From: a virus
Lineage: Duplodnaviria; Caudoviricetes
Length of the DNA stretch: 62,907 nucleotides
Reading direction: 5' to 3' (one strand)
Virus record (IMG/VR): IMGVR_UViG_3300017967_000020
Coordinates: 1 to 62,907 of that record
Made by a program: the position numbers and the translations under genes. The notes under the pieces are model-generated. The model worked only from the letters and a program-made list of their open reading frames with translations, was not told where the DNA came from and ran no database searches. Shown piece by piece: positions 1 through 62,907 of this stretch; position 1 is the first letter of the stretch; each line of letters begins with the position of its first letter.

Positions 1-560
1 ATTACAGAGTTAATTCACCTGCTGGAGACTATGCTGTTCTTTATGCTGATTCAACTGCTGGAACTAACCTGACTACTGATGACGGAACTCAGAAAGCTGG
101 ATTGCTGTTTTATCAGGCAGGTATCGCAGTGGTTACAGCATCAGTATTCTTGGATGCCGCCGATGGTGGAATTCTTTCTAACTCTGCTGGAACTTGCGAG
201 ATGAACGCTGGTGCTGAAGCAATCACGGATTTGTTTGTGTCTGGTGCCATTTCTGCTTCTTGTGATGCTTTGAGACAACGCTTGTACAATGTACAGTTCA
301 ACAACACTACTGAGTTGAACAGTACTGTTTATTTCTGTCGTGCTCATCATAACGAATTCAATTATAGTACCAATCCTACTTACCTAAGTTCTTCAAAGTT
401 GGTTGTCAAGAACAATGCATCAGACACTCCTGTCTCTTATATTACAACAGTTGGGCTTTATTCTGCAGACAATGAATTGTTAGCTGTTGCAAAGATGTCA
501 GAACCTTTGAAGAAAGATCCTTCTAATGAATTAACTTTGAGAGTTAGACTAGATTACTAA
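1..560 (+). CDS. Virion (baseplate/tail-associated) protein, 5'-truncated
   Basis: Frame is open from the window edge to TAA 560. C-terminal YFCRA..EFNYSTNPT..YITTVGLY..ELLAVAKMSEPLKK..RVRLDY is paralogous to the C-terminus of the next ORF. Confidence 0.55.
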   Translation, partial: YRVNSPAGDYAVLYADSTAGTNLTTDDGTQKAGLLFYQAGIAVVTASVFLDAADGGILSNSAGTCEMNAGAEAITDLFVSGAISASCDALRQRLYNVQFNNTTELNSTVYFCRAHHNEFNYSTNPTYLSSSKLVVKNNASDTPVSYITTVGLYSADNELLAVAKMSEPLKKDPSNELTLRVRLDY

Positions 561-566
561 GAAGAT

Positions 567-576
567 ACTATTTATA
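567..576 (+). promoter_or_regulatory. Putative late promoter (ACTATTTATA)
   Basis: Same motif recurs about 28-62 nt upstream of many virion genes. Confidence 0.6.
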
Positions 577-584
577 CTAATAAA

Positions 585-614
585 TGAATTAATTTAATCA
601 TTCAAGCGTATAAT
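585..614 (+). promoter_or_regulatory. Putative early/middle promoter TGAATT-N16-CGTATAAT
   Basis: Matches the bipartite motif seen 7 more times before replication genes; lies upstream of the resolvase-primase-SbcDC block. Confidence 0.55.
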
Positions 615-619
615 AAGAT

Positions 620-1792
620 ATGAGTATTTATAAATTTAAAAATGAAGAAGTGTTTGTTAATACATTGACTCTATATCCAAAATATGAATTCGTAGCATAT
701 TCTGGAACACTTTATATTAACAACAAACAGGCAGATGTGGGGGCATTTAACTCTCAAAGTCTAAGTGTGCCATCTGGCTATATTTCTCTATACGAAATGA
801 ACATCGACAGACTATCTGGATCTAATGATTATGTTTATCCGTTTATTACAAAGGATGGCTCTCTTCAATCTTTTAAAACTGTCAGTAATAGTCAGTTTGC
901 TCAGTCTTTTGCGCATGGGGATGTAATCACTGGATCTTATCCAATGTCTTCCTCTTTATATCGAAACTATTATTCTCAGTCTGCCAATCGTCCTCATTTA
1001 AATGCATTAAGAAATACAATGAATTTTTATAAGACTTTGTCTTCACATTATGAATTTAGTGGATCTCTTGGAGATAAAGGCGAACAAGAAGCAAATTTGA
1101 TCAGTGTACCTTCAATTTTTTATGGCAGCAGGATTAAAAAAGGATCGGTAGATTTGAGATTTTATATAACCGGTACTTTAGTCGGACAACTACAAGATAT
1201 AAAAAGAAATGGAGAATTGATTCAAGTTGCCCCATCTGGTTCAACTGGCTCTGGTTCATGTGCTGGCGTTGTGTTGTACAATGAAGGTTTTATGTTGCTT
1301 ACTGGTAGTTGGGAATTGGATACAACAAAGATGAATTATATCAACGATATTTCTCTCAAGAAGAGTACGAAATGGGTTTATTGGGGATCTGGTATAACAG
1401 GGTTCGATAATGATCCAATGACTGGATCGCACACTAGCATTTCTTTTCAGGGTGAAACCATGACTCCAACAATTTCTATGTATGCTCATGCGATGAAAGG
1501 AGAGTTGAATCACTCTAATAATCCCACATTCTTAAAGAATGATCAGCAATTGTATACCACTAGCAATATTCAGTCTGGTACGTTATATTTAGAAAATAAT
1601 AATGCTTTGATCAAAAATACTGTCTATAACATATATGACAACAATGAAGAAACATTTCAGAAGCACACATATATTTCCAAAGTAGTGATCTATGATGAGC
1701 ACATGAATGTACTTGGGGTTGCTAAGGTTGCAAAACCAGTTAAGAAAACTGAAGATAGGGAGTTCAGTTTTAAATTAAAATTAGATTTATAG
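620..1792 (+). CDS. Virion (baseplate/tail-associated) protein, paralog of upstream ORF
   Basis: C-terminal YAHA..ELNHSNNPT..TYISKVVIYD..LGVAKVAKPVKK..FKLKLDL aligns by eye with the 1..560 product; S/T/G-rich; late motif upstream. Confidence 0.55.
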   Translation: MSIYKFKNEEVFVNTLTLYPKYEFVAYSGTLYINNKQADVGAFNSQSLSVPSGYISLYEMNIDRLSGSNDYVYPFITKDGSLQSFKTVSNSQFAQSFAHGDVITGSYPMSSSLYRNYYSQSANRPHLNALRNTMNFYKTLSSHYEFSGSLGDKGEQEANLISVPSIFYGSRIKKGSVDLRFYITGTLVGQLQDIKRNGELIQVAPSGSTGSGSCAGVVLYNEGFMLLTGSWELDTTKMNYINDISLKKSTKWVYWGSGITGFDNDPMTGSHTSISFQGETMTPTISMYAHAMKGELNHSNNPTFLKNDQQLYTTSNIQSGTLYLENNNALIKNTVYNIYDNNEETFQKHTYISKVVIYDEHMNVLGVAKVAKPVKKTEDREFSFKLKLDL

Positions 1793-1799
1793 GAGAAGT

Positions 1800-2360
1800 A
1801 TGAACTGTATATTAGGGCTTGATATAAGCACGTCTGTTATAGGAATGGCTGTAATGGACTATGATCACAAATTAATCCATTATAGGAATTTAAAATTTAA
1901 TACAAAAGAAGATCTTGAAATTAGATGTTGGCAGTTCAAGCAAGAGTTGGCAGAGGTTTTTGATAATTATGGTTTCGATGCGGTTTATGTAGAACAGCCT
2001 GCAATGATGTTTGGCGGCGGAAAGACGACTGCCCAAACAATGTCAAAACTCCAAAGATTCAATGGAATGTGCTGCTACGCCGTATACACTCAGACATTCT
2101 TAGTGCCAGAATTGGTTCATCCTAACTCAGCAAGAAAAAAAATGAATATTTCGATACCACGAATCGTAAAGAATAAGAAGCACCACATTATCAATGAAGT
2201 TCAAAAGAGATATCCAAATTTCACTTTTGAAGTCACCAGACAAGGTAATCCAAAGCCCGGAACTGATGACATAGCCGATGCTATCGTAATTGCTTATTAT
2301 GGTGTTTCTGAATTCAAAGAGGGGCTAAATGATATCGGAGAAAATAAAATTAGTGAATAA
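1800..2360 (+). CDS. RuvC-like Holliday junction resolvase
   Basis: ILGLDIST, VYVEQP and DDIADAIVIA carry the RNase H-fold acidic residues typical of RuvC; GGAG RBS. Confidence 0.8.
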   Translation: MNCILGLDISTSVIGMAVMDYDHKLIHYRNLKFNTKEDLEIRCWQFKQELAEVFDNYGFDAVYVEQPAMMFGGGKTTAQTMSKLQRFNGMCCYAVYTQTFLVPELVHPNSARKKMNISIPRIVKNKKHHIINEVQKRYPNFTFEVTRQGNPKPGTDDIADAIVIAYYGVSEFKEGLNDIGENKISE

Positions 2361-3264
2361 TGTTTTAGGATATCCTAAAAGACAATCGTCTGAACACCTA
2401 TATACATGCCCATTTTGTAATCATCATAAGAAAAAGTTTTCTGTTAATTTTAGCATGAATGTTTTTAAATGTTGGGTATGTGACGCAAGAGGCAGAAATA
2501 TTAGACGGATTATTCGTCGATTTGGATCTTTTACTCAATTAAAAGAATGGGACAAACTATCAGGCATTGTAGATCACTCAAGATTAGAATTTGATTTGTT
2601 TGCAGAAGAAGAAGAACAGCAGGAGCAAATTATCTCTTTACCTAAAGAATTTAAGACTCTTACAGGAAAACCTAACATAGTTGACAAAAGAGCCTTGTGT
2701 TATCTACAAAAACGTAGAATTGAACCTTGTGATTTGTTGAAATACAAAATTGGCTATTGCAGCGAAGGAGAATTTGAAGGTAGAATTATTATTCCATCTT
2801 TCAATATTGATGGATATGTGAACTACTTTATTGCTCGCTCGTTCGACGGGCATTGGATGCGTTATAAGAATCCCGACGCATCTAGAGATATCATCTTCAA
2901 TGAGTTGATCATTGATTGGGATTCGGATGTAATATTGGTAGAAGGAGTATTTGATGCTATATTCGCAGGAAACGCTGTTGCTTTATTGGGCTCAACTCTA
3001 CGTGAAGAGTCAAAACTGTTCCAGCACATAATCAGAAATGATTCGAGTGTCTTCATTGCTTTAGATCCGGATGCAGAAGATAAGGCAATGAAGATTGCTC
3101 GTACACTTCTTAAATATGATATTGAGGTTTGGAAGATTGATTTACCAAAGGGAGAGGATGTTTCTTCTATAGGCAAAGAAGCCTTTGCAGAACTCAAAAA
3201 GAATGCTGTCTTGATGCGAGACGATCAAGACTGGATTCTCAAAAGAAAACTTATGTCTCTATAA
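2329..3264 (+). CDS. dnaG: DNA primase (zinc finger + TOPRIM)
   Basis: CPFC..CWVC zinc finger, GRIIIP, LVEGVFDA and ALDPD TOPRIM motifs. Confidence 0.85.
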   Translation: MISEKIKLVNNVLGYPKRQSSEHLYTCPFCNHHKKKFSVNFSMNVFKCWVCDARGRNIRRIIRRFGSFTQLKEWDKLSGIVDHSRLEFDLFAEEEEQQEQIISLPKEFKTLTGKPNIVDKRALCYLQKRRIEPCDLLKYKIGYCSEGEFEGRIIIPSFNIDGYVNYFIARSFDGHWMRYKNPDASRDIIFNELIIDWDSDVILVEGVFDAIFAGNAVALLGSTLREESKLFQHIIRNDSSVFIALDPDAEDKAMKIARTLLKYDIEVWKIDLPKGEDVSSIGKEAFAELKKNAVLMRDDQDWILKRKLMSL

Positions 3265-3295
3265 TGATCAATATTCTAAACAAAAAGGAGGGAAA

Positions 3296-6200
3296 ATGAT
3301 TAAAATAGCACACATTGCAGACACTCATATTCGTAATTTAAAGTACCACTATGAGTATAAGGTTATCTTTTCGCAAATTTACGAAACCTTACGAAATGAG
3401 AAGGTTGACTATATCGTACACTGCGGAGACATAGCACACACCAAAACACAGATTTCTCCAGAGTTTGTAGAAATGGCTTCTGAGTTCTTTTATAACTTAG
3501 CAGAGATTGCACCGACATACATTATCTTAGGAAACCACGATGGTAATCTCAAGAACAGTTCTCGACAAGATGCGATTACTCCAATTATCAATGCATTGGA
3601 TCACAGCAATCTACACCTACTTAAGAACTCAGGCGAAACAGACATTGGAGATGATGTTGTGTTGAATGTGTTATCGGTATTTGACGAAGACAATTGGATA
3701 GATCCCACAGATGATAGTAAAATTAACATTGCTTTGTATCATGGTGCGGTGCAATATTCTAAGACAGATGCAGGCTACTCAATGACACACGGAGATCACG
3801 ACATTTCTATCTTCGATGAGTTTGATTATGCTATGCTCGGAGACATTCATCAGCGTCAGTATCTCAACGATAAACGCACTATCTGGTATGCAGGCTCAAC
3901 AGTTCAGCAGAATTTTGGAGAAACAGACGACAAGGGTATTCTTATTTGGAATATCAAAAGCAAGACGAAGCACACCATTAAGCCTGTGATATTCAGTAAC
4001 CCACGCCCATTTCTATCTTGGAATATTGAACTGGATGTGAATGGTAATCCAGACATCTCAAATTTTAACCCACCAGAAGGAGCAAGAATCCGTGTTATTG
4101 CTGATAATTCTTTATCGATTGATCAAATCAAGAAGGCAACTGAGGTTGTCAAACATAAATTCAATCCAGAATCCGTTACATTCCTCAATAGAGCAACAAG
4201 TAGGAACTCAGTAGAATTAGGAGAAGGAGAATCTGAAGTACTTGATCTTCGCAATATTGAGGTACAAGAAGATTTGATTGAAGAATATTTGGATCCATTT
4301 AATTTATCACAAGATGAATTAGAAAATGTTTATCGACTTAACAAGAAATATAATGACGCCATAGCACAACAAGATGATATCTCTAGGAATGTTAATTGGA
4401 ACTTAGACAGAATCAGATGGGACAATTTGTTCAACTATGGAGCAGGTAATGAAATTAATTTTCAGAATCTTAACGGCATTGTTGGCATCTTCGGTAAAAA
4501 TTTCTCAGGTAAGTCATCCATCATTGATTCAATCTTGTTCTCAATGTTTAACTCAACTTCTAAAAATGAAAAGAAGAACCTCAACGTAATCAACCAAAAC
4601 AAGGAAAAAGCATTAGCAAAACTTGATGTTACCGTTGGGGAACAGAAATTTGTTATTGAACGAGAAGCAGAGAAATATACAAAGAAGTTAAAGGGAGAGG
4701 AAACACTTGAAGCCAAGACAGGCGTAACCTTTTATTCGGAGTCATTAGTGACAGGCGATATAACGCCCTTAAATGGCACTACAAGGAACGATACAGATAA
4801 AGCTATACGAAACCACTTTGGATCATTGGGAGACTTTCTATTGACATCTATGAGCTCCCAAAACGGTGCTTTGAATTTCATCTCCGAAGGCGCTTCAAAA
4901 CGAAAAGAGATCTTCGCAAAATTTCTTGATTTGAATCAGTTTGAACAAAAGTATCGTCTTGCGAAAGAGGACTCGGCAGAGGTACGTGCGCTTCTTAAAC
5001 GCCTTGAAGGTAGGGATTTTCACCAAGAAAAGAAAGAACAAGTAATTGATTTAGCAAAAGTTACAAAGCGCTTGAATGGGCACGAAGAAGATTGCAGAGT
5101 GTTAACGGCTCAAATTGAAGAGCTTAATAATGAAATAGCCTTGCTAGAATCGTCAATCAATTCAGTCCCAACAGAATTAATTGATATAGCAAAAGTTAGA
5201 AACAATATTGTTTCGAAAAGGACACAAGTGTCTAGGTTATACGATCATATAGAAGAGCTTACCAACGAGAAAAGAGGTAAAGAAGAAAGATATAGAGCAC
5301 TATGTGATTTTGAAGAGACATTTGATATTGAAGGGCTAAATTCCAAAAAAGTTAAAATTGATGAATTGATACAATTAATTGATGATACCACTACAGATAT
5401 AAAAGCAAAAGAGCGAGAATACAATTCAAATGCCTCAAAGAAGAAACTATTGGACGGGATACCTTGTGGCTCAAGTTTCCCTAAATGTAAGTTTATCAAA
5501 GATGCAAATATTGCCGTTGCCCATCTTCCTGCTATTCGTATGGAGATTGAGTCAGCAAGTGATAAAGTTTCAACATTTGAGGCAAGCCTAAGAGATCTCA
5601 ACCCAGAAAAGGTATCAGAACACTTAGCCAAGTTTCAAAAGCTGCTTGATAAGAAAGTAGAAGTATCTTCACGAATCACGGAAATTGGGTTGCAACATGA
5701 TCGTGACGTCACGACAATTAAACTTCTCACTAAAGAAATAGAAGAATTAGAACTAGAACAAAAAAGCTATGAAGACAATAAAGAAGCTATTGAAAATTTG
5801 GAATCAATGTTATCTAAGAAAGCTTCTATAGAAGCCAAGTTGCAAACCACCAAGAGAACATTGGCGAAATGTGAAAAAGATCGGCTAGACTTCTATAAAC
5901 AAACCGGATCAATTGAAGAGAAGATTAAGAATCTTGAGGAGTTGTCGGAACAACTAGAACAATACCGTTCCGAATACTCAGCATATGATTTGTACATGCA
6001 ATGCATGCACTCTAATGGGATTGCGTTCGATGTGATTAAAAAGAAGCTTCCTGTCATTAATGAAGAAATTTCAAAGACAATTGCCAACATTGTAGATTTC
6101 AATATCTTTTTTGAGGTTGATGGGGGAAAATTTGAAATTTATATTAAGCACCCAAAGCATGATCCGCGCCCTCTAGAGATGGGCTCTGGAGCAGAGAAAA

Positions 6201-6454
6201 CCATCGCAGCTATGGCTATTCGAATGGCTTTGCTGACTGTCTCATCTATGCCAAAAGGAAATATATTTATTTTAGATGAACCTGGGACAGCATTAGATGA
6301 AGAAAATATGGAAGGCTTTATTCGTATTTTGGAACTAATTAAAGTAAACTTTAAAACAGTTTTACTAATTAGTCATCTAGATTCGTTAAAAGATTGCGTT
6401 GATATGCAGATCGTCATAGATAAAAAGGATGGCTATGCTCATGTTAAACAATAG
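3296..6454 (+). CDS. Fused SbcD/Mre11 nuclease - SbcC/Rad50 ATPase (T4 gp47-gp46 equivalent)
   Basis: N-terminal metallophosphoesterase motifs (DTH, GD, GNHD, GDIH), then Walker A GKNFSGKSS, coiled coil with Cys pair, signature SGAE, Walker B ILDEP and ISH, all in one 1052-aa ORF. Confidence 0.9.
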   Translation: MIKIAHIADTHIRNLKYHYEYKVIFSQIYETLRNEKVDYIVHCGDIAHTKTQISPEFVEMASEFFYNLAEIAPTYIILGNHDGNLKNSSRQDAITPIINALDHSNLHLLKNSGETDIGDDVVLNVLSVFDEDNWIDPTDDSKINIALYHGAVQYSKTDAGYSMTHGDHDISIFDEFDYAMLGDIHQRQYLNDKRTIWYAGSTVQQNFGETDDKGILIWNIKSKTKHTIKPVIFSNPRPFLSWNIELDVNGNPDISNFNPPEGARIRVIADNSLSIDQIKKATEVVKHKFNPESVTFLNRATSRNSVELGEGESEVLDLRNIEVQEDLIEEYLDPFNLSQDELENVYRLNKKYNDAIAQQDDISRNVNWNLDRIRWDNLFNYGAGNEINFQNLNGIVGIFGKNFSGKSSIIDSILFSMFNSTSKNEKKNLNVINQNKEKALAKLDVTVGEQKFVIEREAEKYTKKLKGEETLEAKTGVTFYSESLVTGDITPLNGTTRNDTDKAIRNHFGSLGDFLLTSMSSQNGALNFISEGASKRKEIFAKFLDLNQFEQKYRLAKEDSAEVRALLKRLEGRDFHQEKKEQVIDLAKVTKRLNGHEEDCRVLTAQIEELNNEIALLESSINSVPTELIDIAKVRNNIVSKRTQVSRLYDHIEELTNEKRGKEERYRALCDFEETFDIEGLNSKKVKIDELIQLIDDTTTDIKAKEREYNSNASKKKLLDGIPCGSSFPKCKFIKDANIAVAHLPAIRMEIESASDKVSTFEASLRDLNPEKVSEHLAKFQKLLDKKVEVSSRITEIGLQHDRDVTTIKLLTKEIEELELEQKSYEDNKEAIENLESMLSKKASIEAKLQTTKRTLAKCEKDRLDFYKQTGSIEEKIKNLEELSEQLEQYRSEYSAYDLYMQCMHSNGIAFDVIKKKLPVINEEISKTIANIVDFNIFFEVDGGKFEIYIKHPKHDPRPLEMGSGAEKTIAAMAIRMALLTVSSMPKGNIFILDEPGTALDEENMEGFIRILELIKVNFKTVLLISHLDSLKDCVDMQIVIDKKDGYAHVKQ

Positions 6455-6462
6455 GAGGACAC

Positions 6463-6672
6463 ATGACTATGGAAGAAATGAAAGAAAAACAAGAAGCAGT
6501 AGTAGATGCATGGTTGTCAAAAGTAACAAGTCGCAAACTTATGGTTTGGACAGCATCAACTATCTTAATGTATATGGGAATGATTGAATCCGCAGATTGG
6601 GTTATGATTTCTGCTATCTATATTGGTGGACAATCGATTATTGATGGTATCGCTAAAATGAAGGGAGTATGA
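6463..6672 (+). CDS. Putative holin
   Basis: 69 aa, two hydrophobic helices, SRKL motif, AGGAGG RBS; ACTAATTA motifs at 6334 and 6364. Confidence 0.5.
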   Translation: MTMEEMKEKQEAVVDAWLSKVTSRKLMVWTASTILMYMGMIESADWVMISAIYIGGQSIIDGIAKMKGV

Positions 6673-7043
6673 TGGCTTTAGACTATGTGCTCAAGCATTG
6701 GAAAGAACTGCTTATTGCAGTTCTTTTCCTCGTTCTTTGGCTGAAATCTCGAATGGACTATGCTTCTTTGAAGGAGCTAGAGCAGCAAAGAATTGAGGCT
6801 CATGAAGAATCAATGCAGGAATTAAAAAATAATTATGAAGAAAGAATAAAAGATCAAAAGGAAGCATATGAAAAATATAAAGAAGAAGTTGACATTATCT
6901 TGGATCACTACGGCAACAGAGTTGCAGAGTTGGAATTTAAAACATCTGAAAAGAAGCAAGAATACCAGAACATCCTCAAAGAAAAACCAGAAACACTAAT
7001 TAAAGAAATAGAGCAAAAATTTGGATTTAAATATGTTGAGTAG
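6669..7043 (+). CDS. Membrane-anchored coiled-coil protein (i-spanin-like)
   Basis: N-terminal TM (LLIAVLFLVLWL) followed by a charged coiled coil; follows the holin candidate. Confidence 0.4.
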   Translation: MMALDYVLKHWKELLIAVLFLVLWLKSRMDYASLKELEQQRIEAHEESMQELKNNYEERIKDQKEAYEKYKEEVDIILDHYGNRVAELEFKTSEKKQEYQNILKEKPETLIKEIEQKFGFKYVE

Positions 7044-7452
7044 TTTATTGATTTTATTTATTGGAGTAGCTCAAGCGGACAACGGCAAGTTCACTTATCT
7101 AGAGCCAGAACAGCCTTGTCCATTTAAGGGCACTCTATTAGACGACGAAGCCATGTCGCATTTATTAACATTGCCAGATTATGAACAAGAAAAGTGTGAC
7201 ATACAGAAGCAAAAAGAGTTGGATTTATTACAAACAGAGTGTGATCTTAAACAAGATCAGATGCAATCAGATATCGATTTCCACAAAAGTGAAGTTGATA
7301 GAGTTACTAAAGAAAAAAATGATGTCATCAAAGCTCTTGAAGACGAAATTGAAGTCTTAGGAAAAGACAATAAAGGACTCATATTCTCATCAGGAGTTGT
7401 AGTAGGGGTTACTGTTACGTATTTATTTGTAAAAGCACTCGGAGGTACATGA
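7033..7452 (+). CDS. Exported coiled-coil protein with C-terminal TM (spanin-like partner)
   Basis: Signal peptide MLSSLLILFIGVAQA, coiled coil and C-terminal hydrophobic segment; start taken at ATG 7033. Confidence 0.35.
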   Translation: MLSSLLILFIGVAQADNGKFTYLEPEQPCPFKGTLLDDEAMSHLLTLPDYEQEKCDIQKQKELDLLQTECDLKQDQMQSDIDFHKSEVDRVTKEKNDVIKALEDEIEVLGKDNKGLIFSSGVVVGVTVTYLFVKALGGT

Positions 7453-7838
7453 TGAAAATTGATGATCTTAATAAGGTTGCGGCATATGAAAAAGCAATAA
7501 AACAAAAATATGGGTATGATGCCGTTAAAAACCCAAATGCCGGTTGGGATGATGATAAAGAAAAAGAATATCTAGAGACAACAAAAAAATTTGAATCTAA
7601 GGTTTCTCGTTATAACGAAGACAATGATTTGGTTGAAGTTGATGGTTTTTTAATGCCTAAAAGACTACTTAATGTAGAGACGAAACGTATCTGTGATACA
7701 TGTTCTACCTATTCTTTCGATAAAGGTGATGACTTTTATATGCATAAATTTGATTGCTGTCAGAGATGCTTCATCCAATATGTCGAAGGGCGAGAAGAAA
7801 GATGGCAATCAGGATGGCGTCCAAACATAGAGGAATAA
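7449..7838 (+). CDS. Hypothetical protein with CxxC...CxxC zinc site
   Basis: CDTC and CQRC pairs; GGAGG RBS. Confidence 0.55.
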   Translation: MMKIDDLNKVAAYEKAIKQKYGYDAVKNPNAGWDDDKEKEYLETTKKFESKVSRYNEDNDLVEVDGFLMPKRLLNVETKRICDTCSTYSFDKGDDFYMHKFDCCQRCFIQYVEGREERWQSGWRPNIEE

Positions 7839-7841
7839 AAA

Positions 7842-8198
7842 ATGAAAGTAACAAAAAACTATATCAAGCAACTTGTAAAAGAAGAGCTTCAAGCTGTATT
7901 GGAAAATAATACGGAGTATATCGCTGGTGACGGCGGTGCTGATCGTATTGATGGGGTTAAAACAACCCTTTCTAAAGTTAATCTTGGCGTAAATCATCCA
8001 AAAATGAAAGATGTGAAAGAAAAGTTAAAAAGTATGCCGAATGGATCATTCACCAAAAATACAGCAATGGGCGATGATTTTCTTTATGTTAAGTCTGAGG
8101 AAGGTAATGCCTATTATGCTGCTAATCACCGTGGCAATAATAGGGCAGATTCTGCATATGAAGAATTGGAAGCATTGGGTTACAAAGAAGTTAAGTAA
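7842..8198 (+). CDS. MKVTK-leader family protein (putative internal head protein)
   Basis: N-terminus MKVTKNYIKQLVKEELQAVLE is shared with four other ORFs. Confidence 0.65.
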   Translation: MKVTKNYIKQLVKEELQAVLENNTEYIAGDGGADRIDGVKTTLSKVNLGVNHPKMKDVKEKLKSMPNGSFTKNTAMGDDFLYVKSEEGNAYYAANHRGNNRADSAYEELEALGYKEVK

Positions 8199-8226
8199 TT
8201 CACATTTAAGATAGGAGAAGGAATAA

Positions 8227-8781
8227 ATGGCTACAACATTAGAAATTGTAAAAGGAATTCATCAAGCAGCAGCAAATGCTTATGATGGCTCTCATGATGA
8301 GAGATTTACAGGCAAAGATCTTGCAAAAGAAATCGGATTGCGTAGAGAAGAAGGGTGTGCGATCAAGGACTCAAGAGTTATTGACGGCTTCAATGTAAAA
8401 GTATCTGGTAACGAATTGCATATTATCTATCATACAGAAGTTACAGCAAAAGAATCTCACAACGCTCAATTGGAATCCGACATTGAACAAAGCATTGCTG
8501 ACATTGTAAAGTTTCTTAAGAAGGAATACAGAAAGGTTGCTGAAGGTTCTTTATCGTTAGGTAAGCCAGAAGAGATTGAAATACGTATGGAGTACATCTC
8601 TAGACAAAGAGTGTCAATTATTGCTAAACAACGTTTTGTTATTAGTGGGATTGACGCAGAACAAAACAACTCTCCTGAGTCCCAAGAAGATCGTTTGGAT
8701 AAATCAATTAAAGATTTTCTTTCTATGGGAAGAGAGCAAGCCAAGAAGCCTTCAAACTACACAGCGAAAAATGAGCAATAA
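8227..8781 (+). CDS. Hypothetical protein upstream of terminase
   Basis: 184-aa ORF with RBS, abutting the terminase start; no motif recognised. Confidence 0.55.
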   Translation: MATTLEIVKGIHQAAANAYDGSHDERFTGKDLAKEIGLRREEGCAIKDSRVIDGFNVKVSGNELHIIYHTEVTAKESHNAQLESDIEQSIADIVKFLKKEYRKVAEGSLSLGKPEEIEIRMEYISRQRVSIIAKQRFVISGIDAEQNNSPESQEDRLDKSIKDFLSMGREQAKKPSNYTAKNEQ

Positions 8782-10376
8782 TGATATCAAAACAGCAAGC
8801 CGTACAAGAAATTCTAAAGTGTGGCAAGTCTCAAGAGTACTTTGTCAATAACTTTTGCCGCATTCCACATGCGGTTCATGGTTTGGTGCGTTTCGATACA
8901 TACGACTTTCAAGACGAACTGCTAGATGATCTAGAGAAGTATCGCTTCAATGTTGTCCTTAAAGCAAGACAGATGGGTATTTCAACAATTGTTGCTGCTC
9001 ATATCTCTTGGCTAATGATGTTTCACAAGCATAAGAAGGTTCTTATCCTCTGTACCAAACTTGAGACAGCAAAGAACGTTGTTATCAAAGTGAAAGAGAT
9101 GGTAAAAAGTCTGCCTGATTGGATGCAAATTGCAAAGATCACAGTCGACAACAGAACCTCATTCGAACTATCAAATGGCTCTTGGATCAAGGCTTCTTCT
9201 ACATCAGGAGATGCAGGACGTTCGGAAGCACTTTCTTTGCTTGTTCTTGACGAGGCTGCTTTCATTCCTGACATGGAAGAGTTATGGACTGGTATATATC
9301 CTACAATCTCTACAGGGGGACGCTGTATTGCCCTCTCAACGCCTAATGGTGTTGGTAACTGGTTTCACACCACCTATGTCGATGCAGTATCTGGAGTGAA
9401 CGCTTTCAAGCCCACAGTACTACACTGGAGTAGGCATCCGGATAGAGATAAGGAGTGGTTCGAAAATGAAACTAAAAATCTATCTCCGAGACAAATCGCA
9501 CAAGAGTATGAGTGTAACTTCAATGCTTCTGGTGAGACTGTTATTGCTCCTGATGATATTGAAAGAATTGAGAAGATGGTTTGTGAGCCAAAGCACAAAG
9601 TAGGGTATGATAGGAATTATTGGATTTGGGAAGAGTGCCAAGATGGAAAGAAGTATGTATTGGTGGCTGACGTTGCAAGGGGTGATGGGGCTGACTATTC
9701 TGTATTCCACGTTGTCAATACGGATACAATGGAAATCGTTGCAGAATATAAAGGAAAGCCAAACATTGATGACTTTGCAAATATGCTTTACTCGGCAGGT
9801 AGAGAATATGGTGAATGCTTACTGGTGGTTGAGAACAATAATATCGGATATTCAGTTCTTGAGAAGCTAATCGAGATGGAATATCCAAATATTTATTTCA
9901 GTGTCAAAGGATCAGGCGAGTACATAGAGCAGGTTTCTGCGATAGGAAACCAAAGTGCTGTTCCGGGCTTTACAACATCTATGAAAACTCGTCCATTAAT
10001 TATTGCCAAATTAGAGGAGTTCGTCAGAAATAAACTAATTACTATAAAATCTTTACGTTTATTGAATGAATTAAAGACTTTTGTGTGGTATTTGGGAAAA
10101 CCTCAAGCCATGAAAGGATATAACGATGATTTGGTAATGGCACTGGCTATTGCTTGTTGGGTTAGAGACACAGCAATCATCGCTTCCAAAAGGGGAGAGG
10201 AGTTGCAAAAAGCTATGCTAAATTCAATGGTTTACACAAATACAGTTTTGAACACAAATATCAGAGGGCAACAAGGCTATAACAAAACTAATGCTACTTT
10301 CGATCCAGCACCACAAGGAAGTCTTGAAGAACATAGGCGTAATTTAGATAAATTTAGTTGGATATTCAAAGGATAA
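8781..10376 (+). CDS. terL: Terminase large subunit (T4 gp17-like)
   Basis: Walker A KARQMGIST, Walker B LVLDEAAF, STPNG coupling motif, nuclease ADVARG and DDLVMA. Confidence 0.95.
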   Translation: MISKQQAVQEILKCGKSQEYFVNNFCRIPHAVHGLVRFDTYDFQDELLDDLEKYRFNVVLKARQMGISTIVAAHISWLMMFHKHKKVLILCTKLETAKNVVIKVKEMVKSLPDWMQIAKITVDNRTSFELSNGSWIKASSTSGDAGRSEALSLLVLDEAAFIPDMEELWTGIYPTISTGGRCIALSTPNGVGNWFHTTYVDAVSGVNAFKPTVLHWSRHPDRDKEWFENETKNLSPRQIAQEYECNFNASGETVIAPDDIERIEKMVCEPKHKVGYDRNYWIWEECQDGKKYVLVADVARGDGADYSVFHVVNTDTMEIVAEYKGKPNIDDFANMLYSAGREYGECLLVVENNNIGYSVLEKLIEMEYPNIYFSVKGSGEYIEQVSAIGNQSAVPGFTTSMKTRPLIIAKLEEFVRNKLITIKSLRLLNELKTFVWYLGKPQAMKGYNDDLVMALAIACWVRDTAIIASKRGEELQKAMLNSMVYTNTVLNTNIRGQQGYNKTNATFDPAPQGSLEEHRRNLDKFSWIFKG

Positions 10377-10381
10377 AGACA

Positions 10382-12322
10382 ATGGCTGACAAGAAAAAGA
10401 ACCCAAGAAACCCACAGAGTACTCTGTATAAAAGGTTGACAAAATTACTTTCATCTCCTATCGTCAATAGGCGAACACAGATGCAAAGACGTTATAAACG
10501 AGCAGATATGGACAAGTATAATTTCAATTCTGCTATGGGATTGGACTTTAAGAAGACTTCGTACAATCCATATGATAATATGACTGCAAATATCATGGCA
10601 AATCAAAATCGCTATGAAAGATATATGGACTTTGATCAAATGGAGTATACTCCTGAGATTGCTTCTGCTCTTGATATTTACGCAGATGAAATGACTACTT
10701 CTACAATGCTGTCTCCGATGTTGAACATAAAATGTCCAAATGACGAAATTAAAATGATTCTCAAAAATCTATATGAAGAGATTCTTAATGTAGATTTAAA
10801 TTTATTTGGCTGGAGTCGTTCATTGTGTAAGTTTGGCGATTTTATGTTATATCTAGACATTGATGCTACATTGGGGATTCGACATGCTATTTCTCTGCCT
10901 ATTGATGAGGTTGAAAGACTCGAGGGCGAAGACAAGACAAATCCTAATTATATTCAATATCAATGGAATTCTGGAGGTTTGACTTTTGAAAACTGGCAGA
11001 TCGCACATTTTAGAATTTTGGGCAATGACAAGTATGCTCCTTATGGAACATCAGTCCTTGAGCCTGCTAGAAGAATCTGGAGACAACTTACTTTATTGGA
11101 AGATGCCATGATGGCTTATCGTATTGTTCGTTCGCCAGAGAGAAGAGTGTTTTATATTGATGTTGGTAACATTGCCTCTCAAGATGTAGAACAATTTATG
11201 CAGCGTGTCACTACACAGATGAAAAGAAATCAATTAATTGATGCCAACACTGGACGTGTAGATCTACGCTACAACCCGTTATCCATCGATGAGGACTATT
11301 TCATTCCTGTTAGGGGTGGCAATAGCTCTAGGGTTGAATCATTGCCTGGTGGATCTTATACGGGCGATATTGATGATGTTAAATATTTGCGTGATAAATT
11401 ATTCTCCGCTCTCAAAGTTCCCATGTCTTACCTTTCCAGAGGAGATGGACAAACAGAAGATAAAGCAACACTTGCTCAGAAAGATATTCGTTTCGCAAGA
11501 ACCATTCAAAGACTACAAAGATCTGTAATCTCAGAATTAGAAAAGATTGGATTGGTTCATCTTTATACATTAGGTTATCGTGGTGATGATCTTATATCAT
11601 TTAAGTTGCTTTTAAACAATCCGTCAAAGATCGCAGAACTTCAGGAACTTGAACACTGGAAACAGAAATTTGATATTGCTGGTGCTGCTACTGAAGGCTT
11701 CTTCTCTAAGCGTTGGATCTCTGAAAATATTCTTGGAATGTCTGATGAAGAATTCTTAAGAAACCAGAGAGAAATGTTCTATGATAAGAAGATGGCTTCT
11801 ATGCTCGAGAAAGCTTCTGAGGAGGTTCCTGCCTCTGCTCCTGATACTGGAGCATCTGGTGGTGCCGGTGGCGGACTTGATCTCGGTGGCGGCGGCGGAG
11901 GCGCTGGTGGCGGACTTGATCTCGGCGGTGGTGATGCTGGAGGCGGAGAAGCACCTGCTGGTGACGCTGGTGGAGGTGCCGGCGGTGGAGACGAAGGTGG
12001 AGGAGCAGAATCCTCCTTACTCGCAGCACCGGGAAACAGAAGTCGTGATAAAGATGGCAAAGTATCCAGAGGTGACGGCAAAGGTAGAAGAAAGATTAAG
12101 CCTGTTAAAGATGCCGAAGCAGGTAGAGCAGCAAGAACAAATAGTACAAAAGCTGTCACTAATCCAATGAAAAGAATGTTCAGTGATCCTATCGCTAACA
12201 TCGTAAATACGGTATATGAATCGGAAGAAAAACAGATTTACGATAAAGAAGAGAAGCAACTATTTAATATTAGCCACGATTTGAAAGTGCTACTTGAAAG
12301 TATGGAGCCTAAAGAAAAATGA
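10382..12322 (+). CDS. Portal protein (T4 gp20-like) with Gly-rich C-terminal tail
   Basis: LLEDAMMAYRIVRSPERRVFYIDVGN, EDYFIPVRGG, LPGG and DIRFARTIQRLQ are gp20 hallmarks; start at ATG 10382. Confidence 0.95.
   Translation: MADKKKNPRNPQSTLYKRLTKLLSSPIVNRRTQMQRRYKRADMDKYNFNSAMGLDFKKTSYNPYDNMTANIMANQNRYERYMDFDQMEYTPEIASALDIYADEMTTSTMLSPMLNIKCPNDEIKMILKNLYEEILNVDLNLFGWSRSLCKFGDFMLYLDIDATLGIRHAISLPIDEVERLEGEDKTNPNYIQYQWNSGGLTFENWQIAHFRILGNDKYAPYGTSVLEPARRIWRQLTLLEDAMMAYRIVRSPERRVFYIDVGNIASQDVEQFMQRVTTQMKRNQLIDANTGRVDLRYNPLSIDEDYFIPVRGGNSSRVESLPGGSYTGDIDDVKYLRDKLFSALKVPMSYLSRGDGQTEDKATLAQKDIRFARTIQRLQRSVISELEKIGLVHLYTLGYRGDDLISFKLLLNNPSKIAELQELEHWKQKFDIAGAATEGFFSKRWISENILGMSDEEFLRNQREMFYDKKMASMLEKASEEVPASAPDTGASGGAGGGLDLGGGGGGAGGGLDLGGGDAGGGEAPAGDAGGGAGGGDEGGGAESSLLAAPGNRSRDKDGKVSRGDGKGRRKIKPVKDAEAGRAARTNSTKAVTNPMKRMFSDPIANIVNTVYESEEKQIYDKEEKQLFNISHDLKVLLESMEPKEK
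11867..11925 (+). repeat. 20-bp direct repeat GGTGGCGGACTTGATCTCGG x2 (GGGLDLGG) in portal tail
   Basis: Copies at 11867-11886 and 11906-11925. Confidence 0.85.
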
Positions 12323-13107
12323 AATACAATAAAAAAAGAAACACAGCGTTTTTATACGAAACGTTGATCTTAGAAATGACTAAGGCAGCGTTAAACAAAG
12401 ATGAAAAACGAAAGAATATTGCTTTTGATATTATTAAAGAAAACTTTGCAAAAAATTCTATTCTCGATGAAGAGCTAGATGCCTATCGCTCTGTCTTGGA
12501 AACCAAAGGCGCAACAAAAGACTGGGCAAACATGATTCTCAGAGAAGCACAAAGAACCTATCTTTCTCTGCATCCCGGACATGTGTTTAGTCAACAGACA
12601 CATGTAATCAACAGAATAAATAAAGAACTGGGCAAAGATACTTTTAGTAACTTTACGCCAAACTATAAATCTTTGGCAACAATTGGGCAGTTATTTAGTG
12701 TCAAAACACCGGTAAAAACAAGAGTTATATTGGAAAGTAACTTGATCGAGGAAATGACTAGCCAAGAAGAAACTATGGCAGTAGAACCTGTAGATAATTT
12801 GGTTCTTAAAATGTTTGTTGAAAAATTCAATGAAAAATATGATGATCTATTAGAAGAACAAAAAGATCTTTTATTTAAATATATCTTTTCATTTGCAGAT
12901 GATGGTATGGGATTAAAGATTGCAATTAATGAAGAAATTTATAGAATGAAAAAAATTATCTCAAAAAATAAAACTTCTATACCTGAATTATCTGATAAGT
13001 TTGATTCGTTAGATGTTATGTTAGAATCTTTCTCAAAGCAATCAATTAATGACAATATGTTATTAAAGGTTATGAAGACTCAAGAATTTTGTAAGGAATT
13101 AATCTAA
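12319..13107 (+). CDS. Head-module hypothetical protein (possible prohead core)
   Basis: Directly follows portal; ACTATTTA at 12259; helical and Glu/Lys-rich. Confidence 0.5.
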   Translation: MKYNKKRNTAFLYETLILEMTKAALNKDEKRKNIAFDIIKENFAKNSILDEELDAYRSVLETKGATKDWANMILREAQRTYLSLHPGHVFSQQTHVINRINKELGKDTFSNFTPNYKSLATIGQLFSVKTPVKTRVILESNLIEEMTSQEETMAVEPVDNLVLKMFVEKFNEKYDDLLEEQKDLLFKYIFSFADDGMGLKIAINEEIYRMKKIISKNKTSIPELSDKFDSLDVMLESFSKQSINDNMLLKVMKTQEFCKELI

Positions 13108-13694
13108 TGTCAATTAAAGTATTTGTAGGCGAGAAATCTATCTCTAGGGAAGCCAATAAACTAAAAGACTACAAGTTTTCTCTTGATATGAGGCAGACAC
13201 TTGGTGGAGACTATGTCGTTTATGATCACCCAGATATTGATATTGTTATTATGCCAAAAATGAAGAAGGTTGTTGCATTCCCTAAAGATAAAATATCTGA
13301 TTTGACATATGACACAGAATCTAGATTATTTGATTTTATGTGTAAGAAAGGAGTTGTAGCAAGAGACTCGGTTCAAGGAGGGAATGTTTATGCCTCATTA
13401 CAAGGATTATTTGAAACTCCTCCAGAGCCAAAAGGAAAGCAAGGAGAAGAGCCACAAGATGCTTTGGATCCATTACAGCCAATATTATTTGTTGTTGGAA
13501 AATTTATTGAAATGGAAAAGCCAAGATACGAATATTTAAAAAGAATGGATGAGGAAGAAGAAGAATGGCTTACAGAGCCAACAGATGGAAACTCAACAGA
13601 GTTAGGTGAAGTTCCTCATGCCAGAGAGAAAGGTACAATTCGCCCTGGAATATATTACCAATCATATATGCATAACAGATTTTACAGGAGATAG
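13107..13694 (+). CDS. Head-module hypothetical protein
   Basis: 195-aa ORF coupled to the previous gene (TAATG). Confidence 0.5.
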   Translation: MSIKVFVGEKSISREANKLKDYKFSLDMRQTLGGDYVVYDHPDIDIVIMPKMKKVVAFPKDKISDLTYDTESRLFDFMCKKGVVARDSVQGGNVYASLQGLFETPPEPKGKQGEEPQDALDPLQPILFVVGKFIEMEKPRYEYLKRMDEEEEEWLTEPTDGNSTELGEVPHAREKGTIRPGIYYQSYMHNRFYRR

Positions 13695-13697
13695 ACT

Positions 13698-14513
13698 GTG
13701 AAAGAGTTGTTAAAAGAATGGAAACAATATTCCGAATATCATGAATTATTTGAGCGCCAAGAGTACATTGAGCTTGCATTAGGGATCAAGCCATTATTGA
13801 ATGAGAATGGTGGATCATACTATACTTCAGAAATGAAGGATCAGATCATTGAAGAGCATCTACTGTTTGAAGGGTTCTTTGATAGATTTAATCCTATTGC
13901 TGCAATCAAAAAGTATGGCGAAGAAGTTGGATCTTTATTTACGACTTTGTACGATGTCATCAAGAATCCTAAATATATACCTGATTTTGTTTCTGCAATA
14001 ATTAAAGAAATCTTAAACGATTGGAAAAGAAAAATAAATTCTGTCGTAACTTGGCTAGAAGGAAAGAACATGCCAACGTTTGCTGCTGGATTAAAAAAGA
14101 TTGTAGGTGGAATAAACTCTATTATTAATATGCAAGTTAATTGGAAGAAAGCTGTTCTTATCACTGGTGTTGTTGTCGGGGTTTCTTATCTTTTTGAGAA
14201 ACTAAAAGATGTTGGACTAGATATTCTTGGTGGGATTGGAGACGTCAAAGATAAAGTATTGGAAGCTGCTGAAAATTTCATAACTACAGAATTTCCCAAG
14301 ATTGTGACTAGTCTATATGGAAAAGCTGCACTTGCGGCATCATTAGGATTTCTTGGATGGATTGCAGCCGCTATAGCAGTCATAAAGGTTGTGAACTTAG
14401 CAAAAGACGCTCTTAAGCCGATGTTCGCAAAGTTTAAGCTTTTGAGTCAAAGAAGAGATGACAGAGAGAAGACTGCACAAGATGGCATACTTAGACTAGA
14501 AAACAAGGATTAA
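13698..14513 (+). CDS. Hydrophobic protein with a MKxLxxEW-type leader (possible ejected membrane protein)
   Basis: N-terminus MKELLKEWKQY resembles MKHKLIMENWRRF of 31155/31917; two hydrophobic segments in the C-terminal half. Confidence 0.45.
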   Translation: MKELLKEWKQYSEYHELFERQEYIELALGIKPLLNENGGSYYTSEMKDQIIEEHLLFEGFFDRFNPIAAIKKYGEEVGSLFTTLYDVIKNPKYIPDFVSAIIKEILNDWKRKINSVVTWLEGKNMPTFAAGLKKIVGGINSIINMQVNWKKAVLITGVVVGVSYLFEKLKDVGLDILGGIGDVKDKVLEAAENFITTEFPKIVTSLYGKAALAASLGFLGWIAAAIAVIKVVNLAKDALKPMFAKFKLLSQRRDDREKTAQDGILRLENKD

Positions 14514-14515
14514 AC

Positions 14516-14812
14516 GTGCAACTACTTTGGTTTATATTATCAGCCTATGGCTTGACGCAGATATTAGTCTATGGATCAATCTTTAAATCATTCAGGGACT
14601 ATGCCTTAAAATATACGAAACTTTTATCTTGTCCAATGTGTACAGGATTTTGGGTTGGAGTTATTTTATTCTTCCTTAATCCTTTTACAGAACTATTTAC
14701 ATTTGAAATAAATTTAGCAAATTTTTTAATTTGCGGCTGGTTATCGTCTGGGACTTCCTATATATTGTGTATGCTATTTGACGACGATGGCTTAAAAATT
14801 ATGAGGAAATAA
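14516..14812 (+). CDS. DUF1360-like small membrane protein
   Basis: Hydrophobic, with the LLSCPMCTGFWVG motif. Confidence 0.6.
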   Translation: MQLLWFILSAYGLTQILVYGSIFKSFRDYALKYTKLLSCPMCTGFWVGVILFFLNPFTELFTFEINLANFLICGWLSSGTSYILCMLFDDDGLKIMRK

Positions 14813-14813
14813 G

Positions 14814-14951
14814 ATGAATATTAAGATCCCCAAAAAAAGAGCAATGGAAATCATGAAAGAAGAGATCGAAAAGTTCTTGCAAGAAAACAAGAATGTCGAT
14901 AGAAAACTTTTGGAATCCTACATTTCAAAGACAACAGGAGAAAAGAAATGA
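14814..14951 (+). CDS. Small ORF missing from the track, 45 aa, divergent MKVTK-leader family
   Basis: MNIKIPKKRAMEIMKEEIEKFLQENKNVDRKLLESYISKTTGEKK; GAGGA RBS; stop overlaps the next ATG (ATGA). Confidence 0.6.
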   Translation: MNIKIPKKRAMEIMKEEIEKFLQENKNVDRKLLESYISKTTGEKK

Positions 14952-15406
14952 GAGTTACAAAATCTTATATTAAACAACTTGTAAAAGAAGAACTTACTAA
15001 GGTTCTTAACGAGTCGGCTCCTACCGATTCTGCTAAAAAAATCATGAACTATCTTAAAGATGTTTATGTTTTGCCAGATGATGAAGAGCATTTTAATGAT
15101 TTGTCATCTCATATGGGAGGTTTTCCACCAACTTTCGAAGAATTAAAAGCAAAAATCGAAAGAGAAACAGGGGAACCATATGCTAAAGTGTTATCCTTCC
15201 TTAAAACAATGCGCTCTGACACATACGATAGAATTGATTCAGAATATTTAGGAAAGCATGATCAGTACGATACTGCAAAACCATTCTCATATGGCGACAA
15301 GTCAGATCCCGGCGACTGGAAGAAAAAGAAACGTGCTGCTGCAGGAAGAAGGTATGGTGTCGGCGATGCTATCAAACGAGGTACTCTCAAGGAGACTGAA
15401 AAATGA
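14948..15406 (+). CDS. MKVTK-leader family protein
   Basis: MRVTKSYIKQLVKEELTKVLNE leader; basic C-terminus. Confidence 0.65.
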   Translation: MRVTKSYIKQLVKEELTKVLNESAPTDSAKKIMNYLKDVYVLPDDEEHFNDLSSHMGGFPPTFEELKAKIERETGEPYAKVLSFLKTMRSDTYDRIDSEYLGKHDQYDTAKPFSYGDKSDPGDWKKKKRAAAGRRYGVGDAIKRGTLKETEK

Positions 15407-16101
15407 AAGTAACAAAATCTTATATTAAAAGAATTATCAAAGAAGAGTTAACTCAGGTTATCAAAGAATTCGATCTAGATGCCTTTGACTCAGATACAGG
15501 CGCAGGAGAGTCTGATGAAGAAAGATGGATAAGAGAAAGAGAAGAAGACTTTGCTGACTTTATGAAGGAGGTGTTTGGTGCGTTTCACAATATCGCAACT
15601 AACGAAAAGGCAGCCGTCATCGCAGCAATGAATCTTCAGAGACAACCAGAATTGTTCAAGTCTTTTAATATTTTATACAAACTATTGTCTCAAATCGTAC
15701 AAGGAAACACAAACGTTGCGCTTCAAAAAGTAGATGAAGGATCTATCAAATGTCCTACGGGTGATGCTTTTGAGGAGTGCGCTGAAACAAAGATAAAAGA
15801 GTTCTACTCAGTCGATCCACTATTCAGTAAACTGGGTAGAGCAATAGAAAAGTTAGATTATGATTTTAGTAGTAGTTTTAGAGACTCATCTAAGGGCCCT
15901 TATTATGGTAGTGGCTTCTTGGCTGTTTCTAAGATTGCCCCAGATGATGATGCTAAGCAACGAAAAATTTATGAATACTTTAATAAGAATATTAAAAATA
16001 TTTATGAATTTATGTCTAGATATGGATTTAATCCTAGCAATTATGCAGGCGGCGATGTCAGATATCTAGAGGGCGGAATGTCAAAGAGAGGTGAAATATG
16101 A
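15403..16101 (+). CDS. MKVTK-leader family protein
   Basis: MKVTKSYIKRIIKEELTQVIKE leader. Confidence 0.65.
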   Translation: MKVTKSYIKRIIKEELTQVIKEFDLDAFDSDTGAGESDEERWIREREEDFADFMKEVFGAFHNIATNEKAAVIAAMNLQRQPELFKSFNILYKLLSQIVQGNTNVALQKVDEGSIKCPTGDAFEECAETKIKEFYSVDPLFSKLGRAIEKLDYDFSSSFRDSSKGPYYGSGFLAVSKIAPDDDAKQRKIYEYFNKNIKNIYEFMSRYGFNPSNYAGGDVRYLEGGMSKRGEI

Positions 16102-16151
16102 TGATTAGATGGATGCTACAACCAGTAAGAAGATGTAAGAACGGGTGTTGA
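16098..16151 (+). CDS. Possible 17-aa peptide MMIRWMLQPVRRCKNGC
   Basis: GAGGTG RBS; ATGA overlap with the upstream stop; fills the gap to the protease gene. Confidence 0.35.
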   Translation: MMIRWMLQPVRRCKNGC

Positions 16152-16154
16152 CGT

Positions 16155-16766
16155 ATGAGTAAAGTTTTATTAAGAGAATATTATGAATTATGTGAAGGCG
16201 GTGTTTGCCAAGACATGCTTACCGAAGCAGAAAAGAAATATGTTGCTAACGGTGGAATGATCTTGACAGGTAAACTGCAAGAAGCAGAAGTTCAGAATGG
16301 AAACGGAAGAGTGTATCCTAGAAAGATCCTCGAAAGAGAAATGAAGAACTATATGATGCTTGTTAAGGATAGGAGAGCATTGGGAGAGTTAGATCACCCA
16401 GATGATTCTGTTATCAATTTAAAGAATGCTTCACATATGGTTACAGACGCATGGTGGGATGGTAATAATGTTATGGGTAAAGTTAAAATCCTTAACACAC
16501 CGTCTGGCAAGATTTTACAACAACTTGTCAATGACGGTGTTAAGTTGGGTATTAGTAGTCGGGCTCTTGGTTCTGTCAATGAATCAGGAGGAAAAACGAT
16601 GGTACAAGAAGATCTTCAGCTTATTTGCTTTGATTTCGTTAGCGAGCCTTCTACTCCTAATGCATTTATGGCACTACAAGAAGCAAAAAATATCAGAATT
16701 GAAACAGATATTTTCGACAAGAAATATAAACTAAACAGAATGCTAAACGAAATTTTAGAGGATTAA
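16155..16766 (+). CDS. Prohead protease (T4 gp21-like)
   Basis: NGNGRVYP, GELDHP, GISSRA (catalytic Ser) and DFVSEPS motifs. Confidence 0.93.
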   Translation: MSKVLLREYYELCEGGVCQDMLTEAEKKYVANGGMILTGKLQEAEVQNGNGRVYPRKILEREMKNYMMLVKDRRALGELDHPDDSVINLKNASHMVTDAWWDGNNVMGKVKILNTPSGKILQQLVNDGVKLGISSRALGSVNESGGKTMVQEDLQLICFDFVSEPSTPNAFMALQEAKNIRIETDIFDKKYKLNRMLNEILED

Positions 16767-17207
16767 ATGAATAAGAAAGAACTAAAACAACTTATCAAGC
16801 CACTTGTAAAAGAGTGCATTAAGGAAGCGTTGCTTGAAGAAGGAATGCTTTCAACTGTTATTGCTGAAGTTGTTAAAGGCACTTCTGGGCTTGTAGAGCA
16901 AAGAAGTCATAAAATTCAAGAGACTACAGAGAGAGTCTTGGATACAAATGAAGATGCAATGCGTAGACTTCAAGAAAGAAAGGTACAACAACAAACTCAA
17001 AAAAGAAAACTACTTGATGCTATTGGCGCAGGTGCTTATGGCGGCGTAGATCTTTTTGAAGGAACAGAGCCTTTAACAAAGGCTGGTAAAGTAGGGGATG
17101 GTGCATCTGCTCAAGGCGCATTGTCAAGTTACGCTCCAGATGATTCAGGAGTTGATATTTCAGGATTGCTAAATTTAGCAGGCGGTTCTTGGAAAAAAAT
17201 CAAATAA
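16767..17207 (+). CDS. Head-module protein with a leader related to the MKVTK family
   Basis: MNKKELKQLIKPLVKECIKEALLEE. Confidence 0.5.
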   Translation: MNKKELKQLIKPLVKECIKEALLEEGMLSTVIAEVVKGTSGLVEQRSHKIQETTERVLDTNEDAMRRLQERKVQQQTQKRKLLDAIGAGAYGGVDLFEGTEPLTKAGKVGDGASAQGALSSYAPDDSGVDISGLLNLAGGSWKKIK

Positions 17208-17238
17208 AAGATATTTATAAAGAAAAGAGGAATAAATT

Positions 17239-17658
17239 ATGCCAGTACATCAATACGGAGTAGGACTACACAATGTAGGATCATATCAGGTTTCAGGAAT
17301 GCCTTTCTGCTCAGGTTCAATCTCAGCAAGAGGTGCTAATGCCGTTGTGGTTCAGTTCCCATATGTCACTCAATGGATTCAAATCACAAACCACGATACA
17401 ACTAATGAGTTATCTTGTTCTTTCACTCCAGAAGGAATGTCTGGATCTAATTTTTTCAAAATACATTCTGCTGACAACAGCGATAAAGGAAATACATATG
17501 GATTGGTTCTTCCTGTGAAATGCACAAGATTGTATTTCACAGGCTCGGCAGACTTTGATATCGTGGCAGGCTTGACTGGAATTTCGATTAATAGAATCAA
17601 CGAAGTCTCCCCATCTGGAAGTGGCGTTAACTTCTATGGTTTATATACTGGCGTATAA
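17239..17658 (+). CDS. Virion structural protein (possible decoration protein)
   Basis: Beta-rich S/G-rich sequence; GATATTTATA motif at 17210; GAGG RBS. Confidence 0.45.
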   Translation: MPVHQYGVGLHNVGSYQVSGMPFCSGSISARGANAVVVQFPYVTQWIQITNHDTTNELSCSFTPEGMSGSNFFKIHSADNSDKGNTYGLVLPVKCTRLYFTGSADFDIVAGLTGISINRINEVSPSGSGVNFYGLYTGV

Positions 17659-17671
17659 TATAGGAAATTAA

Positions 17672-17890
17672 ATGAGTAAAAAAAGTATAATGACTGTGAC
17701 TCCGAGAAGAAACGAGTCGCAAGAAAGAATGATTAAAAGATTCATCCGAAAATGTAAAAAGAAGGGCATCATTGATGAAGTAAAAGAAAGAAGATACTTC
17801 AAAACAAATTCCGAAAAGAAGAATGAAAGGAATAGAAAAAGAAAAAGAGCCATCGAGAAAGCAAAAGCGAAAGAAAAAGGCAGGAGATGA
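17672..17890 (+). CDS. rpsU: Phage-encoded 30S ribosomal protein bS21
   Basis: 72-aa basic protein with V...NES.ERMIKRFIRKCKKKGIIDEVKERRYFKTNSEK, matching the bS21 pattern (E..ERALRRFKR....GI..E...R.YYEKPS). Confidence 0.85.
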   Translation: MSKKSIMTVTPRRNESQERMIKRFIRKCKKKGIIDEVKERRYFKTNSEKKNERNRKRKRAIEKAKAKEKGRR

Positions 17891-17900
17891 ACTATTTATT
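17891..17900 (+). promoter_or_regulatory. Putative late promoter (ACTATTTATT)
   Basis: 40 nt upstream of ATG 17931. Confidence 0.6.
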
Positions 17901-17930
17901 TCTGAAAAATGTTTTATAGAGGAATAGTTC

Positions 17931-18746
17931 ATGGCAAATGTAGTAAATTATGGCTGGGCTTATGTTCACCCTACGGCATCACAAGCACAAGCAAGAGGCG
18001 TAGACAAATCAATTCAGTTCCTAACTGGGGCTATTGATTCAAATGGTATTGGAGTAGGATCTGGATCTGCAAATTTTACTTTCGATTATGCAAACAACGC
18101 TGTTGAATTGACTGGAAACATGACAGCAAGTGGGCATGTGTCTGCTTCTTTCTTTTATGGTGATGGTTCGAACTTGACAAATGTTGGATCTGGAGCAGGA
18201 TTTCCATTTACTGGAAATGCGGTTATCACTGGCACACTATATGTTACCAATGCGATTACTGCTTCAAACTATCTTATTGAGAACACTTTTGAAATCAACA
18301 GTAGTGGCTCTTCTACATTTGGCAACACAGACGATGATACGCACCAGTTCACTGGATCTGTCTCTTTTGGCGCTTCTGGTTCTACAGCAGATGTAGAATA
18401 TTCTGCTACGACTAGTCAATTAAAGATTCCCGGATTAAAAGTTGCATACAGAGCAACTGGATCAACAGCATTCTCAGCTTCTGTATCAGACTATATCATT
18501 GGGGTTACGGCTAACTTATCTACTGCTGTATTAATTGAATTGCCTGATGCATCAACGGCTGGATCTGGTTCTTTAATTGTTATCAAAGATGAAGCAACAG
18601 GAGGCTCTAGAGGATCCCCCTATTTAATAACAGTTTCTGCTTCTAGTGGAAATACTGTTGAGGGATCTAGTTTTACTACATTGGCAGGAACTATGGTATC
18701 GAAAACTTTTTACTCTAATGGCGCCACCAAATGGTTTGTGATATAG
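17931..18746 (+). CDS. Fibre/appendage protein
   Basis: S/T/G-rich; FYGDGSNL and DDTHQFTGS motifs; C-terminal domain shared with 22486 and 23582. Confidence 0.55.
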   Translation: MANVVNYGWAYVHPTASQAQARGVDKSIQFLTGAIDSNGIGVGSGSANFTFDYANNAVELTGNMTASGHVSASFFYGDGSNLTNVGSGAGFPFTGNAVITGTLYVTNAITASNYLIENTFEINSSGSSTFGNTDDDTHQFTGSVSFGASGSTADVEYSATTSQLKIPGLKVAYRATGSTAFSASVSDYIIGVTANLSTAVLIELPDASTAGSGSLIVIKDEATGGSRGSPYLITVSASSGNTVEGSSFTTLAGTMVSKTFYSNGATKWFVI

Positions 18747-18755
18747 GATAATATA

Positions 18756-21700
18756 ATGGCTTACAACTCTTTAAGTGGGACAGTAATCGGCCCGGATAAA
18801 ATCGTAGCAAAGTTAGATGGAACTTTAACTCAAATAACTGGTACTATCTCAGGCTCTTATATTGACTCTGAGGGTAATGCTGTTTCCTTTTCTACAATTG
18901 GCACACAAGATGGTGGAACAATTGGCGAAGCAGAAGACGGAGCATATACAGACGGATTGTTTACCGACTTTCATACTGGAACTTTGATTGGAGTACCAGT
19001 AGATCGTTTTAATGAATTGTTCAAGTCTTTGGTACCTTCGCCTGCTCCTAATGTCTCTAGGGCAAATGCTTCTCAAGACGGAACCGACGTTTATCTATCA
19101 TTTGGATCTTCAAACAATATGGAATCAGATCCAACTCCTTATTATTCTGTTGGAACTACAGCAGGATTCTCTGCAGTAGATAAAGGAGAGATCTATCAAA
19201 CTGAGACATCTGGTAATAATTTTAGACAGTCTGTGTTTCAACTAGGCACAAATATTACTGGTTTTATTAACTTTGATGTCACAGCATCTGTTTTAGGCTC
19301 AAATACAAACTATACTGCTGATGCATTTGGAAATGCAGAAACAGGATCGCTCAAATTATACATCAATAGTACTTCAAGTGCAGCACATACTTTAGATTTA
19401 TCTAATGCTGTTGGAGCCGGAAATCCCGGTGTTGGAACTAGTTCGTCCTTAAATGGCGACGGATCTGGGTTTACAAATATATCCGTCACAGCATCTGCAA
19501 CAGATGCAAATTCAAATACATTCGATATCTTCCAGCATAGAACAGCCAAATACATTGTACATTCAGCTTCTCAAAGAAGAGGATGGAACTATGCTTTTGT
19601 TAGGCATACAGTTGGTGCTGCCGATTATGACTCAAATTATATTGAATGGGTTAACGATGATGAATCTACTAATGTGACGATTACTGGAGATACACTAGCA
19701 AATATCACTCTAAGCGGATCTAGACACATCTCAGGGGTTCAATATAATACTAGTGCGACTGCTGAGTATCAATTTTTGATTTCAAATTTCTATAAAAATG
19801 TATACACTTTAGCAACAGTTAGCTGTACAGACTCAACTTCAAATGCTACGATTACAAACGCTACAATGCCTCATATTGGCGCTGACGATGAAAATAAGAC
19901 TGTTGCCCTTACGCAATCATTAAGCACTACAGATTCTATCATTTTAAACGAATCTATAGGTGCTTCTTCATCAGTTACCCATCCATTTAAGGGAACAGTA
20001 AATTCCAGTACTAACATGTCTGGATTTTTAATTTTTACACCTTCTGTTAGTGATCCGACAAATACACAAGAATATTTCAAGAATGAAGGTACATGGAGAC
20101 TTCCATCTTCTTCTTATCCTTCTCAGGTATCTGTAACAACAGGATCTTGGAATAGTGAAACTCATATGACAGGATCTGGCAATCATGCTGATGGCTTACA
20201 GATATATAATCAAAAATTAGTCTCACCTTTAAACACAACAAATGGAGGAGACTTTTCGTCTATTTCGAATACAGAATCTGGTAATCCAGACTATTCTTCT
20301 GTGACAGGATTGAGAACCTTTTATAGAGCTTTTAAGAACACAGGATCAGATGAGAGAGATATTTCAATCACGATCAAAGGATCGGCAACCATTGTATCTG
20401 CTGGAGCTTCTTTGGGAGCAAATGCAAACGTTAGAGTTCTTGTCAAGACTCCGGGAAAAACAGATTGGATGAATCTTGCTGACAACTTCTCGTTTAATGA
20501 TGTCTCAGAGGGAGCAGGAGCAAATGAGCTTGGATTAGATGCCACAATCGACGCAATTGGTGCGGTGAATGTTGCGACACTAGGTACAAAAGTTGTAGCT
20601 ACAAATGAATACTTCTTGATCAAGATTGAGGCTGATGCCGACTGGACTGGTAACATCACAGAAATTTCTGTATCATTCGGAGCAGGTACTGGTTCTCCAA
20701 CTTATGGTGTCAGTTTAGATGAGATTAACGAGAACACATCAAATAATGGCTCAACTGCTAATCTTTCTTTTGGGGCTAGTAAGTCAGTCGCAGGATATAC
20801 AGATGTGACATCAAGCCCTAACATTAATGGTGATGTAGACGTTAATCAGTTGTGGAGTCCAAACACTGGACTTACAAATCAAAGATTGGGTATTTATAAT
20901 AAAACAATTGATATCACAGCAAGACTAAATGATTCTGCGGAATCTTATAGAATTGATTCTGGATCTAGTGGGATTTTAAAACTTTATATCAATGGGGTTG
21001 AGCGTCATTCTGTAGACTTTTCATCTTTTGGTAGCGGAAACAGTTTGAATGCTTCTGGAAGTGGATTTACTAGTATTTCTGCAGTGGACTATCCTCAATA
21101 TTCAAACAATGTGCACGATTACACACGTCCATTTAGAACTGGATCTTTAATTGTCGATACCAATGATCAAAGAAACGGCTGGAATTTTGTTAGAGTAATT
21201 CATAGTGGAACTTGGGGAGAGTTGTCGTCAAGCTATATTGAATGGGTTAATGATGATGATTCGTCATCAATTGCTGTTACTGGTGGAGACATAACTAACT
21301 TTGACAACGATGGAACTTACTACTATAGTTCAGGTATCAAGCATTTTGCAACAGCACCCTCAGCTTCTTTTACTTTGACATCGAGTAACAATTATTTATA
21401 CGTATATGACAACGATACATCTGATGCAGTTGACTTTAATGATACACTGACTAATGTAACTATCACTGCAATGACAGCATCAGGAAATGGAATCAATACT
21501 TTAACAGATGCAAACGGCGTGTCAGCATATCCATCACTGTTAACATCATCAGGAGCAGAAGCAGAAGATGTTAATTATAATCTGACTTTAAGGTTTTCTC
21601 AAGCCACTTCGTTGCAGGGGGAATTTGTAGATGCTTCAGATAAGCACACAGCATCAATTGGAGAAGCTAGATTTTTGCAGCCTCCATTTAATGGAAATGA

Positions 21701-22481
21701 TAATTCATATTCTTCCTTTACTACTTCTGACTTCAATACATTCTCTAAATCTGGCTTCCTAAGGTTTAGTGGATCTGAGGTGAATACAAACTCTTCCTCT
21801 CAAGAACATTTTGAAGGAGAAGGGTACAGGCTGCAAAATAGAAATATTACATACAGTGCTCAAACTGATGTGACGAGTGTATCTAATGCTTGGGATTGGG
21901 AAAATCCTGTCAACAATACTGCTAGTTATGACAACTATGCTGATGGATTAGTTGTGTTTGATGGAAAACTTATTTCTCCAACCAAAGCAGGAGTTAGTGG
22001 AGATTGTAGAAATGTATCTGACGGAGGTACATTACAAGCCCCAACTGGTAACGTAAATTATTCATCTGCAAATTTAGATATCGGAACAAGAACATATGTT
22101 AGATTCTTTAAGAATACTAGCGATGGAAGTAAATCAAACGCTTCGATCACTCTGTACGGTTCAGGTACTATGGAAGATGTGTCTGATGCTTTAGGAGCAG
22201 GAAAGTTTACAGTTGAAGTTAAATTTCCTTCAACTTCATCAGCAGTATCTACAGCTTGGCTTGATGCAGGATCTCCATACGTATCAAATAATAAAGACAC
22301 GGATGGAGCTGGTGCTTTTGTTGGCGCTGGCGATGCTCTACCTTTAACCATCTCAGATGGTGGATCATCTTTTACTGTAACATTTAACGGTGGCTCGTGG
22401 TTAACTAGTCAGTATCTTTTGGTTAGGATAAAGGCAAGTGCAAGTTGGGATGGGTACATAGACAGGATAGATATAGGATAA
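18756..22481 (+). CDS. Large virion appendage protein with an internal duplication
   Basis: 1241 aa, beta-rich; blocks such as LKLYIN..GSGFT.IS..QR.GWN...H..YIEWVNDD occur twice. Confidence 0.6.
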   Translation: MAYNSLSGTVIGPDKIVAKLDGTLTQITGTISGSYIDSEGNAVSFSTIGTQDGGTIGEAEDGAYTDGLFTDFHTGTLIGVPVDRFNELFKSLVPSPAPNVSRANASQDGTDVYLSFGSSNNMESDPTPYYSVGTTAGFSAVDKGEIYQTETSGNNFRQSVFQLGTNITGFINFDVTASVLGSNTNYTADAFGNAETGSLKLYINSTSSAAHTLDLSNAVGAGNPGVGTSSSLNGDGSGFTNISVTASATDANSNTFDIFQHRTAKYIVHSASQRRGWNYAFVRHTVGAADYDSNYIEWVNDDESTNVTITGDTLANITLSGSRHISGVQYNTSATAEYQFLISNFYKNVYTLATVSCTDSTSNATITNATMPHIGADDENKTVALTQSLSTTDSIILNESIGASSSVTHPFKGTVNSSTNMSGFLIFTPSVSDPTNTQEYFKNEGTWRLPSSSYPSQVSVTTGSWNSETHMTGSGNHADGLQIYNQKLVSPLNTTNGGDFSSISNTESGNPDYSSVTGLRTFYRAFKNTGSDERDISITIKGSATIVSAGASLGANANVRVLVKTPGKTDWMNLADNFSFNDVSEGAGANELGLDATIDAIGAVNVATLGTKVVATNEYFLIKIEADADWTGNITEISVSFGAGTGSPTYGVSLDEINENTSNNGSTANLSFGASKSVAGYTDVTSSPNINGDVDVNQLWSPNTGLTNQRLGIYNKTIDITARLNDSAESYRIDSGSSGILKLYINGVERHSVDFSSFGSGNSLNASGSGFTSISAVDYPQYSNNVHDYTRPFRTGSLIVDTNDQRNGWNFVRVIHSGTWGELSSSYIEWVNDDDSSSIAVTGGDITNFDNDGTYYYSSGIKHFATAPSASFTLTSSNNYLYVYDNDTSDAVDFNDTLTNVTITAMTASGNGINTLTDANGVSAYPSLLTSSGAEAEDVNYNLTLRFSQATSLQGEFVDASDKHTASIGEARFLQPPFNGNDNSYSSFTTSDFNTFSKSGFLRFSGSEVNTNSSSQEHFEGEGYRLQNRNITYSAQTDVTSVSNAWDWENPVNNTASYDNYADGLVVFDGKLISPTKAGVSGDCRNVSDGGTLQAPTGNVNYSSANLDIGTRTYVRFFKNTSDGSKSNASITLYGSGTMEDVSDALGAGKFTVEVKFPSTSSAVSTAWLDAGSPYVSNNKDTDGAGAFVGAGDALPLTISDGGSSFTVTFNGGSWLTSQYLLVRIKASASWDGYIDRIDIG

Positions 22482-22485
22482 TAAT

Positions 22486-23490
22486 ATGGCTTTACCGGGA
22501 ACAGGATCAACAAATCAGGCACAAACCATATCTGCTTTCAAAAAGTTAGCAGGTAAGGCAAACACGTCTGCGCTTAGAGAATTTTATGAAGAAACAATAC
22601 CTTCGAATATTCAAGTCAAGACAGATACTATTTTCGCAGAAGAGATACCTCAAACTGTATCAGCAAACACATCAGATTTATATACTAGGTACTCTGCTTC
22701 TTCTGGAGCACCTGCTACTGTAGAGTTTGTCGAATTTACAATTGAATCAATCTTAGGTACTGATTATGATGCAAACACAGGATCATTCGGAGATGTTGGG
22801 TTTGGTGCTGGAGATGAGGCGCAAAGTTCAGGATTTCACGGATTTCAATTAAAACTACATGCTGATTATAATGTCTCTTCTTCCAATCCATTATCCGGAA
22901 CTGCTCCTTTTTCTAGTTCTCAAGTCGTGCATGAGACAAATGGTGAACTGCAATTAGTTTCTCCTTCTTTCGGCCCACAATCTGGGAACAATTATACAAT
23001 TCAACTCTACACCAGTAAAGGTGGTTCTAGAATTTACCCAACTGATCCTATTGATTGGGTAATGGATTACTTTAATGGCGTCTTGTTTATTCAAGACTAT
23101 AATGCTTCTAAAACCCCAACATATGCAGTTGGCTATATCTATACTGGTAAAATGGCTTCCACTGCAATCACAGATGCATCAGGTTCCGGAGGAAGCGGAG
23201 GAATTTCTTATAGCAGAAGAGCCATATCTACAAACGCAACAGCTTCCGTTGGCGATACATTAATTGGAGTAACTTCAACTGGATCTATAGAACTTAGGCT
23301 TGCCCCTGCACAAGATTTAGAAGCAGGACAATACATGACAATTAAAAAAGAAGTTAACTCAAATAATCAAGTAACAATCTCAACTTCTGGATCACAAACA
23401 ATTGATGGCGTGAGTTCGGTAATATTAGAATCACCGTTTGCTGCCTTGAATCTATATTCCGATGGTGTCGGATCCTATTATATTTACTAA
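22486..23490 (+). CDS. Fibre/appendage protein
   Basis: Shared C-terminal domain (VTISTSGSQTIDG..ILESPFAALNLY). Confidence 0.55.
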   Translation: MALPGTGSTNQAQTISAFKKLAGKANTSALREFYEETIPSNIQVKTDTIFAEEIPQTVSANTSDLYTRYSASSGAPATVEFVEFTIESILGTDYDANTGSFGDVGFGAGDEAQSSGFHGFQLKLHADYNVSSSNPLSGTAPFSSSQVVHETNGELQLVSPSFGPQSGNNYTIQLYTSKGGSRIYPTDPIDWVMDYFNGVLFIQDYNASKTPTYAVGYIYTGKMASTAITDASGSGGSGGISYSRRAISTNATASVGDTLIGVTSTGSIELRLAPAQDLEAGQYMTIKKEVNSNNQVTISTSGSQTIDGVSSVILESPFAALNLYSDGVGSYYIY

Positions 23491-23517
23491 CCTTTTCATA
23501 CCCAAGTATACTATATA

Positions 23518-23550
23518 ATAATGATGAGAGTCGTGTGTTCTCATCATTAT
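23518..23550 (+). other. 13-bp stem-loop in the leader of the 23582 gene
   Basis: ATAATGATGAGAG-tcgtgtg-TTCTCATCATTAT, just after an ACTATATA motif (23510). Confidence 0.55.
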
Positions 23551-23581
23551 GCTTGATTAATATATAATGGAGGGTTTAATT

Positions 23582-25060
23582 ATGGCTTATAAATTTCAAT
23601 TAGGGACTGCTCGTTTGAGTGGCTCTGTGATTGCCGAAGGTGCTCTTAGTGGTACCTCTGGCGTGTTTGATGGTGGAAACATTACCAATGTTGGTACTGC
23701 TTCTATCCAATATGTTTCCGCATCTGTTCAGTTAGTTGGTGCTGCAATTGGATTGTCTGATGCTTCTGGGCTTCTTAAGTCTGGTGGTGGTTTAGAAGAC
23801 GATGCTGGTGAGGTTGCTATCTCTACTGGCGGTGTTACAAACCTCATGTTGAGCGGTGGCATTGCAGGCTCAAAGCTTGCTGATGGTGCTGTTGGCAATA
23901 CTCAATTGTCTGGAAATATTTCTGCAGATAAATTGAATTTTGCTGCTGGAGTACTTTCTAGTTCTGCTGGGCAATTGACTATTGATGCTGGCGGTGTTAC
24001 AAACAATATGTTGAGCGGTGCTGTTGCATTCAGCAAGTTGGCATCTTTAACTGATGGCAACATTCTTGTTGGTAATGGCTCTAACGTAGCTGCTTCTGTT
24101 GCTGTATCTGGTGATATCACCATCAGTAATGCCGGTGTTACTGCAATTGGTTCTGGTAAAGTTACCAATACTATGTTGTCTGGTGCGATTGCTGCAGGTA
24201 ATTTGCAATTAGGCGACGGTTTGGCTGATAGTTCAGATATCTTGGTTGTAGATTTGAACACTAGCTCTGGTTTGGAGTTTTCTGGTGGTAAATTGCAAGT
24301 TGATCTTTCTTCTTCCAATGCTCTTGCTTTGGATGCAGGTGGCTTGGATCTTAAATCAACAATTGCTGGTTCTAGAACGTTCTCTAACGATGTTACTGTT
24401 AACGGTAACTTCACTGTTCTTGGATCTACTTTCTCAGCTTCTGTTGGTACATTGCTAATTGAAGATGCTGAAATCGTTATTGCTGACGGTGCTTCTGCAC
24501 TTTCTGCCTCTCAAGGTATCTACATCGGTGAAGATACTTCTGGAACACCTTTGGCTTCTTTCAAAGTTGGTGATGCTCTTGGCACTAATGATGCATTTGT
24601 TTCTTCATTGAACTTGTCTGCTCCAAATATCTATTCCGCTGGAACATTTGCCACTGATGATTGGACTATCGATTCTACTCACATTTCTGGTAACTTGCCT
24701 GTAAGTGCTTCTGCGTTCTACGGTGATGGCTCTAATTTGTCAAATATTTCTGCTGATTCTCTTGCTCTTGGAGCTGGAGTTTTGACTGGTACTGGTAATA
24801 TTACTAGTAAGTTGACTAGATTGGACTCTGCTGGTGGCGCATTTACTGCTACTTTGCCTGGAATTTCTTCTGCTGATGAAGGTACGATGTATGTTCTTAA
24901 AGCATTAGGATCTGCTGCATCCAACAATGTAACAATTTCTCCTAGTGGATCTCAAAAGATTGACGGTGCTGCACAGTCAATTGTTCTTGAGTCTGACTTT
25001 GCTGCTGTTACTTTGTTTGTCATTGACAACGGCGGTACGGCTGAATGGATCATCGTCTAA
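23582..25060 (+). CDS. Fibre protein, probably high-copy
   Basis: GGVTNxMLSG repeats, FYGDGSNL and the shared C-terminal domain; strong NNT codon bias like the capsid gene; GGAGG RBS before ATG 23582. Confidence 0.6.
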   Translation: MAYKFQLGTARLSGSVIAEGALSGTSGVFDGGNITNVGTASIQYVSASVQLVGAAIGLSDASGLLKSGGGLEDDAGEVAISTGGVTNLMLSGGIAGSKLADGAVGNTQLSGNISADKLNFAAGVLSSSAGQLTIDAGGVTNNMLSGAVAFSKLASLTDGNILVGNGSNVAASVAVSGDITISNAGVTAIGSGKVTNTMLSGAIAAGNLQLGDGLADSSDILVVDLNTSSGLEFSGGKLQVDLSSSNALALDAGGLDLKSTIAGSRTFSNDVTVNGNFTVLGSTFSASVGTLLIEDAEIVIADGASALSASQGIYIGEDTSGTPLASFKVGDALGTNDAFVSSLNLSAPNIYSAGTFATDDWTIDSTHISGNLPVSASAFYGDGSNLSNISADSLALGAGVLTGTGNITSKLTRLDSAGGAFTATLPGISSADEGTMYVLKALGSAASNNVTISPSGSQKIDGAAQSIVLESDFAAVTLFVIDNGGTAEWIIV

Positions 25061-25090
25061 TTTATTAGACTTCAAGAATTATTCTTGGAA

Positions 25091-25117
25091 GGGTTGGGCG
25101 AAAGTCCAGCCCTTTTT
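25091..25117 (+). terminator. Rho-independent terminator
   Basis: GGGTTGGGC-GAAA-GTCCAGCCC-TTTTT, followed at once by the CTATTTATA late motif. Confidence 0.8.
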
Positions 25118-25144
25118 CTATTTATAAAAAATGGAGGATTGAAT

Positions 25145-25969
25145 ATGTCATACAAGTATTCTAAAGGAGCAACAGTTCAAGGAGACATCAAAGCAGCAGA
25201 TGATGCTCAAAGAGATACACTAATTGATTTTGGAGAAGATCAGATCGATTTCCAAACAAGTGGATCGGTAAGAATGAAGATTCATAACGAAGGAGCAGAT
25301 CTTACAGGCTCTTTACATATAAAACAAAATGGCGATCAAGAAATGCTTAGGTTTGCTAAAGAAGATGCAGAGACATCAGAAATGGTTTTTGAAATGGGGG
25401 GCAACGATAAGTTCCAAATGTTTCTCAACTCTTACGAAAACATGGTTTTTGCAACTGTAAATTCTTCTGATGATTTCTTGCTAAAGCTAGCTGGTGTTAC
25501 GGCAATCTATGGACAGGGAAGCCCTAAAGAATTGAGACTATGGGATTCTTATAATGTCAACTATGATACAATTGTTAATTCGCCACTGAGAGTCTCAGGA
25601 ACAGCACAATTTGACTCCGCTATTTCTTTTGAAGATGTCATCATGGCTGAATTGTCTGTTCCGGGAGTCGATCTACAGACAGATACAAACGCCTATCGCT
25701 TTACAAGCCCATACAATCTTGAACTTCTCTCTTTGGGGCTAACGCTAGATACTGCTGCATCATCTGGAGACACCACAATTAACGTAACAAACCCTGATGA
25801 CGGCACATTAATCACAGCGACAATTTCAGCAACAAATGATTTTGTCACGCAAAACACCGTCACTTCAGGTTCGAGATCTCAAGGAAACAACATTACATTT
25901 GAAATTACAGCAGCAGGAACTGGTGCACAAGGACTTAGAGCGAACCTCTATTTCAGGAGAACAATCTAA
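25145..25969 (+). CDS. Fibre-associated virion protein
   Basis: ATG 25145 with GGAGG RBS; DQIDFQTSGSVRMKI is a fibre-shaft-like motif. Confidence 0.5.
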   Translation: MSYKYSKGATVQGDIKAADDAQRDTLIDFGEDQIDFQTSGSVRMKIHNEGADLTGSLHIKQNGDQEMLRFAKEDAETSEMVFEMGGNDKFQMFLNSYENMVFATVNSSDDFLLKLAGVTAIYGQGSPKELRLWDSYNVNYDTIVNSPLRVSGTAQFDSAISFEDVIMAELSVPGVDLQTDTNAYRFTSPYNLELLSLGLTLDTAASSGDTTINVTNPDDGTLITATISATNDFVTQNTVTSGSRSQGNNITFEITAAGTGAQGLRANLYFRRTI

Positions 25970-26487
25970 TGCCAATCGTTCATAGGAAAGAAAGGTTAAG
26001 AAGCGGATTATTCGGAAGATACTTTAACACTTATTTTAGCGATAACATGGGAAATTTAACTTCTCCTACAAACTCTGATGTTAGAACTCAATTATCTTCA
26101 TATACTGTGGACACGACTGATACTTGGTTATTTCGTGGCTACTTTCTGGCTAACACCACAGCAACAAATTGGCAGTTCAGAACCAATTCTGATGATGCAT
26201 CGTGGTTGTGGATTGGATCTAACTCTACAGCAACGGACACAAATCTGGTTACTGGGAGTGCCGTCGTCAATAATGGAGGACTGCATGGTACCCAGACTAG
26301 AACAAGTTCAAACATTTCTTTGACAGATGGAGTTTTTTATCCCTTTACTGTTGTGATTGGAAACAATTCAGGGCCGGGAACCTTAACCGTTGAGTTCTCA
26401 AGCAACGGAGGAACAAATTGGCAGTCGGATGGAAATGGATTCTATTTTCACAATCCATATGCACCCAATGGTTATAATATTGAATAA
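25969..26487 (+). CDS. PA14-domain (carbohydrate-binding) protein
   Basis: FRGYF..WQFRTNSDDASWLWIG..VVNNGGLHG is the PA14/GLEYA pattern. Confidence 0.7.
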   Translation: MPIVHRKERLRSGLFGRYFNTYFSDNMGNLTSPTNSDVRTQLSSYTVDTTDTWLFRGYFLANTTATNWQFRTNSDDASWLWIGSNSTATDTNLVTGSAVVNNGGLHGTQTRTSSNISLTDGVFYPFTVVIGNNSGPGTLTVEFSSNGGTNWQSDGNGFYFHNPYAPNGYNIE

Positions 26488-26553
26488 ACATTCTTTTTAT
26501 TAACATTACTACAATTTAATGTTGATAAACTAATATATTAGGAGTTTTACGTA

Positions 26554-27675
26554 ATGTCATTATTGAAACAAGCAATAGTTGATGCTGCCAACTTAAAAGA
26601 AGCAGCTCTTAAGAACGCAGAGCAGATGATTCTTGAGAAATATTCAAATGAAATTAAATCTGCTGTTGATACTTTGCTTGAAGCAGAAGAAGAAGGTGGT
26701 TTAGATCTTGGTGGCGATCCTGCAGGAGAAGGTGATCTTGCAGATGATACTACAGAAGATATGGATCCTAGCACTTTTGAAGAAGAAAATTTAATCCCAC
26801 CCTCATATATGGAAGGAGAACAAATTGCTTCTAAAAATGGAGAAATGTCTTTTTCAACTCCAGATGAAGGTGAAACTATTGATATCAACATCAGCCCAGA
26901 AGAATTGGCTCAATTTTTGAGAGACGCTGATCAAAATGAATCAGGACAATATATCGATTCAAAATTAGACAATTTTCAATCACAGATGGATGATGATCAA
27001 GTTGAGATTGACTTGTCTCAGCTTGCAGATCTTTCTGACGAAGAAGAATTGGGTTTTGATGACGATGAAATCATGGAATTACCAGATGATTTAGAAGGCA
27101 TGGAAAGAATGGTAGCAGAAGTCTTGGATGTAGATCACAAACCACAGCCACATGGAATGAATGGGCAACTTGGTGGTGGACTTAATTCTGTTGAGTTAGA
27201 AAATGCTATCGATATGGCTCTGGCAAAAGCAATGTCAGATGACATGCAAGAAGAAAATGAAGAATTAAAAGATACTCTTGCGGAACTTGAAGAGCAAGTT
27301 CAACATTTGCAAGAGCAAAATAAAAAGTTTAAATCCGTAACAATTCAATTGAAAGATAAACTGGAAGAATCAGTTATTACCAATGCCAAATTGTTATACT
27401 CAAATCGTGTACTTATTAGTGCCTCCCTGAATGAGCGACAAAAATCTAAAATTGTCGAAGCCTTAAATAATGCACACACCGTAGATGAAGCAAAGACTAT
27501 CTATGAAACACTTCAGAGCACAGTGGGAGATAATACAAACTCTCCTCAAACACTGAGCGAAGCGATTAATAGAAACGCTGGGCGATCTTCTACACTTCCG
27601 AGACGTGCTCCTGAGAAGGAGACTCTCAATGAAAATGCCACATCGAGAATGTTGAAACTCGCTGGCATTAAATAA
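26554..27675 (+). CDS. Prohead scaffold/core protein (gp22-like)
   Basis: Very acidic with a coiled coil, immediately before the capsid gene; ends RMLKLAGIK; many (L/I)xE sites. Confidence 0.75.
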   Translation: MSLLKQAIVDAANLKEAALKNAEQMILEKYSNEIKSAVDTLLEAEEEGGLDLGGDPAGEGDLADDTTEDMDPSTFEEENLIPPSYMEGEQIASKNGEMSFSTPDEGETIDINISPEELAQFLRDADQNESGQYIDSKLDNFQSQMDDDQVEIDLSQLADLSDEEELGFDDDEIMELPDDLEGMERMVAEVLDVDHKPQPHGMNGQLGGGLNSVELENAIDMALAKAMSDDMQEENEELKDTLAELEEQVQHLQEQNKKFKSVTIQLKDKLEESVITNAKLLYSNRVLISASLNERQKSKIVEALNNAHTVDEAKTIYETLQSTVGDNTNSPQTLSEAINRNAGRSSTLPRRAPEKETLNENATSRMLKLAGIK

Positions 27676-27706
27676 GACAATATTAATTAATTTGGAGGAA
27701 AATATT

Positions 27707-29467
27707 ATGTCTATCGTTGAAAAATTAACTGAAGGTATTGTCAGACGTGATCTTGCTAAAGAAGGTGCTGCTCTGTTGAACAAATGGGAACGCACTGGTT
27801 TGTTGGAAGGTTTGGATTCTGATTATGCTAAAAACAATATGGCTTCTCTTCTTGAGAACCAAGCTAAGGAATTGCTTCGTGAGGCTTCTTTGATGTCTCA
27901 AGGTGATGTTGAAGGTTTCGCTGCTGTTGCTTTTCCTATCGTACGTCGTGTATTCGGCTCTTTGATCGCTAACGATCTTGTATCTGTTCAGCCTATGTCT
28001 TTGCCATCTGGTTTGATCTTCTTCTTGGACTTTAAATTTGGTTCTGAAGGTGGCGGTATGCCAAGAACTGGTTTTTATGAAGATGAATCAATCTACGGAC
28101 AAGGTGTCATTGGTTCACAATTGACTGGTGGTGTTGACATGAACAACCTTACTGAAGACAAGCAGCCGTTTGGACTTCAAGCAGGTTTCGCTCATGCTTC
28201 TGGTAATGTTGCATCAAATGCATCTGCAGTCGTACACGGACTTGAGTTTGTTGATTCTGGAACTGTTGGTTCTGATGCTGACATTGATAAGTTGGTTCAG
28301 TTCGATCCAGATCTTGCTGCAGGAACATTGATTACTGTTGCTCGTCTTACTCTTTCTGAATTGGATCAAATTGATTCTACAGAAAAAGGACTTAAGCATC
28401 TTGTTGTTCAATCTGCCTCTGCTCGTCCTGGGCTTATTGATGGTGCTAGCATTCTTTCTTGTTCTGCTGATCTTAGTCAAGTTCGTCGTTTGACTAAACT
28501 TTCCGGAACTGCTACTGATCATGCATTGCTTTTCTTCACTGGCTCAAACGTATGTTCTGCATCTGCTGGCGATGAATTGTTTTCTACTGCTAATATCAAA
28601 TTCCGATATCGTGCCACTGATGATATCGTAACTGGTTCTGGCTTGGGCTCTGTTGTTGGGCAATCCCAATGGCAATTGGAAGCACAAGAAAGCATTCCAG
28701 AAATCGAAATCAAAGTTGACAGTATTTCCGTAACTGCTCAAACCAAAAAGTTGAAAGCAAAGTGGAGTCCTGAGTTGGGGCAAGACTTGAATGCTTACCA
28801 CAACTTGGATGCTGAAGTTGAGTTGACTTCTATCTTGTCTGAACAAATCGCTTTGGAAATCGATCGTGAAATCTTGGCTGATTTGATTAGTGGTGCTAAA
28901 GCTGCTACTTATTACTGGAGTCGCTCTCCTGGTTTGTTCGTGAACAAGACTACTGGTGCTGCTATCGTTACTTCTAGTACTGTTGCTCCTGATTTCACTG
29001 GAAACGTTTCTGAATGGTATGAGACTTTGATCGAAACCATCAATGATGTTTCTGCTCAAATCCATAGAAAGACATTGCGTGGTGGCGCTAACTTCTTGGT
29101 TTGCGGCCCTGAAGTTGCTAACATCTTGGAATTCACCTCTGGTTTCCGTGCTAACGTTTCTCATGCTGATGAGAAAGGTACTGTTGGCGCTGTTAACGTA
29201 GGTTCTATCTCTAAGAAGTTCGATGTTATGGTTGATCCATACTTCCCACGAAATGTTATTTTGGTTGGACGTAAAGGTAACTCTTTCTTGGAAAGCGGTT
29301 ATGTATACGCTCCTTATGTCCCATTGCAAGTGACTCCTACTATCTTCGGTACTGAAGACTTCGTTCCTCGTAAAGGTGTTATGACACGCTATGCGAAGAA
29401 GATGGTTCGTCCAGATATGTACGGTTTGGTTATCGTTCGTGGATTGTTGGGAGGCGATAACGCCTAA
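27707..29467 (+). CDS. Major capsid protein (T4 gp23-like)
   Basis: LLENQ, VQPMSLPSGLIFFL, KLKAKWSPELGQDLNAYH, EIDREIL, YAPYVPL and GVMTRYA; GGAGG RBS before ATG 27707. Confidence 0.97.
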   Translation: MSIVEKLTEGIVRRDLAKEGAALLNKWERTGLLEGLDSDYAKNNMASLLENQAKELLREASLMSQGDVEGFAAVAFPIVRRVFGSLIANDLVSVQPMSLPSGLIFFLDFKFGSEGGGMPRTGFYEDESIYGQGVIGSQLTGGVDMNNLTEDKQPFGLQAGFAHASGNVASNASAVVHGLEFVDSGTVGSDADIDKLVQFDPDLAAGTLITVARLTLSELDQIDSTEKGLKHLVVQSASARPGLIDGASILSCSADLSQVRRLTKLSGTATDHALLFFTGSNVCSASAGDELFSTANIKFRYRATDDIVTGSGLGSVVGQSQWQLEAQESIPEIEIKVDSISVTAQTKKLKAKWSPELGQDLNAYHNLDAEVELTSILSEQIALEIDREILADLISGAKAATYYWSRSPGLFVNKTTGAAIVTSSTVAPDFTGNVSEWYETLIETINDVSAQIHRKTLRGGANFLVCGPEVANILEFTSGFRANVSHADEKGTVGAVNVGSISKKFDVMVDPYFPRNVILVGRKGNSFLESGYVYAPYVPLQVTPTIFGTEDFVPRKGVMTRYAKKMVRPDMYGLVIVRGLLGGDNA

Positions 29468-29499
29468 TCATCTCTGATTGTCTAAGATAATCACATTAC

Positions 29500-29532
29500 A
29501 AGCCTCCTTCTCTTTGAGTTGGGGGCTTTTTT
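29500..29532 (+). terminator. Terminator after major capsid gene
   Basis: AAGCCTCC...GGGGGCTT stem followed by a T run. Confidence 0.7.
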
Positions 29533-29583
29533 GTTATATTCCACTATTTATTGTTGATAATTTCATTTTGAGGAGAATTGACA

Positions 29584-29811
29584 ATGAAACGTAAAAAGAA
29601 ACTTAGATTGCTTAAATTAGCAGAAGAGAAAGCAATGGCTGCTGAAAAAGCTAAACAAGAAGCTTTGGCTGCTGAAGCAGCAAAAAAAGCTGCTAAAGAA
29701 AAAGCTGCCAAAGAAGCTGCAGAAGCAAAAAGAAAATCAGAAGCAGAAGCAAAAAAGAAAGCTGCCGCTAAGAAGAAGGCATCTACAAAGAAGACTGCTG
29801 ATAAAGAATAA
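29584..29811 (+). CDS. Lys/Ala-rich small protein (histone H1-like composition)
   Basis: AAKKAAKEKAAKE..KKKAAAKKKASTKK; own late motif at 29543 and GAGGAG RBS. Confidence 0.55.
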   Translation: MKRKKKLRLLKLAEEKAMAAEKAKQEALAAEAAKKAAKEKAAKEAAEAKRKSEAEAKKKAAAKKKASTKKTADKE

Positions 29812-29859
29812 TCTTTTCTACTTCATCTTACTATTTATAGTTGAATGGAGGGACGCTAA

Positions 29860-31149
29860 ATGTCAAGGCCTACACTAACGCCAGTGCAGCAAACATCTGT
29901 AATAGTATTACCAGCAACTGGTACTGCTGGTAATGTTGCTGCTACTTTGCCTTTGGGTATGTATGCAACAGAAGGTGATTTTTTATCAGGAGCTGCAGAT
30001 CAAGTGGCTTACACTTACAAGAAATTGGGTGGAGATATTCTAGATATTGAAATCACAGAAGGAAACGTATATGCAAATTATGAAGAAGCGGTATTAGAAT
30101 ATTCTTATATCGTTAACACCCATCAGGCTAAGAATGTTTTATCGGATTTGCTTGGTACCACTACTGGATCATTTGATGCAGATGGGAGCCTTAAGAGTGG
30201 ATCTTTAAAAAATTCTCTTTCTGGAACAGGTGTTTCGCTTCGATTTCCTCGTTTTGAATTTGCATATGCTAGAAGGATTGCCGATGGTGTTGGGGTTGAT
30301 GCTGGGGTTGGCGGAAATGTTCCAATTTATTCTGCTTCATTTTCTGTAACTTCAGGGCAGCAAGATTATGATCTTCAAACTATATTAGAAGCTGCGTCCA
30401 CCGCAGGATTAGATAACGGTACAGGAAACGCAATTGATTGGGCTGGATTAGTTGGGAACAAGAAGATAGAGGTAAGAAAAGTATATTATAAGACTCCAAA
30501 CTCTATGTGGAGATTCTATGGATACTATGGTGGATTAAATGCCGTAGGAAACCTATCAAATTACGGACAGTGGAGTGATGACTCTACTTTTGAGATAATA
30601 CCTACTTGGCAAAATAAAATGCAAGCAATGGCATTTGAGGACGCTATATATACACGCAATTCTCACTTCTCATATGAGTTGAGAAATAATAAGATAAGAT
30701 TGTTTCCACCTCCGAACAGCGTTTCGGCAACAAAATATTGGATTGAATTTACGATTCCGCAAGAACCTTATCTTGGCAATGATCCAGATATTGGTATCTT
30801 GGGTGTTAATAATATGAACACTTTGCCATTTGAAAATGTTCCATTTGCCAAAATAAATGCAATTGGAAAACAGTGGATCAGGAGATATGCTTTGGCATTA
30901 TCTAAAGAAACATTAGGACAAGTTCGCTCGAAGTTTGGAAACTCAATTCCAATTCCGGGAGAACAAGTTTCTCTTAATGGTGATTCTCTTTTGTCACAAG
31001 CAAAGGAAGAGCAGAACGCTCTTAGAGAAGAATTAATTAAAGTCTTAGATGAATTGACTTACACCAAATTGTCTGAAGACGATAAAAACTTTATGGAAAA
31101 TGCTGCTGGACTTCAGAAAGCAATTCCTTTAACGATATTCATAGGATAA
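29860..31149 (+). CDS. Neck/head-tail adaptor protein (gp13-like)
   Basis: YKKLGGDILDIEIT and WIRRYALALSKETLGQVRSKF..IPG..LNG motifs; position after capsid; late motif at 29830. Confidence 0.8.
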   Translation: MSRPTLTPVQQTSVIVLPATGTAGNVAATLPLGMYATEGDFLSGAADQVAYTYKKLGGDILDIEITEGNVYANYEEAVLEYSYIVNTHQAKNVLSDLLGTTTGSFDADGSLKSGSLKNSLSGTGVSLRFPRFEFAYARRIADGVGVDAGVGGNVPIYSASFSVTSGQQDYDLQTILEAASTAGLDNGTGNAIDWAGLVGNKKIEVRKVYYKTPNSMWRFYGYYGGLNAVGNLSNYGQWSDDSTFEIIPTWQNKMQAMAFEDAIYTRNSHFSYELRNNKIRLFPPPNSVSATKYWIEFTIPQEPYLGNDPDIGILGVNNMNTLPFENVPFAKINAIGKQWIRRYALALSKETLGQVRSKFGNSIPIPGEQVSLNGDSLLSQAKEEQNALREELIKVLDELTYTKLSEDDKNFMENAAGLQKAIPLTIFIG

Positions 31150-31154
31150 TAAAA

Positions 31155-31913
31155 ATGAAACATAAATTAATAATGGAAAACTGGAGACGGTTTGTAAACG
31201 AAGAAGTTCAAGATGATTCTTGGAAGTATTATGGTGATGAAGGTAGAAGTGATGCCCAATTAAGAGCAGATCGAGATTGGAAAAGGGAATGGAATTCTAA
31301 GGCTGATCAAGATTTTTTCAAAAATGAAGTCAAGAAAGTTCATTGGGTAGGCGGAGTTCATAAGGTTGCTGACTCTAGCGCTCAAGAGCCTCAACTCATT
31401 GGTGACTTAAAGTCGTGGGGAAATATTACTTCTACACATAAAGATGAATTATCTTGTATTGGGTACTTAGGTTTGCCTATGGAAGATAGTTTGGGCATGG
31501 CTTTAGGGCTTTTGGTTGATGGCTACACATCTTATGCTGCTGCAGGTGACATACAAACTGAATGGACTTCTACCGCAGAAGAGGAAGATATTGAAAAACA
31601 TGCTTCATCCGGATTAGCAAAAAGAGCGAATATAAAAGATAATGCTATGTACGATAAAGAAACATTTGTAGAACCATCGCAATCTCCGGGCGGATATAAT
31701 GAATTAATTGTCGATAATTGGAAGGCTGTAGGTGTGGTACTCAAAGTTAATCACAGGTATTTTAAATGGATGTATAAAAATATGAAATCTGAAAAATTTC
31801 GAAATATCAAAGCAATTAGACAAAAAGAAATAAAAGATATCATGGAACATTGTAGATCTATGGGAATTCCTTTGCTAGATGCTAGCCTAGATCCAATTGA
31901 GGAGCAGGCGTAA
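31155..31913 (+). CDS. MKHxLIMENW-leader protein, ADP-ribosyltransferase-like cargo (tentative)
   Basis: Leader MKHKLIMENWRRFVNE; spaced VHW / ELSC / YNELIV motifs recall the ART core. Confidence 0.4.
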   Translation: MKHKLIMENWRRFVNEEVQDDSWKYYGDEGRSDAQLRADRDWKREWNSKADQDFFKNEVKKVHWVGGVHKVADSSAQEPQLIGDLKSWGNITSTHKDELSCIGYLGLPMEDSLGMALGLLVDGYTSYAAAGDIQTEWTSTAEEEDIEKHASSGLAKRANIKDNAMYDKETFVEPSQSPGGYNELIVDNWKAVGVVLKVNHRYFKWMYKNMKSEKFRNIKAIRQKEIKDIMEHCRSMGIPLLDASLDPIEEQA

Positions 31914-31916
31914 ATA

Positions 31917-32627
31917 ATGAAACATAGATTAATAATGGAAAACTGGAGACGTTTTGTGAACGAAGCAGCATTGGGTTTTGGTTCTGAAGGTTTATCTGAA
32001 CTTGGAGATATGACTTTTAGGATTGAAAATGATGGTGGATACTATACCATAAGGGCATTAGATGGTTCCGGATCTGAATTAGGGTTCGTAGATCTTGACG
32101 ATTCATATGCTTCTGATTGTGGAATCTTTGTTACTCATTCTGAAATTACAAATCCAGAAAAAGCATCTTTCGGCCCATTTCTTTATGATTTGGCGATAGA
32201 GTTAGGTACTTTGGTGGGATCGGGCGTAACGTCATCATCAAATCCAAGCGGACTTACCGCTACAGATTCGGAAAAAAGCAAATCTATGGCAATTAATGTT
32301 TGGACTTATTATTACGAGAGAAGAGCTGATATCACAAAATTTCCTTTAACTTGTGTTGCAATGCTAGATGGTAGATATATTTTGCACAAAGGAATGTACA
32401 TTTTCCCAGATCACAAGCATTCGCACATGATAATTAATACTGTAAAACAAGGAGATAAATATTCTCACAAAGATCCTCCCAGTAATCTATTAACTAGGGT
32501 TAATGCGATTAACCACTTCTATTCAAAAGATCCAATTTTCTTAGATCAACTTAAGGCTATGGGCAAATTAGAAGACACTGCAAATGTACTAGAAGAAGGA
32601 GCAAGACAGTATGTCAAAAAAGGATAA
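31917..32627 (+). CDS. MKHxLIMENW-leader protein, GNAT acetyltransferase-like cargo (tentative)
   Basis: Leader MKHRLIMENWRRFVNE; LGFVDL..FVTHS..KASFGPFLYDLAIE..MAINVWTYY resembles GNAT motifs A/B. Confidence 0.5.
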   Translation: MKHRLIMENWRRFVNEAALGFGSEGLSELGDMTFRIENDGGYYTIRALDGSGSELGFVDLDDSYASDCGIFVTHSEITNPEKASFGPFLYDLAIELGTLVGSGVTSSSNPSGLTATDSEKSKSMAINVWTYYYERRADITKFPLTCVAMLDGRYILHKGMYIFPDHKHSHMIINTVKQGDKYSHKDPPSNLLTRVNAINHFYSKDPIFLDQLKAMGKLEDTANVLEEGARQYVKKG

Positions 32628-33108
32628 CAAATGGAGCCAGCCAACAGCACCACCTCCTCCCTTATTCACAGGGAAGAAGGAACGTGATCTTGTTAAGCAA
32701 GTCAATGACGAAATCATCGAAAGAGTCATTGGGCAAACCATTGCATATTATCCTATTGATTATAACACAACTGACTTCCATCCAATCTATGGAGAAGCAA
32801 TTGAGAAGAACTTTCTTCCTCCAATCAGAGTCCAAGCGCTTATTGAATGGGAAGGAATTCAATCAGCATATACAGAGAAGATTGGAATCGATAAGCAATC
32901 AAGCATCACAATTCATTTCCACAAGAGAAGATTAACAGAAGATCAAGATCTATTTGTCAGAGAAGGAGACTTTGTTCTTTACGGAGACTTATTCTATCAG
33001 ATTGTGACTCTTATGGAACCAAAAAGACTATATGGACAGATTGAGCATAGATTAGAGATCAGTGCTAAATGTGTAAGAGCAAGACAAGGGGTATTCAATG
33101 GCGAATAA
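32611..33108 (+). CDS. Neck/head-closure protein (gp14-like)
   Basis: HPIYGEAIEKNF and VREGDFVLY motifs; position in the neck block. Confidence 0.65.
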   Translation: MSKKDNKWSQPTAPPPPLFTGKKERDLVKQVNDEIIERVIGQTIAYYPIDYNTTDFHPIYGEAIEKNFLPPIRVQALIEWEGIQSAYTEKIGIDKQSSITIHFHKRRLTEDQDLFVREGDFVLYGDLFYQIVTLMEPKRLYGQIEHRLEISAKCVRARQGVFNGE

Positions 33109-34021
33109 ATATGAAAATGGATTGAGCTTTCAGCCTTCAACAATTGAAACTATTGATATGGCAATGTACAAGTATATCACTGGACTAAACTTGCACACTA
33201 GCACCAATCAAGGATTCAAGCCGGTTCCAATTATATGGGTAGGCGCAGAAAGAACGTTTCAGATTAAAAATGATCTAACCTTAAGAGACAAAGAAGGGCT
33301 ATTGTCGATTCCAATTATCACAATCGAAAGAAAAGAGATGACTAGAGATCCTACAAAAGCACCAATTCCAGCCAATATTCCTGATTATAAAGATGGTGGC
33401 TGGATTCCTGTAAGAAGAAGAATTGTCCAAGACAAAACAAACAATTTCAAGTCTGCACAAAATATTCAAAAATATGGTGGAAATGATGATGTGGGTATTG
33501 ACGAAAAGTTTTTTAAACAAGAAAGAAAGTTTCCATCAAAAATTTCTCCAATGTTTGATACTCGCCCATTAAATGCTAAAGAAAAAGTTGTATATGAGAC
33601 GATATATATTCCTATACCGGTATATGTCATGGTTAAGTATGAAGTACACATAAGAACAGAATACATGCAACAAATGAACCAATTAATTACTCCTTTTATC
33701 TCTGGGCAATCTAGGCTTGGTAGAAATAGTAAATACTTTACACTATCTCATGATAATCATTTATTTGAGGGTTTTATTGATAACACTTTTGCCAATGAAA
33801 ATAATACTGCCAAATTAGATGAAGAAGAAAGAATATTTAATTCAACTTTAAACGTCGAAGTTTTAGGATATTTAATCGGCGCAAATGATAACGAAAACTC
33901 TAATATGGCAAAATCGTATGAAAGTATCGTAGATGTAAAAGTTTCGAGAGAAAGAGTAGCACTTTCTGATAAACACGATAGAACTAACAAGACTGGTACT
34001 GATCCTTTTTACAAAGAATAA
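33098..34021 (+). CDS. Tail terminator/sheath stabiliser (gp15-like)
   Basis: VPII..ER, IPIITIER and PVYV...YEV..TEY.QQMNQLI motifs; immediately before sheath. Confidence 0.65.
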   Translation: MANKYENGLSFQPSTIETIDMAMYKYITGLNLHTSTNQGFKPVPIIWVGAERTFQIKNDLTLRDKEGLLSIPIITIERKEMTRDPTKAPIPANIPDYKDGGWIPVRRRIVQDKTNNFKSAQNIQKYGGNDDVGIDEKFFKQERKFPSKISPMFDTRPLNAKEKVVYETIYIPIPVYVMVKYEVHIRTEYMQQMNQLITPFISGQSRLGRNSKYFTLSHDNHLFEGFIDNTFANENNTAKLDEEERIFNSTLNVEVLGYLIGANDNENSNMAKSYESIVDVKVSRERVALSDKHDRTNKTGTDPFYKE

Positions 34022-34057
34022 AAATGATTTTGTATAAATTCCTTTGCATAAAATAAT

Positions 34058-34074
34058 CACTATTTACTATGAAA
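34058..34074 (+). promoter_or_regulatory. Late promoter motif CACTATTTACTATGAAA (sheath)
   Basis: Identical 17-mer at 37075 before the tube gene. Confidence 0.7.
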
Positions 34075-34120
34075 GTTTTATAATAAAAACTATGACTGTT
34101 TTAACAAAGGAGAAAATGAC

Positions 34121-37030
34121 ATGTCAATTGATAAATTTAGATTTGTATCTCCCGGTGTTCAGATTGCCGAAATCGATCAATCTCGCAGAACTCGTCCTGC
34201 TGCAGAACCCGGCCCATTAATTATTGGACGATTCCAACGAGGCCCTACAATGCGCCCCGTAAAAGTAGACTCTTTGTTGGAGTTGTCAGAAATCTTTGGT
34301 GACGCAATTACTGGTAGAGAATCAGGAGATATTTCTCGTAATGGTAATTTCTCTGCACCTTCTTACGCAGCTTTTGCCGCTAATGCTTGGTTGGCTAATC
34401 AAGGTGGAGCCACTATTCTTCGTTTGGTTGGTAAACAATCGTCAACTGCTGAAGCTGGTTCAGGAGAAGCAGGCTGGAATGTGCCAACAAGTGGTACTGC
34501 TGGCGCTGGAAAAGGTGGAGCTTGGGGACTTTGGATTGTTCCTTCAGGCTCTGATGTTGCAACATTGACAGGCACTCTTGGTGCTGTTTTCTATTGTGAG
34601 GAAAATGTTGGTGTTGTTTTGTCTGGTACTCTAGGAAGTAGTGCAGATACAGGGCAAGCTGCCGGAACATTGGTTAAGTTTACAGATGGAAATTACAAAG
34701 CATTGGTAGTTAGCGGATCTGATGCGTCTTCTTCTGTTGAAAGTGCCCTAGAAACGTTTGCATTTAATTTCGATCCATCTTCTAGATTATTTGTAAGAAA
34801 AGTATTCAATACTACTCCCCACAATACAAATACTAGTGTTGTTGCCGCATCTGCAAATAATTCAGCGAAATATTGGCTTGGTGAAACTTTTGAAGATAAT
34901 GTTCAAAAATTAATTGCCGATCAATTGACTGGTAGTACAATTTGGGCATTCACTGCGCCATTGGTTTCTGGTTCTAAATATTATGGAGATCACACCTATG
35001 ATGCCCAACCTTCAAAAACTGGATGGATTATCGGACAAGATACTTCTGCCCTTACAGCATCATACAACCCAGAAAATATGCAAAAGCTTTTCCGCTTTGT
35101 TTCTTTAGAAGAAGCCGAATGGACACAAAGAAATTTGAAAATCTCTATTAGAAACATTCGTTTACCAAATGCTTCTTCTGATGCTAATCGATATGGGACT
35201 TTTGATGTTCAAATTCGCAATATGTCAGATACTGATGCTGCAATTCAGCCAGTTGAGTCTTATACTGGATTGAGCCTAAACCCTGCATCTCCAAATTATA
35301 TTGCTGCTCGTATTGGTGATCAATATGCAGAGTGGAGCGATACAGAAAAACGATATCGTTATTTTGGAGCTCATCCAAACATGTCCAAATATATTCGTGT
35401 TGAGATGGCATCAGAAGTTGATGAAGGATCTGTAACAGAAGAATTGGTACCATTTGGCTTTTTTGGAGCACCTAAGCCTGGATCTGTGACAATTACCAAT
35501 AAAGGCTCCGATGGCGATGGAGATACCGCTTGGCTGCAGTCTTGCAGTGCATCCGCTTTTGTGGTTGATGGTAACAATCTTGCTGCAAGAACAGCAGACT
35601 GTATTTTTATTAGTGGTGCCATTTCTTCTAGTATGACTGTCAAATATGAATGGCCTTCTTTAAAGTTGGTTGGATCATCTTCATTATCTAGCTTGTCAGA
35701 TCCTACAGATCGTTATTTTGGAATTGATTTCACAAGACAAGGTAGTTCTGTTGTTTTCGATAGCAGCTTTTATGATGTAAGCAAAGCAATGGCTAAAGAT
35801 ATTTCAAGCGATAATTGGGATAAATCAGGAGATATGGAACATTCTTTTGTTTTCTCTTTGGATGATGTTTCTGGTGCAATCGATGCCACACGTCCTGAAA
35901 CTGGATATATCTATGTATCTGGCTCTAGAGCACTAGGTACTTCTTGGACTGCCGTATCAGGTACTGAAGCAATTATCAATGCTGGGTATGATAAATTTAC
36001 AATGAATTTATATGGCGGCTTTGATGGACTTGATGTAACTGAAATGGAACCATTGATTAATAATCGTTCTGGAGTTATTGGCTCTACTGCTGCTACTTCT
36101 TATGAGAAATATACTCTAATGAGAGCAGTTGATACCGTAGCTGATCCTGAATTGGTTGATATGAATCTTTTGGCTATTCCCGGTGTAACTGATGCTGGAA
36201 TTACAGATCATATGATTTATACTTGTGAAAGACGTAGAGATGCTATGGCTGTCATCGATATTCCTAAAGCGTATACCCCACGCCACGAATCAAGCACAGC
36301 GTCAGAATCTTCCAGAAATGGAGTATCTAGTGGAAATACAGTAGCGGAAGCAGTTAACGCCATCAAACAAAAAGGCTATAATTCTTCCTATGCAGCCACT
36401 TATTATCCTTGGGTACAAGTTCGTGCTCCTATCACTGGATTGCCTACTTGGTGTCCACCTTCTGTAGTTGCTCTTGGTGCTATGGCATATGGACAAGCAA
36501 CACAAGCAGTATGGTTTGCTCCTGCAGGCTTCACTAGAGGTGGATTGTCTGAAGGGCGTGGTGGCTTGCCAGTTGTAGCAGTGTCTCAAAGATTGTCTTC
36601 GAAGAATCGTGACTCTCTTTATGAAAATAACATCAATCCTATCGCTCAATTTCCAGCAGAAGGTATTGTAATTTTCGGACAAAAAACACTTCAAGCAACT
36701 CCATCTGCTTTGGATCGCATCAATGTTCGAAGAATGATGATTTATATCAAGAAGAGAATTTCTAATATTGCTGCTAGATTGGTATTCCAGCCAAACATCA
36801 CTCAAACTTGGGGTAGATTTAACTCACAAGTTGTTCCTTTCTTGGAATCAGTGAAGGCTGGTTATGGCTTGGAAGACTTTAAAGTCGTTCTTGACACAAC
36901 TACTACTACTGCCGATCTTATTGATAGAAACACTATGTATGCTAAAATCTATGTAAAACCAACTAAAGCAGTTGAGTTTATTGCAATCGATTTTGTCGTA
37001 ACAAGCCAAGGTGCATCATTCGATGACTAA
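34121..37030 (+). CDS. Contractile tail sheath protein (gp18-like)
   Basis: FVSPGVQIAEID, WFAPAGFTRG, LYENNINPI, FGQKTLQ..SALDRINVRR and KPTKAVEFIAIDF. Confidence 0.97.
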   Translation: MSIDKFRFVSPGVQIAEIDQSRRTRPAAEPGPLIIGRFQRGPTMRPVKVDSLLELSEIFGDAITGRESGDISRNGNFSAPSYAAFAANAWLANQGGATILRLVGKQSSTAEAGSGEAGWNVPTSGTAGAGKGGAWGLWIVPSGSDVATLTGTLGAVFYCEENVGVVLSGTLGSSADTGQAAGTLVKFTDGNYKALVVSGSDASSSVESALETFAFNFDPSSRLFVRKVFNTTPHNTNTSVVAASANNSAKYWLGETFEDNVQKLIADQLTGSTIWAFTAPLVSGSKYYGDHTYDAQPSKTGWIIGQDTSALTASYNPENMQKLFRFVSLEEAEWTQRNLKISIRNIRLPNASSDANRYGTFDVQIRNMSDTDAAIQPVESYTGLSLNPASPNYIAARIGDQYAEWSDTEKRYRYFGAHPNMSKYIRVEMASEVDEGSVTEELVPFGFFGAPKPGSVTITNKGSDGDGDTAWLQSCSASAFVVDGNNLAARTADCIFISGAISSSMTVKYEWPSLKLVGSSSLSSLSDPTDRYFGIDFTRQGSSVVFDSSFYDVSKAMAKDISSDNWDKSGDMEHSFVFSLDDVSGAIDATRPETGYIYVSGSRALGTSWTAVSGTEAIINAGYDKFTMNLYGGFDGLDVTEMEPLINNRSGVIGSTAATSYEKYTLMRAVDTVADPELVDMNLLAIPGVTDAGITDHMIYTCERRRDAMAVIDIPKAYTPRHESSTASESSRNGVSSGNTVAEAVNAIKQKGYNSSYAATYYPWVQVRAPITGLPTWCPPSVVALGAMAYGQATQAVWFAPAGFTRGGLSEGRGGLPVVAVSQRLSSKNRDSLYENNINPIAQFPAEGIVIFGQKTLQATPSALDRINVRRMMIYIKKRISNIAARLVFQPNITQTWGRFNSQVVPFLESVKAGYGLEDFKVVLDTTTTTADLIDRNTMYAKIYVKPTKAVEFIAIDFVVTSQGASFDD

Positions 37031-37039
37031 TGGATAAAA

Positions 37040-37082
37040 AAATAGTGAGGGCAAGTGTTGTTTAAATTTGCCCTCACTATTT
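37040..37082 (+). other. 15-bp perfect inverted repeat overlapping the tube-gene late promoter
   Basis: AAATAGTGAGGGCAA (37040-54) / TTGCCCTCACTATTT (37068-82). Confidence 0.8.
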
Positions 37083-37115
37083 ACTATGAAACGAATTTAT
37101 TTGGAGGATTTATAA

Positions 37116-37817
37116 ATGGCTTTTTGGAATGAAAAAATAGTAGAACCTAAACGTAAGTTTAGATGGGAACTGCTAATTGATGGTATACCAGCTTGGACTA
37201 TCAAGAAAGTTAACCGCCCCAGTTATGAGGTGGCTGAAGCTGAACACAAATTTATTAATCATACGTTTTATTTTCCGGGACGTGTTACATATAACACCGT
37301 TTCTTTCACAATTGTAGATGTTGCAAATCCAGACGCAGCAGAAACTTTGAAGCAAATGCTTTATGCTTCAGGTTATGCCTTGCCTAAAGACGTACAACAA
37401 GCGACACAAACTATTACCAAACAAGCAGGAATCACAGCTCTTGGGGATGTTGTTATTTGTATGTTTGGCGGTGGTGGTATTGCTGATCCATCACAACCTA
37501 ATACTCGCCCAGGTACAGACTCATTCGGTGCTGGTGGTGGCGTGGTAGCTGATAGTGGTGCCAATGGCTATAATGACGAAGGAACAATTTTGGAATCTTG
37601 GAAATTATATAATGCTTGGATTAAAAAGATCGAGTTTAGTGAATTAGATTATGATGGAGATGATTTAGCAGAAATTACTATTGAACTTCGTTATGATTTT
37701 GCTGAATTGAACGGCACAGATGCAGTTGTACCGGGCACACTTAATGTTGATCCTGCTAGAAAACCAACTATGGGATATGGACAGCCTGTAGGTGATGTAC
37801 CGGCAAGACAAGACTAA
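37116..37817 (+). CDS. Tail tube protein (gp19-like)
   Basis: EPKRKFRW, YFPGRVTY and W.L.NAWI..IEFSELDY..EITIELRYD; follows sheath. Confidence 0.9.
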   Translation: MAFWNEKIVEPKRKFRWELLIDGIPAWTIKKVNRPSYEVAEAEHKFINHTFYFPGRVTYNTVSFTIVDVANPDAAETLKQMLYASGYALPKDVQQATQTITKQAGITALGDVVICMFGGGGIADPSQPNTRPGTDSFGAGGGVVADSGANGYNDEGTILESWKLYNAWIKKIEFSELDYDGDDLAEITIELRYDFAELNGTDAVVPGTLNVDPARKPTMGYGQPVGDVPARQD

Positions 37818-37842
37818 TAATTACATTCTCTTTGGAGGTTAA

Positions 37843-38700
37843 ATGAGAAATAACGACGAGAGAACAGGGGCTGTTGAACAACCTAACAGCCCTGCCCCTT
37901 CTCTACCACAAATGGGGCAAACGGGATTGAACTTTGTTTCACCAACAGAATTTGTTGAGATTCCGTCAAAAGGTAAGTTCTATCCATCTGGACATCCGCT
38001 ACATGGAGTGGAAGCAGTTGAGATTAGACACATGACAGCGAAAGAAGAAGATATTCTTTCATCGAAAACTCTGCTGAAACAAGGAGTTGCAATTGATCGC
38101 TTCTTGGAATCTGTATTAGTAGACAAGAGAATTACATCTGATCAACTTTTAGTTGGAGATAAAAATGCTCTTATTATCGCTGCAAGAATTTCTGGATATG
38201 GAAATGAATATAGTACTGCCGTGACTTGTCCGAACTGTACATCCCAGAACAAATGTGATATTGATTTGCTTGAAGCTAAGGATTCATATGACGGATCATA
38301 TGAAGAATCTGATGGAATTACTGGGCCGAATGAATTTGGATATTATTATATTACCCTTCCAGTGACAAAGGCTGTATTTGAAGTCAGACTTATGACTGGT
38401 AGAGAAGAAAAAGCATTTGCAAAAAGATTAGAACAACGTAGAAAAAGAAGGCAAGCAGAAGCAATGCTGACAGATCAATTTAAAACGTTTACTAATTCAA
38501 TCAATGGTGTAGGAGATCTAAAGCAAGTTTTTAGATTTATCGACAATCTTCCTGTTAGAGATTCTAAGTTTCTTCGTGATTCTTATATGAAAATCTCCCC
38601 TGCTCTTAATTTAAAGCATGATTTTGAATGCAGAGAGTGTGGATATGAACAGGAGGTTGAAGTGCCTATATCGGCACAGTTTTTTTGGCCTGACATCTGA
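37843..38700 (+). CDS. Baseplate hub assembly / tail chaperone (T4 gp26-like)
   Basis: EIPSKGKFY, MTAKEEDIL, LLVGDKNALIIAARISGYG, two CxxC pairs, ends FFWP. Confidence 0.75.
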   Translation: MRNNDERTGAVEQPNSPAPSLPQMGQTGLNFVSPTEFVEIPSKGKFYPSGHPLHGVEAVEIRHMTAKEEDILSSKTLLKQGVAIDRFLESVLVDKRITSDQLLVGDKNALIIAARISGYGNEYSTAVTCPNCTSQNKCDIDLLEAKDSYDGSYEESDGITGPNEFGYYYITLPVTKAVFEVRLMTGREEKAFAKRLEQRRKRRQAEAMLTDQFKTFTNSINGVGDLKQVFRFIDNLPVRDSKFLRDSYMKISPALNLKHDFECRECGYEQEVEVPISAQFFWPDI

Positions 38701-38881
38701 GTACATGGAACAAGTCTATGAGCAGTTTTTTCTTCTGAAATATTATGGAGGATGGAGTTTCATAGAGGCATATAGCCTTCCAGTTTCTTTGAGGACTTGG
38801 TTTCTAGAAAGATTGACTAAACAAATCAAAGATGAAGCAGAAGCCAATAAAAAAGCTATGCAAAAAGCCAAAAGGAAGTAA
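38681..38881 (+). CDS. Short chaperone-tail ORF (own ATG 38705 or +1 frameshift extension of the upstream gene)
   Basis: FFGLTSEYMEQVYEQFFLLKYYGGWSFIEAYSLPVSLRTWF in the +1 frame, overlapping the T7 run at the end of 37843..38700. Confidence 0.65.
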   Translation, partial: FFGLTSEYMEQVYEQFFLLKYYGGWSFIEAYSLPVSLRTWFLERLTKQIKDEAEANKKAMQKAKRK

Positions 38882-38909
38882 AGCGGAGATGAAAGTCTCT
38901 GCTTTCTTT
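38881..38909 (+). terminator. Rho-independent terminator
   Basis: AAGCGGAGAT-GAAA-GTCTCTGCTT-TCTTT; late motif follows at 38918. Confidence 0.7.
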
Positions 38910-38949
38910 GTATATACACTATTTATGATAAGGAATTTTGGGCTAATAT

Positions 38950-39258
38950 ATGGATAAATTTGAATTTGATTTTGCTAATAAGCTTAATGAAGGCTTTATA
39001 GGTACTTTTGGGATTACTCTCAAAAAACTTATGACAAAAATGTTTGGTGGAGAAAAGGTTCCAATTATCGTTAAAGGAACCACTCCAGAAATCAGAGCAT
39101 TTGCTAAGGCTCTAGTGCACGAAAAAGATTATTATAAAGTATATACAAAATATGGACTCAATGATCCTAAAACATATCGTTCAAAGTATCGCCTCAAGCG
39201 AGCAATACACGATTTCGAGAGAAAGACGGGCATGAAGTGGCCGCTTAAGTTTAGATAA
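38950..39258 (+). CDS. Hypothetical basic late protein
   Basis: 102-aa ORF after ACTATTTATG (38918); N-terminal KLNE/G resembles a protease site. Confidence 0.55.
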   Translation: MDKFEFDFANKLNEGFIGTFGITLKKLMTKMFGGEKVPIIVKGTTPEIRAFAKALVHEKDYYKVYTKYGLNDPKTYRSKYRLKRAIHDFERKTGMKWPLKFR

Positions 39259-39272
39259 GGGGATATTAAGAC

Positions 39273-42200
39273 ATGAATGACGCATTATTAAAAGCATTAA
39301 AAAGGGTAATTGATAATTCTTCTATGGGTGATGACGAAAAAGAAGCACTTAAGACAGAATTAGAAAACTCTTCATCAAAATCTAAAGAAGAGCAAGAAAA
39401 AGCCGCGAATAATGCAAAAAAGAATGCTGGCGAACTAATGAATGCCATCACTGCCTATAATAAAGTTATTGAAGAATCTATCTATAAGGTTGATAAAGCC
39501 AGGCAAGCAGAGATTAGTACTCTTAAAGAAGAAATGAAAGCTAAAATAGAAGCTGGAACGATATCTGAACAAGAATTATTAATACAAAAAGAGAGAATCG
39601 CAAGATTACAGGTTGAAGCAGAGGCAGCAAAAAGAGCAGGAAATGCATTTAAAAGATTTTTGGATAATCAAGGATTTGGAAAAAATCTAGAAGACTCTTT
39701 TACAGGAAAAATGCTTCTTTCTGGAGGTAAAGGATTTGCGAATCTTGCAGAAGAAATGAAAAGAGCATTACAGCCTCAAGCTTTATTTGCTTCTGGACTT
39801 CTCCAGATGGAAAAAGCGACAATGCAGTTGTTTACTGCTTTCGATTCTGCTCAGGCTAATTTATCAAAAGTTACTGCAACAACTGGGCAGTATAATGATA
39901 TGCTTTATGACATGCAAGAGTCAAATAAAACTTTTGGTGTAGATGCAAATACTGCTAGCGAAGCAATTGGAAGTATGCATAAAAATCTTTCTAGCTTTAA
40001 TCAAATGAGCGCCCAAACTCAACAAGCACTGGCTACAACTACAGCCAGAATGAAAGTACTAGGAGTTGATACAGAAACTGGGGCAAAACAATTCGATAAT
40101 ATGATCCAAGGCATGGGAATGACAACAGTAATGGCTAATAATGCAAGTCTTGAATTGGTTAATTTAGGAGATGCAATTGGAGTTTCTGCTGACATTATAT
40201 CAAACCAATTCAATCAAGCCTCTGCAGAGCTAGCTAAATACGGCACAGACGCCATTAAGGTATTCAAGGGTATGTCAGCAGCAGCAAAAGCCACAGGTGT
40301 CGAAATGAACACCCTAATGTCTATAACAAAGCAATACGATACATTTGAAGGTGCTGCAACAGCAGCAGGTAAGCTAAATGCTATACTTGGTGGTGGTGTT
40401 GTCAATTCTATGGATCTTCTCAATGCCACAGAAGACGAGAGAATAAGGCTGCTTATTAAATCAATCGAACTTTCTGGAAAGAATTATGAGAATTTGAATC
40501 GATTTGAAAAGCAGGCGATTGCTTCTGCAGCAGGTATTTCTGATATGGCTGAGGCAAACAAGATCTTGAGTATGTCCACTAATGCTTATGATGATATGCA
40601 AGCAAAAGCAAGCGGAGCAAATGCAGAGGCAGCTAAGTTGGAAGAAAGGGCGCAAGCAGCTCAAACATTTCAACAAAAAATGACACAAATTGGACAAGCT
40701 TTTGCTGTTGCGTTTATGCCAGTTTTGGACTTTATGCATGGGTTTGCAAACTTAATTTTAGAACTTAATGATTTAACAGGAGGATATTTCATTCCTGTAA
40801 TGGTTGGGCTCGCTGGTGTTCTTGCACTTGTTTGGAAAGCCGGATCAGTAAACAATGCCATTCTTAAAGCACAAAGTGCAATAATGGCGACACAAACTTT
40901 TGTTGTAAATACATTAGCAGCAGCAAAAACTATGTATGCTGGGCGTGAGCAGTTTTTAACTTCGGTTAAGGCTGCAGGTAGTCTTCAAGATAAAATGAAC
41001 ATTGCTTTGGATTATATGGGAGTAACCTCGACTGTTGCAAAAACAGTGGCGACAGAAGGAGAAGCAGTTGCTGCGTCAACAGCAACAGTAGCAAATGCTG
41101 GTTTGGCAACTTCTTTGACTGCATTGATCGGCCCATTGATACCTTTGACTCCGCTCATCGCAGGATTAGGAATGGCAATGTTAGGATTAGGCTTGGCAAT
41201 TGCAGCACCTTTTATTGCATTGGCAGTAATCACATTAGCTTTAAGGGATGTATTCATCGCAATGCTTGAAGCTCCAAAAGCAATTGATGCAGCAATAGTT
41301 GGAATAATGAAATTTGCTGTTGCCGGAACTGCAGCAATAATAATATTGTCAACTGGAATTCTTATTGCTGCAGCGATGCTTTCTGGCGCTGCTCCTATGA
41401 TGCTAATGATCGCACCAGCGTTGGCAGCATTTGCAGGAGCGATGCTTATTGCTGCAATTGCATTTTATGTTGGTGGTATGGCTCTAGGAGTATTTGCAGA
41501 AGGCTTGGCAGCATTTGGGGATGTTAGTTGGGAAGCATTGGCTATAGCTACAGTGTCATTGGTTCTTTTTGCATTAGGTATGATACAGTTTGCCCCTATG
41601 TTATCTCTTGCAATGGCGTTGGTTGGGGTTCCTTTGTTGATATTCGGTATTGCGTTGAAACTTTTTGCAGAAGGCTTAGTTGAGTTCAACAATGTTGGAT
41701 GGGAAGCTATGGCAAAAGCCACTCTTTCTTTGGCAGTTTTTGCCATAGCGTTGATTCTGTTGGCGCCCGTATTAGGAATAGCTGCAGCAGTAGTTGGAAT
41801 TCCACTAATGGCATTGGGGCTGGGATTGTTGCTTTTTGCTAAAGGCTTAGCTGAATTCAACAAAGTTGGATGGACAGAAATCGGCTTTGCTCTTTTAAGT
41901 TTAACTTTATTAGGTTTAGGTATAACGGCACTTACAGTACCATTAGGAATCGGAGCATCAATCGTTGGATTGTCTTTGTTGGCTTTTGGACTTGGGCTTA
42001 TTGTTTTTGCCAAAGCTCTTCAACAGTTCAATAAGATTGGATTTGCAGAGATATTTAAAGCAGTACTTGCTCTTGGGTTATTGGCTGTGGCTTTAATTCC
42101 AATCACTGCTACACTAGGAACAATTGGCTTTGTTTTGCCTTTATCTTTGGCTGCAATTGCTTTTGGGCTTGGAGCCTTGGGCATAGGTTTAAGGCAATTC

Positions 42201-42839
42201 AATGAAGTTGGAATAGATGCGATATTCAAATCTATAACTGCATTAGTACTTTTATCCGTAGCCTTATCATTCCTAGTGGGCGCTGGATGGCTTCAGGTAG
42301 CTGCTGCAGGATTTTTATTACTTGGAATGAGTTTGATTGTATTCGGTGCAGGAATAATGTCCGTAGGAGCAGGGCTAGATGTCCTTGCAGGAGCTTTTAA
42401 TAAGTTCCAAGGGGTAACACACCTTTTTGAAATCTTAATGGAATCTGGGGTAGAATCCATTAGCGTATTATACCAAATGGCAGAAGCCCTTCAAAGTATT
42501 GCTCTGGCTTTGTTCTTTTTGCCAGAATCTAAAGTAATAGGAGTCGGATATATGTTTGAAGGATTAGCGGACGCTTCAAATGCAATTAGTGCTTTGAGTC
42601 CGGCAGCAATTAATCTAGGAAAAGACGTTGTTACTGTTGCTGGAGAATATGCCGAAGTTCAGTCAAAAATGAAATCAGCAGATCAGGACTCTTTTGTACA
42701 GGCACTAAAGAGTGCTTTAGGAATCGGAGCGCAAAATCAAGGAAAAGGAAAAGATATTGTCATACAATTGAATGGCAGAGAGCTTGGTAGAGCTGTTGAT
42801 GCAGAATTAAATAAAAGGCATAGTTTAAGAACTGACTAA
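39273..42839 (+). CDS. Tape measure protein
   Basis: 1188 aa, Ala-rich and helical with a long hydrophobic region; lies between tube/chaperone and baseplate genes; ends IQLNGRELGRAV. Confidence 0.85.
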   Translation: MNDALLKALKRVIDNSSMGDDEKEALKTELENSSSKSKEEQEKAANNAKKNAGELMNAITAYNKVIEESIYKVDKARQAEISTLKEEMKAKIEAGTISEQELLIQKERIARLQVEAEAAKRAGNAFKRFLDNQGFGKNLEDSFTGKMLLSGGKGFANLAEEMKRALQPQALFASGLLQMEKATMQLFTAFDSAQANLSKVTATTGQYNDMLYDMQESNKTFGVDANTASEAIGSMHKNLSSFNQMSAQTQQALATTTARMKVLGVDTETGAKQFDNMIQGMGMTTVMANNASLELVNLGDAIGVSADIISNQFNQASAELAKYGTDAIKVFKGMSAAAKATGVEMNTLMSITKQYDTFEGAATAAGKLNAILGGGVVNSMDLLNATEDERIRLLIKSIELSGKNYENLNRFEKQAIASAAGISDMAEANKILSMSTNAYDDMQAKASGANAEAAKLEERAQAAQTFQQKMTQIGQAFAVAFMPVLDFMHGFANLILELNDLTGGYFIPVMVGLAGVLALVWKAGSVNNAILKAQSAIMATQTFVVNTLAAAKTMYAGREQFLTSVKAAGSLQDKMNIALDYMGVTSTVAKTVATEGEAVAASTATVANAGLATSLTALIGPLIPLTPLIAGLGMAMLGLGLAIAAPFIALAVITLALRDVFIAMLEAPKAIDAAIVGIMKFAVAGTAAIIILSTGILIAAAMLSGAAPMMLMIAPALAAFAGAMLIAAIAFYVGGMALGVFAEGLAAFGDVSWEALAIATVSLVLFALGMIQFAPMLSLAMALVGVPLLIFGIALKLFAEGLVEFNNVGWEAMAKATLSLAVFAIALILLAPVLGIAAAVVGIPLMALGLGLLLFAKGLAEFNKVGWTEIGFALLSLTLLGLGITALTVPLGIGASIVGLSLLAFGLGLIVFAKALQQFNKIGFAEIFKAVLALGLLAVALIPITATLGTIGFVLPLSLAAIAFGLGALGIGLRQFNEVGIDAIFKSITALVLLSVALSFLVGAGWLQVAAAGFLLLGMSLIVFGAGIMSVGAGLDVLAGAFNKFQGVTHLFEILMESGVESISVLYQMAEALQSIALALFFLPESKVIGVGYMFEGLADASNAISALSPAAINLGKDVVTVAGEYAEVQSKMKSADQDSFVQALKSALGIGAQNQGKGKDIVIQLNGRELGRAVDAELNKRHSLRTD
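41493..42240 (+). repeat. 57-aa (171-bp) periodic repeat in tape measure
   Basis: FAEGL..F..V.W units start at 41493, 41664, 41835 and 42006 (exact 171-nt period), plus a degenerate fifth. Confidence 0.8.
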
Positions 42840-42862
42840 TTATAATATAGGAGATTTGTACA

Positions 42863-43657
42863 ATGGGTAAAAACCAAACACCAGATCATATAGGGCTAGA
42901 CGGCTGGGTTACGCCAGAAATGTCGCAATTAGGAAGAGAATTCATCCAAAATGATCCTGCGACGAAACTTGCTCAGAATAAAGGGCAAAAAATTGAAATA
43001 TTGCATATACCCTCAGGACAGTCTGTGGTATTTAAGGCTTATATTACGGACTATCAAGACAAATACGATTCTGAATGGAATTCGACTGATGTTTATGGTA
43101 GAATGGATCCAATTCATCAATTCCAAGGTACAAAAAGAGTAATTTCTTTAGATTGGGAGGTTCCTTCGCTATCTAGAGATGAAGCAAAATTGCACCATGA
43201 TAAGTGTTCTTTATTGTTTTCTATGCTTTACCCAAGTTACAATAGTGCAAATCCATCAAGTGCGACGCAAATATCTACAGCGCCAATATTTAAAGTTAAA
43301 TTTGGTAATTTAATCAAAGATCCTAATATCAGTACAGATGGTGGAACTGTCGAAGATTCAGGACTTGTTGGATCAATTTCTGGATTTACTTATTCTCCTG
43401 ATGTTGATTCGGGATTTATCGATGAAGGGTATTTAGGAACTTTATATCCAAAATTGATAAAATTGTCAATGGAATATACTGTTTTTCACACAAATGGATT
43501 AGGATGGAATGGTACTAAGAAAAGAACATTAGGCTTTCCATATGGATTAAGCGAAGCAGCAAGACAAGCTTTAGAAACTGAGTCACGATCAGGAATTCAA
43601 TCTTCATCAGGCATTGCTGAAGAAGATGCGGCGAATCAAGAGGAGATCTTAAAATAA
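42863..43657 (+). CDS. Baseplate tube-initiator-like protein
   Basis: FKAYITDYQD..W....VYGRMDPI..FQGTKRVISL..YP..APIFKVKFGNLI; follows tape measure; late motif at 42835. Confidence 0.65.
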   Translation: MGKNQTPDHIGLDGWVTPEMSQLGREFIQNDPATKLAQNKGQKIEILHIPSGQSVVFKAYITDYQDKYDSEWNSTDVYGRMDPIHQFQGTKRVISLDWEVPSLSRDEAKLHHDKCSLLFSMLYPSYNSANPSSATQISTAPIFKVKFGNLIKDPNISTDGGTVEDSGLVGSISGFTYSPDVDSGFIDEGYLGTLYPKLIKLSMEYTVFHTNGLGWNGTKKRTLGFPYGLSEAARQALETESRSGIQSSSGIAEEDAANQEEILK

Positions 43658-43995
43658 TGAGCAGATTTGGTACAAGAGGGATAAAAGTCAATAGGGATGA
43701 ACTTTATAATGAGATAAGAGAAGAGAGAGACGTAAATTATATAAGACATTATGTTACTCCAAATTTTCAATATCCTACGCCTGAAAACATAAAGGAATTT
43801 ATAGTAGAAAAACATTTTTGGAAAGCAGGAGATAAATTTTATAAGTTAGCTCATGAATATTATGGAGACTCTAAGCTTTGGTGGGTGATTGCGTGGTATA
43901 ATAAAACGCCAACAGAATCTCATGTTGAATTAGGAAAAGTTTTGTCTATACCAAAACCAATTCAAAAAGTATTAAGATATTTGGGGAACACGTAA
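43657..43995 (+). CDS. LysM-like baseplate wedge protein (gp53-like)
   Basis: GDKFYKLAHEYYGDSKLWWVIAWYN..G.VLSIP. Confidence 0.75.
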   Translation: MSRFGTRGIKVNRDELYNEIREERDVNYIRHYVTPNFQYPTPENIKEFIVEKHFWKAGDKFYKLAHEYYGDSKLWWVIAWYNKTPTESHVELGKVLSIPKPIQKVLRYLGNT

Positions 43996-46718
43996 TGGCA
44001 GATTCCAGATTCTCAGAACAGTGCATTCTGATAGACTATATCGATCTTATAGCCCTCACAGGCTTTATGACTAATTTACAAGGCTATAGCAACTTTAAAA
44101 TCATAGACTGCGATTCAAATAAGGGTGGCGGAGCATATAATATCATTTCTAAATTAACTTCGAATGACGGAGTAGACGATTTTCTCAATTTGCCTCCTTC
44201 TGCTTTGGCTACTTTGATACCAAAAATTAAGTTATTTAAGGAAGTCTATAAGGGAAATAGAATAACTGGTAAGCCATCAGATTTGGTTGAGTTCGTTTTT
44301 GAAGATTTTTATAGTAAAAGAAATATAGATGATATATTTGGGACGACTAGTTTCAAAAGAGTTGGTGGTGCTGGACTTTCTGAAGTAAGCTGGGTTTTAA
44401 ACGGTAAGAACCCTGCTGAGGCAGGAAAAGTGCTTGAAGCTACTTTGAAATTTGAATTCCAAACTGTTGCAGATTTGCTCGGAGACAGATTTGATCCAGC
44501 AACTGGTGGTATCGTTGGAGCTGGATCACTTGAAGGCGGTATTGATTATAATTATACAGCAAATTTTGTTGATCTAATCTTACATCCTCCAGGCAGAACA
44601 GATAATTTTAATAAAAGAGCAGAACAAGCCAAGGAAAGAGGAGAATATGTACCTCTTTTTTATAGAATTCGAATGGATGTTGGATGGGCAATTCCTGATT
44701 TGGTTGATGGCACACTTCCCGGACTGACATTAGCTGAGACACAAAGAATAAAATCAGAACTTAGTAGACAAAACATGTCTATGATATTAAACTTGGTTAG
44801 CCATGAATTTGATATATCAGAAAATGGAAAAATATCTTTAACAGTAAATTATAATGGAGCTTTAGAAGCATCAATGAACTCAAATCATGCTAATGTTTTA
44901 AATCAATTTTTGAGATATAACTTAGGCGATGAAGCAGACAAGAAAGAAGAAATAGAAGATTTGAGAGGAAAAATTAATGAATTAGACGAATACATCAAAT
45001 GCTTAAATATTAGTAATCCAAGAGAGGAAGATGTCGAACTTTATGAACAGTGGAAAACTGAAATTCAGACTGAATTTGATTCAAAGACTGATAATTTTGA
45101 CGAGAGACAGGACAGAAAGAGAGCAGGATCGTATAAAGAGTTTTTATCAATGATCAATAAAGAAGTCAATACTTTAGTTGTGTCTGAAGAAGAAATAGAA
45201 GAATGGCAAAATTCAATTGATAAAGGGCTGCCGCGTCCAAAACTTAGTGGATATAGTGACTTGATGAATCAAGACTATCTTAGAGAACAAGCAAAGCAAC
45301 AAAGCGGAGGCTTCAGTGCTTTTGCTATGGCAGTGTTGGATTGGGCAACAGGAGCTCCTCCAAAGCCCGGACAAGGAGAAAACGCAGATTTAGCAAATGA
45401 GACAATTAGCGAAGCAGTAGAAAATCCAGATCAAGTAGAGTCAACCATTGAAGAATTTAAAGACGGTGCTCAGGATCCAGAAAAAGGATACATACAATTT
45501 TTCTATTTAGGTGATATTATTGCTGCAGCCGCAGAAACAATGAAGCCAATTAATAATCCAATGGCTGGTGATGATACTTTTATTCTAGGCCCGGTAGTCA
45601 TTACGCACCCAAGAACTGGCGATAAGATACACTGTAATTTAGCAGATTTGCCAATTTCTTATAACGAATTTCAAACTTTCTTTTTTGAAACTATAGTTAG
45701 AAAACAACTTACATCATATTCTATTAGTCAGTTTCTCAGAGATATAATGGAGAGATTTGTTAAGAGAATATTACAGCCTTCAAATTGTTTTCCTAATAAT
45801 AGACAATCTAGATCAATTGATGTGGCATTGACAAACTTTGCAATATCAAAAAAATTATCAGTTGCAAAAGGAATTAGAAATTATTCAATGTTGCCAAGCG
45901 ATTTACCTCCAAAGCCTGCCGATAATCCAGAAAATATTAAGAAATTATCTGAATGGTATTCTAATAAATGGAATGCAGAAAAACCCGGTAGACTTTATAT
46001 AGAGTCAATCACAGAACAAGAGCTTCAAGAGTTGACTATTGTTGAGTCAGGTGATCCGGTTGTCAACTGTCTTATGTTTTATATGAATTCTTATCTTGCT
46101 TCTGAGCTGGTTGGGGATATTGCATTTGACAGAAAAAATGGCATATATCATTTTTGGCTTGGTGCCGATACGGGCATTGTAAAATCGATTGAATACTCTA
46201 GGACAGATACAGAAGGACTGAGAGAAGCGAGACAATCAGAAGCAGGTAATTTGGGACAAATTAGAGATGTATATGATGCGAATGTGAAATTGGTTGGCAA
46301 CTCTTTATTTCTGCCGGGAATGAAGATATTTTTACATCCCCCAATGGCATTTGGAGATCCAACTGCAGATGGCTACGATCCAAATGGCGAAAGACTTCCT
46401 GACTCTATTCCCAGCGGATATCCTTCTATGGCTAACCTTTTGGGAATTGGTGGGTATTATGATATTATTACTGTAGAGTCTGGTATTTCTAGGAGTGGAC
46501 AGTACGAAACAACTTTGACTTGTAAATTTGCACAATCTGGAGGAAAGCAAATATCAGAAACTGCAAAATGCGATAAGACAATTAGTCTACCAGATGGATA
46601 TGGATCTATTGGTTACCAATTTGATAAATTTGTCAAAGGTGTCAGCGATACTTTTGATATGGATAATCCTGATAACCCTTTAACTCAGTTTATGAGAAAT
46701 ACACCGGACTGGGATTAA
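43995..46718 (+). CDS. Baseplate hub-like virion protein
   Basis: 907 aa; C-terminal YDANVKLVGNSLFLPGM..LGIGGYY.I..V motif; baseplate context. Confidence 0.55.
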   Translation: MADSRFSEQCILIDYIDLIALTGFMTNLQGYSNFKIIDCDSNKGGGAYNIISKLTSNDGVDDFLNLPPSALATLIPKIKLFKEVYKGNRITGKPSDLVEFVFEDFYSKRNIDDIFGTTSFKRVGGAGLSEVSWVLNGKNPAEAGKVLEATLKFEFQTVADLLGDRFDPATGGIVGAGSLEGGIDYNYTANFVDLILHPPGRTDNFNKRAEQAKERGEYVPLFYRIRMDVGWAIPDLVDGTLPGLTLAETQRIKSELSRQNMSMILNLVSHEFDISENGKISLTVNYNGALEASMNSNHANVLNQFLRYNLGDEADKKEEIEDLRGKINELDEYIKCLNISNPREEDVELYEQWKTEIQTEFDSKTDNFDERQDRKRAGSYKEFLSMINKEVNTLVVSEEEIEEWQNSIDKGLPRPKLSGYSDLMNQDYLREQAKQQSGGFSAFAMAVLDWATGAPPKPGQGENADLANETISEAVENPDQVESTIEEFKDGAQDPEKGYIQFFYLGDIIAAAAETMKPINNPMAGDDTFILGPVVITHPRTGDKIHCNLADLPISYNEFQTFFFETIVRKQLTSYSISQFLRDIMERFVKRILQPSNCFPNNRQSRSIDVALTNFAISKKLSVAKGIRNYSMLPSDLPPKPADNPENIKKLSEWYSNKWNAEKPGRLYIESITEQELQELTIVESGDPVVNCLMFYMNSYLASELVGDIAFDRKNGIYHFWLGADTGIVKSIEYSRTDTEGLREARQSEAGNLGQIRDVYDANVKLVGNSLFLPGMKIFLHPPMAFGDPTADGYDPNGERLPDSIPSGYPSMANLLGIGGYYDIITVESGISRSGQYETTLTCKFAQSGGKQISETAKCDKTISLPDGYGSIGYQFDKFVKGVSDTFDMDNPDNPLTQFMRNTPDWD

Positions 46719-46732
46719 ATTAGGAGAATATT

Positions 46733-48211
46733 ATGCTACCAAACAGAGGACAATATAAATTAAAAGGTGCAATTGCTGCAAAACTAGATAAAAGATTTCG
46801 TGATGCACTAGATAATCCGGAAAAATTGACTGATGATCAGATTAACAGTATTATCGAAAATGCAGTCAAAAACTATAATAAAGACGATGAAAATTTAGAA
46901 CCATTTAATACATTGGTGATACCATCTGGAAATAACCAAAAATCAACAAAAGATCTTTATTATCACAAAAAATACTATTATAATTTAGCATGGCCGCAAC
47001 CTGCGGCTAGTGATCGAGATCCAATTTATGGAGAAGAGGTGGATATCAATGAACAATATCAAGGCGAGTCTCGATATGTTTTTGGTAGATTTCAGTACAT
47101 CGATATGTATCATGATAAAACCTTTTATGGCAGAATAGATACTCATAATCGCCCAATTTACCCATCAGAAAAGTTTTTAAAATTAGTTTCAGGCACAAAC
47201 GATGTGTTTCTTTTGGATTTTGTTTGTGACGCTTTAAATGACATGATAGATAAAATCGAAAAGTTGAAAGATATAGGTAAGTTAACAGAAAAAAGCATAT
47301 ATTATGATTTTAAAATCTCGAAAGGTTGGGAAGATATGATCGCTGATCATCATAAGACTATGGAAGCGATATTTCAAGCTTTTGTTAGTAACTTTGCAAA
47401 TTACGGCTCAAAGGCAATAAAAGACTTTAATGACTTTAAGAGGCTGTTTGTTTCTTTTTTGGGCGGATATCTTAAAAGGTATCCTATTAGTAGAAGTAAC
47501 TTACAACTAACATATGCAACTAGTCCAAGAATTAGTGGCACAATATTTGAAATTGATAGTCAAAGCTTTGATGCCGATGAGATTAAGTATAAAAAATATA
47601 TATTAGATGAAAATTTTATTCATATACAAAGAATTGCTAATCTTTATGGGTTTATGGTAGATAAAAATGCTCCTTGGAGATTTATCGCAGATCTTGAATC
47701 TCCGCAAATGAAAGCAAGAATGCAGGAAAAAGGCTTTAGAACACTTCAAGAAATGTTTGACAATAGATTTTATCAAACTCATTTATTTGAAGCGAATTCA
47801 TTGAGAAAATATTTTGTTTCTTATTATGATTCTTATGTAAATTCTTTCCCGTACTACACAGATACTAAAAAGTGTGGAACTGGCTCTAAGTCAAAACTAA
47901 AATATAGAAAAAAAAGAAATAATGCTGAATTTTCTGATGAAAAATTACTAGAACTGTATCTTTTCATTAGAGCCAAAGAAGCCAGAAAAGAATGGACACA
48001 AGAAGAGTTTGATCATGCCACCGAAGAGGCGATCAGAGTCTATGAACATTATAGCTTGAAAGATAGCCTTAATCATATTCTAGATAAAACAACGGTAATA
48101 TATGGTGATGGCGCTAATCCCGGAGTAAGAACCAAAAAAGAAGAAAATTATAGAATATATTCAAATCATCAATCGTATATGTATAGAGGAACATTCACAA
48201 TCAAACTATAG
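46733..48211 (+). CDS. Hypothetical protein
   Basis: 492-aa ORF with GGAG RBS at the end of the structural block; no motif recognised. Confidence 0.55.
   Translation: MLPNRGQYKLKGAIAAKLDKRFRDALDNPEKLTDDQINSIIENAVKNYNKDDENLEPFNTLVIPSGNNQKSTKDLYYHKKYYYNLAWPQPAASDRDPIYGEEVDINEQYQGESRYVFGRFQYIDMYHDKTFYGRIDTHNRPIYPSEKFLKLVSGTNDVFLLDFVCDALNDMIDKIEKLKDIGKLTEKSIYYDFKISKGWEDMIADHHKTMEAIFQAFVSNFANYGSKAIKDFNDFKRLFVSFLGGYLKRYPISRSNLQLTYATSPRISGTIFEIDSQSFDADEIKYKKYILDENFIHIQRIANLYGFMVDKNAPWRFIADLESPQMKARMQEKGFRTLQEMFDNRFYQTHLFEANSLRKYFVSYYDSYVNSFPYYTDTKKCGTGSKSKLKYRKKRNNAEFSDEKLLELYLFIRAKEARKEWTQEEFDHATEEAIRVYEHYSLKDSLNHILDKTTVIYGDGANPGVRTKKEENYRIYSNHQSYMYRGTFTIKL
48152..48181 (+). promoter_or_regulatory. 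Putative early/middle promoter AGAATA-N16-CGTATA
   Basis: Bipartite motif about 40 nt before the PolA-like gene. Confidence 0.55.
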
Positions 48212-48219
48212 GAGGTAAT

Positions 48220-49401
48220 ATGCTCTTTCAAACTCTAGACGACAAGTCGGAGTGTGTCGGTGTATATTTCGATGGAGAATTATGCTTTAATGACATTCCA
48301 AGTACTCTCACAAAGACTTGGAATTATTCTAATTTTCTATATGATATGCAAATCGAATACGCTCAACTCTATGTCAACGGAAAAAGCCTTAACGAAGTTT
48401 GTCCTTCCCACTTGTTAGAAGAATGGGAAAGAGTAACTAACAGACTTAAGGCTTTTATTCGTTCAAATCAATTAGCAAAAGTTAATCTAGTTGAGAATTG
48501 CTTTTTTGACTTAACACCAGAAAGATTTCTCAAAGAGTATTGCAACATTAAAAATCAAATATGCGATTGGGTATTTCAAAAATATTCACGCCCAGAAAAC
48601 TATGATCACTTGCTTCAAGTACAGCAGGTGCTATCAGATATAAAGTATCGAAAAGTCAATTTTGATCCAAAACCTTTACAAGATTATTGGACAGACACAA
48701 AAGCAAAACTTCTTTACACAAAATTTATAAGCACAGATGCCTATTGCGACTATAATTTATTCGGCTCAAAAACCGGTAGATTAAGTCTTTCAGGCAATTC
48801 CCTACCTTTGATGAATATGAAAAAGGAATATAGGGCTTGTATCAATCCTAATAACGATTTCTTTATTGAGTTAGATTATAATGCAGCAGAAGCAAGAGTC
48901 GTACTTGCTCTACTCGGATTAGATCAGCCTAATGAGGATATACACGACTATAACGCAAAAAATCTCTATCACAGCACACGGGCAGAGGCTAAGAAAAGAT
49001 TCTTCGCATGGTTGTATAATCCTAATTCAGACGATACAGTCTCTAGTGGGCAATATGATAGAGATTTAATCTTGGGCAGATACTATTCTTACGATTCAGT
49101 AACGAATTTATTCAAAAGAAAAATTCAATGTGATGATTTTCATGCTTTTAATTATCTTATTCAAAGTACTTGTGCTGATATGGTGCTTGATAGAATGGTG
49201 GCAATCTACAAACTCTTAAAGGGCAGAAAGAGTTATGTAGCATTCACACTTCATGATAGTGTTATTTTGGACTTCGCTTCAGAAGATAAGGAACTTATAA
49301 AGCCGATCATCGAAGAATACAGAAATACTAAATTGGGCAGATTTATGACTACTGTTTCAGCAGGAAAGGATTTATATAATTTAAAGAATATTAATATATA
49401 A
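48220..49401 (+). CDS. Minimal family A DNA polymerase (polymerase domain)
   Basis: KTGRLS, motif A LDYNAAEARV, motif B RAEAKKRFFAWLY, AFNYLIQSTCAD and motif C LHDSVILD. Confidence 0.8.
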   Translation: MLFQTLDDKSECVGVYFDGELCFNDIPSTLTKTWNYSNFLYDMQIEYAQLYVNGKSLNEVCPSHLLEEWERVTNRLKAFIRSNQLAKVNLVENCFFDLTPERFLKEYCNIKNQICDWVFQKYSRPENYDHLLQVQQVLSDIKYRKVNFDPKPLQDYWTDTKAKLLYTKFISTDAYCDYNLFGSKTGRLSLSGNSLPLMNMKKEYRACINPNNDFFIELDYNAAEARVVLALLGLDQPNEDIHDYNAKNLYHSTRAEAKKRFFAWLYNPNSDDTVSSGQYDRDLILGRYYSYDSVTNLFKRKIQCDDFHAFNYLIQSTCADMVLDRMVAIYKLLKGRKSYVAFTLHDSVILDFASEDKELIKPIIEEYRNTKLGRFMTTVSAGKDLYNLKNINI

Positions 49402-49465
49402 AAAATATAATATATTATATAAAATAATTAAAAAATAAGTAAAATATAACTAAAATTATTAGAAA
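49381..49465. other. Extremely AT-rich tract with a 16-bp palindrome
   Basis: Almost no G/C; ATATAATATATTATAT at 49405-49420. Confidence 0.6.
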
Positions 49466-49484
49466 CAAGGAGATAAGAACTAAA

Positions 49485-50321
49485 ATGAATATAATAGGAT
49501 TAGGAAAAGCAGGATGTAAGATAGCAGATCTATTCAAAGAATATCCTCAGTATAATGTCTTTTTACTTGACTCAGATGATAAGTATAAGAGAAAGAAGAA
49601 TTGTTTTTACATACCTCCTCAGCAAACAGCAGAACTTTATGATGCAAATGCAATAAATTTAGCAAAACTTGTAGAGTCGCTTGATGAAGATGAGGAGGTG
49701 TATTTTATTGTCTGCGGTTCAGGAAAGATATCAGCATGTTCTCTTTGGATATTGGAGCAGATATCTCACAGAAAGGTGACAATTGTATATGTAAAGCCAG
49801 ATATCTCTTCTTTAGATAACAAATCTGTGCTTAGGAATAGAGCACATTTTCACATCCTTCAGGAATATACCAGATCTGGTGTTTTTGAGAAGATGTTGAT
49901 ATTCGATAATAGCAAGATGTCAGATATCATTGGGAAGACGTCAATATTAAATTTCTACCCTAAGATTAATAGATTAGTAGCCACTTCTATCCATTGGTAC
50001 AACATCTACATGAACACAGAACCAGTGTTTGACACATTCAGAGAGAAATATGTCAGTTCAAGAATAGGAACTTTCAGCATCGTAAATATCGATAATGAGC
50101 AAGTCATAGATTGTCAGGAGATAAATAATTCAAATCAAATTGAATATTTCTTTGGCGTCAATCGTATAAGAATAGAGAACGATGAAGAGTTGTTTGACAA
50201 ATTGACAAGCATCTCATCTTCCGACTCAGAAGAGTCTATTTCTTTTGGAGTCTATCCGACTGATCTAGAAGAAGGCTTTTCATTCGCTTTGAAAACATCA
50301 TCTGAAATTCAATCTGAATAA
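49485..50321 (+). CDS. Divergent tubulin/FtsZ-family protein (PhuZ-like)
   Basis: N-terminal IIGLGKAGCKIAD, later .P....NRA and IFDN elements; signature GGGTGSG degenerate (GSGKISA). Confidence 0.6.
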   Translation: MNIIGLGKAGCKIADLFKEYPQYNVFLLDSDDKYKRKKNCFYIPPQQTAELYDANAINLAKLVESLDEDEEVYFIVCGSGKISACSLWILEQISHRKVTIVYVKPDISSLDNKSVLRNRAHFHILQEYTRSGVFEKMLIFDNSKMSDIIGKTSILNFYPKINRLVATSIHWYNIYMNTEPVFDTFREKYVSSRIGTFSIVNIDNEQVIDCQEINNSNQIEYFFGVNRIRIENDEELFDKLTSISSSDSEESISFGVYPTDLEEGFSFALKTSSEIQSE

Positions 50322-50342
50322 AATGCTGCTCTCAAGCGTATA
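50315..50342 (+). promoter_or_regulatory. Putative early/middle promoter TGAATA-N16-CGTATA
   Basis: Bipartite motif copy. Confidence 0.65.
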
Positions 50343-50367
50343 GAATATGTCAACGCAAGGAGATAAA

Positions 50368-50649
50368 ATGACAAACATCAAATATTATCGTGGAACATTC
50401 TCAAAATCAAATGGAGAGATCCGCACTATGTTCTTTGTTCGTACAGAGGACTTGCCATCTACATTCGTAGAGAACAATACTAAAGGAACAGGTAAAGCAC
50501 GTAATCTTAAAGAAGGCTTAGAAACCGTATGGGATCTTCAGGCTCAGGGATGGCGTACTTTTAATTGGCGTACTGCCAATACTGAAGAAATTGTTTCTTT
50601 TGAAGCAAATGAAGAAATTTTGAATAATTTCAACAACACAATCGTATAA
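50368..50649 (+). CDS. WYL_2/Sm-like SH3-fold protein
   Basis: F.KSNGEIRTM....VWDL..QGWRTF pattern; GGAG RBS before ATG 50368. Confidence 0.6.
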   Translation: MTNIKYYRGTFSKSNGEIRTMFFVRTEDLPSTFVENNTKGTGKARNLKEGLETVWDLQAQGWRTFNWRTANTEEIVSFEANEEILNNFNNTIV

Positions 50650-50650
50650 T
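50621..50650 (+). promoter_or_regulatory. Putative early/middle promoter TGAATA-N16-CGTATAAT
   Basis: Bipartite motif before the SSB gene. Confidence 0.65.
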
Positions 50651-50722
50651 ACAATAGAGGGATGAAAGATCATTCATCTCTACTTTAGACAAAAAGTCAA
50701 AATTAAACAAAGGAGAAATATT

Positions 50723-51490
50723 ATGGCTATTGATTTTAACAAAATGAAGCAAAAACTAAACGCATTGCAAGGAAATGACAATGGAAACTCAACTCAAAAC
50801 ACATTTTGGAAACCACAAGACGGCGATCAAACAATTCGCATTGTTTGTCCCGAAGATGGCGATCCGTTCAAGCAATATTACTTTCATTATAATGTAGGTA
50901 AGAATCCCGGATTTTTGTGTCCTAAGAAGATGCACGGTAAAGACTGCCCTGTTTGCAACTTTGCTTGGAGCACTTATAATGATGCAAAAGCAGCAGGTGA
51001 TACTGAAACTCTCAAGTTCTGTAAAACTCTGTTTGCCAAGGAACGCTTTTTCTCACCTGTTGTAGTTCGAGGTGAAGAGGATCAAGGTATTAAATTGTGG
51101 GGCTATGGAAAAACGGCTTATGGCGAAATGATTGGGCTGGTAACTAATCCCGACTATGGTGATATTACTGATGTTGATGGCGGAACTGATCTGACTATTA
51201 ACTACGGTAAGCCACCCGGAGCACAGTTCCCAGTAACTAAAATCACTCCACGCCGTCGTCCTAGTGCTTTGGCTGAAACCTCTGAAGATATTGTCCGTAT
51301 TATGGATTCAATGCCTTCATTCACAGAGAATTTCAATTCAAAAACTACAGAAGAAATCGAAACAATGCTTTCTGACTTCTTGAATGCCGAAGCAGGCTCA
51401 TCAACTACTGATAACTCAACTGGAACAGTTCAATATTCCAACACAGAGACATCAGACGTAGATGCAGCATTTAAAGAGTTGTTATCGTAA
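50723..51490 (+). CDS. Single-stranded DNA-binding protein (T4 gp32-like)
   Basis: FWKP..G...IRI, CP...CPVC zinc site, YGDITD..G.D and acidic tail DVDAAFKELLS. Confidence 0.85.
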   Translation: MAIDFNKMKQKLNALQGNDNGNSTQNTFWKPQDGDQTIRIVCPEDGDPFKQYYFHYNVGKNPGFLCPKKMHGKDCPVCNFAWSTYNDAKAAGDTETLKFCKTLFAKERFFSPVVVRGEEDQGIKLWGYGKTAYGEMIGLVTNPDYGDITDVDGGTDLTINYGKPPGAQFPVTKITPRRRPSALAETSEDIVRIMDSMPSFTENFNSKTTEEIETMLSDFLNAEAGSSTTDNSTGTVQYSNTETSDVDAAFKELLS

Positions 51491-51627
51491 TTATCTCCTA
51501 TAGATAATGGGAGTTTGACAGTTCTCTCCAAAAACTGTCACCTTATAGAAGTATTATTTATTATCCTTATATTATCTGATATCTTCTTTTTCGTTCCGCA
51601 GGGAGGCATGGGATTACAGATGCCTCA
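51490..51627 (+). ncRNA. Candidate structured RNA in the recA leader (hairpin + two H-type pseudoknots)
   Basis: Pairings: GGGAG/CTCTC with TGACAGT/ACTGTCA; GTTCC/GGGAT with GAGGCAT/ATGCCTC. Confidence 0.4.
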
Positions 51628-51649
51628 TTTTACAAACAATGGAGAAACG

Positions 51650-52786
51650 ATGGCTCGCAAAGCAAAGATTAAGTCCGGAAACGGCAAACTGTCTTTTAAA
51701 GACAAACTAAAGATGATTAATAAATTGGCAGGTGGTGATGTAGCACACGATCTGACAGAAGAAAACCCAACAGATGTATATGATTGGATCCCAACCTCTT
51801 CAACTTGGTTGGACTCTATTATCTGCAGAGGACAGAAAGCAGGTATTCCTGTTGGTAGAATTACAGAATTAGCAGGACTGAGTGGAACAGGAAAGTCTTA
51901 TATGGCTGCTCAGATCTCTGGTAATGCACAGAAAAAAGGCTACAACGTTTATTATTTCGATTCCGAGTCGGCAATTAGTTCTGATTTCCTTGAAAAGTGT
52001 GGTTGTGTTTTAGAAGAGTCAGAAGATTATGGAGACTTTGTATATATTCAGGCTCAGAATGTCGAGTTTGTTCTTGAGACTATTGAAACAATCTTGGCAT
52101 CAGGAGAAGAGAATAATCTGTTTGTGTGGGATTCCTTGGCTCTTACTCCTGCTATTGCTGACTTAGAATCGGATTTTAATCCTCAGAGTACGATGGCAGT
52201 AAAGCCTCGTATCCTGTCGAAAGGTTTGGCTAAACTACTGCAGCCAATCTCTAATTCCAACTCCGCTTTGCTGGTATTGAATCAGTTGAAAGATAACATC
52301 ACTCGATCACCTGCTGAAGCACTTACTACGCCTTATTTCACTCCCGGTGGAAAAGCACTAATCTATTCATATTCCCTCCGTATTTGGCTTACAGGGAGAA
52401 AAGCAAAGGCATCCTTTGTTACAGATGATAAGGGCTATAGGATTGGTTCCGAAGTAAAATGTAAATTAGAAAAGTCACGCTTTGGAACGCACGGACGTAT
52501 GTGTAACTTCAAGATCCTATGGGGTGACGAAGTAGGTATTCAAGATGAAGAATCTTGGTTTGATGCTATTGCTCCTTCTGAATATATCAGCAATAGTGGG
52601 GCTTGGTTTAATCTTAAGAAAGATGATTTCGAGAGAAAGTTTCAGAAAGGAAAGTTTGCTGATATGGCTAGAGAAGATCAAGAATTTAGAAAAGTTATTT
52701 TGGACATCATTGATGAAGAAGTCATCATGAAGTTTGATAAAAGATTGGGTGAGGCATCCCAGTATTACGAAGAAAATGATGAATAG
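51650..52786 (+). CDS. recA: RecA/UvsX recombinase
   Basis: GIPVGRITELAGLSGTGKS, FDSE, VWDS, LNQL and TPGGKAL; ATG 51650 with GGAG RBS. Confidence 0.93.
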   Translation: MARKAKIKSGNGKLSFKDKLKMINKLAGGDVAHDLTEENPTDVYDWIPTSSTWLDSIICRGQKAGIPVGRITELAGLSGTGKSYMAAQISGNAQKKGYNVYYFDSESAISSDFLEKCGCVLEESEDYGDFVYIQAQNVEFVLETIETILASGEENNLFVWDSLALTPAIADLESDFNPQSTMAVKPRILSKGLAKLLQPISNSNSALLVLNQLKDNITRSPAEALTTPYFTPGGKALIYSYSLRIWLTGRKAKASFVTDDKGYRIGSEVKCKLEKSRFGTHGRMCNFKILWGDEVGIQDEESWFDAIAPSEYISNSGAWFNLKKDDFERKFQKGKFADMAREDQEFRKVILDIIDEEVIMKFDKRLGEASQYYEENDE

Positions 52787-52823
52787 AAACGTAATATAAA
52801 ATGACTCCTTTGTTTGTGTTGTG

Positions 52824-52858
52824 GCTCCCTATCATTAATTTGGTAGGGAGTTTTTTTT
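52824..52858 (+). terminator. Rho-independent terminator after recA
   Basis: GCTCCCTATCA-TTAATT-TGGTAGGGAGT-T7. Confidence 0.85.
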
Positions 52859-52886
52859 GAATATACTTTAATTTTAATCGTATAAT
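52858..52886 (+). promoter_or_regulatory. Putative early/middle promoter TGAATA-N15-CGTATAAT
   Basis: Bipartite motif directly after the terminator. Confidence 0.65.
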
Positions 52887-52901
52887 ATATGTGGAGGGAT
52901 T

Positions 52902-53870
52902 ATGAAAAAAATTTTAATTATTGATGCACTTAATATGTTTTTTAGGTGCTATGCAAGGGATCCAAGTATTAGCATTCAAGGAAACCCTGCAGGCGGCTGT
53001 GTAGGCTTTCTAAAGAGTTTGCAGAAGTCTATAAGGCTAACTAACCCTGACGATGTTGTAATCGTTTGGGATGGCGGTGGAGGCTCTAGAAAGCGTCGCC
53101 AAATCAATGCTAATTATAAAGCAGGAAGAAAGGTTGTACATCTTCCAAAAGATATGGGACTTGACTTTTCAAAACAAGAAGAGCAAGACAATAAAATATG
53201 GCAACAGTCTAGGTTATTAGAATATCTAGATCATTTACCTATTTGTCAATTTATGTTTGAAGATGTTGAAGCAGATGATATCATCTCAGCAATTGTTCAA
53301 TCAAAAGCAGCGGCAAATGATCAAAAAATCATTTTGTCAAATGATAAAGACTTTATGCAGCTATGTGATGACAAGACGATATTGATGCGCCCTGCCAAAA
53401 AGCCTTGGGAAATATTGAATGTAAAAAGAATTCTAGAAGAATATGGCATTCATCCAAATAATATGGCATTAGCAAGGGCTATAGTTGGCGATCCATCAGA
53501 TAATCTTCCGGGAGTACCGGGGCTTGGATTTGGGCGAGTAGTCAAATTCTTTCCTTTCCTCTCTGAAGAAAGAGAATTCAATATCCAAGATCTATTTAAT
53601 GCAAGTAGAAATCTTCTCTTAGAAAAGAAGAGTAAATACCTATCAGATTTCTTGGAGCACGAAGAGGTAATACGTGAAAATTATAAAATTATGCAACTCT
53701 ATCAACCATCTGTCTCTTATCAAAGAAAACAAATTGTAGAAAATTGTCTTACAAATAGAGACAAACACTTCAATTTAACAGGGCTGAAATTGATGCTATC
53801 AGAAGACGGATTTATGTCTTTAAACTGGGATGTACTTGAACAAACAATGAGAAGAATTATTTCTGAATAA
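52902..53870 (+). CDS. 5'-3' exonuclease / flap endonuclease (T4 RNase H-like)
   Basis: ILIIDALN, VWDG, YKAGR, EADDII, SNDKDFMQL and GDPSDNLPGVPGLG. Confidence 0.93.
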   Translation: MKKILIIDALNMFFRCYARDPSISIQGNPAGGCVGFLKSLQKSIRLTNPDDVVIVWDGGGGSRKRRQINANYKAGRKVVHLPKDMGLDFSKQEEQDNKIWQQSRLLEYLDHLPICQFMFEDVEADDIISAIVQSKAAANDQKIILSNDKDFMQLCDDKTILMRPAKKPWEILNVKRILEEYGIHPNNMALARAIVGDPSDNLPGVPGLGFGRVVKFFPFLSEEREFNIQDLFNASRNLLLEKKSKYLSDFLEHEEVIRENYKIMQLYQPSVSYQRKQIVENCLTNRDKHFNLTGLKLMLSEDGFMSLNWDVLEQTMRRIISE

Positions 53871-53892
53871 AAACACAACATAATCGTATAAT
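53864..53892 (+). promoter_or_regulatory. Putative early/middle promoter TGAATA-N15-CGTATAAT
   Basis: Bipartite motif before the helicase gene. Confidence 0.65.
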
Positions 53893-53913
53893 AAAAACAA
53901 ACAAGGAGGGTTA

Positions 53914-55275
53914 ATGAATATGAGAAAATCACCAGAAGATTTTTCCAGATTTGGAAAACATTTTCAAGAATCAATGGTTCAGTTAATGTTGGAGGATAGA
54001 AACTACTGTGATCAAATCACGGAAGTGCTTGATATCAATTTCTTTGAATTATCTTATCTACAGACATTCGTGTCTAAAATCATCAAATATCGTGAGAAAT
54101 ACAAGGTTCATCCGACATACAAGACGATGATTACAATCTTACGAACAGAACTGGAAAATGAAAATGAAGCATTACAGCGTCAAATAAAGGAGTATTTTGC
54201 TCGTATTCACGGATCTGAAGTTGAAGACTCAGAGTATATTATGGGAGTTAGTCTTGACTTCTGTCGAAAACAGAAACTAAAAGGTGCTCTAATGGAGACT
54301 GTAGAGCTTATGCAGTCGTCCTCATTTGATGAAATTAGCAAAATTATTAATGATGCACTTTCATTGGGTTTGGGCAATGAGGCAGGCTATGAATATCTTA
54401 CAGACTTTGAAGAAAGATATCAATTAAAGGCTCGTAATCCTCAATCTACAGGATGGGATGAGATAGACGACATCACACAAGGTGGGTTGGGTATGGGCGA
54501 ATTAGGAGTGGTTGTTGCTCCTACTGGAGCAGGTAAATCAATGGTTCTAACTTATTTGGGAGCCGAAGCGATTAAGACAGGTAAAACAGTTGTGCACTAT
54601 ACTTTTGAACTTTCTGATAAAGTTATTGGCAGACGCTATGATTCATGTATAACCAATGTCCCACTTCAAGATTTGAATAAATTTAAAGAACAAGTTTACG
54701 ATGAGATTAGTCAATTAAAAGGAACGCTTATAATTAAAGAATACCCAACAAAATCAGCTTCAACTCAGACTTTAAGAAATCATTTGGAGAAGTTGAAAAA
54801 ACGGGGAATTGATATTGGTATGATTATTGTTGATTATGCCGATTTATTGAAGCCTGTTAGTATGACGAGGGAGAAAAGGCATGATTTGGAGAACATTTAT
54901 GAGGAATTGCGAGGTATCGCTCAAACATTTCAATGTCCGTTGTGGACTGCTTCTCAGACAAATCGTTCCGGACTCAATGCCGAAGTTGTCACGATGGAAG
55001 CAATCTCAGAAGCATTCAATAAATGCTTTGTTGCTGACTTTATTTGCTCTGTATCAAGAACGGCTCAAGATAAAGTCAATAATACTGGTAGAATGTTCGT
55101 AGCTAAGAATAGAAATGGAGTAGACGGTATCGTATATCCTATCATGGCTGATTGGAGCACTGTATCAATGGAAGTTCTGGCTGAGTCTACAGAAACAATG
55201 CAGGAAATAGAGGAAAGATCTCTCTCTGAGCACAAAGCAGATCTATACCAAAGATACAAAAATAAGGAGAAATAA
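53914..55275 (+). CDS. dnaB: Replicative DnaB-like helicase (gp41-like)
   Basis: Walker A APTGAGKS, IIVDYADLL, TASQTNRSG and KNRNG. Confidence 0.92.
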   Translation: MNMRKSPEDFSRFGKHFQESMVQLMLEDRNYCDQITEVLDINFFELSYLQTFVSKIIKYREKYKVHPTYKTMITILRTELENENEALQRQIKEYFARIHGSEVEDSEYIMGVSLDFCRKQKLKGALMETVELMQSSSFDEISKIINDALSLGLGNEAGYEYLTDFEERYQLKARNPQSTGWDEIDDITQGGLGMGELGVVVAPTGAGKSMVLTYLGAEAIKTGKTVVHYTFELSDKVIGRRYDSCITNVPLQDLNKFKEQVYDEISQLKGTLIIKEYPTKSASTQTLRNHLEKLKKRGIDIGMIIVDYADLLKPVSMTREKRHDLENIYEELRGIAQTFQCPLWTASQTNRSGLNAEVVTMEAISEAFNKCFVADFICSVSRTAQDKVNNTGRMFVAKNRNGVDGIVYPIMADWSTVSMEVLAESTETMQEIEERSLSEHKADLYQRYKNKEK

Positions 55276-55276
55276 G

Positions 55277-57133
55277 ATGGAAGTATCAAATCAAATACTA
55301 TCGGACATCACAGTCCACATGAAATACGCTCGTTATCTGGAAGACAAGCAGAGACGAGAAAACTGGAATGAACTTGTCACTCGTAATATGGAGATGCATA
55401 TTAAAAAATATCCTCAACTGAGGGATGAGATCATTGAAACTTATAAGATGGTATTTGACAAGAAAGTACTTCCATCAATGCGCTCAATGCAATTTGGAGG
55501 AAAGCCAATTGAACTTTCTCCTAACCGTATCTTCAATTGTGCTTTTATGCCGGTTGACGATCTGCGTTCTTTCTCAGAAGCAATGTTCTTGCTTTTGGGT
55601 GGAACTGGAGTAGGATTCTCAGTTCAAAAGCACCACATTGAGAAGTTGCCTGAGATCCGCAAGCCAAATGAGAACAGAACTCGACGATATCTTGTTGCCG
55701 ACTCTATTGAAGGATGGGCAGATGCCATTAAAGTACTTCTTAATTCTTATTTTAATGGTACATCGAAAATTCGTTTTGATTTTTCTGATATTCGCCCAAA
55801 AGGAGCAAAACTGATTACTTCCGGTGGTAAAGCACCCGGCCCACAGCCTCTTCGTGAATGCATCGTGAAGGTAAAGGGAATCCTGCGTGAAAAGCAAGAT
55901 GGAGACAAATTGACTACTCTTGAAGCACATGATATTATGTGTCATATTGCTGACGCTGTCCTTGCAGGTGGTATTCGACGTGCCGCTTTGATCTCTTTGT
56001 TCTCTGCAGATGACGTGGAAATGCTGACTTGTAAATCGGGTAATTGGTGGGAATTGAACCCTCAGCGTGGTAGAGCAAATAACTCAGTAGTTCTTCTTCG
56101 TCACCGAGTCACAAAAGACTTCTTTATGGACATCTGGGAACGTGTGAAAGCGTCAGGTGCTGGAGAGCCCGGATTCTACTTCTCTAACGATAAAGATTGG
56201 GGTACAAATCCTTGCTGCGAGATCGCTCTTCGCTCCTATCAGTTCTGTAACTTGACTGAGATCAATGTATCAGATATTCAGAGTCAAGAGGAATTAGAAA
56301 AGCGCTCAAGAGCAGCAGCGTTTATTGGGACACTTCAGGCTGGTTATACAGACTTTCATTATCTTCGTCCTGTGTGGCAACGTACAACTGAGAAAGATGC
56401 TCTTGTAGGAGTATCTATGACTGGTATTGCATCAGGTGGGGTTCTAGGATTGGATATGAATCAAGCAGCCCTTGAAGTCAAGAAAGAGAACCGTAGAATT
56501 GCAATGCAAATTGGCATTAAGCCAGCGGCTCGAACAACTTGTGTGAAGCCTGCCGGAACCACTTCATTGACTCTTGGAACTTCCTCCGGAATTCATGCGT
56601 GGCATAACGACTTTTATATACGCAGAATCCGCGTAGGAAAGAATGAGGCAATTTATCAATATCTGGCAATCAACCATCCAGAGTTGGTTGAAGACGAATA
56701 TTTCTCACCTCATGACACAGCAGTTATTTCTGCACCACAGAAGGCTCCTGAAGGCGCCATAACACGTTCTGAGAGTGCTATGGATATGTTGAGTAGGGTA
56801 AAAGACGTAACCTCTTCTTGGGTGCGTGGTGGACACCAGAAAGGACAGAATACACACAATGTTTCTGCTACTGTTACCATCAAAGATGATGAATGGGATA
56901 TGGTTGGTGAATGGATGTGGGAAAATCGTGAATTCTATAATGGATTATCTGTTCTTCCTTTCTCTGATCATACTTATAAACAAGCTCCCTTTGAGGACTG
57001 TTCAGAGGAAGAGTATCAAGAAATGCTCAAACATTTGAAAGAAATTAATCTAGATAATGTTATAGAGATCGATGACAATACAGAACTCACAGGGCAAGTA
57101 GCCTGTGGTGGAGGATCTTGCGAAATCTTTTAA
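55277..57133 (+). CDS. nrdJ: Class II (B12-dependent) ribonucleotide reductase
   Basis: FNCAF, GGIRRAA, TNPCCEI, CNLTE, VKPAGT and C-terminal CGGGSCEI; no NrdB gene nearby. Confidence 0.9.
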   Translation: MEVSNQILSDITVHMKYARYLEDKQRRENWNELVTRNMEMHIKKYPQLRDEIIETYKMVFDKKVLPSMRSMQFGGKPIELSPNRIFNCAFMPVDDLRSFSEAMFLLLGGTGVGFSVQKHHIEKLPEIRKPNENRTRRYLVADSIEGWADAIKVLLNSYFNGTSKIRFDFSDIRPKGAKLITSGGKAPGPQPLRECIVKVKGILREKQDGDKLTTLEAHDIMCHIADAVLAGGIRRAALISLFSADDVEMLTCKSGNWWELNPQRGRANNSVVLLRHRVTKDFFMDIWERVKASGAGEPGFYFSNDKDWGTNPCCEIALRSYQFCNLTEINVSDIQSQEELEKRSRAAAFIGTLQAGYTDFHYLRPVWQRTTEKDALVGVSMTGIASGGVLGLDMNQAALEVKKENRRIAMQIGIKPAARTTCVKPAGTTSLTLGTSSGIHAWHNDFYIRRIRVGKNEAIYQYLAINHPELVEDEYFSPHDTAVISAPQKAPEGAITRSESAMDMLSRVKDVTSSWVRGGHQKGQNTHNVSATVTIKDDEWDMVGEWMWENREFYNGLSVLPFSDHTYKQAPFEDCSEEEYQEMLKHLKEINLDNVIEIDDNTELTGQVACGGGSCEIF

Positions 57134-57160
57134 CCCCCTAAATAAAAAACAAAATTTGTT

Positions 57161-57207
57161 CCCCAATGAAGTATACACTGATAAGGTTGCCTCTCTTGGG
57201 GTTTTTT
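57161..57207 (+). terminator. Possible terminator after nrdJ
   Basis: CCCCAA...TTGGGG-T6 with an imperfect interior. Confidence 0.4.
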
Positions 57208-57209
57208 AT

Positions 57210-57239
57210 TGAATAAAAACGACTGTTCAAACGTATAAT
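57210..57239 (+). promoter_or_regulatory. Putative early/middle promoter TGAATA-N16-CGTATAAT
   Basis: Bipartite motif before the GroES-like gene and thyX. Confidence 0.65.
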
Positions 57240-57254
57240 ATAAGAGGAGGAATT

Positions 57255-57524
57255 ATGAAACCAGTTAATAGACATTTATTGGTAGAAATACCAGTTGTAG
57301 AAGAAGAGGAAGTATCATCAACTTTTCTCTTGCCTGAGTCTTATAAGACAAAGGAAGTGCAGCGATATACGAGAGTTCGTATTATTGCTTGCGCAGATGA
57401 TTGCAAAGCCAACTATAGTGGCGAGGCATATGTAGAAACATCAATGATCGAGGATATCTCTATCAACGGTGAATTATATCATATTGTCCCTGAAAACTAT
57501 TTAGTACTGTTATTGGAGGCATAA
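57255..57524 (+). CDS. GroES-like co-chaperonin
   Basis: MKPVNRHLLVE..FLLPES..I.INGE.Y.IV.E..L pattern; 89 aa. Confidence 0.65.
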   Translation: MKPVNRHLLVEIPVVEEEEVSSTFLLPESYKTKEVQRYTRVRIIACADDCKANYSGEAYVETSMIEDISINGELYHIVPENYLVLLLEA

Positions 57525-58246
57525 TGGATGAAAAGACAATTTACTTATATGGAGATGATATCGGCAGCGTTTCTCTCGTTAATCACATGGGTGACGACAT
57601 CACTGTTGTTAATTCTGCAAGGGTTTCTTTTGGTGTCGAGAAACACGAACTCGATAGAAGAGACAAGCGCCTTATCAATTACCTTATTAAACATCGCCAC
57701 ACATCAACTCTTGAGCATAATCTTATTACTTTCAAATTCGTTGTCCCTTTGTTTGTGCGTTCTCAGCACCACAGGCATCGTACTTGGAGTTATAATGAGA
57801 TTAGTCGCAGATATACGGACAAAGATCTCAGGTTCTACGAACCACTGATGTTCAGAACTCAGCATGAGAGCAACCGTCAGGCATCAAATCAGGATGATGT
57901 AGCAAATCCTACAATTGCACCACAGTTCATCGATTCTTACATATCTGCAGCAGATGCAGTAAAATCATGGCATAACCAGTCGTTAGACTTTTTTAATAAG
58001 TTGATCGATGCGGGTGTCTGCCGAGAACAAGCAAGAGGTGTGCTGCCTCAGAATCTCTACACTGAGTATTATGGAACAGTGAACCTCAACAACCTTTTGA
58101 AGTTCATTGACTTGAGAACTCATGAAGGAGCGCAATGGGAGATCCAGAAAGTAGCAGAAGCCTGCTTGGATATCGCAACAGAACTGTTCCCAGTTACTGT
58201 GAACGCATATAGGAAGATTAGAAATGAAACCCAATCCTCATCGTGA
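57524..58246 (+). CDS. thyX: Flavin-dependent thymidylate synthase
   Basis: VNSARVSF, HTSTLEH, RHRTWSYNEISRRY, EQARGVLP and AQWEI. Confidence 0.95.
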   Translation: MDEKTIYLYGDDIGSVSLVNHMGDDITVVNSARVSFGVEKHELDRRDKRLINYLIKHRHTSTLEHNLITFKFVVPLFVRSQHHRHRTWSYNEISRRYTDKDLRFYEPLMFRTQHESNRQASNQDDVANPTIAPQFIDSYISAADAVKSWHNQSLDFFNKLIDAGVCREQARGVLPQNLYTEYYGTVNLNNLLKFIDLRTHEGAQWEIQKVAEACLDIATELFPVTVNAYRKIRNETQSSS

Positions 58247-59036
58247 AACAGATCTTTACTTTGATAAGGTAATAATCGGAAGCTCAGTCCAGGCAATGGT
58301 TACAGCATACAAATATGAAATTCCGATCTTTATAGATCAGACTCATAAACCATTGCCATTCTATCACATTCCTCCAGAATTGGATCTGTCTCAGATTGAT
58401 GTCAATAACCAAACTATGGAATATACTCTTCTCTCTGGTAAAAAAGAATTAAGAGGCATGCAGAAATTAGAACTATGGAATATTATGGCTTATAGATTGG
58501 GCATTATGGGACTACTTCCGATGTATGGAAAATATGAAAATAGATTTACTGAGAAGATTCCAATGAATAATAATATTCGAATGTTCACGATTAAAGCAGA
58601 CAATAAAGTAACGCATGTACATTCGAAAAAAACTATACTTTTTGATTATCAAAAATATATTGGAGGGAGTAGAACCTATATGGTTAATGATTATATCGAT
58701 TTGGATAGGACACATGACTTTAAGGCTGACTTGTTTGTGTCAAAAGATTGTGATTTCAAAGATACTTTATGCTTTGAAACAGTCTTTTTCAAAACAAAAA
58801 GAAGAAAGCATAGAATATGCGCTAAATCTATAATTTCGGAGTCCGCACTCCAATCTTGGAAATATAGTCAGACTTCTGTAAGACTAAAAACAGAAAGTTC
58901 CATATTCTGGAATCTGGAAAAAGACTTCGGACTAATATTAGGTGAAAGAGAGATTTGCCCAATAATGAACAGGATGGAAGATTCACTAGAAAACATTGTT
59001 AATTTTGATATTATGGATATGGAGATTTATAAGTGA
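58224..59036 (+). CDS. Hypothetical protein (degenerate Rossmann-like N-terminus)
   Basis: FDKVIIGSSVQAMVTAY resembles the start of a dinucleotide-binding fold but lacks a full GxGxxG. Confidence 0.4.
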   Translation: MKPNPHRETDLYFDKVIIGSSVQAMVTAYKYEIPIFIDQTHKPLPFYHIPPELDLSQIDVNNQTMEYTLLSGKKELRGMQKLELWNIMAYRLGIMGLLPMYGKYENRFTEKIPMNNNIRMFTIKADNKVTHVHSKKTILFDYQKYIGGSRTYMVNDYIDLDRTHDFKADLFVSKDCDFKDTLCFETVFFKTKRRKHRICAKSIISESALQSWKYSQTSVRLKTESSIFWNLEKDFGLILGEREICPIMNRMEDSLENIVNFDIMDMEIYK

Positions 59037-59920
59037 GTAATTTAAATTTCCACTTAGCAGGCATAATACCTCTATCGTCTATTCCATTGAACTACAATAT
59101 ACCTTACCACCCTTGCTTGCTTCCATTGGATGATAACTATCTGATGATTCATAGGGCTATTATGGAATGTGCTTGGGCAGGGTGTGAAACAATATGGATT
59201 GTTGCAGATCCAGACATTCAGCCAATGTTCAAGAAGGTGATAGGAGATTATGTTTATGATCCTGTAAACTATCACCGCCCAATGGATCCAGATAGATTTG
59301 CTAAAAGAAGCATGATTCCAATCTACTTTACTTCGATTGACATTAAAAATAGAAACAAGCGAGATTCATATGGATGGAGCATCATAGAAGGCGCATATAT
59401 GGCTTATAGGGTATCTAATCAACTTTCCAAGTGGGTAGTGCCAAGTATGTATTATGTGGCTTTTCCTTGGAGTTTATATCCTCCTGAGATAGTAAGAGAA
59501 TTCAGAAAGCCAATATCTACACATAAAAGATTCAGAATCACTTCTCAAGGCGAGGGGATCAAACAGGGCAAGATGATGGGCTTTACTTTTAATGAAGAAG
59601 ATTTCATCAACTGTCGTGCTTGGGTTAGGAAAGAAGGGACAGGTAGATATGTTCCCGGAGGCAAGAAGAATGAACAAGGTTTACCTAGAGAGTTATTGCC
59701 TGCAGAAGAAAGATGGAGTGGTAGACATTTTCAACTTGAAGATGTTTTCTGTAAGCTAGGAGAAGAAGCGACAAGTCTTGATCTTCCTTATTACTTTGAT
59801 GCCACTTCTTTCAAAGGTTATCGTGATTGGGCGGCATCTCAAATTGAGATATCTAAGCCTCCTGTAGAGAAGTGGATAGAGCCTTCAAGATATAAAAAAT
59901 CTTTATTGGAATTTGAGTGA
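59033..59920 (+). CDS. Sugar-nucleotidyltransferase-like protein (degenerate)
   Basis: LAGIIPL..PCLLPL..MIHRAIMECAWAGCETIWIV resembles the NTP_transferase N-terminus. Confidence 0.5.
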   Translation: MSNLNFHLAGIIPLSSIPLNYNIPYHPCLLPLDDNYLMIHRAIMECAWAGCETIWIVADPDIQPMFKKVIGDYVYDPVNYHRPMDPDRFAKRSMIPIYFTSIDIKNRNKRDSYGWSIIEGAYMAYRVSNQLSKWVVPSMYYVAFPWSLYPPEIVREFRKPISTHKRFRITSQGEGIKQGKMMGFTFNEEDFINCRAWVRKEGTGRYVPGGKKNEQGLPRELLPAEERWSGRHFQLEDVFCKLGEEATSLDLPYYFDATSFKGYRDWAASQIEISKPPVEKWIEPSRYKKSLLEFE

Positions 59921-59935
59921 TTAACAAATTAATTC

Positions 59936-59945
59936 ACTATTTATT
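59936..59945 (+). promoter_or_regulatory. Late promoter motif inside the replication block
   Basis: ACTATTTATT, 41 nt before the MKVTK gene at 59977. Confidence 0.65.
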
Positions 59946-59948
59946 CTG

Positions 59949-60491
59949 AAAATCATTCATTTAAGGAGAATTTAAAATGAAAGTAACAAAATCCTATATC
60001 AAACAACTCGTAAAAGAAGAGTTAAACAGAGTCCTAGAAGAAGAGATGGCTCCATATGGAATGGATCCATATAAACTTCCACGTAAAGGTACTGTTGGCG
60101 AATATACTTGGGAAGCCCTCTTGGGCAAAAAACAAGGTGGCGCTCAAGATATAACAATTAGAGTTACCGGTGGTGGAAAAACCGTTGCTTGGGATTTTCA
60201 CAGTCACCCAACATCCCTTGCAACAATGTTGGGAAAACTCAACAATGAACCAGATGAGGCAGAACAATACATTCAGATGGCATTAAAAAATGGCAAAGAT
60301 GTAACCCCGATGAAAGGTGGGAATGAGTGGTATGGTGGCAAGTCATCAAATTCAGGCGTATCTTCAGCACAAGATAAATACTGGAACAGATAACAAATGG
60401 CAATACTAAAAAAAATCATTCATTCAAGGAGAATTTAAAATGAAAGTAACAAAATCTTATATCAAACAACTCGTAAAAGAAGAGCTAAACA
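59949..60491 (+). repeat. 80-bp direct repeat (RBS + MKVTK leader) x2
   Basis: 59949-60028 and 60412-60491 differ at 3 positions. Confidence 0.9.
59977..60393 (+). CDS. MKVTK-leader family protein
   Basis: MKVTKSYIKQLVKEELNRVLEE leader. Confidence 0.7.
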   Translation: MKVTKSYIKQLVKEELNRVLEEEMAPYGMDPYKLPRKGTVGEYTWEALLGKKQGGAQDITIRVTGGGKTVAWDFHSHPTSLATMLGKLNNEPDEAEQYIQMALKNGKDVTPMKGGNEWYGGKSSNSGVSSAQDKYWNR

Positions 60492-60781
60492 ACATGCTGA
60501 GAGAAGCTAATGCTTGCTATGAATGGAGCAAATCGGCAAAATCACCCGCAGGACAAGACTTGACAGTACATCAACGATGCTCCAACTCTGGGGAACCCCG
60601 TTATTTCTTGGAGATTTTTGGAGATAAATCACCGGGCAAATACTCCATTGGAGAAGAATTTGCTAATCAAATTATGCATAATAATTATGATGCTCAGAAC
60701 GCAAAAAAGATCGACAATGCATTTTTGATGAAATCTGATCTGGCAGTTAAAGCTTTTGATGTCTATGTTCACAATCGTTAA
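60440..60781 (+). CDS. MKVTK-leader family protein
   Basis: MKVTKSYIKQLVKEELNNMLREA leader. Confidence 0.7.
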   Translation: MKVTKSYIKQLVKEELNNMLREANACYEWSKSAKSPAGQDLTVHQRCSNSGEPRYFLEIFGDKSPGKYSIGEEFANQIMHNNYDAQNAKKIDNAFLMKSDLAVKAFDVYVHNR

Positions 60782-60804
60782 GACAGACTATCTTAACAAT
60801 TGTT

Positions 60805-60832
60805 TGAATAAAATAACCTCTCTAATCGTATA
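60805..60832 (+). promoter_or_regulatory. Putative early/middle promoter TGAATA-N16-CGTATA for dnaE
   Basis: Bipartite motif copy. Confidence 0.65.
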
Positions 60833-60866
60833 GTGTATACACAACATACGACTAGGGAGGTTTTTT
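60815..60866 (+). terminator. 17-bp hairpin + T run covering the dnaE promoter -10 and RBS
   Basis: AACCTCTCTAATCGTAT (60815-31) pairs with ATACGACTAGGGAGGTT (60846-62), with one G-U and one mismatch, then TTTT-ATG. Confidence 0.65.
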
Positions 60867-62907
60867 ATGGATATTAGTAATATTGATTTCGTCAATTTGC
60901 ACGCACATTCTGGAGTTGGTTCTCCATTTGATGGCTTCGGCTATCCACAAGATCATATGGATTATGCTTACTCCAACGGATCAAAAGCACTTGCCTTGAC
61001 AGATCACGGCAACATGAATGGTTTCGCTTACCAAGTTCTTCATGCAAAGAAGATGAAAGAAGCAGGAAAAGACTTCAAGCCAATCTTTGGAGTTGAAGCT
61101 TATTTTATTGAGGATGTAGTAGAATGGAGAGAGAAGTATGAACAAGCAAAAGCAGACAAGAAAAGAAAGAAAGAACTCAAAGACGATTCATCTGGAATAT
61201 CGATTGAAACGGAAGGAGAATCCAAGTCTAAGGGACGTTCTGATATTAATCGCTCTCGTCATCTCATTCTTGTTGCTATGAACCAGCAGGGACTGAACAA
61301 CATCTTCAAGATGGTTTCAGAGTCCCATAAAGGTGATTATTTCTATCGCAAGCCTCGTATTGACTTCCGACTACTAGAGCAGTATGGAGAAGGTGTTATC
61401 GCTGCCTCTGCTTGTCTTGGTGGTGTCTATGCTGGTGCTTATTGGAGTATGCACGACGAAGGCGAAGAAGCAGTTATGAATGAGATGCGACGCCTTACAG
61501 ATCGCTTTCAATCAATCTTGGGAGACAGATGGTATGGAGAGTTGCAATGGAACCGTGTCCCTCAGCAGCACGAACTTAATCGTTTTGTAATTCAGATGCA
61601 CAAAGAACGAGGGCTCAAACTTATCTCCACTGCAGACTCTCACTATCCAACACCAGAGGCTTGGCAAGACAGAGAGTTATACAAGCGACTTGGGTGGCTA
61701 GGACGATCTAAGCCAGAGTGGTTGGATATGTCTCTTCCATCTGAGATTCAAGAGCTAGAGTGTGAACTCTATCCCAAGAATGCAGAACAAATGTGGGAAT
61801 CTTACAAACGATACTCAGAGGAGTGTGGTGTGGAATATGATGATCAGATCGTATACGACTCTATCAAAGAGACAGAGAACATTGCATTTCGACGCATTGA
61901 GTCTTTCATGCCAGACAACACTGTTCGTCTTCCCAACTTCGTTGTCCCTGCAGGATACTCAGAAGATGAATATCTCAAACGACTTACAACAGAGGGAATG
62001 TTCAATATCCTCAAGGATCAAGGTAGAGCCAACAAGCAGACTGCCAAGAAATACAAAGAGCGTATTGATGAAGAACTGTCCGTCATTTCAGAACGTGGTT
62101 TCTCGAAATACTTCTTGACTATGAAGGCTGTGGCTGACAAGGCATCTGATATGATGCTTACTGGCACTGGACGTGGTTCTGCAGCAGGATCTCTAGTCGC
62201 ATATGCTCTTGGGATTACACAGGTTGATCCTCTCAAGTATGATCTACTATTCTCACGTTTTTTGCGTAAGGATGCTAAGGACTACCCAGATATCGACTAT
62301 GATGTAGCAGAGCCTATGGAACTCAAAGATCATCTTATCGAAGAGTGGGGAACTGATTGTGTTGCTCCTATCTCTAACTGGAATACACTGCAACTCAAGT
62401 CTCTTATCAAAGATATCTCAAAGATGTATGATATCGAGTTCAAAGAGGTAAATATTGTTACAGGTAAGATGATTGCAGAAGCAACACCACTTGCTAAGAA
62501 AGCACACGGTATCAAGGCAGGACTTTATATTCCTACTTGGGAAGAGGTTCTAGAATATTCTGGCACTCTCAAAGCATTCCTCAAAAACTATCCACAGGTA
62601 GAGAAGCACGTCAAGTCTATGGTAGGACAGTATCGCTCTTGTTCTCGACACGCAGGTGGTGTTGTGATTGCAGAGGACTTGGACAAGCATATGCCTTTGA
62701 TCCAGTCAGGTGGCGTTATCCAGACTCCTTGGAGTGAGGGACAGAATGTTCGACAACTTGAGCCTATGGGCTTCATTAAATTCGATCTACTTGGGCTTAC
62801 GACGCTTCGTATGATTCAAGGTTGTATTGAACGAGTTCTTAAAAAGCAAGGCAACCACAATCCATCTTTCCAAGAAGTGAAAGACTTCTACAACAAGCAT
62901 CTCCATC
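60867..62907 (+). CDS. dnaE: DNA polymerase III alpha subunit (family C), 3'-truncated; absent from the ORF track
   Basis: ATG 60867: FVNLHAHS..ALTDHGNM (PHP domain), GRGSAAGSLVAYALGIT, YPDIDYD, RHAGGVVI and IKFDLLGL, all in one frame running off the window. Confidence 0.95.
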   Translation, partial: MDISNIDFVNLHAHSGVGSPFDGFGYPQDHMDYAYSNGSKALALTDHGNMNGFAYQVLHAKKMKEAGKDFKPIFGVEAYFIEDVVEWREKYEQAKADKKRKKELKDDSSGISIETEGESKSKGRSDINRSRHLILVAMNQQGLNNIFKMVSESHKGDYFYRKPRIDFRLLEQYGEGVIAASACLGGVYAGAYWSMHDEGEEAVMNEMRRLTDRFQSILGDRWYGELQWNRVPQQHELNRFVIQMHKERGLKLISTADSHYPTPEAWQDRELYKRLGWLGRSKPEWLDMSLPSEIQELECELYPKNAEQMWESYKRYSEECGVEYDDQIVYDSIKETENIAFRRIESFMPDNTVRLPNFVVPAGYSEDEYLKRLTTEGMFNILKDQGRANKQTAKKYKERIDEELSVISERGFSKYFLTMKAVADKASDMMLTGTGRGSAAGSLVAYALGITQVDPLKYDLLFSRFLRKDAKDYPDIDYDVAEPMELKDHLIEEWGTDCVAPISNWNTLQLKSLIKDISKMYDIEFKEVNIVTGKMIAEATPLAKKAHGIKAGLYIPTWEEVLEYSGTLKAFLKNYPQVEKHVKSMVGQYRSCSRHAGGVVIAEDLDKHMPLIQSGGVIQTPWSEGQNVRQLEPMGFIKFDLLGLTTLRMIQGCIERVLKKQGNHNPSFQEVKDFYNKHLH

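Follow-up and report, generated by a model that had tools for sequence, protein, structure and literature searches.

Known signals for loading proteins into phage heads

The internal proteins of phage T4 have only a 10-residue capsid targeting sequence (CTS) in common, are taken up into the scaffolding core and undergo cleavage by gp21 after L/I-x-E, as set out in two published accounts (PMC3012670, PMC9026906). In the giant phages phiKZ, 201phi2-1 and SPN3US, a diverged gp21 homolog processes many of the head-internal proteins after Glu; most of the propeptides exceed 100 residues, and they are found on paralogs with related cargo, in numbers that differ widely between genomes. The cut motif of phiKZ and SPN3US is (S/A/G)-x-E. 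A report on these phages (PMC5694885) gives examples of AXE and SXE cut sites and shows that gp53 and gp54 of SPN3US have the same N-terminal 15 residues, cut motifs included. A possible further parallel is with the cargo-loading peptides of encapsulins, where a short portable peptide sends diverse cargo into an HK97-fold shell. As a rule, these peptides lie at the C-terminus, attach directly to the shell protein and stay uncleaved, and no protease or scaffold is known to take part.

Here, a 22-residue N-terminal peptide (leader 1) was found to be common to five unrelated small proteins of an uncultured phage that comes from a salt marsh and has a T4-type head, in a DNA stretch of 62,907 nt that is referred to as the window. 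As with the T4 CTS, found in IPI, IPII, IPIII and Alt, a short N-terminal peptide with a hydrophobic-x-Glu (h-x-E) end is the sole common part of unrelated proteins. The leader genes are scattered over several loci, like ipI and ipII/ipIII, and among the head genes are those for a gp21-type protease, a gp22-like scaffold and a gp23-type capsid protein whose maturation site matches. The leader is unrelated in sequence to the T4 CTS (MKTYQEFIAE), with which it has in common no more than Met-Lys at the start and Glu at the end, and it has 21–22 residues rather than 10. A search of the whole T4 genome and four Kyanoviridae genomes with the leader profile gave no match at E ≤ 0.1. The T4 CTS also differs in that T4 has four carriers (three internal proteins and Alt), as against two leader classes in one phage and 5 to 23 members per genome here, and in that the leader is also found internally and in multiple copies and its cargos are mostly acidic. 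T4 IPII and IPIII are basic.

The carriers described here resemble the giant phages in the proposed processing after Glu and in the variable member numbers, but only the tag is common to the proteins and the motif is Leu-x-Glu. The encapsulin peptides differ from the leader, which is placed at the N-terminus or internally, has a protease motif at its end and is found together with a scaffold.

Five unrelated proteins with a common leader

The start pattern M(K/R)VTK(S/N)YIK..(V/I)KEEL....h-x-E was present in exactly five ORFs of the window. All are first-ATG ORFs and are named below by their first coordinate; a slash after Glu marks the predicted cut.

7842..8198, + strand: leader-1 protein, 118 aa, N-terminus MKVTKNYIKQLVKEELQAVLE; leader at residues 1–21, end AVLE; orphan cargo; E 5.3e-12
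14948..15406, + strand: leader-1 protein, 152 aa, N-terminus MRVTKSYIKQLVKEELTKVLNE; leader end KVLNE; slot just upstream of the prohead protease; E 6.3e-12
15403..16101, + strand: leader-1 protein, 232 aa, N-terminus MKVTKSYIKRIIKEELTQVIKE; leader end QVIKE; immediately upstream of the protease; E 1.7e-12
59977..60393, + strand: leader-1 protein, 138 aa, N-terminus MKVTKSYIKQLVKEELNRVLEE; leader end RVLEE; in the replication block; E 5.9e-13
60440..60781, + strand: leader-1 protein, 113 aa, N-terminus MKVTKSYIKQLVKEELNNMLRE; leader end NMLRE/A; E 2.2e-12

A 26-column profile made from 112 leaders was scored on the 2113 candidate N-termini of the window. The five ORFs gave E values of 5.9e-13 to 6.3e-12, and the next best values were 0.03–0.06. 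BLAST detected no neighbour for the cargo of any of the five among 180 cargos. The sequence-only reading, in which five ORFs at three loci had near-identical starts and then diverged, agrees with both results.

ORF 7842 adjoins a conserved gene of the 8227 family and TerL, and a leader ORF was also found beside TerL in two related contigs (G026 and G010). Exact-match metatranscriptome contigs fall within 14948, and positions 15846–16097 of 15403 are covered by an RNA-library contig. Both the leader and the cargo of 15403 are kept in two homologs. When the leader-1 DNA sequences were aligned, identity was seen from the ATG onward with differences at third positions, and only a Shine-Dalgarno box was common to the upstream regions. 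The codons used for Leu8 in 181 leader DNAs were CTT (68), TTA (51), CTA (35), CTC (14), TTG (6) and CTG (4). Identity from the ATG combined with synonymous codon use indicates that the leader peptide is the thing under selection.

A second leader and looser relatives

Leader 2, which has 16 residues, also represents a family with hyper-diverse cargo and includes a variant, KELLKEWKVYLNE, in P0157. The second leader reported earlier for two adjacent ORFs was confirmed, and three further ORFs had been listed as looser members.

31155..31913, + strand: leader-2 protein, 252 aa, MKHKLIMENWRRFVNE/E
31917..32627, + strand: leader-2 protein, 236 aa, MKHRLIMENWRRFVNE/A
14814..14951, + strand: ORF of 45 aa whose leader-like core (..MEIMKEEIEKFLQE) is marginal; E 0.06, 9.9 bits
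16767..17207, + strand: conserved head-module protein of ~140 aa with a leader-like N-terminus, MNKKELKQLIKPLVKECIKEALLEE; candidate core protein
13698..14513, + strand: protein of 271 aa whose start (VKELLKEWKQY..) is loosely leader-2-like; slot shared with ORFs of two relatives

In the AF2 model of 31917 (pLDDT 81.5), cargo residues 25–229 form a confident domain and the leader is a detached helix (H2–17), with pLDDT below 50 for residues 1–22. Nearly all of the top Foldseek rows against the PDB were GNATs, at a best E of 0.026, and comparison with the GCN5 HAT gave a VIA Z of up to 7.6 over 116 aligned residues (rmsd 3.2). PF00583 was found in 14% of the members of the 31917 Atlas cluster, and 31917 itself had no Pfam match. 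As modelled, the cargo looks GNAT-like.

The assignment of 14814 to leader 1 was marginal. ORF 16767 was rejected as a leader-plus-cargo member, as it gave no profile match and belongs to a conserved core gene family, present as a single copy and located after the protease in the majority of the 14 related contigs that were compared; the likeness of its N-terminus to the leader is weak (hhalign probability 49%, E 1.7e-4). ORF 13698 is not close to leader 2 but occupies the same slot as ORFs of two relatives that begin M..MKVIMENWDRF.

Extent of the leader-1 family

At least 186 distinct ORFs in IMG/VR begin with leader 1 (consensus MKITKSQLKQIIKEEL), and a match at E ≤ 1e-3 was obtained for 13,749 representative proteins. 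At least 144 IMG/VR stretches contained a degenerate leader DNA pattern. In 596 Gb of prokaryote genomes the same pattern was found in just 22 stretches, all titled as MAGs, and in no isolate genome. In the sequence collections searched leader 1 is thus confined to viral or MAG contigs. No Pfam or PHROG family was found for the leader. No published description of the family was found either; in the Far-T4 paper the terms 'leader', 'internal protein' and 'prohead' do not occur in the main text, and the supplementary gene-family tables of that paper could bear on the point.

Almost nothing is common among the cargos. BLAST clustering of the 180 cargos produced 161 clusters, including 150 singletons, and Pfam domains were not found in 134 of 136 IMG/VR leader ORFs (E ≤ 0.001) or in 98 of 99 multi-leader representatives (E ≤ 1e-4). 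One leader-1 cargo includes a FliG_C domain. The cargo was acidic in 97 of 137 cases, with a median net charge of -4. The leaders represent real families, and leader 1 is a portable, virus-restricted module that is conserved at the peptide level on unrelated cargos.

Copies of the module were also found in internal and C-terminal positions, in multi-copy ORFs, and some internal copies have no start codon. A translated Shine-Dalgarno region ('ENK' or 'ESK') often lies just ahead of the internal copies, which shows that the gene fusions come from tandem arrays. In jumbo contigs most members are in long arrays remote from the head module; in G003, for example, 16 members lie within 9 kb, about 120 kb from its own protease. 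These arrays resemble early hyperplastic regions.

None of seven cultured T4-type phages (S-PM2, Syn9, P-SSM2, HTVC008M, T4, RM378 and Mel-JY01) has the leader, and two weak matches were found in Flavobacterium phage immuto. The search found no cultured carrier with a virion proteome.

The leader end and the head-assembly genes

The family search pattern fixed only residues 1–15, placing the h-x-E position outside the pattern. In 175 members, [LIVMF]-x-E ended at residue 21 in 41 and at residue 22 in 62 (together 103/175). An h-x-E ending within residues 17–26 was found in 132 of the 175, compared with 24, 30 and 35 in downstream 10-residue control windows, and was absent from this interval in 43. 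The same h-x-E was present in 229 of 303 copies in multi-copy proteins. All seven window members (five leader-1 and two leader-2) end in hydrophobic-x-Glu at a fixed distance, and the ends quoted in the earlier reading (AVLE, VLNE, VIKE, VLEE, MLRE and FVNE) are all present, as are the LLRE/A and LLRE/Y that it had reported in the capsid protein and the protease. The invariant I-K-E at residues 12–14 of the leader would fit the cut rule too. The Eisenberg helical moment of the leader is not above that of shuffled sequences, being reached by 14–36% of them.

The head-assembly genes of the window phage are as follows.

16155..16766, + strand: prohead protease of the T4 gp21 type; phrog_207, 2e-53; 35% identity to T4 gp21; N-terminal LLRE/Y
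26554..27675, + strand: gp22-like scaffold, directly upstream of the capsid gene; homologs in 18 of 21 records
27692..29467, + strand: major capsid protein of the gp23 type; predicted maturation site LLRE/A at residues 61–64 (nt 27872–27883)

The scaffold has a conserved N-terminal helix, an acidic middle and a conserved C-terminal domain with an LAGIK end. The LLRE/A that marks the predicted propeptide site of the capsid protein is in register with FLTE/A of T4 gp23, and LL(R/K)E/(A/S) is kept at this position in 18 clade members. The h-x-E of the leader end mirrors this conserved site, down to the preceding Leu. A phrog_207 protease was found in 19 of 30 carrier contigs, including all eight of those of at least 100 kb, and the 11 contigs lacking it are all ≤41% complete.

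Gene position and a promoter-like motif

In the window and three other contigs (G007, G013 and G011) leader ORFs directly precede the protease gene; in another (G030) they directly follow it. The T4 counterpart of this slot is occupied by the core proteins gp67 and gp68. A promoter-like motif, ACTATTTA, occurs 11 times in the window (3.4 expected), always on the + strand, and two copies are relevant to leader genes.

14692..14699, + strand: ACTATTTA, inside a membrane-protein gene, ahead of the 14814-14948-15403-protease run
59936..59943, + strand: ACTATTTA, 41 nt upstream of 59977

Of 14 related contigs, 12 have a CTATTTA at the same place, within the membrane-protein gene that precedes, and leader ORFs are often found between a conserved motif of this kind and the protease. 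In the window, ACTATTTA precedes the sheath, tube and 59977 genes. It also precedes thyX, and hence may mark more than late genes. No exact copy is found directly before 7842 or 60440. In the jumbo arrays the motif is missing (0–1 matches in L254–L257).

Candidate role of the leader

The presence of the same tag on thousands of unknown proteins, ending in a head-protease motif, suggests that it probably loads proteins into the capsid. On balance we favour, with some reserve, the view that leader 1 is a non-homologous, expanded analogue of the T4 CTS and that the leaders are capsid-targeting propeptides. The leader would form a free helix in front of the folded cargo and bind the scaffolding core of the assembling prohead, made of the gp22-like scaffold (26554) and perhaps the conserved 16767-family protein. 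The tagged protein would be enclosed as the gp23-type shell forms, and the gp21-type protease (16155) would cut after the Glu of the leader-end h-x-E, a site of the same type as the LLRE/A of the capsid protein. The cargo, freed inside the head, would leave with the DNA at infection. We infer core binding, cleavage, presence in virions, ejection into the host and late timing of all members. All of the computational tests that were run fit the earlier picture of two portable address labels that end in a protease site and carry interchangeable cargo, and that reading is partly supported. Counting against capsid targeting are the lack of the leader in any cultured phage with a virion proteome, the 43 members with no h-x-E in the expected interval together with the alternative I-K-E, the jumbo arrays far from the head module and devoid of the promoter-like motif, the mostly acidic cargos, the unexceptional helical moment, the motif ahead of thyX, and the internal and C-terminal copies, which a strictly N-terminal signal does not need.

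The leader could instead have nothing to do with the capsid and be a docking helix or degron that engages a single hub, with h-x-E simply the helix end; candidates for such a hub are a host protease or chaperone, RNA polymerase, the ribosome and a phage regulator. Anti-defence and host-takeover factors are typically small acidic proteins, as the cargos are, and the large arrays, far from structural genes and with no promoter-like motif, look like early host-takeover regions; the internal and C-terminal copies would also be in keeping with docking. However, carriers consistently have a T4-type protease and scaffold, some members are inside the protease operon, and the fixed h-x-E resembles the capsid protein site down to the preceding Leu. 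Other T4-type clades lack the leader, as would suit co-adaptation to the head core of a single lineage, and we consider docking unlikely.

Alternatively, the leader could be a core-assembly motif and the tagged proteins expendable core or filler proteins of the gp67/gp68 kind, incorporated in the core, cut up by the protease and expelled before DNA entry with no delivery to the host. The slot beside the protease, the leader-like N-terminus of the conserved 16767-family core gene and the small, acidic cargos, mostly with no recognisable fold or family, all suit such a role, and T4 gp67 is acidic too, judged from its sequence. Filler is hard to square with cargos of such extreme diversity and with arrays of up to 23 per genome. 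The FliG_C domain and at least one leader-2 cargo that is predicted to be a confidently folded, conserved, enzyme-like domain also speak against it, and this explanation seems improbable. An element acting at the RNA or DNA level (an enhancer of translation initiation or a recombination cassette), or a low-complexity match due to chance, in place of a functional peptide, is close to refuted: the leader is A-rich at the ORF start, start and stop codons overlap in tandem genes and internal copies often follow a translated Shine-Dalgarno region, but synonymous codons are used freely at conserved residues, the ribosome-binding site is the sole conserved upstream feature, some internal copies lack a start codon, five of the 2113 N-termini match at E ≤ 6e-12 before a gap to 0.03, and there are 13,749 database matches.

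Implications

A broader proposal, that the MKITKSQLKQIIKEEL-type leader and leader 2 are the sequence-readable capsid-loading tag of a large uncultured T4-head lineage that includes jumbo members, is offered tentatively, and we regard it as possible but somewhat doubtful. More than 10,000 'dark-matter' families might then be read from metagenomes as virion-packaged and host-injected, among them a GNAT-like enzyme, a FliG_C mimic and protease-cut multi-cargo polyproteins.

If the tag acts like the T4 CTS, one short profile would be enough to mark unknown phage proteins by the thousand as cargo of the capsid. What abundant aquatic phages inject before gene expression, likely anti-defence and host-takeover factors, could then be listed and searched directly, and foreign proteins could be loaded into the heads of non-coli phages with a natural, portable tag. 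The CTS principle of the T-even phages would have arisen anew, or diverged beyond recognition, in another lineage with a T4-type head, where a CTS-type tag would have expanded up to 23-fold per genome, and the 'injectome' would be far larger and more diverse than the four internal proteins of T4.

A shared leader peptide heads divergent ORFs

The shared leader noticed in the sequence-only reading was confirmed. The five ORFs concerned, starting at 7842, 14948, 15403, 59977 and 60440, are first-ATG ORFs that begin with the peptide described for them (leader 1, approximately 22 residues; the remainder of each protein is the cargo), and a profile built from 112 leaders (A3) recovered all five from 2113 candidate window N-termini with E-values of 5.9e-13 to 6.3e-12. 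Two looser members had also been proposed; the 14814 region was the next best for A3 at a marginal E of 0.03–0.06, and 16767 was not matched by A3. A different peptide of 16 residues (leader 2) heads the neighbouring genes 31155 and 31917, as had been claimed.

DNA similarity among the leader ORFs begins at the ATG and includes third-position differences, and a ribosome-binding site is the sole similarity upstream. Synonymous codons are used freely at every conserved residue in 181 distinct IMG/VR leader DNAs among the matches listed. Hence, it is the peptide that is conserved, rather than an RNA or DNA cassette. A markedly amphipathic leader helix found no support, as the Eisenberg moment at 100 degrees (0.25–0.38) was reached by 14–36% of shuffled sequences.

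Distribution of the leaders

IMG/VR was scanned with a degenerate pattern that constrained only residues 1–15, leaving residues 16 onward free. Leader 1 was found in at least 144 stretches, at a minimum of 190 ORF starts and in at least 186 distinct proteins, and the family is far larger than could be seen from the window. Among the matches listed, the consensus is MKITKSQLKQIIKEEL, the median complete leader ORF encodes 100 aa and tandem leader ORFs are frequent, with up to four per 2 kb. Large carrier contigs have 1 to 23 members, the 23 being in a 289-kb, 96%-complete contig. Leader 2 was present, ahead of varied cargos, in 13 IMG/VR stretches, one of them on a contig that also bears leader 1.

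At E ≤ 1e-3 the leader profile matched 13,749 of 1.84 billion representative proteins, and at E ≤ 1e-10 it matched 229. Only 22 stretches with the leader DNA pattern were found in 596 Gb of prokaryote genomes, every one on a contig titled as a MAG, and several such contigs of 100–300 kb carry many leader copies each. The leader-bearing MAG contigs resemble phage genomes that ended up in MAG bins. One contig of 305,838 bp (loci L196, L206, L207 and L211–L213) and one of 101,404 bp (L201–L205), filed under MAGs titled Methylococcaceae and Halobacteriovorax, include 7–8 leader ORFs each.

The profile had no match in T4, S-PM2, Syn9, P-SSM2, HTVC008M, RM378 or Mel-JY01. Flavobacterium phage immuto had two weak matches (MKKSQLRQIIKEAL) and was the sole candidate carrier in culture. 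The uncultured phage LR756508 (484 kb) had 13, in the variant form M(R/K)L(S/T)E(R)KLR(K/R)IVKEEI.RVL.E. A tblastn search of 50,697 phage records with a consensus-type leader protein returned one irrelevant weak match, the low-complexity filter having probably masked the leader.

Head genes and genomic position

The window is an entire IMG/VR virus record of 62.9 kb, estimated to be approximately 35% complete, and nearly all of its genes are on the + strand. They include the following:

8781–10376, large terminase
10358–12322, portal, gp20-type
16155–16766, prohead protease, gp21-type (phrog_207, E 2e-53; 35% identity with T4 gp21)
27692–29467, capsid protein, gp23-type

Sheath and tube genes complete a T4-type head and tail module. 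The replication genes, encoding a PHP/DnaE-type DNA polymerase III alpha (60867–62906) and ThyX (57524–58246), are not T4-like; T4 has a family-B polymerase. Among cultured phages, the closest capsid proteins belong to Flavobacterium phage immuto (49% identity), Microcystis phage Mel-JY01 and Rhodothermus phage RM378, and that of LR756508 is 52% identical to the window's. DNA near-identical to the window was found in 13 salt-marsh metagenome runs.

A gp21-type protease was found in 19 of the 30 carrier contigs examined, including all eight of at least 100 kb (8/8), and the 11 contigs without it are all at most 41% complete. The product of 26554, directly upstream of the capsid gene, is acidic and 373 aa long, and is by position and composition a gp22-like scaffold. 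Homologs were found in 18 of 21 records, and those recovered at full length conserve an N-terminal helix and a C-terminal domain. Co-folding a leader alignment (A4, 30 columns) with a scaffold alignment (A5), run with no controls and with the scaffold's own fold uncertain, was uninformative in either direction (score 0.00, mark 0.32).

Fourteen relatives share the gene order terminase, portal, 12319 family, 13107 family, membrane protein (14516 family), protease, 16767 family, bS21. Zero to two variable ORFs, frequently with a leader start, separate the membrane protein from the protease or come right after the protease. Leader ORFs in this slot are clear in four related contigs (G007, G013, G011 and G030) and looser in four others (G026, G004, G016 and G008).

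The 16767–17207 family (alignment A6; approximately 140 aa) is conserved after the protease in relatives, starting MKKSELKxLIKPLVKECIxExLxEEG and bearing the motif DLFEGT...GVDIS at the C-terminus. No Pfam or PHROGs family matched it; it may be a prohead core protein, and may be ancestral to the leader or a partner of it. Two genes past the protease, inside the head module, lies a 72-aa ORF (17672–17890, +) with a match to ribosomal protein S21 (PF01165, E 5.6e-09, 36 bits, cutoff 27); most of the 14 related contigs have an ORF of similar basic sequence at about this place.

Promoter-like motif and expression

The gene for the small membrane protein (14516 family; weakly matching DUF1360) contains the motif CTATTTA in its 3' half, at 14692 in the window and in loci L240–L251. 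In 12 of 14 related contigs the motif there precedes the variable ORFs that belong to the protease operon. Over the 18 loci examined it occurred 35 times in forward and 4 times in reverse orientation. The window contains 11 copies of ACTATTTA, where 3.4 would be expected, and every copy is on the + strand. Copies are found 30–60 nt ahead of sheath, tube, 29578, 29860, 38950, 17931 and the leader ORF 59977, and thyX is likewise preceded by one. In jumbo contigs, most leader members are in long arrays distant from the head genes and have no promoter-like motif.

Contigs exactly matching parts of 14948 and 15403, and of protease, fibre and capsid genes, were found in two salt-marsh metatranscriptome runs. 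They are a weak hint of expression of this leader pair, as DNA carry-over is possible and the contigs carry no timing. A single DNA-run contig with a joint skipping 14843–16107 (33-letter side, depth 3.7) was too weak to indicate strain-level presence or absence of the pair.

The putative cut site

The sequence-only reading had conservation stopping at a hydrophobic-x-Glu (h-x-E) site, the putative target of the prohead protease. This held: past residue 22 no position is conserved among the matches listed. In 175 of the listed leaders, [LIVMF]-x-E ended within residues 17–26 in 132, compared with 24, 30 and 35 in three downstream control windows; the final Glu was residue 21 in 41 leaders and 22 in 62, and 43 had no such site at residues 17–26.

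Similar sites (arrows mark the predicted cut) are found in the head proteins. Capsid proteins of the clade keep LLENQAK(E/Q)LL(R/K)E↓(A/S), and BLAST aligns LLRE↓A of the window capsid in register with FLTE↓A of T4 gp23, where T4 cuts, after Glu65. LLRE↓Y is indeed present in the protease N-terminus and is conserved in relatives; a passage of PMC9026906 describes a comparable LIE close to the N-terminus of T4 gp21. Orthologs of the 31917 cargo have diverged versions of leader 2, each ending (L/V)-x-E↓(A/S)AL.

Cargo and multi-copy ORFs

Past residue 24, 180 cargos, including the window's five, formed 161 BLAST clusters, 150 of them singletons, among the matches listed. Acidic cargos predominate, and 134 of 136 IMG/VR leader ORFs among the matches listed had no Pfam match at E ≤ 0.001. 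In a 125-aa leader-1 protein from IMG/VR (L026:117–491, +) the cargo is a FliG C-terminal domain (PF01706, E 1.8e-08, above cutoff); this protein may be a phage mimic of a flagellar-switch protein bearing a putative head-loading tag. A homolog search with 59977 returned only itself. Two close homologs were found for 15403, and its AF2 model from three sequences was unusable (mean pLDDT 43.7).

One cargo alone, that of 31917, gave a usable lead. In its AF2 model (pLDDT 81.5, pTM 0.81) a confident domain follows the leader, which forms a helix of its own (pLDDT <50). The best Foldseek E-value for the cargo was 0.026, with GNATs making up nearly all top rows; VIA Z reached 7.6 with 116 residues aligned, NAT_SF proteins were among the BFVD rows and PF00583 was present in 14% of members of an Atlas cluster. 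On this model, residues 25–229 appear to resemble GNAT acetyltransferases, at the fold level only.

Many ORFs, both among database proteins and in DNA translated with table 11, contain between two and four copies of the leader with a cargo after each copy, and cargos differ within one ORF. Examples are:

L254:224–1411
L255:492–1118
L256:2355–2975
L257 7998–8669 (reverse strand)
Proteins P0002, P0004 and P0013

Met starts 102 of 173 internal copies, and these are often preceded by 'ENK' or 'ESK', resembling a translated Shine–Dalgarno (ribosome-binding) region, which argues that many multi-copy ORFs are fused tandem genes. In a 395-aa ORF from the translated DNA, copies lie at residues 165 and 257, and the copy at 257 begins Thr-Lys-Ile-Thr-Lys, without a start codon. 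The h-x-E site is kept in 229 of 303 leader copies of multi-copy proteins, as would be expected of polyproteins that are cleaved into pieces inside the head or, equally, of a general docking helix. An S_100 Pfam match in P0002 was discarded as spurious, since it shares positions with a leader copy and has no stretch that passes by itself.

Comparison with T4

T4 internal proteins are diverse and, as a passage of PMC3012670 puts it, have nothing in common except a capsid targeting sequence (CTS) that is conserved and by which they are loaded into the scaffolding core. Parts of PMC9026906 state that 10 residues suffice as a CTS, that gp21 cleaves after L/I-x-E and that, in T4, an Asp at the cleaved position stops processing while targeting still occurs; an excerpt of PMC5694885 describes longer propeptides in giant phages. 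The T4 N-termini read were MKTYQEFIAEA (IPII and IPIII), MKTFKEF...TITEA (IPI) and MAKINELLRES (gp24). Each is cut after its final Glu (MKTYQEFIAE↓A, TITE↓A and MAKINELLRE↓S).

On paper, the present leaders work in the same way. In contrast to the CTS, they are longer, fall into two classes in the window's phage, head far more numerous proteins and are not homologous, the leader profile having no match in T4. The best-supported mechanism, and a somewhat probable one, is that they are a lineage-specific analogue of the CTS. This reading is complicated by the acidic cargos, the distant arrays, the 43 of 175 leaders without a site, the multi-copy ORFs and the lack of measurable amphipathicity. 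A docking or degron helix unrelated to the capsid, which the retained sites in multi-copy ORFs would also suit, is unlikely, given alongside it the protease in every carrier contig of at least 100 kb. T4 has the prohead core proteins gp67 and gp68 in the same slot near the protease; an expendable core-protein role for the tagged proteins appears quite improbable. With synonymous codons used so freely, RNA- or DNA-level or chance similarity is nearly excluded.

The CTS may be a general route by which T4-like phages package varied proteins, according to a section of PMC9026906. For the lineage-specific analogue favoured here, if its cargo is delivered from the head, a modifying enzyme, as 31917 may be, would parallel T4 Alt.
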